Virus record (IMG/VR): IMGVR_UViG_3300048911_000270
Location: 65,064 to 89,483 of that record
DNA length: 24,420 nt
DNA from: a virus
Reading direction: 5' to 3' (one strand)
The translations under genes and the position numbers were made by a program. The notes under the pieces were generated by a model. It saw only the letters and a program-made list of their open reading frames with translations. It made no database searches and had not been told where the DNA came from. Below are positions 1 through 24,420 of the stretch, piece by piece (positions within the stretch are counted from its first letter, which is position 1; every line of letters starts with the position of its first letter).

Positions 1-204
1 AACGAAATGGCGGAGGATGACCCGGATTTGGCGCTCAGACACGACAACTGCGTGGACGGCTGCTGCCCGACGGGCGAGTTCCTGCTGCTGCGGCTGGTGC
101 ATCCGCAGGTGAGCGCGGCGTGGATGGTGCGGACGTTCCCGGAGCTGATCCCGTCGTCGCAGACGCACCGGGCGGTTCTGTACGTGAACGAGGACGACTT
201 CTGA
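1..204 (+). CDS. hypothetical protein, probably 5'-truncated by the window edge
   Basis: frame open from position 1; stop at 204 followed by a terminator hairpin. Confidence 0.6.
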   Translation, partial: NEMAEDDPDLALRHDNCVDGCCPTGEFLLLRLVHPQVSAAWMVRTFPELIPSSQTHRAVLYVNEDDF

Positions 205-216
205 TCGTCGCAGGGT

Positions 217-248
217 AAGGGGCGGGAGACATTGTCTCCCGCCCCTTT
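217..248 (+). terminator. intrinsic terminator hairpin
   Basis: AAGGGGCGGGAGACA/TGTCTCCCGCCCCTT inverted repeat plus T run. Confidence 0.8.
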
Positions 249-252
249 CACA

Positions 253-270
253 TGCTAGGGTAGATATATC
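253..270 (+). promoter_or_regulatory. 18-bp promoter/operator motif copy
   Basis: TGCTAGGGTAGATATATC upstream of RBS and ATG 287. Confidence 0.8.
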
Positions 271-286
271 TAGTGAAGGAGATGCG

Positions 287-1492
287 ATGCCCGCCCACCC
301 CACCCCTGAGACCGTATCGGCCGTCCGGCACGAGATGGTCGACTGGTTCCGCACCTACGCCCCCCGAATCTGGCCCCTCCAGCACCTGGGCGGCTCGAAG
401 TTCGTCGCCCCGCCCGGCCTTCCCCCGATCCGCGCGAAGGTGGCGGGGTTTGAGTTCGTCCCCGAATCGGGGTCTGCCTACCACGTCCCTGACGCCTCCA
501 CCGAACGGCAGTTCGCCCGCCTCGCGGAGTACTACGCCGAGACCTTCGAGCAGGCCAAGACGTACTACATCGGCCCGGACCTGAGTCACCTGGCGCTGCG
601 CACCCAGATGGACCACTACCGGCTGACCGTGGACATGCTCCCCGCACCCACCGGGTTCCTGGTCTGGGCGCTCCCGGTCGGGGCCGCCGAGCACTTCATC
701 CCCCGGAACGCCTGGGTGGACATGCGGGGCAACATCACCGAGATCGAGGACCCCGAGGAGATCCCCCTCAGCCCGTTCAACGACGTCGACTCCCCCGTCA
801 TCGGGGTGTCCTGGCGTTACGACCCCGACGACAATTCCATCTGGGTCGTCTTCTTCACCCGAAACGACGGTGTCTTGGACAAGATCGCCGAGGACTTGGA
901 CCTGAAGGAGCTGGCGCGGCTGCGGGCGATGGGCGGCCCGATCTCGTTCGAGCGGGAGCAGCGCCTGCCCCTGGACCAGACGCTCGCCTGGTTCGAGTCC
1001 GAGGACGAGAACCGGATCAGGGCCACCGCGTTCTCGGACGTCAACACCATGCCGGAGCACCTGCGGGCCAAGGCGGCGGAGGCGAACGCGGCAGTCCTGC
1101 CGTCCCTGACGCAGATGACGCGGGCGCTGCTGGCCACGTTCATGCTGATGAAGTGGAAGATCGCCACCCGGGAGGAGATCGCCCCGCCGCCGTACGCGGT
1201 CCGGGAGATCGCCAAGAGCACCGGAGTGACGAAGGCGGAGGCGAAGGCCGCGAACAAGACGACCCTTGTGAAGCTGGGCCAGCCGCTGCGGCACCGGAAG
1301 CCGAAGGAGGGCGGCAAGGGCGGCAAGTGGAAGGTACGGGCGATCATCGGGCCGACGATTCGGACAAGGCAGTACATCCCGGCGACGGGGGAATTTGACT
1401 TTACCCCCAGACTCATCGCCCCTTACATCGCAGGCCCGGAAGGCGCCCCGTTCTCAGACGCCGCGAACAACAAGGTCTTCCTGTTCGACTAG
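287..1492 (+). CDS. hypothetical protein, 401 aa
   Basis: AAGGAG RBS, GC3-biased codons, follows motif; C-terminal WKVR...IAPYIAGPEGAP resembles a segment common in actinobacterial phage/plasmid proteins of unknown function. Confidence 0.85.
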   Translation: MPAHPTPETVSAVRHEMVDWFRTYAPRIWPLQHLGGSKFVAPPGLPPIRAKVAGFEFVPESGSAYHVPDASTERQFARLAEYYAETFEQAKTYYIGPDLSHLALRTQMDHYRLTVDMLPAPTGFLVWALPVGAAEHFIPRNAWVDMRGNITEIEDPEEIPLSPFNDVDSPVIGVSWRYDPDDNSIWVVFFTRNDGVLDKIAEDLDLKELARLRAMGGPISFEREQRLPLDQTLAWFESEDENRIRATAFSDVNTMPEHLRAKAAEANAAVLPSLTQMTRALLATFMLMKWKIATREEIAPPPYAVREIAKSTGVTKAEAKAANKTTLVKLGQPLRHRKPKEGGKGGKWKVRAIIGPTIRTRQYIPATGEFDFTPRLIAPYIAGPEGAPFSDAANNKVFLFD

Positions 1493-1505
1493 CAGGACCG
1501 GAACG

Positions 1506-1572
1506 TAGAATGGCCAGTGCAAGGACTCTCACATCCGCACTGGCCATTCTCATGCCCTAGGAGGGCTCTGCC
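1506..1572 (+). promoter_or_regulatory. TAGAAT -10 overlapping a 14-bp hairpin plus conserved leader of the HNH gene
   Basis: stem 1507-1520/1537-1550; leader TGCCCTAGGAGGGCTCTGCCATG identical to that of the second HNH gene. Confidence 0.65.
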
Positions 1573-2229
1573 ATGATACCGCCCGGCATTACCGTGCTCG
1601 CAGACGGCACCGTCATCGGGAGGCGCGGACACCCACTAAGCGTCAGCCCGAACAAGAAAGGTTACCTGCGGCTCACCATCCCGTACGACGGGCGCATGGG
1701 GCATTTCACGGTCCATCAGTTGGTCTGTGAAGCCTTCCACGGGGTTCGGCCGTTCCCGGAGGCGCAGGTACGGCACCTGGACGGCAACAAGCTCAACAAC
1801 CGGGCCGACAACCTCCAGTGGGGCACTCCGGAAGAGAACTGGGCGGACCGCAGACTCCACGGGGCAGACAACGCAGGCGAACGAGGCGGTAGGGCAAAAC
1901 TGACGTGGCCTGAAGTCCGGGAGATCAGGCGGTGCTACTCCGCAGGTGAAGCGTCCCGGGAAGTCTTGGCCCAGGAGTACCGGATCGGTCTGAATACCCT
2001 CAGTGCGCTACTCAGTGGAAAGACCTGGATCGACCCGGAGTACACCCCGCCTAGCTACTCCCTAGGGGAGCGGCACCGCGAGGCCAAGCTGAAGGCGAAG
2101 CAGGTCCGGGAGATTCGGGCCAAGTACGCCGCAGGTGGGGTAAGGCACGTGGACCTGGCGACGGAGTACGGGGTAAGTAAGCGGGTCATCGGGGGAATCA
2201 TAAGAGGCGAGTTCCGGAAAAACGGTTAA
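1573..2229 (+). CDS. HNH endonuclease with two C-terminal HTH-like repeats
   Basis: VHQLVCEAFHG...VRHLDGNKLNNRADNLQWGTPEEN HNH_3-type motif; repeats VREIRxxY...LAxEYG. Confidence 0.88.
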   Translation: MIPPGITVLADGTVIGRRGHPLSVSPNKKGYLRLTIPYDGRMGHFTVHQLVCEAFHGVRPFPEAQVRHLDGNKLNNRADNLQWGTPEENWADRRLHGADNAGERGGRAKLTWPEVREIRRCYSAGEASREVLAQEYRIGLNTLSALLSGKTWIDPEYTPPSYSLGERHREAKLKAKQVREIRAKYAAGGVRHVDLATEYGVSKRVIGGIIRGEFRKNG

Positions 2230-2236
2230 ACCTCCG

Positions 2237-2268
2237 GGGGCGGACAGTCGCGCGACTGTCCGCCCTTT
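2237..2268 (+). terminator. intrinsic terminator hairpin
   Basis: GGGCGGACAGTCG/CGACTGTCCGCCC plus TTT. Confidence 0.8.
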
Positions 2269-2269
2269 G

Positions 2270-2287
2270 TGCTAGGGTAGATATACC
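2270..2287 (+). promoter_or_regulatory. 18-bp promoter/operator motif copy
   Basis: TGCTAGGGTAGATATACC. Confidence 0.8.
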
Positions 2288-2303
2288 CAACCGAGGAGGA
2301 TGG

Positions 2304-2501
2304 ATGAGCCTGTCCGACAAGATGCGCTGCAAGGGGTGCAACCACCCGAGGTACATGCACAACGGCAGCCACAAGAAGGGCCACCGGACGATGTGCCAGC
2401 GGCAGGTGGGCGAGAGCCACCACGACAAGTGCACGTGCCTGGCGTTCCAGGAGCCGGAGCTGACCCTCCCGGCCACGACGTTACCGACGCGCAAGGCATG
2501 A
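2304..2501 (+). CDS. small Cys/His-rich (putative Zn-binding) protein
   Basis: GAGGAGG RBS; CxxCxHxxxxH...C...CxCxxF. Confidence 0.75.
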   Translation: MSLSDKMRCKGCNHPRYMHNGSHKKGHRTMCQRQVGESHHDKCTCLAFQEPELTLPATTLPTRKA

Positions 2502-2506
2502 CCCCG

Positions 2507-2540
2507 AAGGGCGGAGACTTCCCCACAGTCTCCGCCCTTT
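2507..2540 (+). terminator. intrinsic terminator hairpin
   Basis: AAGGGCGGAGACT/AGTCTCCGCCCTT. Confidence 0.8.
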
Positions 2541-2541
2541 G

Positions 2542-2559
2542 TGCTAGGGTAGATACATC
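2542..2559 (+). promoter_or_regulatory. 18-bp promoter/operator motif copy
   Basis: perfect TGCTAGGGTAGATACATC. Confidence 0.85.
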
Positions 2560-2576
2560 GAACTGAGGAGGATGCG

Positions 2577-3080
2577 ATGAAGCGCAACAAGCCCTTGGAC
2601 AAGCGACACCGCGTGGGAACCCAGGCGTGGCGGCGCCGCCCCTACTGGTCCGACCCCCGGCAGGCGCAGGAATGGACCGTGATCGTCCCCCAGGCTCACG
2701 TGGGAGCGGACGCGCGGATCCTGAACCTGTCCGGTGCAGTCACCGACGGGGCGGAGAACGTCGCAGGAGACCCCACGGTGGGTCCGAACCTGTACCGGTG
2801 GCGCCTGGACCTCTTCGGCCGCGCAACGCCCGTCTACGCGGCGTACGGCCCCTGGTATGCGTGGTCCGGGCACGGGGGCCGGTTCGACGGGGTCCCCCGG
2901 ACCGGGGACGTCTGGTACGCGTTCACCTCCGAAGGCAAGTGCGAACGGGCGAACTGCCCCCAGACGCGCTACTTCTACGAGGGCGTGGACGGCCGGATCG
3001 CGCGGCACGATCCCGGCCGGTGCCCGCTCGGAATACCTCTCGATGCAGGATGGAAGTACGCGGGCCGGTTAACGCTCTGA
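2577..3080 (+). CDS. hypothetical protein, Trp/Tyr-rich
   Basis: GAGGAGG RBS after motif, followed by terminator. Confidence 0.8.
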   Translation: MKRNKPLDKRHRVGTQAWRRRPYWSDPRQAQEWTVIVPQAHVGADARILNLSGAVTDGAENVAGDPTVGPNLYRWRLDLFGRATPVYAAYGPWYAWSGHGGRFDGVPRTGDVWYAFTSEGKCERANCPQTRYFYEGVDGRIARHDPGRCPLGIPLDAGWKYAGRLTL

Positions 3081-3093
3081 TTCACCGGCCGAC

Positions 3094-3125
3094 CCGAAAG
3101 CCCCGTCTCCTGGCGGGGCTTTCGG
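3094..3125 (+). terminator. intrinsic terminator hairpin
   Basis: CCGAAAGCCCCG/CGGGGCTTTCGG. Confidence 0.8.
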
Positions 3126-3136
3126 CGTTTCGGGAG

Positions 3137-3154
3137 GTTGTATCTACACTGTCA
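3137..3154 (-). promoter_or_regulatory. inverted degenerate motif copy, supplies TTGTAT -35 on +
   Basis: GTTGTATCTACACTGTCA. Confidence 0.6.
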
Positions 3155-3157
3155 GGT

Positions 3158-3175
3158 TGTTAGGGTAGAGACCCA
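3158..3175 (+). promoter_or_regulatory. variant motif copy
   Basis: TGTTAGGGTAGAGACCCA upstream of AGGAGG RBS. Confidence 0.7.
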
Positions 3176-3196
3176 CCCAAGCAGGAGGTACTATCC

Positions 3197-3331
3197 ATGC
3201 CCAAGGCCACGCATGCCCGCCGCAAGCCGAGCGTCGTGTACCCCGCCCTGTCCCCGGCCGCCCGAACCATCCTGGGCCGCGCCGTCGACACCATCGCCCC
3301 CCGGCCGCAGACCCCCAAGGACCGATCGTGA
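3197..3331 (+). CDS. 44-aa basic protein (not in ORF track)
   Basis: AGGAGG RBS; MPKATHARRKPSVV...KDRS; GTGA overlap with next gene. Confidence 0.65.
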   Translation: MPKATHARRKPSVVYPALSPAARTILGRAVDTIAPRPQTPKDRS

Positions 3332-3456
3332 CCAAGTGGATCCTTCGCCCCCTCGGCTACCTCATACTCGCCGCGCTGTGCCTCTTGATCGCCTGCGGCG
3401 TCGCCTGCGGAGGATTCTTCCTCGGCCTGATCATCACCGTCCTGCACAACGGCTGA
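3328..3456 (+). CDS. 42-aa membrane protein (not in ORF track)
   Basis: MTKWILRPLGYLILAALCLLIACGVACGGFFLGLIITVLHNG, long hydrophobic stretch, translational coupling. Confidence 0.7.
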   Translation: MTKWILRPLGYLILAALCLLIACGVACGGFFLGLIITVLHNG

Positions 3457-3466
3457 GGAGGCCGAC

Positions 3467-3967
3467 ATGAGCTGGAAGACCCCCGACGACGTCCCCACCA
3501 CCCTGACCCGACGGGCCTACGCCCTGCGGGACGTGAAGACCAGTCAGAACGCCTACGCCGCCGTCGTGGCCGACGCCTACCAGGACGTCGTGGCCGACTT
3601 CCTGCGGGACTGCGCCGAGACGGCCCGGCGGACCCACAACGACGCCGAGGACACCCCCGCCACCCGCGCGGCGGCCGACCGGCTCGGACTGCCGTGGGAG
3701 GTCGTGGCCGCCATCGTGGACACCTTCTCCGAGGAGGCGGGCCGCATCGCCCGCGAGCGGGCCGCCGCCCGCCGCCGGGTCCTTACCCGGGACAACGCGG
3801 ACGAGGTCGCCGAGTGGGTCGGCGGCTGGCGCGCGGGCGGGGCCCGCGAGCTGGTCGGCTGGGGCGTACGGGGCAGCGTCGTCTACGCCCACCCGGGCGA
3901 CACGATCATGAAGCTGACCAGCGGGAAGTGCGTTGTGACCCAGCGCGCGGAGAGGACGCAGCCGTGA
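3467..3967 (+). CDS. hypothetical protein
   Basis: GAGGAGG RBS, GC3 bias. Confidence 0.8.
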   Translation: MSWKTPDDVPTTLTRRAYALRDVKTSQNAYAAVVADAYQDVVADFLRDCAETARRTHNDAEDTPATRAAADRLGLPWEVVAAIVDTFSEEAGRIARERAAARRRVLTRDNADEVAEWVGGWRAGGARELVGWGVRGSVVYAHPGDTIMKLTSGKCVVTQRAERTQP

Positions 3968-4113
3968 AGCGCAGGCACCCGGACGACGACCCGGCCATCC
4001 CCGACTGGGACGAGAAGGAGGGGTGGCGGGAGCTGTGGGAGCTGGACCAGCACCTGCGGGAGCGCCCGGAATCCCTCTCCCGGCAGCAGCGCGCCGAGGA
4101 GGCGTGGGACTGA
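3964..4113 (+). CDS. 49-aa acidic Trp-rich protein
   Basis: GAGG RBS, GTGA overlap; MKRRHPDDDPAIPDWDEK... Confidence 0.6.
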   Translation: MKRRHPDDDPAIPDWDEKEGWRELWELDQHLRERPESLSRQQRAEEAWD

Positions 4114-4150
4114 AATTCCGGGGGACCTGCTAGCTAACTCCCGCATGCAG

Positions 4151-4168
4151 TGCTAGGGTAGATACATC
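4151..4168 (+). promoter_or_regulatory. 18-bp promoter/operator motif copy
   Basis: perfect match, followed by GGACACC..CAGGAGACC leader. Confidence 0.85.
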
Positions 4169-4197
4169 ACTTGGACACCATCCCAGGAGACCATCCC

Positions 4198-4533
4198 ATG
4201 CGCGTAACGAACAACACCGAGGCCGCCGTCCGCGAACTGCTCGCCACCAAGCTCAACCAGCGCCAGATCACCCAGGCCGACGCCCGGCACCTGGGAAGTG
4301 AAGGCTTCCGGGCCATCTCCCAGACCATCGGGAACTGGCGCCTGCGCGAAGCCACCGACGCCCAGATCACCGACGCGATCCGCCGCCGGATGCTCGCCGC
4401 CAAGCTGCACCGGCAGCAGGCCCGGACGCAGGCCGACCGCGCCAAGGCCCTCCAAGAACTCACCATCGCGCAGATGTACAAGGTCATCTGGGAAGGCATG
4501 CAGGCCGACGTCGCCGCCTACCAGAACGCCTGA
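4198..4533 (+). CDS. hypothetical helical protein
   Basis: ATG 4198 with AGGAG RBS. Confidence 0.8.
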   Translation: MRVTNNTEAAVRELLATKLNQRQITQADARHLGSEGFRAISQTIGNWRLREATDAQITDAIRRRMLAAKLHRQQARTQADRAKALQELTIAQMYKVIWEGMQADVAAYQNA

Positions 4534-4586
4534 TCACCCCTCCCCCTGAATTTCCCCGGACCCGTCACCCCAGGTGGCGGGTCCGT

Positions 4587-4605
4587 CGTATATCTACCCC
4601 CAGCA
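4587..4605 (-). promoter_or_regulatory. inverted degenerate motif copy (operator half only)
   Basis: CGTATATCTACCCCCAGCA; the TAGGGT -10 is lost. Confidence 0.5.
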
Positions 4606-4625
4606 CATCCGACCGAGAGGACCCC

Positions 4626-5048
4626 ATGACCGCCAACCACAACCACGGTGACGGCTTCCGCCGGACCGACCCGCCCGAGCCGTTCGCCGGGCACACCGTG
4701 AACGAAGACCTCCTGTCCGACCTCATGGGCGCAGCGGTGGACGGCTGCCGCCCCTGCCAGGCGAAGCTGCTTCCCGAGGTCGCCAAGGATCCGGTGGTGA
4801 CAGCCCGGCTGGTCGGCCTCGCCTGCACCTCCCTGGCCTCCCTCCTCGGCGGTGTGCCTTCCAGGGAGGACAGCCCCGCCTGGGGGTATGCCTCGGATCC
4901 GTTCCGGAAAGTCGCTGTCGCGGGGGTCGACCACGCGACCGAGGAGGCCACCGCTCGCGCGCTGCTGGGTGCGGCCGAGCCCCTGACCCCCGGGCAGCGC
5001 CAGGAGGCGGCAGACAGCGCGATGGACTTGCTGGCAGGCATGGTCTGA
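4626..5048 (+). CDS. hypothetical protein with CxxC
   Basis: GAGAGG RBS, GC3 bias. Confidence 0.75.
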   Translation: MTANHNHGDGFRRTDPPEPFAGHTVNEDLLSDLMGAAVDGCRPCQAKLLPEVAKDPVVTARLVGLACTSLASLLGGVPSREDSPAWGYASDPFRKVAVAGVDHATEEATARALLGAAEPLTPGQRQEAADSAMDLLAGMV

Positions 5049-5224
5049 TGCAAGGCCCCAGACGGCTCTGTGAGGGGCGCGCAGGACCGTCCCGGATGCC
5101 CGGGGCCCCGACGGGCTTTCCGTCCGTTCTGGCCCCCGTCAGGGCCCGTCTGGGCTAGGTTTGTTCGCAGAGGGTCCGGCTGTTCCAGGGGAGCGGCCGG
5201 GCTCTTCTCTCGTTTCAGGGCCGC

Positions 5225-5242
5225 TGGTAGGGTAGATACATC
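5225..5242 (+). promoter_or_regulatory. 18-bp promoter/operator motif copy
   Basis: TGGTAGGGTAGATACATC. Confidence 0.8.
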
Positions 5243-5266
5243 GTCTATCGGAAGGGCCCGACCATC

Positions 5267-5494
5267 ATGACCGGCAAGGAACTGCTGGAGCTGCTGCGTA
5301 CGATGACTCCTGAACAGCTCGCGCTCGAAGTCGTCGTGAAGCACCCGGAAACAGACCCCTACGGCAACCTCGGGAGCGTCTACGGGACCGACGTGTCGGT
5401 CACCACGGAACAGGCGAGGCCCCATGAGCTGGGCGTTCCCACCGCTTTCCACTACACCCGGGACGCGCTGATAACTGTACTGCTCATCGACTAA
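5267..5494 (+). CDS. hypothetical protein
   Basis: follows motif, GGAAGG RBS. Confidence 0.75.
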   Translation: MTGKELLELLRTMTPEQLALEVVVKHPETDPYGNLGSVYGTDVSVTTEQARPHELGVPTAFHYTRDALITVLLID

Positions 5495-5495
5495 C

Positions 5496-5513
5496 TGTTA
5501 GTGTAGATACACC
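5496..5513 (+). promoter_or_regulatory. variant motif copy with extended palindrome GTGTA-GA-TACAC
   Basis: TGTTAGTGTAGATACACC. Confidence 0.7.
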
Positions 5514-5541
5514 CCCCGAGAACCCCGTCCCCGGAGGAACT

Positions 5542-5766
5542 GTGTCTGCCAGCAAAGACGTACGTGCCCTCATCCGCGAAATCACCACGAAGGAAGCCAA
5601 GGAGAACGGCTGGACAGCGGAGCGGCCCAAAGGCCGCCAGCACTACACCATCCGCCGCCACGGGATACGCGTCGCCACCATCGCCCACAGCCCCAGCGAC
5701 TACCACGCCGTCGACAACGCACGGGCCGACCTGAGACGCGGCGGCTTCGAGTTCCCCCGCAAGTAG
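5542..5766 (+). CDS. HicA-like toxin (dsRBD-fold RNase)
   Basis: LI...GW...R.KG.xH...V.TI.HSPSD..A..NARADLRR.G pattern typical of actinophage HicA-like proteins; GGAGG RBS. Confidence 0.7.
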   Translation: MSASKDVRALIREITTKEAKENGWTAERPKGRQHYTIRRHGIRVATIAHSPSDYHAVDNARADLRRGGFEFPRK

Positions 5767-5814
5767 GGCCCCTCAAATGGCCCATCTAACTGCACATCGT
5801 ATCGAATTAGCCCA

Positions 5815-5848
5815 AAGCCCCCGGCAAATGAGATCCTGCCGGGGGCTT
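5815..5848 (+). terminator. intrinsic terminator hairpin
   Basis: AAGCCCCCGGCA/TGCCGGGGGCTT. Confidence 0.75.
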
Positions 5849-5899
5849 CGTCTTCCCCGCCGCCCGCTCCCGGGCGGCCCCGCACGAGAAAGCAGCACG

Positions 5900-5971
5900 A
5901 TGATCCGGAAACTCCTGCACTGGCGCCGACTGGTCCTCTGGAAGGTCGGTGACTCCCGGTGGATGCGCTGA
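5900..5971 (+). CDS. possible 23-aa cationic peptide MIRKLLHWRRLVLWKVGDSRWMR
   Basis: GAGAAAG upstream; overlaps start of next gene. Confidence 0.35.
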   Translation: MIRKLLHWRRLVLWKVGDSRWMR

Positions 5972-6246
5972 TCCAGTTCACCAAAGAGCAGATCCAGCAG
6001 GACCGCGACAGCGCGACCGACGAAGAGGCCGAATGGAACGCCGACCTCAAACAAGCCGTGCTCGACCTGAACAAGCCCCGCTACAACGGCAACACGTGGG
6101 TCTGTGACGGGTGCAGCGGGTACGACGGGCTCCGGCGGATGGCCTACCACTGCTACGCGCCGTGCGGCCAGTTGGAGGCCCTGGTGAGGGTCTACACCCT
6201 GCGGCCCGGCTTCGACCCGGACTGGCTCACCGCCACGGACGACTGA
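5959..6246 (+). CDS. DUF6221-like protein
   Basis: MDxLIxF...D...KxAVL...CxxC...PCxxLxxL...Y..RPGFDPDW pattern. Confidence 0.65.
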   Translation: MDALIQFTKEQIQQDRDSATDEEAEWNADLKQAVLDLNKPRYNGNTWVCDGCSGYDGLRRMAYHCYAPCGQLEALVRVYTLRPGFDPDWLTATDD

Positions 6247-6257
6247 CCCCAGACAGC

Positions 6258-6296
6258 GAAAAGCCCCGGCATCCGAAAGGGTGCCGGGGCTCTCGC
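6258..6296. terminator. bidirectional terminator between the convergent gene blocks
   Basis: AGCCCCGGCATCC-GAAA-GGGTGCCGGGGCT with GNRA loop. Confidence 0.85.
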
Positions 6297-6306
6297 GTAC
6301 CCGAGA

Positions 6307-6756
6307 TCACCAAGCGTAGTGCTTGCTGTAGTCCTCGTGACGGAACAGGCCGTACTCGCCGGGGATGGTGGCCAGGTTGTCGCGGTTGGCGACCTCGTAG
6401 CAGTGCTGGCAGAGACGACCGCGCCAGCAGCCCCAGCGCTGGACGTCGAACTGGCCGCAGCCCTCGCAGACCTTGAGCTGGTTGCACTGCTCGGAGCCGC
6501 AGGTGCCCGTACCGGCCCAGCCGTCACAGTCCATCTCGAACAGCTCGGGACGGGCGCCGCACCACGGGCATGCCTTGACCATCTTGGTGCTGACGCGCTT
6601 CTCGATCACCCAGCCGACGGGGAACTCGGGGTCCTGGTCCATCCGCGCGGCGTCCCGGATGCTGACCGTCCACTCGGTGCCCTTGGTGGGGACGACGACG
6701 TAACGGACGGAGGTCTCGGGGGTGAGGGCGTTGAGCCAAAAGGTCTTAACGGTCAT
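6307..6756 (-). CDS. hypothetical protein with Cys-rich (Zn-finger-like) C-terminus
   Basis: four CxxC-like pairs; GGGAGA RBS after motif. Confidence 0.8.
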   Translation of the reverse strand: MTVKTFWLNALTPETSVRYVVVPTKGTEWTVSIRDAARMDQDPEFPVGWVIEKRVSTKMVKACPWCGARPELFEMDCDGWAGTGTCGSEQCNQLKVCEGCGQFDVQRWGCWRGRLCQHCYEVANRDNLATIPGEYGLFRHEDYSKHYAW

Positions 6757-6782
6757 TTCGGTCTCCCTGGTGGTGTCCGGCT

Positions 6783-6800
6783 GATGTATCTACCCTAGCA
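6783..6800 (-). promoter_or_regulatory. 18-bp promoter/operator motif copy
   Basis: perfect match on the - strand. Confidence 0.85.
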
Positions 6801-6840
6801 TGTGTCCTGGCATCCCCGCAACACCATGTACCTTCGATCC

Positions 6841-7083
6841 ATGACGTACGACGACCTCGCCCGGATCTTCCCCTGGGTACAACACCTGCCAAGGGAAGCT
6901 GCCGCAGAGTTCGCAGCAGACCTCGAAGCGGCCCTGGGCAAGGCCAACCTCCTGGCGGACCTCGACCCCGTCATCGCAGCCTGGAAGGCTACAGCGGAGA
7001 TCTACGCCGACCCCGAGCTGCGCGCCGCGCTCATCAAGCCCACCGACGGTGATTACGGCCCCGTCACCGCACCTGCGGCATAA
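6841..7083 (+). CDS. stand-alone C-terminal domain of Streptomyces prevent-host-death (Phd-type) antitoxin-like proteins; probably leaderless
   Basis: FPWV..LP.....FA..L......VI.AW..TAEIYADPEL..AL..P.DGDYGPV.AP; TACCTT -10 at 6829-6834, 6 nt before ATG, no SD. Confidence 0.65.
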   Translation: MTYDDLARIFPWVQHLPREAAAEFAADLEAALGKANLLADLDPVIAAWKATAEIYADPELRAALIKPTDGDYGPVTAPAA

Positions 7084-7089
7084 AGCAGT

Positions 7090-7116
7090 GAGCCCCCGCC
7101 TCATCGGCGGGGGCTC
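7090..7116. terminator. bidirectional terminator hairpin
   Basis: GAGCCCCCGCC/GGCGGGGGCTC between convergent genes. Confidence 0.75.
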
Positions 7117-7118
7117 GG

Positions 7119-7361
7119 TCACTTCAGCAGCGGATCACTCGGTCTCATGGCCAGGTACACCCGGATCTGCCCGGTGTCCTTCCCGTCCGGCAGCGGGGCC
7201 ACGAACTCCGAGGTGAAGAACTTGCCCTTGGTTTCGGTGTAGGCCAGTTCCAGCTCCTTCAGCTTCTCCCGGACGACCTGCCGGGTCACCAGGCCCTGGG
7301 CGGTGATCAGCAGACGGGGCGGGGTCGAGGTGTTGTCGATGGTCATGTCGAGACGGTTCAC
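7119..7361 (-). CDS. hypothetical protein
   Basis: AGGAG RBS after motif. Confidence 0.75.
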   Translation of the reverse strand: MNRLDMTIDNTSTPPRLLITAQGLVTRQVVREKLKELELAYTETKGKFFTSEFVAPLPDGKDTGQIRVYLAMRPSDPLLK

Positions 7362-7381
7362 GAGATCTCCTAGTTTGTAAA

Positions 7382-7399
7382 GATGTATCTACCCTATCA
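7382..7399 (-). promoter_or_regulatory. 18-bp promoter/operator motif copy
   Basis: TGATAGGGTAGATACATC. Confidence 0.8.
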
Positions 7400-7425
7400 C
7401 ATCGAGCAGGGGCGCACAACAACAA

Positions 7426-7457
7426 AGGCCCCGCCTCCACCCGGGAGACGGGGCCTT
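7426..7457 (-). terminator. intrinsic terminator hairpin
   Basis: AAGGCCCCG/CGGGGCCTT with T run on the - strand. Confidence 0.7.
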
Positions 7458-7466
7458 CAAGCACCA

Positions 7467-7637
7467 CTACTTCGCCGTAATCCGAACGGTGCAGCCCGGG
7501 TAACCGAACGCCGGATCACCGTCCAGGAACTTCTGCATCCGCGCCTTCACGATCTCCGCCAGATGCAGATCCCCCTGCGTGTGGAACCCATCCGACTTCG
7601 GCAGGTCCACCACCAACTCAAACCGGTTCTCGCTCAT
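7467..7637 (-). CDS. 56-aa hypothetical protein
   Basis: ATGA overlap with HD gene, GGGAG RBS. Confidence 0.65.
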   Translation of the reverse strand: MSENRFELVVDLPKSDGFHTQGDLHLAEIVKARMQKFLDGDPAFGYPGCTVRITAK

Positions 7638-8299
7638 ACCGCTCCCTCCCTGTCCAGGCACGCCCGCGACGTCTCCACCACCTGCTCCAGCAGGCCCTCC
7701 AGCCGCAGACACTGCGGCCCCGGCTCCGACCCGTCATGCACACACTGCGAGTCCCGGCACGCCGCGACGTGCACCCGGGAACGGGCCGCCTCCGCCAGAT
7801 TGCCCGGCGTCAGCAGACCCGGGTTGACGATCCCGACCACGGTCTGCACCTCCTCCGGGAACGCGTTCCCCCACAGCACCTGCCGGGCCTTCGCGTACTT
7901 CCCCCGCAGCCGCTCCCGCGTCGCCTCCGGCAACTGCGCCGCCCGGTCCTCCCGCGAGTTGTGAGCGTTATCCGCGATCTTGGTCAGCAGCGCGCCCCGG
8001 TTCGTGGTGATCCGGTGGATCTTCGACTGGTAGTTCTCGCCCTTCCGGTTCGTCACCAGATCCACCACACCAAGGACAGCCGCCGGGACCCCGGCGTCCA
8101 GCAGTCCCTGGAACGTCCACCCCGTGTCCTCCACGACGTCGTGGAGCAGGCCCGCCATCTCCAGCTCCGCACCGAACGGGGCCAGCCCGTCAGCGACCGC
8201 CCGGACGTGCTCAAAGTACGGGACCCCGATCTTGTCCACCTGCCCGGCGTGTGCCTCCCGGGCAAGCTGTTCCACCTCAGCGACCGTCAACGTCTTCAT
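7634..8299 (-). CDS. HD-domain protein, RelA/SpoT hydrolase-like (small alarmone hydrolase/Mesh1-like)
   Basis: AHAGQVDK, PYFEH, LLHDVVEDT and KIADNAHN motifs; start placed at MKTLTV. Confidence 0.85.
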   Translation of the reverse strand: MKTLTVAEVEQLAREAHAGQVDKIGVPYFEHVRAVADGLAPFGAELEMAGLLHDVVEDTGWTFQGLLDAGVPAAVLGVVDLVTNRKGENYQSKIHRITTNRGALLTKIADNAHNSREDRAAQLPEATRERLRGKYAKARQVLWGNAFPEEVQTVVGIVNPGLLTPGNLAEAARSRVHVAACRDSQCVHDGSEPGPQCLRLEGLLEQVVETSRACLDREGAV

Positions 8300-8768
8300 G
8301 CCCTGTCCCCTCCCCATTGATCTCCTGCACCGCCTGATCCACCAGGAGCGTCCCCTCCACATGCAGCCGACGATGCTCGCCCGCCTGCCCCGACAACTGC
8401 GCCCACTTGCGCCCGGCCTCCCGGTTGTTCCACACCAGGCCGCACACGGCGCAGAACAGCGCCATATGACCCACCGCCGACACCAGCACCATCCGAGGAC
8501 TGCGCTGCGTCTCCGGCCACTCCTCCAGCCGAGTCGACGGCGGCAGCTCCGGAACCATCCAGCCGTGCTCCCCACGCTGCACCCGGCCGTCGCGCTCCAG
8601 CAGGCTCATAGCGACCGCCACCGTGGACGGCGTGCACCCCCACAGCTCGGCAATCCGGGCCAGATCAGAGATCACCGTCCCCGGCGCCATCATCCCCGAG
8701 TCGATACGCTGCCGAAGCATCTCCGCCAGCCGCAGATGCTTCGGAACGTCCTTCGACACTTCGCTCAC
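8277..8768 (-). CDS. GntR-like winged-HTH regulator with C-terminal CxxC...HxxxH
   Basis: PKHLRLAEMLRQRIDSG...PG...IAELWGCTPSTVAVAMSLLERDGRV; start 8768 or 8777. Confidence 0.75.
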   Translation of the reverse strand: MSEVSKDVPKHLRLAEMLRQRIDSGMMAPGTVISDLARIAELWGCTPSTVAVAMSLLERDGRVQRGEHGWMVPELPPSTRLEEWPETQRSPRMVLVSAVGHMALFCAVCGLVWNNREAGRKWAQLSGQAGEHRRLHVEGTLLVDQAVQEINGEGTGHEDVDGR

Positions 8769-9019
8769 TGCTGCCACTTCTCCGCTCCGAATCCGTCTTC
8801 CAGTCCCCGCACGTACGCCTCGAACTCGCGGGCCGACAGCACCCGCTTCCCCCCTGCGGCCGTCACGGTGACCCAGTGGGCCCCCTCCTGGGGGTCCCAG
8901 GAGATCTCCCCGCTCTTGATGGCCCCGGCCGCGATCCAGTCCGTCAGCGTCTGCTTCAGTTCCTCCGCCTCGCGAACAGCCGCGTTACCGGTCAGTCCGC
9001 CCGGTCCTCCCCAGCCCAT
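8765..9019 (-). CDS. hypothetical protein
   Basis: GAGGAG RBS, coupled to neighbours. Confidence 0.7.
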   Translation of the reverse strand: MGWGGPGGLTGNAAVREAEELKQTLTDWIAAGAIKSGEISWDPQEGAHWVTVTAAGGKRVLSAREFEAYVRGLEDGFGAEKWQQ

Positions 9020-9213
9020 TACTTCTCCTCCTCAGTCGAATCACGCTCGTACGCCCGGGGCTCCGGGTGCGGGAGCTGCGGCCGGTGCACGAACCCCGGG
9101 AACTCCCGGAGGATCCGCGCGAACTCAGGGCCCGGAACCTCGTCCAGGATGTAACCGACCGGCCGGGCCCCCTTCCAAGACCTCGGCTCGGAAGGGGGTA
9201 TCGCGTCGCTCAT
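9019..9213 (-). CDS. hypothetical protein
   Basis: ATGA/TAATG coupling. Confidence 0.65.
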   Translation of the reverse strand: MSDAIPPSEPRSWKGARPVGYILDEVPGPEFARILREFPGFVHRPQLPHPEPRAYERDSTEEEK

Positions 9214-9392
9214 CCGTTCAGCTCCCGCAGGGGACCGTAACCGGCCTGCTCCAGGCCGTACTGCAAGTCCCCGACGTCAACACCGTTGCCGTCGTTGTAG
9301 TCCGCGATCCACTCCCACACAATGCCGAGGATTGCGCGGGCGTCGGCCCCGTCCAGCGGCGCCACCTCAACCGGGCTGTCGGTGCTGCTCAT
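9210..9392 (-). CDS. 60-aa acidic protein
   Basis: AGGAG RBS, start MSSTDS, ATGA overlap. Confidence 0.7.
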   Translation of the reverse strand: MSSTDSPVEVAPLDGADARAILGIVWEWIADYNDGNGVDVGDLQYGLEQAGYGPLRELNG

Positions 9393-9694
9393 GATCCATC
9401 TCCTGTCCTGACGTAGGGGTCTTCGAGGTAGTGGGCGCGGCCTACCCGTTCGGGCAGCGTCTCGCCGCCCGGGTAGCGGACCGTGATGGTGATCATCGAC
9501 CGCTCGCCCTGCCCGGCGTGCTCCCGGGTCTTCTCCGCCTTGTCGGTGTAGCAGGCCAGGCAGAGCGGCCGTACACGCCGCATGAACGCGCCGTCCCGGG
9601 CCTCCCAGTCCAGCCGCGCTACCACCACAGCGGGCGGCCGGTTGTCGTCGTGGACACGGCCCGCGTTCAGACCGCACTCGGGGATTTCGGTCAC
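9389..9694 (-). CDS. hypothetical protein
   Basis: GAGG RBS, GTGA overlap. Confidence 0.7.
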   Translation of the reverse strand: MTEIPECGLNAGRVHDDNRPPAVVVARLDWEARDGAFMRRVRPLCLACYTDKAEKTREHAGQGERSMITITVRYPGGETLPERVGRAHYLEDPYVRTGDGS

Positions 9695-9897
9695 GGGGTC
9701 CTCTTCTCACCGTGGACGGCTTTCACCTGGTAGTCGACGTAATGCCATCCACCCTCGGGATGGCGGGCCCGGATCTCCCGGCCGTGGCCGGTGATGCGGT
9801 GGTCGATGTCCTCCAGGACGGCCGCCACGATCTCCGGGGTGTAATCGGTCACCTCCACGTCGAGGTGCAGGAGCAGCGGGATCACTTGCTTGGACAC
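9691..9897 (-). CDS. hypothetical protein
   Basis: AGGAGACCCC RBS. Confidence 0.7.
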   Translation of the reverse strand: MSKQVIPLLLHLDVEVTDYTPEIVAAVLEDIDHRITGHGREIRARHPEGGWHYVDYQVKAVHGEKRTP

Positions 9898-9906
9898 AGG
9901 GGTCTC

Positions 9907-10308
9907 CTAGTAGCTGCCGGGGCAGCCGCAGTTGGGGCAGGTCCGGCACGGCCCGGGATACAAGGCCTCTTCGGCGATCCGGGCGTCCATGGCGGCAGCC
10001 ATCCGTACCTCCAGTTCGTCCCGGCCAACGATCCGCCAGGACGCGATCAGATGCAGGGCCGCCTTCACCCCGTAGGCTTCCAGGAGCTTGCCGCCCACCT
10101 GGTAGGCGCCGTTCCAGATCTCCCAGCGCACCTGGCGGCGGTTCTCCGGGTCCAGGTAGACGCGGGTGGTGTAGACGTCGGTCGAGTCCTTCCACTCCCA
10201 GACGGGGAGACCGTCCACGATGTCCGGGTCGAACAGCCACCCGGCGTCCGTCACCAGCGTGGATACGGGCCAGTCGGCCTGGCTGATGAACTCGTTCAGG
10301 GTGCTCAT
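9907..10308 (-). CDS. hypothetical protein with C-terminal Cys cluster; leaderless
   Basis: ATG lies inside the motif (TGCTAGGGTAGATAC-ATG), no SD. Confidence 0.8.
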   Translation of the reverse strand: MSTLNEFISQADWPVSTLVTDAGWLFDPDIVDGLPVWEWKDSTDVYTTRVYLDPENRRQVRWEIWNGAYQVGGKLLEAYGVKAALHLIASWRIVGRDELEVRMAAAMDARIAEEALYPGPCRTCPNCGCPGSY

Positions 10309-10323
10309 GTATCTACCCTAGCA
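10306..10323 (-). promoter_or_regulatory. 18-bp motif copy ending in the start codon
   Basis: TGCTAGGGTAGATACATG. Confidence 0.85.
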
Positions 10324-10335
10324 GAGAAAGGCCAA

Positions 10336-10974
10336 CTACTCCGAGGCTTCGGACTCTTTCCAGGTTTTACCTGCGAGGATCAAGCCGATGTTCGAAGGGG
10401 TGACCCCGTACTCGGCCGCCAACTCTTGTTTGAGCACACCTCCAGCCGCGTGCCGCCTGCGGATCGCCCGAGCATCTTCCAGGGTGAGCCTGCGCGGCGG
10501 GGTGTATTCAGGATCAGACCAGGTGCGTCCCTGGATAACTGCCTTGATGGTCTCGCGCCTGACCCCATACTCCGCAGCCAGTTGCGGCATCCGAACCTCA
10601 CCCGCCGCATACCGCGTCCGGATGTCCCGAACAGCTTCCCGGTTCAGCTTGGCCAACCACTGCTTGTTCCCGAAGGTACTTCTACCGTGACGCACCATGT
10701 CAGCCGCATTCTCCTTCTTGGTACCCCACGCGAGGTTCCATGCGGCGTTATTGGTCGGATCCCCGTCAAGGTGGCGTACCTCGTGCTTAGGGGTAGGGCG
10801 GGGGCCGTGAAATGCCTCGCAGACGACGGCGTGGAAGTAGAACTTACGGACGCGCCCAGCAACTTGAAGATCGAAACTCCGGTAGCCCTCCGGATGGCAC
10901 GCCCCCTTGAGCCACCGCCCGTACCGACTCCGTATACGACCGTCCGTCATGATCATGATTCCAGCAGGTAGCAT
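10336..10974 (-). CDS. HNH endonuclease with two C-terminal HTH-like repeats (paralog of 1573..2229)
   Basis: FHAVVCEAFHGPRP...VRHLDGDPTNNAAWNLAWGTKKEN; TWSDPEYTPP linker. Confidence 0.88.
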   Translation of the reverse strand: MLPAGIMIMTDGRIRSRYGRWLKGACHPEGYRSFDLQVAGRVRKFYFHAVVCEAFHGPRPTPKHEVRHLDGDPTNNAAWNLAWGTKKENAADMVRHGRSTFGNKQWLAKLNREAVRDIRTRYAAGEVRMPQLAAEYGVRRETIKAVIQGRTWSDPEYTPPRRLTLEDARAIRRRHAAGGVLKQELAAEYGVTPSNIGLILAGKTWKESEASE

Positions 10975-11041
10975 GGCAGAGCCCTCCTAGGGCAAATAGA
11001 AATGGCTAGTACTCGGTTGGTCGCCAGTACTAGCCATTCTA
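10975..11041 (-). promoter_or_regulatory. TAGAAT -10, hairpin and conserved leader of the HNH gene
   Basis: stem 11001-11013/11026-11038; homologous to 1506-1572. Confidence 0.65.
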
Positions 11042-11055
11042 CGTTGCTGGTCCTA

Positions 11056-11412
11056 TCACCCCGTGGCTGTTTCCTCCAGTACAGGGAGGCACTGACCGCA
11101 GTTGCACCAAGGATGCTCTTGGTGCTGATCAGGCATGAGACCCATCGAGAGCAGGGCGATGTTCGCGTGAACCAGGTCCAGACCTGCGTTACGAAAGTAC
11201 TTGATGTTCTCCTGCACCTCCCCCCGCGCCGTAACCAAGAACCACGGCTCAGACTCCCGAAGAAGCGTGTCCTCGTGGAAAACTCTCCACCAGGTTTTCC
11301 CGTCCTTGGTCCAGTCGATCTGATGGCGCACGTCGTGCTGGCCGTTCCACTCCCAGCGATAGCCGCCGCCTTCGAGCTGCACGGCCTTTTTCAGGGTTTC
11401 CTTGTGCGCCAT
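11056..11412 (-). CDS. hypothetical protein with C-terminal HxxCxCxxC
   Basis: TGATG coupling with upstream gene. Confidence 0.75.
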   Translation of the reverse strand: MAHKETLKKAVQLEGGGYRWEWNGQHDVRHQIDWTKDGKTWWRVFHEDTLLRESEPWFLVTARGEVQENIKYFRNAGLDLVHANIALLSMGLMPDQHQEHPWCNCGQCLPVLEETATG

Positions 11413-11537
11413 CAGACAGCCGCCTTAACGACCAGGTACGTGACGAGGGCCGCAAAGAGGCCGAAGCCGACCGCGAACGTCACGTACTTCCAGTTGGTCA
11501 GAACGTCCTTGATCAGCTTTCGCGTCACGTCGTCCAT
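11412..11537 (-). CDS. 41-aa single-TM membrane protein
   Basis: GAGGAGAC RBS; YVTFAVGFGLFAALVTYLVV. Confidence 0.75.
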   Translation of the reverse strand: MDDVTRKLIKDVLTNWKYVTFAVGFGLFAALVTYLVVKAAV

Positions 11538-11565
11538 GGGAGTCTCCTCGATCAGGTGTCTCTGT

Positions 11566-11583
11566 GATTTATCTACCCTAGCA
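11566..11583 (-). promoter_or_regulatory. 18-bp promoter/operator motif copy
   Basis: TGCTAGGGTAGATAAATC. Confidence 0.8.
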
Positions 11584-11651
11584 CACGACAGGAAGGCAGA
11601 CAAGCAGAAAGCCCCCGCCACCTGGGCGAGGGCTCTGCACGACCGAACTCA

Positions 11652-11996
11652 CTAGCGACCGAACCACCGTCGGCGACCCGGCGTTGCCGGTTCCGACCGT
11701 TTCGGCGGCTGCGGCAGGGCGTGGCACTCCCGACCGTAGTACCGCAGCCCCGTCCCCGGCAGCACCCACGGGCGCGGGTGCGTACCGGAGTATCCGGGGT
11801 CGTACGTGACCGGCTGGCCCTCGTACGGGGCCATGGAGCAGACGACGACCAGACCGGCGTCCAGGGCCCAGCGCAGCATCTTGCTGTACTGAGGGCCCCG
11901 GTTGAAGCAGAACTGGAAGCCCCCGGAGCAGTACTCGCCGCCGGACGTGTAGACGGGGACCTTGCAGGACGGGCATCGGTAAGGGGTGTCCGCCAT
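11652..11996 (-). CDS. hypothetical protein with N-terminal Cys motifs
   Basis: GC3 bias; followed by terminator hairpin 11610-11635. Confidence 0.7.
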   Translation of the reverse strand: MADTPYRCPSCKVPVYTSGGEYCSGGFQFCFNRGPQYSKMLRWALDAGLVVVCSMAPYEGQPVTYDPGYSGTHPRPWVLPGTGLRYYGRECHALPQPPKRSEPATPGRRRWFGR

Positions 11997-11998
11997 GA

Positions 11999-12304
11999 TC
12001 AGTCGTTACCCTTCTGGTTCTGGGCGATCAGCTCCTCGTACAGCGCGTCCTTCTCCGCGCTGACCTTGTCCATGTCGATCTCGAAGTAATGGATCAGCAC
12101 GGCCTCCGTGCCTACCGGCTCCTGCACCTCCACGGGGACCTCGTAGGTGTCATCGTTGAAGAGGCTGGTGCGTTGGTCCGTGTACGTCACGGTCCGGGTC
12201 AGGCGGTAGCCGTTCTCTCCGGCCCACTCCAGGAACGCGCCGATCGTGTTGTTGTCGCCGGAGTCGTTGATCTTCTTCAGCTTGTCCAGCTCGGGGGTGT
12301 CCAT
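11999..12304 (-). CDS. acidic hypothetical protein
   Basis: GAGGAG RBS before MDTPELDK. Confidence 0.75.
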   Translation of the reverse strand: MDTPELDKLKKINDSGDNNTIGAFLEWAGENGYRLTRTVTYTDQRTSLFNDDTYEVPVEVQEPVGTEAVLIHYFEIDMDKVSAEKDALYEELIAQNQKGND

Positions 12305-12312
12305 CAGTCTCC

Positions 12313-12714
12313 TCAGTCCTCGATCGCGCGCTTGAAGAAAGCGTTCACGTTGTTGCGCATCTTCGTCAGAAGCTGCTCGATGTTGCTGTTGACCCACATC
12401 TCGGCCAGCTCGCGGTCCACGACCATGTCCAGGCCCGGCATCTGGGGGTCCCCGGCGATCATCTGGTCGATGTAGCCGTCCTGGAGGAACGAGGCGTACA
12501 GGAAGACGTCCTGCTGGGCGTGCAGCACGTTGACGTGGGTCTCGCCGGTCTTGCGGTGGTGGAGGGTAACCTCGATCGCCAGGGGGCCGACGCGGCGTAC
12601 GGAGGCGACGGTGCCGGAGGTCTTGATCTTCTTGCCGTCGACCTCGATCAGGTAGTCGACGGGAAGGCCCTCGGAGAGGGTCGCGGCAGGGGCGGGAAGG
12701 TACTTGGTGGGCAC
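12313..12714 (-). CDS. hypothetical beta-rich protein (paralog of 19086..19454)
   Basis: shared PAA..GLPV.Y...VDGK.I.T.GTV...H.KTGETH.N. Confidence 0.8.
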   Translation of the reverse strand: MPTKYLPAPAATLSEGLPVDYLIEVDGKKIKTSGTVASVRRVGPLAIEVTLHHRKTGETHVNVLHAQQDVFLYASFLQDGYIDQMIAGDPQMPGLDMVVDRELAEMWVNSNIEQLLTKMRNNVNAFFKRAIED

Positions 12715-12741
12715 GGTGAGTCTCCTCGGTTGGTGTCTCTT

Positions 12742-12759
12742 GATGTATCTACCCTAGCA
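12742..12759 (-). promoter_or_regulatory. 18-bp promoter/operator motif copy
   Basis: perfect match. Confidence 0.85.
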
Positions 12760-12851
12760 CACTTGGGACAGAAAAAGAGCCCCACCCCCGGCCGAATTCC
12801 TACGCCCAGACCGGGAGGGGACTCTCTTCCAGATACACCGTGAAGGCCACG

Positions 12852-13406
12852 CTACTCCACAGCAGGCCCGTCCTGCTTGAGTTCGATGGTCGATCCGTGG
12901 TCACAGCGGTCCATGCCGTGCCACATCGAGCCGTCGCAATCCGGGACCCACGCCAGGCGGACTTCTACCGGCGCCATCTGCACCAGATCGACCCAGTCAC
13001 CCCACGAGTCCATCGGAGGCCGTCCACACGTCTTGTGGCGGAGCTGAATCCCTCCCTCCTCGACCTCCAGCAGCCACAGGTCGTCCTCCGGCGGGCAGGA
13101 GCAGCCGTTGTCGGTGTACTCCTCGGGGTCGGGGGCCTCCTCCTCGTTGACGGTGCAAAACTTGATCGTCAGTTCGCGGGGCGCGGTGCCGTACAGCAGC
13201 CAGTCCACGGAGACTCTGTACACCTCCGCGATCTTGGCCATGTCCAGGCTGGTGGGGCGCTGCTCCCCCAGGATGATGTAGCGGATCCGCTCGGGGCTCA
13301 TGCCGAGCGCGGCGAACCGGGCTGCTGCGCCGTCGTCGCCGTTGGCCCAGACGGAGCGAATGCGCTTGAGGGCGTCGTTCTCGGGGACGGGGGTGGGTTC
13401 AGGCAT
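12852..13406 (-). CDS. XRE/Cro-C1-type HTH protein with acidic Cys/His-rich C-terminus
   Basis: FAALGMSPERIRYIILGEQRPTSLDMAKIAEVYRVSVDWLLYG. Confidence 0.75.
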   Translation of the reverse strand: MPEPTPVPENDALKRIRSVWANGDDGAAARFAALGMSPERIRYIILGEQRPTSLDMAKIAEVYRVSVDWLLYGTAPRELTIKFCTVNEEEAPDPEEYTDNGCSCPPEDDLWLLEVEEGGIQLRHKTCGRPPMDSWGDWVDLVQMAPVEVRLAWVPDCDGSMWHGMDRCDHGSTIELKQDGPAVE

Positions 13407-13467
13407 GGAAGGCTCCCTAGGGGTAAGCAGGAGGGCCCCTGGGAGTTCCAGGGGCCCGGCGGGTGTA

Positions 13468-13605
13468 TCAGGCGGTTCGGAGCTGCGTGAGCTTGTCCTC
13501 GGCGTCGTCCAGGCTGCCGGTCTCGTATGCCCAGACCTCGTTGACGTCGTCCCAGATGCCCCAGTCCGAGGATCCGAGTTGTTCGATGGTGTAACGGTCC
13601 TTCAC
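13468..13605 (-). CDS. 45-aa acidic Trp-rich protein (not in ORF track)
   Basis: GAGGAG RBS; MKDRYTIEQLGSSDWGIWDDVNEVWAYETGSLDDAEDKLTQLRTA; terminator hairpin 13433-13457. Confidence 0.7.
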   Translation of the reverse strand: MKDRYTIEQLGSSDWGIWDDVNEVWAYETGSLDDAEDKLTQLRTA

Positions 13606-13630
13606 GGCGATCTCCTCGGGTCGGGGTGGG

Positions 13631-13876
13631 TTACTTGCAGGCGGGGTACTGGGCGCCGATGTAGCAGCCCTCGTAGAGACCGGCCGGGATGACCACCGAG
13701 TGCGTGTGGCCCTGCTTGTCGTTGACCGTCAGGGTGACACCCTTGGCCTTGAAGGGGGCGCCGCCGATACGGGCGGTCACGGTGCCCTTGACGTTGCTGG
13801 TGTCGTCCATGTTGCAGGCGGTGGCGCCGAGGGCGACGGTGGAGGCGATGACGGTGGCGGCGATGGTCTTGTTCAC
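13631..13876 (-). CDS. small lipoprotein
   Basis: signal peptide MNKTIAATVIASTVALGATA-C with lipobox-like Cys. Confidence 0.75.
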   Translation of the reverse strand: MNKTIAATVIASTVALGATACNMDDTSNVKGTVTARIGGAPFKAKGVTLTVNDKQGHTHSVVIPAGLYEGCYIGAQYPACK

Positions 13877-13909
13877 GGGGTTCTCCTCGGTCTGGTGTTC
13901 CCTTGAGCT

Positions 13910-13927
13910 GATGTATCTACCCTAGCA
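13910..13927 (-). promoter_or_regulatory. 18-bp promoter/operator motif copy
   Basis: perfect match. Confidence 0.85.
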
Positions 13928-13931
13928 TGTT

Positions 13932-14225
13932 CTAAGGGAGGGGCACAACCTCACCGTGCCAGTTCTGAGGGGCCAGCGCGTCCGGCCCCTTGTTGCCGAG
14001 CCCGTAGACGTCCCAGGAGGGGCGGCTCTGTCGAAGCCGGGCGGTCGCCTTGTAGCCGAGGCGGCGCAGCGCCTGCGTCGGGGTCAGTGGGTGCTCACCC
14101 TGCTGGTAGGTGTAGACGATCCGGTCAACCTCGATACCGTCCCGGAGGATGACCGCACGGCTCTCCCGGGTAGCGCCGCCTGCGCTGGTCCAGAAGTTGG
14201 GGGTGATCACTACAGTGAGAGCCAC
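13932..14225 (-). CDS. hypothetical protein
   Basis: AAGGAGAC RBS after motif. Confidence 0.75.
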   Translation of the reverse strand: MALTVVITPNFWTSAGGATRESRAVILRDGIEVDRIVYTYQQGEHPLTPTQALRRLGYKATARLRQSRPSWDVYGLGNKGPDALAPQNWHGEVVPLP

Positions 14226-14252
14226 GGGAGTCTCCTTGGGTGGGTGTCTCTT

Positions 14253-14270
14253 GATGTATCTACCCTAGCA
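14253..14270 (-). promoter_or_regulatory. 18-bp promoter/operator motif copy
   Basis: perfect match. Confidence 0.85.
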
Positions 14271-14334
14271 CATCAGATCAAACTCCGAACAGGCAGAAGC
14301 CCCCCGGATCTCTCCAGGGGGCGCTGCGCCGGAC

Positions 14335-14640
14335 TCAGCAGGAGACGATGCGCACTCCGCCGCGCGGGCCGCTCAGAACCTCCGCGTAGGGGTAGTCGAA
14401 GGGGCAACCCGAGGTCTTGAACTCCACGGCCGACTCCCAGCCCTGCTCCGTGTAGGGGTAGATCGTTCCCGTCGGGCCGTAGTTCCCGTTCGTCTGAAGA
14501 TCCTGGTAGAAGCCCGTGGCCCGGCCGTAGGCGATCAGGGCGGCCTTGACCGACTCCTGCGAGGTGTGGCGCTCCACGGTGAAGCCGCCGAGGGGGTCGG
14601 TGAAGTAGGCGATCCAGCGGTAGTCGGTGGCCTTCGGCAT
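14335..14640 (-). CDS. hypothetical protein
   Basis: GAGGAG RBS after motif. Confidence 0.8.
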   Translation of the reverse strand: MPKATDYRWIAYFTDPLGGFTVERHTSQESVKAALIAYGRATGFYQDLQTNGNYGPTGTIYPYTEQGWESAVEFKTSGCPFDYPYAEVLSGPRGGVRIVSC

Positions 14641-14673
14641 GGGATTCTCCTCGGTCTGGTGTGTCCCTGTGTT

Positions 14674-14691
14674 GATGTATCTACCCTAGCA
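14674..14691 (-). promoter_or_regulatory. 18-bp promoter/operator motif copy
   Basis: perfect match. Confidence 0.85.
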
Positions 14692-14698
14692 CACTAGA

Positions 14699-14899
14699 TC
14701 AGGGCGCAGCAACATGCCGACTCCGCACCCAGCAGCGCCCCCGCTCGTCCAGGGAATACCCGCACACCCCGTCCTCCGTGAGCGCCGCGCACTCCCCGAA
14801 CCCCTCGTAGTACCAGGCGGGCTCGTCCATGACAGCGGCCAGCAGACGGTTCACCGCCGCATCATGATCAAACTTGCGTTCGCTGAATTCTCCGCTCAT
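14699..14899 (-). CDS. hypothetical protein with C-terminal Cys/His motif
   Basis: protein-like composition from MSGEFSERK; start uncertain, no clear SD. Confidence 0.55.
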   Translation of the reverse strand: MSGEFSERKFDHDAAVNRLLAAVMDEPAWYYEGFGECAALTEDGVCGYSLDERGRCWVRSRHVAAP

Positions 14900-14939
14900 G
14901 CCAGCTTGGACGGAGCGAACCCCCCGAGCGTTACACCTC

Positions 14940-15024
14940 GGGCATGCAAAAGCCCCCTGCACACCCCGGGCATGGGGGTTGCACGTACAGGGGGCTTCAA
15001 CCTACGAGCGACGGAGACTCACTC
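14940..15024 (-). ncRNA. candidate sRNA A-
   Basis: TGCTAGCCT extended -10 at 15032-15040, 5' hairpin with GUCUCCG loop, terminator 14949-14997. Confidence 0.45.
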
Positions 15025-15067
15025 GGGTAAGAGGCTAGCAGTCGGCAGGCCCTGCTAGCGTGGGGGC

Positions 15068-15140
15068 ATCACCTTCTCCGTCGCGGCGGAGAAGCGCGAA
15101 GCCCGCCCCCATGGATCAGGGGCGGGCTTCTGCGTGTGCC
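15068..15140 (+). ncRNA. candidate sRNA A+
   Basis: TGCTAGCGT at 15053-15061, hairpin containing UCUCCGUCGC, terminator 15098-15130. Confidence 0.4.
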
Positions 15141-15146
15141 GTGGGC

Positions 15147-15233
15147 TCAGAGGCCGTGGCGGAGCCGATAGGCGTGCCGGATGATCTCCAGCAGCCGGTA
15201 CAGCTCCACAGCGCAGGCGTGGAACGATCTCAT
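15147..15233 (-). CDS. 28-aa cationic amphipathic peptide (not in ORF track)
   Basis: MRSFHACAVELYRLLEIIRHAYRLRHGL; GGGGGTGA SD, motif upstream, terminator downstream, paralog at 20920. Confidence 0.65.
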   Translation of the reverse strand: MRSFHACAVELYRLLEIIRHAYRLRHGL

Positions 15234-15262
15234 GACAATCACCCCCCGTGTGTACAGGCTCG

Positions 15263-15280
15263 AATATCTCTACCCTAGCA
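15263..15280 (-). promoter_or_regulatory. variant motif copy
   Basis: TGCTAGGGTAGAGATATT. Confidence 0.7.
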
Positions 15281-15372
15281 TACTGGTTAAGGTTTGTACA
15301 ACCCCGGGCCCGAACACAGATGCGCCCCCACCCAGTATGTCGGGCAGGGGCAGGCTTCTGCGTGCCGGGAGA

Positions 15373-15570
15373 TCAGCCCCGGCGCTCACACGGGCAGGTG
15401 ATGTTGAACGCGGCAACCATGAGCTGCGGAGTGTTCGGGTCCTGCCACGTCTTGTCCTCACAGACCTTCGCCGTGCAGCAGGCGCAGCGCGGGCAGTCGT
15501 TACGGGCGGGACAGCGGTCCGTGGGGTGACGGGTGTCCCAGCACCCCAGGCCCGAGCAACGAATGGTCAT
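15373..15570 (-). CDS. 65-aa Cys-rich protein
   Basis: AAGGA RBS, TGATG coupling, 10 Cys. Confidence 0.7.
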   Translation of the reverse strand: MTIRCSGLGCWDTRHPTDRCPARNDCPRCACCTAKVCEDKTWQDPNTPQLMVAAFNITCPCERRG

Positions 15571-15821
15571 CAGGCGTCCTTAGGGGTGGCGGGGTTGTTC
15601 TGGCAGTGATCCATGGCGTCCCCGGGCTCCTCGGTGCCACCGGCCCAACCGACGCCCTTGCCGTCCGGGGTGACGCTGCTGCCGTAGCAGTGCCAGGCCT
15701 CGGTGTGGTTCGCGTTCTCGGGGCTCCAGTCGTGCGCGTCGTGGTGGATGCCGTTGTTGGCGTCGGTGCACTGGATGGGCATCCGGGTGCAGGGAAGGGC
15801 GGGGTAGTAGACGGTGACCAT
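15570..15821 (-). CDS. His/Cys-containing hypothetical protein
   Basis: AGGAG RBS. Confidence 0.7.
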   Translation of the reverse strand: MVTVYYPALPCTRMPIQCTDANNGIHHDAHDWSPENANHTEAWHCYGSSVTPDGKGVGWAGGTEEPGDAMDHCQNNPATPKDA

Positions 15822-15879
15822 GGGAGGCTCCTAGGGGGTGTAGGCGAGGCGCAGCCGGTGTGACTGCGCCCCGGGGTGG

Positions 15880-16272
15880 CTAGCGGTCCTGGGCGGCCCA
15901 GGCGGCTCGGTCGGACTCCGTCTCCCGGCGGTCCAGGTAGGCCTCTGCGGTCTCGCCGGGGAGCTGGTACGCGGCGTCCTCGGCGGTGACCCGGAGCCAG
16001 AAGGCGCTGCCCTCGGTCGGCTCGAACATGGTGACCTTCCAGCCCTGGCGGGAGAGGGCCTTCTCCATCTGGCCGATGGAGCGCTTGGTGATCTTGCGTC
16101 GGTGCGTGGTGTCGACGCGCTGGCCGGTGAACTCGCCCGCGACGTGGGTGACCAGGACGTCTCCGTTGTCCTCGGGGTTGACCAGGAAGCCGCCGTAGAT
16201 GATGCCGGGGCGCTGGGTGGTGGCGGTGAATCCGGCGTTCAGGAGGGCCTGCTCGATGTGCTGGGTGTCCAC
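15880..16272 (-). CDS. hypothetical protein (paralog of the N-terminus of 21035..21574)
   Basis: GAGGAGAC RBS after motif; shared GFT..GF..VT..G..RR.I..M..L..G..WLRV. Confidence 0.8.
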   Translation of the reverse strand: MDTQHIEQALLNAGFTATTQRPGIIYGGFLVNPEDNGDVLVTHVAGEFTGQRVDTTHRRKITKRSIGQMEKALSRQGWKVTMFEPTEGSAFWLRVTAEDAAYQLPGETAEAYLDRRETESDRAAWAAQDR

Positions 16273-16298
16273 GGGGTCTCCTCGGTTCGGCTTGGCTT

Positions 16299-16316
16299 GA
16301 TGTATCTACCCTAGCA
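16299..16316 (-). promoter_or_regulatory. 18-bp promoter/operator motif copy
   Basis: perfect match. Confidence 0.85.
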
Positions 16317-16335
16317 CATTGATTCCGGGGAGTCC

Positions 16336-16425
16336 AGACATGACGAAGCCCCCTCGATCGTCAACGCCCCTAGGCGGGCTCAGATCAAAAGGGCTTCGCC
16401 GCTTCCGTCCACGCGAATGAAACGG
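16336..16425 (-). ncRNA. candidate sRNA B
   Basis: TGCTAGTCTCTTACCC promoter-like stretch (near-identical to that of sRNA A-), short hairpin, terminator 16344-16398. Confidence 0.35.
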
Positions 16426-16434
16426 GGTAAGAGA

Positions 16435-16788
16435 CTAGCAGCCTGTGCAAACCACCCAGAACGGCATCCGGTCCCGCAACACCTTGATCCCCGGGATCTC
16501 ACACACGCCGCCTACAGGGGCCAGGATGTCCATCACGACCTCCAGGGCCATCCCGTGCCCCCGGTTGCCCGTACAGGCCGCCGTGATGGTGTCCTCGGGC
16601 CCTCCACCCTTCGGGCAGCCGCAGTCCGGAGAACAGTTGATCAACTTGTCCACCGTCGTAGCCGTACCCACCGGTACAGAGTCCCGCCAGTTCATCACCC
16701 GGGCCGTGATCCGGGCCTCCAGGACGGGATCCAGGGCGTGCACAGCCTCCCGGGTGACGGTGATACCGCCAGGCATCGGAGCAGACAT
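16435..16788 (-). CDS. hypothetical Cys-containing protein
   Basis: AAGGAG RBS. Confidence 0.7.
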   Translation of the reverse strand: MSAPMPGGITVTREAVHALDPVLEARITARVMNWRDSVPVGTATTVDKLINCSPDCGCPKGGGPEDTITAACTGNRGHGMALEVVMDILAPVGGVCEIPGIKVLRDRMPFWVVCTGC

Positions 16789-16790
16789 GA

Positions 16791-17693
16791 TCATTCTCCT
16801 TCGTCGTTGGCAGGGGTGAGGTCGGACTCCCAGCACCAGCCAGGCCGCAGGCCCTCCGTGAACCGCACCAAGGCGTCCCAGGCGTTCCGCTCCCCGTTGA
16901 ACCGGTGCTCCAGGACGTGACCTTCATCGTCGTCGTAGCGGACCCGGGCGCCCACGGAGTACAGCGGCTGCTTGCCACCCACGGCAGGGGGAAGGTCCCC
17001 GCAGATCCCGCAGTGCGTCCAGGTCTTGCCCTCGGCGTCCAGGGCGGGCTTGTCGTCCCCGTCCAGGGCGGTCACGTAGACGTGGGTGTGAGGACCCGCG
17101 TCGGGAAGGTCGGCCCTCGTGAGGGTGTCCGGGACGTCCAGGTCGGTGTTCCACAGCACGATCACGTCCACGTCCTCATCCCTCAGGGCCCGGCGGATGA
17201 GCTGGTAGGCGATGGGCGGCTCGTCGGCGTTGGCGGGGTCGTGGGCGGTGATGACGGCGTCCACCTGGTAGCCGCATTCCATGGCGTAGATGCGCAGCCG
17301 GGTGCGGCGGTACAGATCGTCCCCGTCGAGATTGGGCTCGGGGTGGGCGAGGTAGACGACGGCGCGCTTCGGGGTGGGGTCGGTGTCGGGCACGGGGGCG
17401 GTCTCCTTGAAGGTGTGGCGGGCGGCTTCCTGGGTCTGATCGGCGGTGCAGCCTGCGCGGATGGCTCCGGTGACCATCCGTTCGACGTGAGGGGCAGCGC
17501 GTTCCTCGCGGAGGATGGCGGCAATGTGGTCGGCCGCAGGGGGCGTAATGACGGCCCGGGTGCTGACGGCGAACGCCTTGCAGAAACAGCCCTCGACGGA
17601 GCAGACCCCGCCGGGGATGTGCCAGTTGTAGGGGTGGTCGCATTCGGGGGTGGCGCAGGGCGTGGACAGGGTGGGGCGGGCAGGTTGGGGCAC
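16791..17693 (-). CDS. multidomain protein: Cys/His finger, degenerate serine-resolvase-like domain, C-terminal small domain
   Basis: CAGGAG RBS before GTG 17693; CDHPYNWH..C...CFCKAF; RAVVYL...RLRIYA..CGY.V...VDVIVLW; internal RBS/GTG at 17393. Confidence 0.7.
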   Translation of the reverse strand: MPQPARPTLSTPCATPECDHPYNWHIPGGVCSVEGCFCKAFAVSTRAVITPPAADHIAAILREERAAPHVERMVTGAIRAGCTADQTQEAARHTFKETAPVPDTDPTPKRAVVYLAHPEPNLDGDDLYRRTRLRIYAMECGYQVDAVITAHDPANADEPPIAYQLIRRALRDEDVDVIVLWNTDLDVPDTLTRADLPDAGPHTHVYVTALDGDDKPALDAEGKTWTHCGICGDLPPAVGGKQPLYSVGARVRYDDDEGHVLEHRFNGERNAWDALVRFTEGLRPGWCWESDLTPANDEGE

Positions 17694-17754
17694 GGGTGGC
17701 TCCTGGATAGGGCGGGCCCTCCAGGGTGTTCTGGAGGGCCCGGGGTGTGACGGG

Positions 17755-17967
17755 TCAGGGGAGCAGCTTGGCGAGGGCTCGAAGGTCCCCCATGGTGAGC
17801 CCGGTACGGACGCCCGGCCCGTAGATGTTGCTGGTGGCGTTGATGACCTCCCGGTCGTCCGCGTCGTCCGCGTAGATGGCGAGGACGTGGGCAAGGGCTT
17901 CGGCGGGGGTGGTGGGGGCGGGGCCGTACTTCTCGATGGCGTCCCGGCGGACCTGTTCGATTCCCAC
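17755..17967 (-). CDS. hypothetical protein
   Basis: AAGGAG RBS. Confidence 0.75.
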   Translation of the reverse strand: MGIEQVRRDAIEKYGPAPTTPAEALAHVLAIYADDADDREVINATSNIYGPGVRTGLTMGDLRALAKLLP

Positions 17968-17992
17968 GGTGTTCTCCTTGGGGTGCAGGGGG

Positions 17993-18214
17993 TCAGGAGA
18001 CCCAGTTGGTGACGGTGGTCTGGTTCTGCCAGAAGGCCCGGCGCTCCTGGTCCTCGATGGCCTCGGTGTGGCGGGCTTCGGCTGCCTTGGCTTCCCAGCG
18101 CTGGCCCATGGCGTACAGGGCGTTCCGGGTGGCTTCGTCGGTGGCCTGGGCTGCTCCGTGGAAGGCTTGCTGGGCGAGGGTGGTGTATGAGGCGGAGGCG
18201 GGGCGGTTCGACAC
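17993..18214 (-). CDS. hypothetical helical protein
   Basis: GAGGAGAC RBS after motif. Confidence 0.75.
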   Translation of the reverse strand: MSNRPASASYTTLAQQAFHGAAQATDEATRNALYAMGQRWEAKAAEARHTEAIEDQERRAFWQNQTTVTNWVS

Positions 18215-18243
18215 GGGGTCTCCTCGGTGTTGGTGTCCCTTGC

Positions 18244-18261
18244 GATGTATCTACCCTAGCA
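18244..18261 (-). promoter_or_regulatory. 18-bp promoter/operator motif copy
   Basis: perfect match. Confidence 0.85.
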
Positions 18262-18290
18262 CATTGAGTAGAGGGGGCACAACACCATCC

Positions 18291-18383
18291 GGGCATACGA
18301 AAGCCCCCGTAAGCTCCCCGGCCAGGGAGTAAGCCTTACGAGGGCTTCCGTGTGCTTCCAGGCACGCGTCAACGGAGAGACGC
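18291..18383 (-). ncRNA. candidate sRNA C
   Basis: TGCTAGCCT at 18390-18398, 5' hairpin GCGUC-UCUCCGUU-GACGC, terminator 18300-18348. Confidence 0.45.
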
Positions 18384-18492
18384 AGGACCAGGCTAGCAGC
18401 CCCCGGGCATGGAAGAACCCCCGTGAGCGCCCCTGGACTGGCGTTGATCTCACGAGGGTTCCTACGGCGTACCTTGAGTCACCGCGAGCAGC

Positions 18493-18768
18493 TTACCCGG
18501 CGAGGTGGGGCATGTGGGACCGGTACGGCATGTCGGCCCGCTCGTGCCAGAAGACGACGGTGTCGTACAGGCCCTCCTCGACCCCCTTCAAGGCGTCGGC
18601 CCAGCGCAGGGTGTCCGTTGACGACCCCAGGGGGTACGGGACGATCCGGACGCCGTAGATGGTGTAGCCGTGGTCCCGGGCGAAGCGGCGGAGCTGCTGG
18701 AGGCGTTCCCAGGCGTCGGGGGTGATCAGGGTGCTGTCGGGGCGGTAGTAGACCAGGGCGGTGCGCAT
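18493..18768 (-). CDS. truncated serine-resolvase N-terminal-domain-like protein
   Basis: MRTALVYYRPDST...QQLRRFARDHGYTI...ALKGVEEGLYDTVVFW; lacks the DRLxR motif and DNA-binding domain. Confidence 0.6.
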   Translation of the reverse strand: MRTALVYYRPDSTLITPDAWERLQQLRRFARDHGYTIYGVRIVPYPLGSSTDTLRWADALKGVEEGLYDTVVFWHERADMPYRSHMPHLAG

Positions 18769-18773
18769 AGGGG

Positions 18774-18830
18774 CTAGCCGTTCTTCTCGCAGGGGCAGGG
18801 GACGGTGTCGGCGGCGTAGCGGGCGTTCAC
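18774..18830 (-). CDS. 18-aa peptide MNARYAADTVPCPCEKNG
   Basis: CAGGAGACCCC RBS, GTGA overlap, stop 5 nt before next ATG. Confidence 0.45.
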   Translation of the reverse strand: MNARYAADTVPCPCEKNG

Positions 18831-19012
18831 GGGGTCTCCTGGGGGTCGGCAGCGGGCTTGAAGCCGTCACGGGCTACGGCGCGGCGGACGGCTTTGGCCT
18901 GGTGTTCCCAGTACGAGCGGTCGTCGGGGGACATGCTGTCCCAGGGGGCGCCGTTCGGGTCGAAGCGCTGGGCCAGCCAGGCGGGGAGGGTGTCGGTGGT
19001 GGGGTGGGCCAT
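18827..19012 (-). CDS. 61-aa hypothetical protein
   Basis: GAGGAG RBS before MAHPTT. Confidence 0.7.
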   Translation of the reverse strand: MAHPTTDTLPAWLAQRFDPNGAPWDSMSPDDRSYWEHQAKAVRRAVARDGFKPAADPQETP

Positions 19013-19085
19013 GGTGTGCTCCTCGGGGGTGTGTGAAGGCCCCTGGCGGGTGCACCAGGGGCCGGGCGCAGCAGGGGCGGTGTTC

Positions 19086-19454
19086 TCAGAAGCCCGGGTC
19101 CTCCAGGACGACATCGGCGGCCTTGAACTGCTGCCACCGGTCCAGGGCGGCGTACTTGACGGTCTGGCGCTGCTCCGGGGTGGGCCACAGGGTGAGGGAG
19201 CCTACGAGGCCCTGGTTCACGAGGGCGACCATGTGGACGTAGATCTCGGCGTTGCCCGGGAGGGCGTTGGTGTGGGTCTCGCCGGTCTTGTAGTGGCGGA
19301 TCGTGAGGGTGATCTCGTTCTCGCCGGTCTTGACGGCGTCCTGGACGGTGCCGCCCGTGAGGATCCACTTGCCGTCGACCTTGACGCTGTAGCTGACGGG
19401 GAGGCCCTTGGTGGCGCCTGCGGCGGGGATCCTGAGGTGCTTCTTGAGGGCCAT
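19086..19454 (-). CDS. hypothetical beta-rich protein (paralog of 12313..12714)
   Basis: AAGGAGAC RBS after motif, start MALKKHL. Confidence 0.8.
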   Translation of the reverse strand: MALKKHLRIPAAGATKGLPVSYSVKVDGKWILTGGTVQDAVKTGENEITLTIRHYKTGETHTNALPGNAEIYVHMVALVNQGLVGSLTLWPTPEQRQTVKYAALDRWQQFKAADVVLEDPGF

Positions 19455-19482
19455 GGGGGTCTCCTTCGTGGTGTCCCTTGCT

Positions 19483-19500
19483 GATGTATCTACCCTAGCA
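19483..19500 (-). promoter_or_regulatory. 18-bp promoter/operator motif copy
   Basis: perfect match. Confidence 0.85.
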
Positions 19501-19518
19501 CATGAGGCTGCGCCTGCG

Positions 19519-19779
19519 CTACCCCTCCCCTTCGATCTTCCGGCGCAGCGCCTGGTTGTACCGGTGCAACCGCTTCCGCACCGCTTGAGTCGGCTTCTCG
19601 GTCGTCCGGTAGTAGACGTGCCACCAGTCGGTGCGCTTGCACGGCAGGGCCTGGTAATGGCCCCCAGGAGGTGCTGTGGTCCGGCGTACCCGCTTCCGGG
19701 CGTCGGCGGCGTGCAGGCAGATCTGCCCGCATACACAGGTGTCCCCGGAACGCAGCTCCTCCGGCGGTGTCTGGTCCAT
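19519..19779 (-). CDS. basic protein with CxC...C...H motif
   Basis: GGGAG RBS. Confidence 0.65.
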   Translation of the reverse strand: MDQTPPEELRSGDTCVCGQICLHAADARKRVRRTTAPPGGHYQALPCKRTDWWHVYYRTTEKPTQAVRKRLHRYNQALRRKIEGEG

Positions 19780-19842
19780 CCGCTGCTCCCTACGACGAAG
19801 CCCCCCGGGTGTCTCCCAGGGGGCTCGGTGTGCTCGGTGTGA

Positions 19843-20073
19843 TCAGATCTGGCGGGCGGCGATGATCGCGGCGATCCGGGCGTCCTCGCGGTCCTGGCGG
19901 TCCTGGTCCAGCATCATCCAGTTGAACCGGTCCGCCGACCCCGGCAGGCCCATCCAGCAGCCCAGCTCGTCGTCCCACAGGCCCCGGTCGGCCTTCTTCG
20001 CGGCGTCCTCGGCGTCCAGGCGGGCGGTGATCTGGGCGTCGGTCTCGAAGATGGCCTTCAGGGTCTTGAACAT
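19843..20073 (-). CDS. hypothetical protein
   Basis: GAGGAGAC RBS after motif; terminator 19799-19826. Confidence 0.8.
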   Translation of the reverse strand: MFKTLKAIFETDAQITARLDAEDAAKKADRGLWDDELGCWMGLPGSADRFNWMMLDQDRQDREDARIAAIIAARQI

Positions 20074-20102
20074 TTGGGTCTCCTCGGTTGGTGTCCCTGG
20101 CT

Positions 20103-20120
20103 GATGTATCTACAATAGCA
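20103..20120 (-). promoter_or_regulatory. variant motif copy
   Basis: TGCTATTGTAGATACATC. Confidence 0.75.
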
Positions 20121-20124
20121 TGGG

Positions 20125-20142
20125 TACTAGGGTAGATACAAC
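20125..20142 (+). promoter_or_regulatory. inverted motif copy, supplies TTGTAT -35 on the - strand
   Basis: TACTAGGGTAGATACAAC. Confidence 0.7.
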
Positions 20143-20215
20143 CCCCCACAGAAAAAAGTTCAGGGCGCAGCGGTGTGCAGTCGCTGCGCCCTGGAAGGCT
20201 TCCATCCGGTGGTGA

Positions 20216-20557
20216 CTAGGACCCGCCCTCCGCTGCGGTGTCGGTGTCCTCCTCGACCGGGCCGATCAGATCCGACGCGGGCACCCGGTACAGCTCCCGC
20301 TCGGTGTAGACCCAGATGACCGCCATCTCCTCGGTGTCGTCCGCGAGCTGGTTGAAGCCGTCGATCCGGCCCGTTTTGACGGTGTCCTCGTAGGTGAAGC
20401 GGACGTGTACCCGCTTGGCCTGCCACAGGCGGTGTGAGACCTGTTTGGCCAGCGCCTCGTAGGCTTCCAGCTCTTCGGTGGTCTCGTCGGCTCCGAATGC
20501 TCCGATGTAGGACGTGACGGCCCATTCCAGGCGTACCAGGGCGTCGGTGTTGAACAC
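20216..20557 (-). CDS. hypothetical protein (paralog of 22145..22480)
   Basis: AAGGAGAC RBS; MFN.D.L..L..AV...I...E.E....L...W....V.F...G.I..F...A.IWV..E...V....GP. Confidence 0.8.
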   Translation of the reverse strand: MFNTDALVRLEWAVTSYIGAFGADETTEELEAYEALAKQVSHRLWQAKRVHVRFTYEDTVKTGRIDGFNQLADDTEEMAVIWVYTERELYRVPASDLIGPVEEDTDTAAEGGS

Positions 20558-20623
20558 GGTGTCTCCTTGGGGTAGCAGAAAGGGGCGCAGCGTGGTGGCT
20601 GCGCCCCGGTCGGGTCGGTGTGG

Positions 20624-20788
20624 TCAGTCGCAGTTGGAGCAGGTGTACGCCGCCACCATGTGGCAGTCGCAGCCGGTGCACCAGTGCAGGGTCTCCGTGC
20701 AGGTGTCGACGTTGCAGTTCTCGACGGTGTTCGCCGCCTTCTTCGCCTGCTTCGCGATCTTCTTGTCGAGCTTCGTCGGCTGCGTCAT
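20624..20788 (-). CDS. 54-aa Lys-rich/Cys-rich protein
   Basis: GAGGAGAC RBS after motif. Confidence 0.75.
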   Translation of the reverse strand: MTQPTKLDKKIAKQAKKAANTVENCNVDTCTETLHWCTGCDCHMVAAYTCSNCD

Positions 20789-20820
20789 CGGAGTCTCCTC
20801 GGTTCGGTGTCTCACTGGCT

Positions 20821-20838
20821 GATGTATCTACCCTAGCA
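20821..20838 (-). promoter_or_regulatory. 18-bp promoter/operator motif copy
   Basis: perfect match. Confidence 0.85.
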
Positions 20839-20919
20839 CACCGATCCGAGGGCACGCAACACCCCCGGACACACCGAAGGGGAGCAGCCGACTTCCCGCT
20901 GCTCCCCTCACACCCGCTG

Positions 20920-20982
20920 CTACCAGCCGTGCCGGAACCTGAGATAGACCCGAAGAATCTGGATCATGTGGTGCCACGCCAT
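20920..20982 (-). CDS. 20-aa cationic amphipathic peptide (not in ORF track)
   Basis: MAWHHMIQILRVYLRFRHGW; GGGGGTGA SD; terminator 20878-20908; aligns with the 15147 peptide. Confidence 0.6.
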   Translation of the reverse strand: MAWHHMIQILRVYLRFRHGW

Positions 20983-21034
20983 TCCCATCACCCCCGCTCC
21001 CCCGCTTATATCCCCAGGATCCCACCGCTGCATA

Positions 21035-21574
21035 TCAGCCGTCCAGGGGGATGACCTTCCCGCTCTCCGGTGTGATCGGGGACAGCTTCACCGCTCCCAT
21101 CCGCTCCAGGGACAGCACCGTGACCGCGCGCAGCCCATGGGAGAACACCGGGGTCATCTCGCGGCTGGTGAGGGCCTGGGGGCGATTCAGAGCGGGTGTG
21201 AGCGGCTTGTAGCGGTAGACGACCCCGCCCGCTTGGATGGTGGCCAGGGCGACCTTCTGAGAGGCTGTGAGGTCGCTGTCGGGGTCTTCCTCGACCCGCA
21301 GCCACAGCAGGGTTCCGTCCCGGTCGTCCATGAGGGCGACGGTGTACCGCTTGGCCAAGACTGCTTGCATCCGGGTCAGTTCGGCGGTGATCCGTTCTCT
21401 CCGCAGCTCCGGTGTGAGGTCCGCTCCGAGATAGCCGACCCGGTAGGTGACGGTGCTGCGGTCCTCGACGTCGGAGCGGTAGGCGTCGAAGCCGGGGTGG
21501 ATGCCGTTGCAGTGGGTGAATCCGTTGTGCTGGAGGTAGCGGGTGAGGGCCTGGGGGCTGGTGCTGTAGGGCAC
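21035..21574 (-). CDS. hypothetical protein (N-terminus paralogous to 15880..16272)
   Basis: GGAG RBS; shared motifs. Confidence 0.8.
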   Translation of the reverse strand: MPYSTSPQALTRYLQHNGFTHCNGIHPGFDAYRSDVEDRSTVTYRVGYLGADLTPELRRERITAELTRMQAVLAKRYTVALMDDRDGTLLWLRVEEDPDSDLTASQKVALATIQAGGVVYRYKPLTPALNRPQALTSREMTPVFSHGLRAVTVLSLERMGAVKLSPITPESGKVIPLDG

Positions 21575-21673
21575 GGTGTTCTCCGGTTTGGTCGGGGCGC
21601 AGCGGGGGCGCTGTGGTTTCCTGGGGGTACCGAGGGCCCTCCCGGACTGGTTACGGGAGGGCTCTCGGTGTGT

Positions 21674-21832
21674 TCAGCGTGCGAGGCGGCAGGTGCGGCA
21701 GAAGAGGGCGGGTCGTTCGCAGTCGGGTGTGCAGCGGTGTCCGCTCTCGCCGCGTTTGACGGTGCGGACGGGCGGCTTCACCATGATCGTTTTGGTGTCG
21801 GTGGATCCACAGTTCAGACAGCGTTCAGGCAT
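21674..21832 (-). CDS. 52-aa Zn-ribbon protein (not in ORF track)
   Basis: MPERCLNCGSTDT...CRTCRLAR; GGGGAG RBS; terminator 21631-21667. Confidence 0.7.
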   Translation of the reverse strand: MPERCLNCGSTDTKTIMVKPPVRTVKRGESGHRCTPDCERPALFCRTCRLAR

Positions 21833-22148
21833 CGCTGCTCCCCCTCTTCTCGATCAGAGCGGTATCGCCCTTTTCCGTACGCCACCGGTACATGGCGAAG
21901 CCGAGCGAGGCCAGTCCCAGCGCGATCAGACCGGCCGTCCCGATGAACAGGGCGGAGTTACCCGATCCGAGGATTCCACCGGCCAGGAACACCACCGCTA
22001 CGCCCGATGACGTCACTCCCAGGGCCAGATTGGCGCCTCGAAACGTCGGGCGCCGCCCGGTCAGGTAGAGCACTCCGATCGCGATGACGGCACCCCACCC
22101 GACGATGACACCGATGGTTCCGAGGACCATCTCTTGTGTCCCGCTCAT
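21825..22148 (-). CDS. membrane protein with about 3 TM helices
   Basis: three hydrophobic segments, ATGA overlap. Confidence 0.75.
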   Translation of the reverse strand: MSGTQEMVLGTIGVIVGWGAVIAIGVLYLTGRRPTFRGANLALGVTSSGVAVVFLAGGILGSGNSALFIGTAGLIALGLASLGFAMYRWRTEKGDTALIEKRGSSDA

Positions 22149-22480
22149 CGCTGCTCCCCCGCCGGGCCGAGGATCGCGGTCAGCTTCACCGTGAACATGG
22201 CCTGCTCTGCTCGCACCCAGATCAGAGCGGTGTCGGTGCGCTTGCCCTCCCAGTGCCGTTCGGGCCGCTGGAACCGCTCGATCTTGCCGACGTACTCCAG
22301 TCCGTTGTCCTTGAAGATGACGGGTGTCTCCTGCTCCATCCACCGCCATGCCGTGAGCTGTCGGTGCAGGGTCCGCATCTCCTCGATCTCGTCTCGGGGT
22401 GCAGCGCCCTCGTACTGGTACTGGTCGATCCAGACGCCGACCGCTGTACTCAGCAGCTCCAACTCATCCTTGTTGAACAT
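22145..22480 (-). CDS. hypothetical protein (paralog of 20216..20557)
   Basis: GAGAGG RBS, start MFNKDEL. Confidence 0.8.
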   Translation of the reverse strand: MFNKDELELLSTAVGVWIDQYQYEGAAPRDEIEEMRTLHRQLTAWRWMEQETPVIFKDNGLEYVGKIERFQRPERHWEGKRTDTALIWVRAEQAMFTVKLTAILGPAGEQR

Positions 22481-22558
22481 GATCATCCTCTCTTCAGTGA
22501 ACAGGTGTACACAGAACAAACGGGGCGCAGCAGTCACAACCGCTGCGCCCCGAACCGC

Positions 22559-22810
22559 TCAGACGTCGATGACCTCGAAAACCGAGTAGCAGACCGAGTG
22601 ACGGAACGTCGGCCCGTACTGACCACCCGACGACACCCGCACCGCCTGCATCCGCTGACCGCTCTTCTCCCCCAGCTCCTTCGCCCACTTGCGGATCTCC
22701 GCACCGGCCATACGGGAGGCGAGACCAAGCTTGTGCTCCGACCCCTCCACGTGGACCCAGTAGGCGCCGGTACCGCGCAGCTCACGGGTGATCTTCAGGG
22801 CGTTGTCCAT
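22559..22810 (-). CDS. hypothetical protein
   Basis: GAGGAG RBS after motif; hairpin 22521-22552 downstream. Confidence 0.8.
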   Translation of the reverse strand: MDNALKITRELRGTGAYWVHVEGSEHKLGLASRMAGAEIRKWAKELGEKSGQRMQAVRVSSGGQYGPTFRHSVCYSVFEVIDV

Positions 22811-22839
22811 CGGGCTCTCCTCGGGTGGTGTGCCTTGGT

Positions 22840-22857
22840 GATGTATCTACCCTAGCA
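22840..22857 (-). promoter_or_regulatory. 18-bp promoter/operator motif copy
   Basis: perfect match. Confidence 0.85.
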
Positions 22858-22919
22858 CACGAGGATGCCCGGACACAACAAAGGGGCGCAGCAACCGCCA
22901 CGCCCCTCGAAACAACCGC

Positions 22920-23159
22920 TCAGACGAACTTGCGGACCGCACCCTGGGGCAGGAACTCCGGCGAGACGACCCGACCAGAGGCCAGCCGTACGTCCACGAT
23001 CATCGGGTCCTTGTAGCCGTCCCGGGAGACCTTGTTGATCGCAACGACCGTGCCCCGCAGGAAACGATCGGCCCGGCGGTAGGAACCGTAGTCCCGGTAG
23101 CTGATCTCGTCGCCGACGGCGATGTCAGCGGGGGCGATGGTCTCGAAGGTCTCGTTCAT
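22920..23159 (-). CDS. small beta-barrel-like (SH3/KOW-like) hypothetical protein
   Basis: DIAVGDEISY...GTVVAI pattern; GAGGAG RBS after motif. Confidence 0.75.
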   Translation of the reverse strand: MNETFETIAPADIAVGDEISYRDYGSYRRADRFLRGTVVAINKVSRDGYKDPMIVDVRLASGRVVSPEFLPQGAVRKFV

Positions 23160-23183
23160 TGCAGTCTCCTCGGGTCGGTGTCT

Positions 23184-23201
23184 GATGTATCTACCCTAGC
23201 A
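23184..23201 (-). promoter_or_regulatory. 18-bp promoter/operator motif copy
   Basis: perfect match. Confidence 0.85.
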
Positions 23202-23539
23202 CACCGGAGAGCAAAAGAAAACCGGCCGATGCGAGTTGGCGCGCACCGACCGGTCAACACCCCGCTACACGGGGAACTACGCACCACGACCGTAGCAGTC
23301 ACCCCGCATACTCCAGGGCTCATCCGCTTCTTCCGCTTCGTGGAAATAGTTTTTCTCGTTACCCGGGGGTGTCACGGGTGCTCCACGAGGTATGGCCTCC
23401 ACTGGGGAGACCTAGTCGCTGATGGTAGGTGCACAGTGGTGTGCAGTTCAAGCCCTCTCACGCTTGTAATCCGGTTTCAGAATATGAGTACCCCTCGTAT
23501 GGAAGGGACCTCCCGCACGCTATACACCCCCACATGCAC

Positions 23540-23700
23540 GGATTACAGGGATTACGCAGGTCAGAGCGGATTACAACACGGATTACAAGTGGATTACACA
23601 GTGGATTACAAGCTCGTATGTGCCTGTCAGGGGTACCTTGGGGCTCGAAGTTGATCTTGTATTCTCGGTGTAATCCGGGCTGTAATCGCTGTTGTAACCC
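23540..23700. repeat. mirror-symmetric GGATTACA iteron-like array
   Basis: direct copies at 23540, 23549, 23568, 23580, 23591, 23603; inverted copies at 23658 (degenerate), 23669, 23681, 23693; one more inverted copy at 23465. Confidence 0.85.
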
Positions 23701-23717
23701 GCTCCGGGGTGACAGCC

Positions 23718-24110
23718 TCAGCGGGTCCTCTGGGGCGGTGTGTAGCTCTCATCGACCCATCCGGTGTTGGCGATGATCTTGGTGATGACGATCTTGCTGA
23801 CTCCGTAGCGGGCGGCGAGATCCTTCATGAGGACGTTGCCGAGGGCGTAGCGGCGGCGGATCCAGCGGACGTCGTCCCAGGAGAGTTTGGCGCTGTGCTG
23901 GCGCTCCCCTCGGGGTTGTCTTCCGCTCGTATCGGGCGGGGTGTATCCAGGGTCGGGGTAGGTCCGGTTACGGATCACGCGGCTTATTGTCATGTCCGTG
24001 ACACCGTATTTTCCGGCGAGGGAGCGGACGGTGGTGCCGTCCACGGTCGCGTACTCGCGGCGGATGCGGCGTACCTGCTCCTGGTCGAGTTTGGCTCCGG
24101 GACCGGGCAT
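23718..24110 (-). CDS. DNA-binding protein made only of two HNH-associated HTH-like repeats
   Basis: KL..EQVRRIRREY...LA.KYGV....I..VI..RTY.DP.YTPP twice; no nuclease domain. Confidence 0.8.
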   Translation of the reverse strand: MPGPGAKLDQEQVRRIRREYATVDGTTVRSLAGKYGVTDMTISRVIRNRTYPDPGYTPPDTSGRQPRGERQHSAKLSWDDVRWIRRRYALGNVLMKDLAARYGVSKIVITKIIANTGWVDESYTPPQRTR

Positions 24111-24420
24111 CAGCGGGCTCCTGGCGGGGTGTAGGCGGGGTCGATCCAGGTGAGGTTGCGGACGACGTCGCCGATCGCTTTCGGGGTCACTCCGTAGGCG
24201 TGTGCCAGTGCCCGCTGGGTGACGTCGGTCTCGGTGTACGTCACGCGGATCTCGCGCACCTTCTGCCAGTCGAGTACGGCACGGGGGCGGCGGGGCTCAG
24301 CGGGGGTTGTCGGCGGGGTGTAGCGGGGGTCTTGCCACGTGGTGTTGGACAGAACGTTGGACATGGCGCTGATGGATACGCCGTAGCTGTCGGCGAGGGC
24401 GGTGACGGTGACCCCTCCGG
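24110..24420 (-). CDS. HTH-like repeat protein, 5' end outside window
   Basis: frame open to the window end (GGVTVTALADSYGVSISAMSNVLSNTTWQDPRYTPP); same repeat. Confidence 0.8.
   Translation of the reverse strand, partial: GGVTVTALADSYGVSISAMSNVLSNTTWQDPRYTPPTTPAEPRRPRAVLDWQKVREIRVTYTETDVTQRALAHAYGVTPKAIGDVVRNLTWIDPAYTPPGAR

Follow-up and report, generated by a model that had tools for sequence, protein, structure and literature searches.

A probable 18-bp promoter module, likely read by host RNA polymerase, heads short units across the non-virion part of an uncultured actinobacterial phage genome

Introduction

PeSL elements (promoter-early stem-loops) have been described in the T4-type phages RB49/phi1, PST and nt-1 (PMC2839356, PMC4122927). 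They appear to be the closest analogue of the element analysed here, an 18-bp motif repeated in an uncultured soil phage of Streptomyces-type bacteria. Both reach about 50 copies per genome, cluster in variable regions ahead of small genes of unknown function, and seem to join a strong host-sigma-type promoter to a stem-loop terminator, a Shine-Dalgarno site and a start codon; in some copies of each the stem-loop overlaps the promoter (here at contig position 61453 and in back-to-back pairs). Sequence and phage lineage are nevertheless unrelated, and the present element differs in following G+C-rich DNA that lacks the A/T signal of the upstream region of PeSLs, in its apparent dependence on an extended -10, in having leaderless and leadered forms one base apart, and in a hairpin that mostly stands upstream of the promoter. 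PeSLs have been studied by breakpoint mapping and through mini-circles, and the present element from its sequence.

Cluster O mycobacteriophages carry 8-9 SigA-like promoters with ordinary sequence variation, some of them predicted to give leaderless mRNAs, and a 17-bp palindrome, present in 30+ copies, forms a distinct repeat with no association to promoters (PMC4351075). The resemblance to our phage lies in an actinobacterial phage with host-type promoters whose +1 can be the first base of the start codon, and the difference in the small number and variability of the promoters there. The stoperators of Cluster A phages such as L5 are dozens of short, asymmetric intergenic sites oriented with transcription; they are not promoters but repressor sites that block elongation. 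Our element shares their number, asymmetry, intergenic position and orientation, but its geometry and leaderless starts would point to initiation. Intergenic repeats carrying promoters are also known from halovirus HF2 (PMC8707807), where, unlike here, the virus is archaeal and the repeats are AT-rich and 29 and 58 bp long.

Results

Distribution and conservation of the element

The window analysed is a 24,420-nt stretch (positions 65,064 to 89,483) of an 89.5-kb contig (IMG/VR record IMGVR_UViG_3300048911_000270, hereafter G000) that is only 70% complete. A preliminary description of the window had listed 26 copies of the element. At up to 3 mismatches the 18-mer matched 23 times, against 0.01 expected from a shuffled-sequence control, and all 23 matches fall on coordinates listed there. 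The remaining three are genuine yet degenerate copies, with 4 mismatches at 3137(-) and 5 at 3158(+); the one at 4587(-) can be aligned only if an indel is allowed (8 mismatches without a gap). The reported placement also held on re-examination, since all 26 copies are intergenic or overlap a start codon and 23 of them are aimed into the next gene, the antisense ones being 3137(-), 4587(-) and 20125(+).

Across the whole contig we counted 51 copies at up to 3 mismatches, all within 32.8-89.5 kb, and zero at that threshold in the virion block (1-32.8 kb). Five related contigs contain about 40 copies each. A search of 185,579 prokaryote genomes returned 10 single chance matches, no genome with multiple copies and no prophage copy. 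The preliminary description recognised the motif from no described system, and we likewise found none in the literature. Among 35 orthologous promoters the motif is 93% identical and the encoded proteins are 54% identical; positions 8-12 are invariant in 51/51 contig copies.

Anatomy of the proposed promoter

Read along the 18-mer as a sigma-70-type promoter, the module consists of an extended -10 (TG-c), a -10 hexamer (TAGGGT), a six-base discriminator (AGATAC) and an A at position 16 that would be +1. T and G occupy positions 1-2 in 84-86% of copies, and positions 15, 16 and 17 are a pyrimidine, A and T. A TTG at a spacer of 16-19 nt (mostly 18) precedes 44% of 232 copies, compared with 4.2% in the background; no sign was seen that copies trade the TG off against the -35. 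Every good copy shows promoter geometry, in line with the primary-sigma scheme of a TANNNT -10 with +1 7 nt after it, to which a TGN and a -35 spaced by 16-19 nt may be added. In the start-site map of M. tuberculosis, TANNNT lies at -7 to -12, TGN enhances activity and C(-1), a purine at +1 and T(+2) are preferred (PMC3898074), and our element agrees with each of these features. This anatomy, its statistics and its conservation hold across six genomes.

In these six genomes, 26 copies have ATG or GTG at positions 16-18, and every one of them opens an ORF exactly there (60-323 codons, GC3 0.75-0.94), which would fix +1 at motif position 16. The leaderless layout of a GerE-type gene is kept in four genomes, with ATG as the start in some and GTG in others. 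This class is the strongest evidence for reading the element as a promoter. Behind the other copies comes a leader of 19-36 nt, which contains a Shine-Dalgarno site and, in many cases, a GACAC box; in the shared form, a GGAcAC box stands about 12 nt before the GGAgAC of the ribosome site. One copy heads a non-coding tRNA-like RNA, which indicates a signal acting in transcription and not in translation.

Organisation of the units in the window

On the plus strand, the copies at 253..270 (1 mismatch), 2270..2287 (2 mismatches) and 2542..2559 (exact) each abut a hairpin and are separated by leaders of 19, 19 and 20 nt, respectively, from gene 287-1492 (401 aa, with HNH gene 1573-2229 after it), gene 2304-2501 (65 aa) and gene 2577-3080 (167 aa). 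The exact copy at 4151..4168 has a 32-nt leader with a GACAC box and would drive gene 4198-4533 and then gene 4626-5048. The copy at 5225..5242 (1 mismatch) follows a 17-bp hairpin and precedes gene 5267-5494 (75 aa), and that at 5496..5513 (3 mismatches) has a 31-nt leader before gene 5542-5766, then 5959-6246. An antisense relic at 4587..4604 (-) retains the core GGTAGATA alone, without the -10 TA, and is probably non-functional.

On the minus strand, the exact copy at 6783..6800 combines a -35 TTGCGG at an 18-nt spacer with a 29-nt leader before gene 6307-6756 (149 aa; orthologues in the related contigs G001 and G002), and the terminator T-tract supplies the -35 TTG of the copy at 7382..7399 (1 mismatch), ahead of gene 7119-7361. 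The copy at 10306..10323 is leaderless: its final ATG is the start of gene 9907-10308 (133 aa), and it heads an eight-gene unit that includes an HD-domain protein (7634-8575). GACAC boxes mark the leaders of the copies at 11566..11583 (1 mismatch; after a terminator, 31-nt leader), whose unit ends with HNH gene 10336-10974, and at 12742..12759 (exact; 30-nt leader), ahead of gene 12313-12714. The exact copy at 13910..13927, with a -35 TTGTGC, would drive gene 13631-13876 together with an XRE-type HTH gene (12852-13406). Exact copies also stand at 14253..14270, after a hairpin, before gene 13932-14225; at 14674..14691 before gene 14335-14640; at 16299..16316 before gene 15880-16272; at 18244..18261, with a -35 TTGTGC and a GACAC box in the leader, before gene 17993-18214 and then a 367-aa gene; at 19483..19500 before gene 19086-19454; at 20821..20838, with a -35 TTGCGT, before gene 20624-20788 and then 20216-20557; and, each after a terminator, at 22840..22857 (gene 22559-22810 and following genes) and 23184..23201 (gene 22920-23159). 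The copy at 15263..15280 has 3 mismatches in the start region, a -35 TTGTAC and only a short ORF downstream.

Inverted pairs occur at two sites. The degenerate partner at 3137..3154 (-), which has lost the -10 TA, faces the upstream terminator and provides TTGTAT as the -35 of the degenerate copy at 3158..3175 (+); the latter has an intact -10 and a 24-nt leader and precedes an ORF (3197-3331), then genes up to 4113. Similarly, the copy at 20103..20120 (-; 2 mismatches), ahead of gene 19843-20073, takes its -35 TTGTAT from the partner at 20125..20142 (+; 2 mismatches), which points into the terminator of gene 20216-20557, the pair forming a 40-bp near-palindrome. Inverted partner copies retain positions 6-17 and lose the -10 TA.

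Upstream hairpins and driven genes

The preliminary description had many copies directly following a terminator hairpin, and the numbers agree: of the 51 contig copies, 29% have a strong hairpin (dG <= -25 kcal/mol) within the 55 nt upstream, compared with 6.6% of random positions (Mann-Whitney p = 0.002), and in the window 12/26 copies reach dG <= -25 within 60 nt upstream. At contig position 61453 the predicted hairpin that overlaps the promoter carries compensatory changes, both arms changing together in G001 and G002, and overlapping hairpins are likewise predicted in the back-to-back pairs. Such coupled change at 61453 speaks for base pairing rather than for protein binding. Both the proposed module order (terminator, promoter, leader, gene) and the proposed promoter function are supported.

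The driven genes had been taken for a single regulon of tiny unknown genes. They are indeed mostly small and without known family; most genes of the window fall into no Pfam or PHROG family, and for many the related contigs lack an orthologue. However, the element also heads genes for a primase, a GerE/LuxR-type regulator, an NlpC/P60 hydrolase, an ADP-ribosylglycohydrolase and an ArdC-like protein as well as the tRNA-like RNA, and reads as the general promoter of the entire non-virion part of the genome, not that of a special regulon of tiny cargo genes. The genes it drives may be expressed early.

Similar modules in cultured phages

In the Streptomyces phage Microdon (MH825706), a hairpin, TGG, TACTAT and AGATAC lead up to the ATG annotated as the start of whiB gene 42. 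This annotated start at the element's +1 independently supports the promoter reading. Microdon and a second Streptomyces phage, Xkcd426 (KU530220), share with our element a -10, AGA-n-AC and A(+1)TC or ATG, with a terminator hairpin preceding the whiB promoter of Microdon, and Xkcd426 has the same leader with its GGGACACC box and Shine-Dalgarno site. Unlike our phage, they contain 1-4 copies per genome and no genome-wide array, and their -10 hexamers are TACTGT, TACTAT and CATAAT. We found no printed description of these promoters.

Discussion

We propose, with a probability of roughly 0.75, that the 18-mer forms the core of a promoter for the host primary-sigma (HrdB/SigA-type) RNA polymerase and heads insulated short units with leadered or leaderless transcripts. 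Each of the about 50 copies would start a unit of one to eight genes. About half of them also have a TTG -35 element 17-18 nt upstream; the rest, abutting the terminator hairpin of the previous unit, would rely on the extended -10, and the hairpins would insulate neighbouring units. With C at position 18, the transcript would carry a 19-36 nt leader in which the Shine-Dalgarno site is often preceded, at a fixed distance, by a GACAC box; with G, it would begin at its own AUG, so that a single base would set the mRNA type. Transcription would start at the motif and precede the late phase.

Several observations sit uneasily with a primary-sigma reader. Its contacts do not explain the near-invariance of the GGG in the -10 and of the AGATA after it, and Microdon has CTG or CTA where GGG stands. 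The lack of a TG/-35 trade-off belongs here as well. The contig is only 70% complete, a divergent sigma factor or polymerase could escape Pfam, and integrase-bearing genomes would need to silence about 50 constitutive-looking promoters.

The host polymerase is the most likely reader because no phage RNA polymerase or sigma factor was found. Neither a T7-type RNA polymerase nor WhiB was found in the 97%-complete relative (G001), nor was a sigma region 2 above cut-off; its extra 40 kb hold tail spikes and recombination genes. A lytic transglycosylase-bearing protein, tail spikes, a helicase and others make up the large proteins. PF00940 and PF04542 gave nothing above cut-off in four contigs (G000, G001, G002 and G004), the PF00940 result being weak as control genomes lacked the family too and search sensitivity is unproven. 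It is very unlikely that the reader is an undetected kind of phage sigma factor or RNA polymerase, as the incomplete contig and the length and invariance of the motif, reminiscent of phage-polymerase promoters, might suggest, or an alternative host sigma of SigB/SigF type. The motif does include the GGGTA that would serve the latter as -10, but this would put +1 past position 18, leaving out the 26 start codons, and the TTG, 18 nt from TAGGGT, lies 23 nt from GGGTA, which is too far. It is scarcely credible that the element acts at the RNA level or in translation, in the manner of the start-associated sequences of Cluster K mycobacteriophages: although it has a short, fairly regular spacing ahead of start codons, this distance varies between 0 and 36 nt, the Shine-Dalgarno site stands apart from the element, a non-coding RNA follows one copy, and the motif core is preceded by the -35 and TG signals.

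A promoter with a built-in operator is an unlikely refinement, which would add to the promoter reading without replacing it. A phage DNA-binding protein, for which the conserved leaderless GerE/LuxR-type HTH protein and the XRE-type protein 12852-13406 are candidates, would recognise the core GGGTAGATAC and switch off ~55 promoters together, in early shut-off or lysogeny. Tyrosine integrases in G000 and G001, HTH regulators conserved across the phage family, and the invariance of positions 8-12, which are dispensable for sigma, suit this idea, as does the retention of positions 6-17 in inverted partners despite the loss of the -10 TA. However, the discriminator, start and leader module is common to Microdon and the unrelated Woodruffvirus Xkcd426, which points to a host constraint rather than a phage-specific protein, and the annotated right arm of Microdon (24-53 kb) has no integrase. 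The co-varying arms at 61453, an internal dyad of merely 3+3 bases and the lack of prophage copies in the prokaryote genomes also argue against it. Rather improbable, too, is a combination of host-type promoter, operator, leader target and exchange points, in which one protein binding the sigma-dispensable invariant bases (GGG, AGATAC, +2/+3) would silence ~55 promoters at once, a phage translational regulator or RNase would act on the GGAcAC/GGAgAC leader, and the resulting 50-nt repeats would act as cassette exchange points.

Read as a host-type promoter, the element represents an undescribed version of a strategy that is familiar from phages, and the T4-style layout of a strong promoter and a terminator for each small gene would have arisen independently in an actinobacterial phage lineage. 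The near-invariance at bases that sigma does not read may reflect a phage factor that binds there, or else preferences of the host polymerase, as yet unrecognised, for certain bases of the discriminator and start region. The module could serve as a ready promoter-plus-leader expression part for Streptomyces-type hosts, its one-base switch as a handle for studying leaderless translation, and the motif as a practical marker by which to recognise genomes of this uncultured phage family and the starts of their genes.

That the repeats are kept mainly as recombination points, with homologous exchange between promoter-leader repeats gaining, losing and reordering cassettes, appears doubtful. Such shuffling has been proposed for T4-type PeSLs, and the preliminary description considered it as a further role of the element. 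Promoter and leader do provide up to ~50 nt of similar sequence at many sites, and genes for an exonuclease and a RecA-like AAA_24 protein occur in the genome family. Cassette order is also permuted: single-gene cassettes of G000 (78.6-88.3 kb) are reordered in G001 at 120-125 kb, and the tRNA-like RNA cassette lies elsewhere in G002, with homology beginning exactly at the motif. Yet the motif occurs at 13/43 and 16/43 boundaries between shared and unshared genes (30-37%), compared with ~42% of all gene gaps, in relatives whose amino-acid identity of 40-79% is too distant for breakpoint mapping, and this lack of enrichment weakens the shuffling idea by the criterion set in the preliminary description. 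Long-range rearrangements fall at motif-bearing gaps in 4/5 cases, too few to test. In orthologues the promoters stay with their genes, as plain vertical descent also predicts.

The motif is specific to one rare phage family

The window covers bases 65,064-89,483 of an IMG/VR viral contig (G000; 89.5 kb, completeness estimate 70%, G+C ~66%). At 1-32.8 kb this contig carries the genes for terminase, portal, tail proteins and a large ADP-ribosyltransferase-domain protein, together with polymerase/primase and exonuclease genes; beyond 32.8 kb it is made up of short genes, most of which belong to no known family. The portal protein shares ~42% identity with its counterparts in Streptomyces phages Stuff, Crosby and Microdon, and megablast found no match to the window among cultured phages. 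The preliminary description listed 26 copies of an 18-base motif in the window. We recovered 23 of these at ≤3 mismatches, against 0.01 expected; those at 3137 (-), 3158 (+) and 4587 (-) are degenerate. The motif follows gene orientation, as had been proposed, with only 3137 (-), 4587 (-) and 20125 (+) lying antisense. In total G000 holds 51 copies, and the virion block is free of them.

The same word recurs in five related viral contigs: 42 copies at ≤2 mismatches in G001 (125 kb, 97% complete) and 14-35 in each of G002-G005, giving 232 copies across the six genomes when anchored on an 11-base core. A search of 185,579 prokaryote genomes with a 17-mer, which also covered possible host and prophage copies, returned only 10 single matches in unrelated taxa, and metagenome contigs matched five times, each singly. 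The motif is thus specific to one rare phage family. It had also been described as unfamiliar, and a literature search with the motif string retrieved nothing but unrelated eukaryotic primers.

The motif has the anatomy of an actinobacterial promoter core

T and G occupy motif positions 1-2 in 84-86% of copies and A-T-G tends to directly precede the motif, which together form an extended -10 pattern. The hexamer TAGGGT agrees with TANNNT and is followed by six bases up to the start. A TTG at -21 to -19 relative to the first motif base, corresponding to a spacer of 16-19 nt (mostly 18) to TAGGGT, was present in 44% of copies compared with 4.2% of random positions; a trade-off between TG and the -35 element was looked for across copies and none was seen. 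Position 15 is a pyrimidine in 88% of copies, position 16 is A in 85% and position 17 is T in 68%. In M. tuberculosis, TANNNT lies 7-12 nt before the start, TGN increases activity, and starts are usually purines with C favoured at -1 and T at +2 (PMC3898074); the motif satisfies all of these start-site preferences.

Eight copies in G000 end in ATG rather than ATC, and a GC3-rich ORF begins at each of these ATGs; one of the ORFs is a primase-like gene. In the six genomes, 26 copies have ATG or GTG at positions 16-18, and at every one of them an ORF of 60-323 codons begins. The motif-overlapping start of a GerE-type gene is kept in four genomes, two using ATG and two GTG. In leaderless translation the mRNA has to begin with its start codon; codons at motif positions 16-18 therefore set the predicted +1 to position 16, precisely 7 nt downstream of the -10 element. 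The same layout is found in the whiB gene 42 of the cultured phage Microdon, where a hairpin, TGG, TACTAT and AGATAC precede the ATG that is the annotated start. Microdon gene 47 (MH825706, 35242-35397; stretch L066) is annotated from 35242, and an in-frame ATG at 35278 closes a promoter of this kind (TTGACG, 17-nt spacer, TACTGT, AGATCC); its true start is probably leaderless, 36 nt further in.

The remaining copies are followed by leaders of 19-36 nt with a GAGGAG-type ribosome site (one was called automatically at 63 nt, 27 nt being more likely). In ~35% of leaders, and in every genome, a GACAC box occurs at +7 to +14 (background 2.5-3%), always 10-13 nt ahead of the ribosome site, so that the GGAcAC box and the GGAgAC of that site form a direct repeat of GGA-s-AC. 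Such leaders follow most minus-strand copies in the window (e.g. 18212-18243, 20074-20102 and 12715-12741). Genome-wide, 65 leader pairs scored above the null maximum, and upstream regions compared likewise lacked such mutual resemblance. The GGA-s-AC repeat leader is also present in Streptomyces phage Xkcd426, of another genus, where TTGCAT, an 18-nt spacer, CATAAT, AGAGAC and A-TC are followed by the same GGGACACC leader. As the start-and-leader module is common to three Streptomyces phage lineages, this similarity suggests that the host's machinery shapes it.

Predicted terminators and paired copies

Strong hairpins lie upstream of many copies, in keeping with the proposed terminators. A consensus terminator scan gave few sites, since long T-runs are missing from most hairpins, and folding energies were used in its place. 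In one class, the hairpin and a short T-run adjoin the motif (window 253, 2270 and 2542); in another, the T-run itself provides the -35 TTG (window 7382, 11566 and 22840). Some promoters are preceded, 3-4 nt upstream, by a second copy in inverted orientation (window 3137/3158 and 20103/20125; G000 49515/49536 and 63246/63268). This partner often lacks the -10 TA and always has A at position 17, whose complement puts TTGTAT at the -35 position. At G000 61453-61499 (L012:16453-16499, L012 being a sub-stretch of G000), immediately behind a stop codon, a promoter copy pairs with an inverted copy that lies 11 nt downstream of it, forming a hairpin. At the orthologous sites in G001 (16330-16365) and G002 (20793-20828) both arms are altered together (ACC to AAG), indicating that the pairing is conserved, with the promoter as the 5' arm.

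These elements most likely constitute a promoter-terminator-leader cassette system across the whole phage family, a solid, useful and moderately new finding. It is analogous, not related, to the PeSLs (promoter-early stem-loops) of T4-type phages, some classes of which have a stem-loop overlapping the promoter (PMC2839356). Unlike these, it has a twofold actinobacterial twist: the extended -10, and an output predicted to be leadered or leaderless according to one base of the motif.

The preliminary description further suggested cassette shuffling at the motif. The core is collinear between G000 and G001, and in the window region only patches align; the order of the single-gene cassettes at G000 78.6-88.3 kb differs in G001, and a tRNA-like RNA unit occupies another position in G002, its homology beginning at the motif. 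Junctions between shared and unshared genes coincided with the motif in 13 of 43 cases for G001 and 16 of 43 for G002, no more often than gene gaps in general. This is a weak negative and no refutation, since gene calls were crude and the relatives distant; all are 65-80% identical in DNA, and no closer ones for breakpoint mapping were found.

Candidate polymerases and regulators

The simplest reading of the promoter layout is that the motif would be read by the host polymerase with its primary sigma factor. For a phage-encoded reader no candidate emerged: neither a T7-type polymerase nor a sigma region 2 scored above the cut-off, and no phage WhiB was detected. A weak sigma region-2 hit in G001 (E = 0.0045) proved to be a GerE/LuxR-type HTH gene matching sigma region 4 only. 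The 40 kb of G001 missing from G000 hold tail spikes, an SNF2 helicase, a nuclease and a RecA-like ATPase. Reading by a SigB/SigF-type factor, with GGGTA as the -10, was rejected: the TTG would lie 23 nt away and +1 would fall past the 26 start codons.

Under the favoured primary-sigma reading, sigma contacts do not account for the near-invariance of the GGG within the -10 and of the AGATA after it. Comparison of 35 orthologous promoters gave 93% identity in the motif, 54% in the proteins and 64% in the 30 nt upstream, with random sequence at 57%. Both G000 (57198-58175, +) and G001 (18328-18894, -) encode tyrosine integrases within the promoter-rich region; if these phages lysogenise, ~50 such promoters would need silencing. 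Together with the near-invariant bases, this makes a built-in operator possible. The G000 recombinase gene is preceded by a more A+T-rich stretch in which CTACTAG-like words recur (L012:12010-12060).

A protein of 171 residues (G000 42875-43390, -; L011:12875-13390, L011 being another sub-stretch), whose N-terminus carries a GerE/LuxR- or sigma-region-4-like HTH, is conserved in G000, G001, G002 and G005, with a predicted leaderless layout from a motif copy. A tblastn search of cultured phages found no match to it. The protein may regulate the late genes or the motif itself.

Virion block and cargo genes

G000 contains 13 copies of the word GCTATTT (2.9 expected); 11 fall within the virion block, in either orientation and in intergenic gaps of the first 30 kb (e.g. 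8974, 13127, 13140, 25629 and 26225), and the word may be a late-gene signal. The motif copy at 32872 was ruled out as head of the virion operon: the sole gene it drives is a 31-codon proline-rich ORF (32780-32889, -; L011:2780-2889), ending at a strong bidirectional terminator that also serves the convergent gene at 32226-32720.

Two HNH_3 endonuclease genes (window 1573-2229, +, and 10336-10974, -), each last in its promoter unit, have HTH tails and GC3 below that of their neighbours, and look like mobile homing endonucleases. Behind a paired promoter, G000 63313-64266 (+; L012:18313-19266) encodes ArdC-N and IrrE/M78 peptidase domains; the predicted anti-restriction-like product fits the proposal that some units carry counter-defence genes. 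At G000 56443-56620 (L012:11443-11620), which lies outside the window, a variant copy of the motif is followed, 3 nt past its predicted +1, by the ~150-nt non-coding tRNA-like sequence, which ARAGORN and Rfam did not call. It comprises three hairpins resembling T-loops and is closed by an acceptor-like stem, and its displaced counterpart in G002, again starting at the motif, is 82% identical.

Follow-up and report, generated by a model that had tools for sequence, protein, structure and literature searches.

Candidate small non-coding RNA genes with a common promoter core and terminator hairpin in an uncultured soil actinophage

A family of four or five paralogous units was identified inside 3.5 kb of the genome of an uncultured soil actinophage, and three of them (A, C and D), probably together with a mirror copy (B), may be independent phage small non-coding RNA genes, a reading to which a probability of about 45% is given. 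The stretch of DNA analysed (24,420 nt, here called the window) belongs to an 89-kb record which is 70% complete. In silico evidence supports both that A to D are discrete ORF-less structured units, each running from an extended -10 element (TGN-TANNNT, of the actinobacterial type) to a strong hairpin, and that the units form a paralogous family.

The initial annotation had described four ORF-less units with a common layout, and all of their coordinates and motifs were confirmed. The four TGCTAGYST sites (15032-15040(-), 15053-15061(+), 16432-16440(-) and 18390-18398(-)) each head an ORF-less stretch with a small 5' hairpin and a long hairpin, with z-scores between -3.6 and -4.8. The motif was observed four times in the window while 0.34 was expected, and none of 100 shuffles reached four. 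Fold z-scores were -4.8 (A), -3.6 (B), -4.0 (C) and -4.6 (D), and -2.6 for a fifth unit, E. The promoter-to-hairpin length stayed within 84-91 nt in A, C and D, which also lacked credible ORFs and showed flat GC content over codon positions. A generic trans-acting base-pairing sRNA gene has its own promoter, its own intrinsic terminator and no ORF, and all three features were found here in silico.

The TGCTAG-NN-T core is the same as that of 38 main-class promoters of this phage, 36 of which have an ORF within 58 nt. Since four main-class promoters end exactly in a leaderless ATG, +1 was set about 7 nt past the hexamer. TANNNT with a TGN extension and without a -35 element is an established actinobacterial promoter form, and in Mycobacterium tuberculosis a mapped start site exists for only about 18% of TGNTANNNT motifs (PMC3898074). 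A 15-mer variant, TGCTAGYCTCTTACY, was present in four exact copies in the 89-kb record, two of them beyond the window (genome 55758 and 56650), and every copy stood before ORF-less structured DNA. The units concerned are A and C, plus F and H outside the window (about 24 kb away), all with strong folds and ended by a terminator. Among the units of the window the full variant is carried by A and C only, and D has just the -10 core. The promoter class of their own that had been proposed for the units is supported in part, by the 15-mer, which occurs only before ORF-less DNA, though B and D are without it. The longer motif said to be common to two units, CTGCTAGYCTCTTACCC, was indeed found at 15041(-) and 16441(-).

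The promoter of unit A (15025-15041, minus strand) consists of the extended -10 CTGCTAGCCT followed by CTTACCC, as in the 15-mer variant; an identical stretch of 14-15 nt is found at genome 56650(+), and the copies at 16440(-) and genome 55758(+) have T in place of C. The predicted RNA (14940-15024, minus strand) has 85 nt (MFE -45.1, z -4.78) and is predicted to fold into a 5' hairpin (15006-15024) with the loop GUCUCCG and a long hairpin (14949-14998) of 14 bp with an apical stem of 5 bp, followed by UUUUG. The tail motif GCATGCCCGAGG (14933-14948, minus strand) lies 3' of the hairpin. The gene at 14699-14899 (minus strand), 41 nt 3' of the terminator of A, is a real gene of 66 aa (homologue P0012, 60% identity, E 4e-13), with neither a main-class promoter nor a clear SD.

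Unit B (predicted RNA 15068-15145, plus strand, 78 nt, z -3.59) could be aligned with A. Its promoter (15053-15061, plus strand), TGCTAGCGT, judged against the main-class consensus TGCTAGGGTAGATACATCA, is a degenerate main-class copy with the CATCA start kept at 15066-15070. In the predicted 5' hairpin (15073-15094) UUCUCCG is paired with CGGAGAA, and a bidirectional terminator (15098-15130) also ends a minus-strand micro-ORF of 28 aa (15148-15234). Unless B reads through, its overlap with this micro-ORF's mRNA is confined to the 3' UTR and terminator. A quasi-palindrome of 77 bp (15008-15084, centre 15046) is built of nested inverted repeats. The inverted repeat between A and B noted earlier (15034-15041 / 15052-15059) proved real, and its 8-nt arms are the two promoter cores; it is enclosed by a perfect outer repeat of 10 nt (15008-15017 / 15075-15084, GCGACGGAGA / TCTCCGTCGC), which together with the inner repeat makes A and B mirror images. 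The apical loops of A and B are likewise in inverted-repeat relation, and the exact 10-mer TCTCCGTCGC, common to both units, has just two copies in the 89-kb genome. From the alignment and the repeats, B is judged to be a diverged mirror copy of A. A promoter-less hairpin module at 15300-15365 (plus strand) has a B-like tail, CTTCTGCGTGCCGGG, and matches B over 20 nt at 95%; on the minus strand it is the terminator of the gene 15373-15570.

The promoter of unit C (16424-16441, minus strand) is CTGCTAGTCT plus CTTACCCC, and its TAG (16435-16437) also ends the 133-aa gene that lies upstream (16435-16836), for which C is the sole 3' UTR and terminator. The predicted RNA (16336-16425, minus strand, 90 nt, z -3.96) is without UCUCCGU, and its predicted fold comprises a 5' hairpin, a long hairpin of 18 bp with an apical GCCC/GGGC stem, and the tail CATGTCTGG. 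Unit D has CTGCTAGCCT (18390-18399, minus strand) as a -10 core without CTCTTACC, and its predicted RNA (18291-18383, minus strand, 93 nt, MFE -50.6, z -4.58) would form one hairpin with loop UCUCCGUU, a second with loop CUGGAA, and a long hairpin of 17 bp with a 6-bp apical stem; the tail ATGCCCGG (18296-18289) starts within the final 6 nt. Directly 3' of C, and likewise of D, stands a complete main-class promoter that serves the gene to follow. With only 2-3 U, the U-tracts behind the hairpins of C and D are weak, and a considerable amount of read-through may result. The fifth unit with a similar terminator, E (18405-18492, minus strand, z -2.59), was verified as a related hairpin module and paralogue of the long hairpin and tail of D. 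It is the 3' UTR and terminator of the gene 18493-18870 and has no TGCTAG promoter, its sole promoter-like element being TAAGCT, which overlaps the stop codon.

In leave-one-out nhmmer searches with A, C, D and E the left-out member was recovered each time (E = 2.7e-5, 7.7e-4, 3.7e-6 and 1e-3), the last value, for unit E, covering the terminator half only. The tail GGGG(C/T)T..ATG(C/T)C.. occurs after A, C, D and E and nowhere else in the genome, and in none of 5 relatives. Identity among the paralogues was 90-100% in the promoter core and 100% in the outer stem, 33-48% in the flanks, and 44-57% in the RNA body (5' domain), which equals background. The inner seven stem pairs were swapped with full compensation, these compensatory changes being among the four paralogues of this genome only. 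Anatomy, paralogy, lack of ORFs and selective conservation of start and stop signals, together with the predicted folds, are what the analysis shows. The distribution of conserved positions indicates that the start and stop signals are under selection; it is the expression signals that are conserved, not a seed.

Searches of about 10 contigs of related phages, of Rfam 15, of 50,697 records of cultured phages and of 185,579 species genomes gave no homologue of the units. There was none in 5 full relatives or about 100 further loci either, and the orthologous gene junctions in G001 and G002 contained no unit. As the units are absent from every relative, covariation evidence across genomes is not available. 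In the Rfam covariance-model check no family reached its gathering score, the best being tfoR (20.9 bits, gathering score 70), His_leader (20.7, 49) and Thr_leader (19.2, 55).

That the units are transcribed, where their RNAs begin and end, and what these would target or affect is inferred. If they are small RNA genes, the RNA polymerase of the host, carrying its principal sigma factor, would recognise the extended -10 TGC-TAGYCT, and transcription would start at a purine 7-8 nt downstream, run for about 85-95 nt and stop at the long GC-rich hairpin (GAAGCCC...GGGGGCUU). The product, a 5' hairpin plus a 3' hairpin of 19-23 bp, should be stable. In A and D the 5' hairpin would expose a pyrimidine-rich loop, (G)UCUCCG(U), close to the 5' end, and the most likely action would be base-pairing between this exposed domain and a G-rich sequence, which might be a GGAGA(C)-type ribosome-binding site on an mRNA of the phage or of its host. 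The 5' domain of C differs, so C would have another target.

The motif UCUCCGU was located in three units, as first described (15011-15017(-), 15075-15081(+) and 18372-18378(-)), and MFE folds placed it in a hairpin loop in A and D and in a stem in B, where it is predicted to pair with B's own GGAGAA arm. It is position-locked in the RNA, where it spans +8 to +14 for both A and B and +6 to +12 for D, and GUCUCC in the loop of A is perfectly complementary to GGAGAC, a sequence that 16 of the 38 main-class leaders contain. The anti-SD or sponge function that had been attached to it found no support in these comparisons: duplex energies of the 5' domains with the 38 main-class leaders equalled those of dinucleotide shuffles and the motif was not enriched. 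The 7-mer occurred 6 times in the window (4.4 expected), TCTCC 4 times in 1051 nt of ORF-less units (about 2 expected at the genome rate), and complementarity of at least 13 nt to any phage transcript was found only in terminator stems. It is quite improbable that a two-tier promoter code exists, in which the 18-mer TGCTAGGGTAGATACATC would serve about 36 protein cassettes and the 15-mer TGCTAGYCTCTTACY would be reserved for non-coding RNAs, with the 5'-proximal UCUCCGU loop of the A, B and D RNAs acting as an anti-Shine-Dalgarno seed that retunes translation of GGAGA(C)-led phage or host mRNAs during infection. If true, these RNAs would constitute a phage-borne family of global translational regulators in an Hfq-less actinobacterial host.

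The units might instead be leader or attenuator modules, in which the promoter feeds downstream cassettes, termination at the long hairpin is leaky or under the control of a factor, and the short RNA is a by-product. The 66-aa gene after A, which lacks both its own promoter and a clear SD, and the weak U-tracts of C and D would fit this, as would the co-orientation of every unit with the downstream gene array, and the small position-locked 5' hairpins could bind a protein on nascent RNA. This explanation is nevertheless unlikely, because the next gene after C and after D has its full main-class promoter, H (with the same 15-mer) points at a convergent gene, which leaves it no cassette to feed, the folds show no alternative antiterminator pairing, and a Q-type antiterminator (PF06530, PF03589) was not found in the 89 kb, although at 70% completeness of the record its absence is not proven.

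Recombination among the standard parts (terminator, promoter, leader, small gene) of which this phage would build its accessory region could also have left promoter-terminator pairs without cargo, whose RNAs would be functionless. Only standard parts are conserved (the promoter core and the GAAGCCC/GGGCTTC stem base) while the body is at background, the units are missing from all relatives, which differ from one another by a shuffled gene order, E and the 15300-15365 module are promoter-less, and B, where a mutated promoter and the CATCACC start are combined with an SD-like GGAGAA arm but with no ORF, resembles a decayed main-class cassette; T4-type phages build likewise with PeSL cassettes (PMC2839356). 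However, an emptied main-class cassette should retain the main-class promoter and leader, whereas A and C carry the different 15-mer, which two unrelated ORF-less units at a distance of 24 kb also have. The promoter core has stayed intact beside sequence at background identity, inner stem pairing has been preserved through compensatory changes, and the 84-91 nt length has been held in A, C and D, so that relics of cassette shuffling are a rather doubtful explanation of the units.

It is very unlikely that the palindromes (the 77-bp A/B element, CTTCTCCG-N6-CGGAGAAG and the tail CATGCCCGG) are DNA-level sites for a phage regulator or recombinase, with A/B working as a switch between divergent promoters and B as an RNA antisense to the 28-aa micro-ORF, in the manner of lambda OOP or of a type I toxin-antitoxin system, since no DNA-binding or recombinase domain was found in the ten neighbouring proteins (Pfam, PHROGs), an antisense promoter is missing at a paralogous micro-ORF (about 20920-20982), neither C nor D has a mirror partner, and the 28-aa peptide is amphipathic and cationic whereas a typical type I toxin is hydrophobic. 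The repeats are, for their part, concentric at 15046, the centre of the 8+6+8 palindrome lies about 60 bp upstream of the A start and about 16 bp downstream of the B start, the -10 elements of A and B are just 18 bp apart so that both promoters could not be occupied simultaneously, B converges on the micro-ORF with a common terminator, and the tail motif lies beyond the U-tract and so may not be in the RNA at all.

Small RNA genes of this kind can be compared with several known systems. In the actinobacterial 6C / B11 sRNA, the loops that pair with G-rich ribosome-binding regions are rich in C. It shares with the units the host clade and the logic proposed for them, a pyrimidine-rich hairpin loop against a G-rich SD region, but the loops here are UCUCCG instead of C runs, the units are phage-borne and unique to this genome, and the 6C model (RF01066), which has two hairpins with C-rich loops, gave no match at E <= 0.001 across the 89-kb record. 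Leader and antitermination precedents are lambda PR'-6S RNA-tR' with Q and the N/nut hairpins, and so are the short RNAs from 5' UTRs that are seen in many phages. Phage ncRNA candidates derived from 5' UTRs or from premature termination have been mapped by ONT-cappable-seq (Putzeys et al. 2024, PMC10914365). Both these candidates and PR'-6S have a promoter, a terminator about 100 nt on and co-oriented genes downstream, which fits A and its promoter-less 66-aa gene, but C and D each have a further complete promoter behind them and no antiterminator gene was found; a PR'/6S-type antitermination leader would go with a Q-type antiterminator gene, and PF06530 and PF03589 were absent from the 89 kb of a record 70% complete. 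In the PeSL (promoter-early stem-loop) cassettes of T4-type phages a stem-loop stands at or before the promoter, and the gene follows (Arbiol et al. 2010, PMC2839356). Repeated sigma-70-type promoters and terminator stem-loops between small ORFan genes in a plastic region, with conserved parts and varying cargo, are common to both. The main-class promoters have this arrangement but the units do not, being a promoter, 85-95 gene-less nt and a hairpin with no gene before it, under a promoter variant distinct from the gene-heading one.

The stand-alone phage small RNAs lambda OOP RNA (77 nt) and P22 sar have their own promoter and an intrinsic terminator. Unlike these, A, C and D are antisense to no gene, and the present units form a set of four or five paralogues with no sequence or Rfam similarity to them. 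The likeness to OOP and sar lies in the size of about 80-95 nt, in having a dedicated promoter and an intrinsic terminator but no ORF, and in a place among early or accessory genes, with expression here being predicted, and B is oriented, as OOP is, towards the 3' end of a small gene on the opposite strand.

Four units without a credible ORF, A (14940-15024, minus strand), B (15068-15145, plus strand), C (16336-16425, minus strand) and D (18291-18383, minus strand), were identified in the window as real, non-random promoter-terminator modules, and all the features listed for them in the initial annotation were found where it had placed them. The promoter motif TGCTAGYST occurred four times against 0.34 expected, the longer motif CTGCTAGYCTCTTACCC was common to two of the sites, and UCUCCGU was found in three units. 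GC content was flat over the codon positions in the units, in contrast to the neighbouring genes. The predicted RNAs would fold into a small 5' hairpin followed by a long one that has a CCCC/GGGG stem at its apex, with folding z-scores of -4.8 (A), -3.6 (B), -4.0 (C) and -4.6 (D), and of -2.6 for unit E (18405-18492, minus strand), a related hairpin module without the TGCTAG promoter.

Leave-one-out nhmmer searches of about 380 kb phage DNA recovered the left-out unit as the top non-training match each time (E-values 2.7e-5 for A, 7.7e-4 for C, 3.7e-6 for D and 1e-3 for E). Past the hairpin, these four units carried the tail GGGGG(C/T)T, a few bases, then CATG(C/T)C(C/T)GG, which had no other occurrence in the genome itself or in five relatives. 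A micropeptide starting from the ATG of this tail was ruled out, since the reading frames were not conserved. Between TGCTAG and the 3' arm lay 84 nt in A, 88 nt in C and 91 nt in D. Among these three, block-wise identity was 90-100% in the 10-nt promoter core and 100% in the outer stem (GAAGCCC / GGGGGCTT), then 44-57% in the 5' domain, 48-62% in the inner stem and apical part, and 33-48% in the flanks. The inner seven stem pairs varied by copy and the pairing was always kept (e.g. UA/UA/GC/GC versus GC/UG/UA/UA), as judged from directly computed pair tables and not from a covariance model. Both the block identities and the kept pairs point to constraint on the start and stop signals and on hairpin formation, while at the sequence level no constraint appeared visible in the RNA body. 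GGA motifs in D and C had suggested a CsrA-type sponge; this idea was set aside, since actinobacteria are not generally known to carry CsrA.

The window was the terminal 24.4 kb of an 89,483-bp IMG/VR virus record (GC about 66%, estimated completeness 70%), and from about 6.3 kb on it consisted of small cassettes with nearly all genes on the minus strand. The TGCTAG hexamer was present in 53 copies genome-wide, 35 of which read TGCTAGGGTAGA and three TGCTAGTGTAGA, giving a main class of 38 sites. An SD-led or leaderless ORF lay at most 58 nt from 36 of the 38, and four sites ran exactly into a leaderless ATG, which places the probable +1 about 7 nt past the hexamer TAGGGT. This layout fits the actinobacterial promoter form, TANNNT as -10 with no -35, in which a TGN extension goes with the strongest promoters (PMC3898074). 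No gene for a sigma factor or a single-subunit RNA polymerase was identified across the 89 kb of the record, so the host polymerase is probably used; the idea that the motifs are read by a phage sigma factor or by an RNA polymerase of T7 type was rejected, one sub-threshold helix-turn-helix aside. The latter, similar to sigma-70 region 4 (18.5 bits, E 1.5e-4), was in a 174-aa ORF at genome 43247-43378 (minus strand; locus L190) behind a leaderless main-class-like promoter, and this ORF may encode a phage transcription regulator. The main-class variant TGCTAGGGTAGAAACAAC at genome 44172 (minus strand; locus L003) had the sole long leader of the class, with the first acceptable ORF 153 nt downstream; the stretch between them may hold a further small RNA or form a structured leader. 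Simple consensus scans for sigma-70 promoters and terminators were uninformative in such high-GC DNA.

The units had been credited with a promoter class of their own, which was partly supported: A and C carried the 15-mer variant TGCTAGYCTCTTACY, while D had only the -10 core. The 15-mer occurred four times in the genome, in A, in C and at genome 55758 and 56650 (both plus strand), the last two heading ORF-less, strongly folding stretches of about 215 nt (z -3.5) and about 120 nt (z -5.7), each with a terminator at its end. None of the four copies headed a gene, versus 36 of the 38 main-class sites. That a single phage has two conserved promoter forms, the one heading genes and the other ORF-less structured DNA only, was the most solid and reusable result. 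The 15-mer variant was not found in the relatives, though the main-class motif was common to them, and 32 exact matches in IMG/VR were attributed to chance, being on unrelated contigs throughout. Beyond the window, a non-coding cluster at L002:10695-11720 (genome 55758-56783) held four consecutive promoter-led ORF-less units: TGCTAGTCTCTTACC leads about 215 nt, TGCTAGGCTGTCACC about 110 nt, a main-class promoter the tRNA-like RNA with three T-arms, and TGCTAGCCTCTTACT about 120 nt. This tRNA-like RNA had a homologue in the relative phage contig G002 (37125-37254, 85.6% over 132 nt), unlike the other three, for which none was found.

For the proposal that UCUCCGU pairs with Shine-Dalgarno sequences, there were points on both sides. 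Sixteen of the 38 main-class leaders contain GGAGAC, to which the A loop GUCUCC is exactly complementary, the D loop contains UCUCC, complementary to the GGAGA of 24 leaders, and UCUCCGU was position-locked close to the RNA 5' end. C lacked the motif, and A and D, being paralogues, are not independent observations of it. The 7-mer was not enriched in the window (6 versus 4.4 expected), and TCTCC in the ORF-less units (4 in 1051 nt, about 2 expected) was counted against the idea. Duplex energies of five 5' domains with the 38 leaders gave no gain over dinucleotide shuffles, 61-95% of which equalled or beat them, and complementarity to phage transcripts reached 12-14 nt at most, which is chance level, and lay mainly inside terminator stems. 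The anti-SD step is possible but unsupported. The most likely reading of the units is as candidate small-RNA genes, to which we give a probability of about 0.45.

Unlikely, yet to be weighed, is that the units are leaders or attenuators. Short 5' RNAs ended by premature termination are a common finding in phages (PMC10914365). The C promoter overlapped the stop codon of a 133-aa gene lying upstream, for which the C hairpin was the sole terminator, and E was likewise the terminator for gene 18493-18870. A main-class promoter came directly after C and also after D, and no Q-type antiterminator was found in the 89 kb of the record. For A, a 66-aa ORF (14699-14899, minus strand) started 41 nt past the unit without a promoter or clear SD, so A may also act as a leader; the ORF is real, since protein P0012 is a homologue (60% identity, E 4e-13). 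Its third-position GC was unusually low (0.78 versus 0.93-0.96 in neighbours). Protein P0013 (376 aa) matched the 66-aa query in six stretches, best over residues 3-38, so part of this sequence may be a repeat unit.

The candidate small-RNA genes belong to a family private to this genome. Five relatives, to which the main promoter motifs (18-mer and 14-mer) had led, had 35-65% protein identity and shuffled gene order; no unit was at their orthologous junctions, and blastn-short and an nhmmer profile both detected none in these relatives or at some 100 additional loci. Megablast, tblastn and blastn searches of cultured phages were all negative, and a prophage search of species genomes gave no more than one chance match. 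For the 302-aa gene that lies between C and D, protein-guided searches of viral and metagenome contigs, including two metagenome scans, found no closer relative; in the protein database, closer relatives (P0002-P0006, 52-60%) were on contigs up to 127 kb. Rfam at permissive thresholds returned nothing for the window, the region alone or the other non-coding cluster, and no tRNA or tmRNA was found within the window. A full-length, sub-threshold sodF-sRNA match (5813-5900, minus strand; 30.5 bits versus 46) was rejected as most likely a generic bidirectional terminator; this match to the Streptomyces sRNA rested on a terminator hairpin, GAAGCCCCC...GGGGGCUU, located in a non-coding gap within the plus-strand part of the window. 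In the relative phage contig G001, position 119161-119300 (locus L071) showed a TGCTAGCCCTCT site and then a series of GGTTACAC / GGATACAC repeats where the DNA is richer in AT, an arrangement that resembles iterons or an origin. That the units are functionless cassette relics is unlikely; confinement to one genome speaks for it and the kept stem pairing against it.

The profile search missed B, but judged from its sequence B is a mirror copy of A that has diverged. The two are related by three inverted repeats, roughly concentric at 15042-15046: one of the promoter cores, one of the perfect 10-mer (GCGACGGAGA / TCTCCGTCGC), with no further exact copy genome-wide, and one between the apical loops (CATGGGGG / CCCCCATG). 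The 10-mer lay at RNA +8 to +17 in both, and UCUCCGU in D at +6 to +12. Between promoter and 10-mer A and B were unrelated, so the shared blocks look selected or converted, not freshly duplicated. The B promoter was a degenerate main-class form (TGCTAGCGT, five G, then CATCACC), the UCUCC arm of its predicted 5' hairpin paired with B's own GGAGAA arm, and its terminator was the bidirectional terminator of a 28-aa micro-ORF (15148-15234, minus strand). That the units are DNA-level sites, or A and B a switch, is quite improbable. The micro-ORF, which has the A/B palindrome on one side and a main-class-like promoter (15280) on the other, and another at about 20920-20982 (minus strand) were short and cationic, ending in RLRHGL and RFRHGW; only the former had a convergent promoter-like site. 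The terminator of gene 15373-15570 (15300-15365), whose plus-strand tail CTTCTGCGTGCCGGG was nearly identical to the post-hairpin tail of B, appears to be a further promoter-less, inverted copy of the hairpin module.

The family would be candidate phage-encoded small RNAs or promoter-hairpin regulatory cassettes. To our knowledge, small RNAs of actinobacterial phages are nearly unexplored and Streptomyces-type hosts lack Hfq. The practical value is modest for now, with predicted RNAs confined to one uncultured genome; a small-RNA family with its own promoter variant, if true, would give a handle on phage control of cassette-style early genes or host translation. In overall cassette design, the genome was similar to the PeSL cassettes of T4-type phages (PMC2839356).
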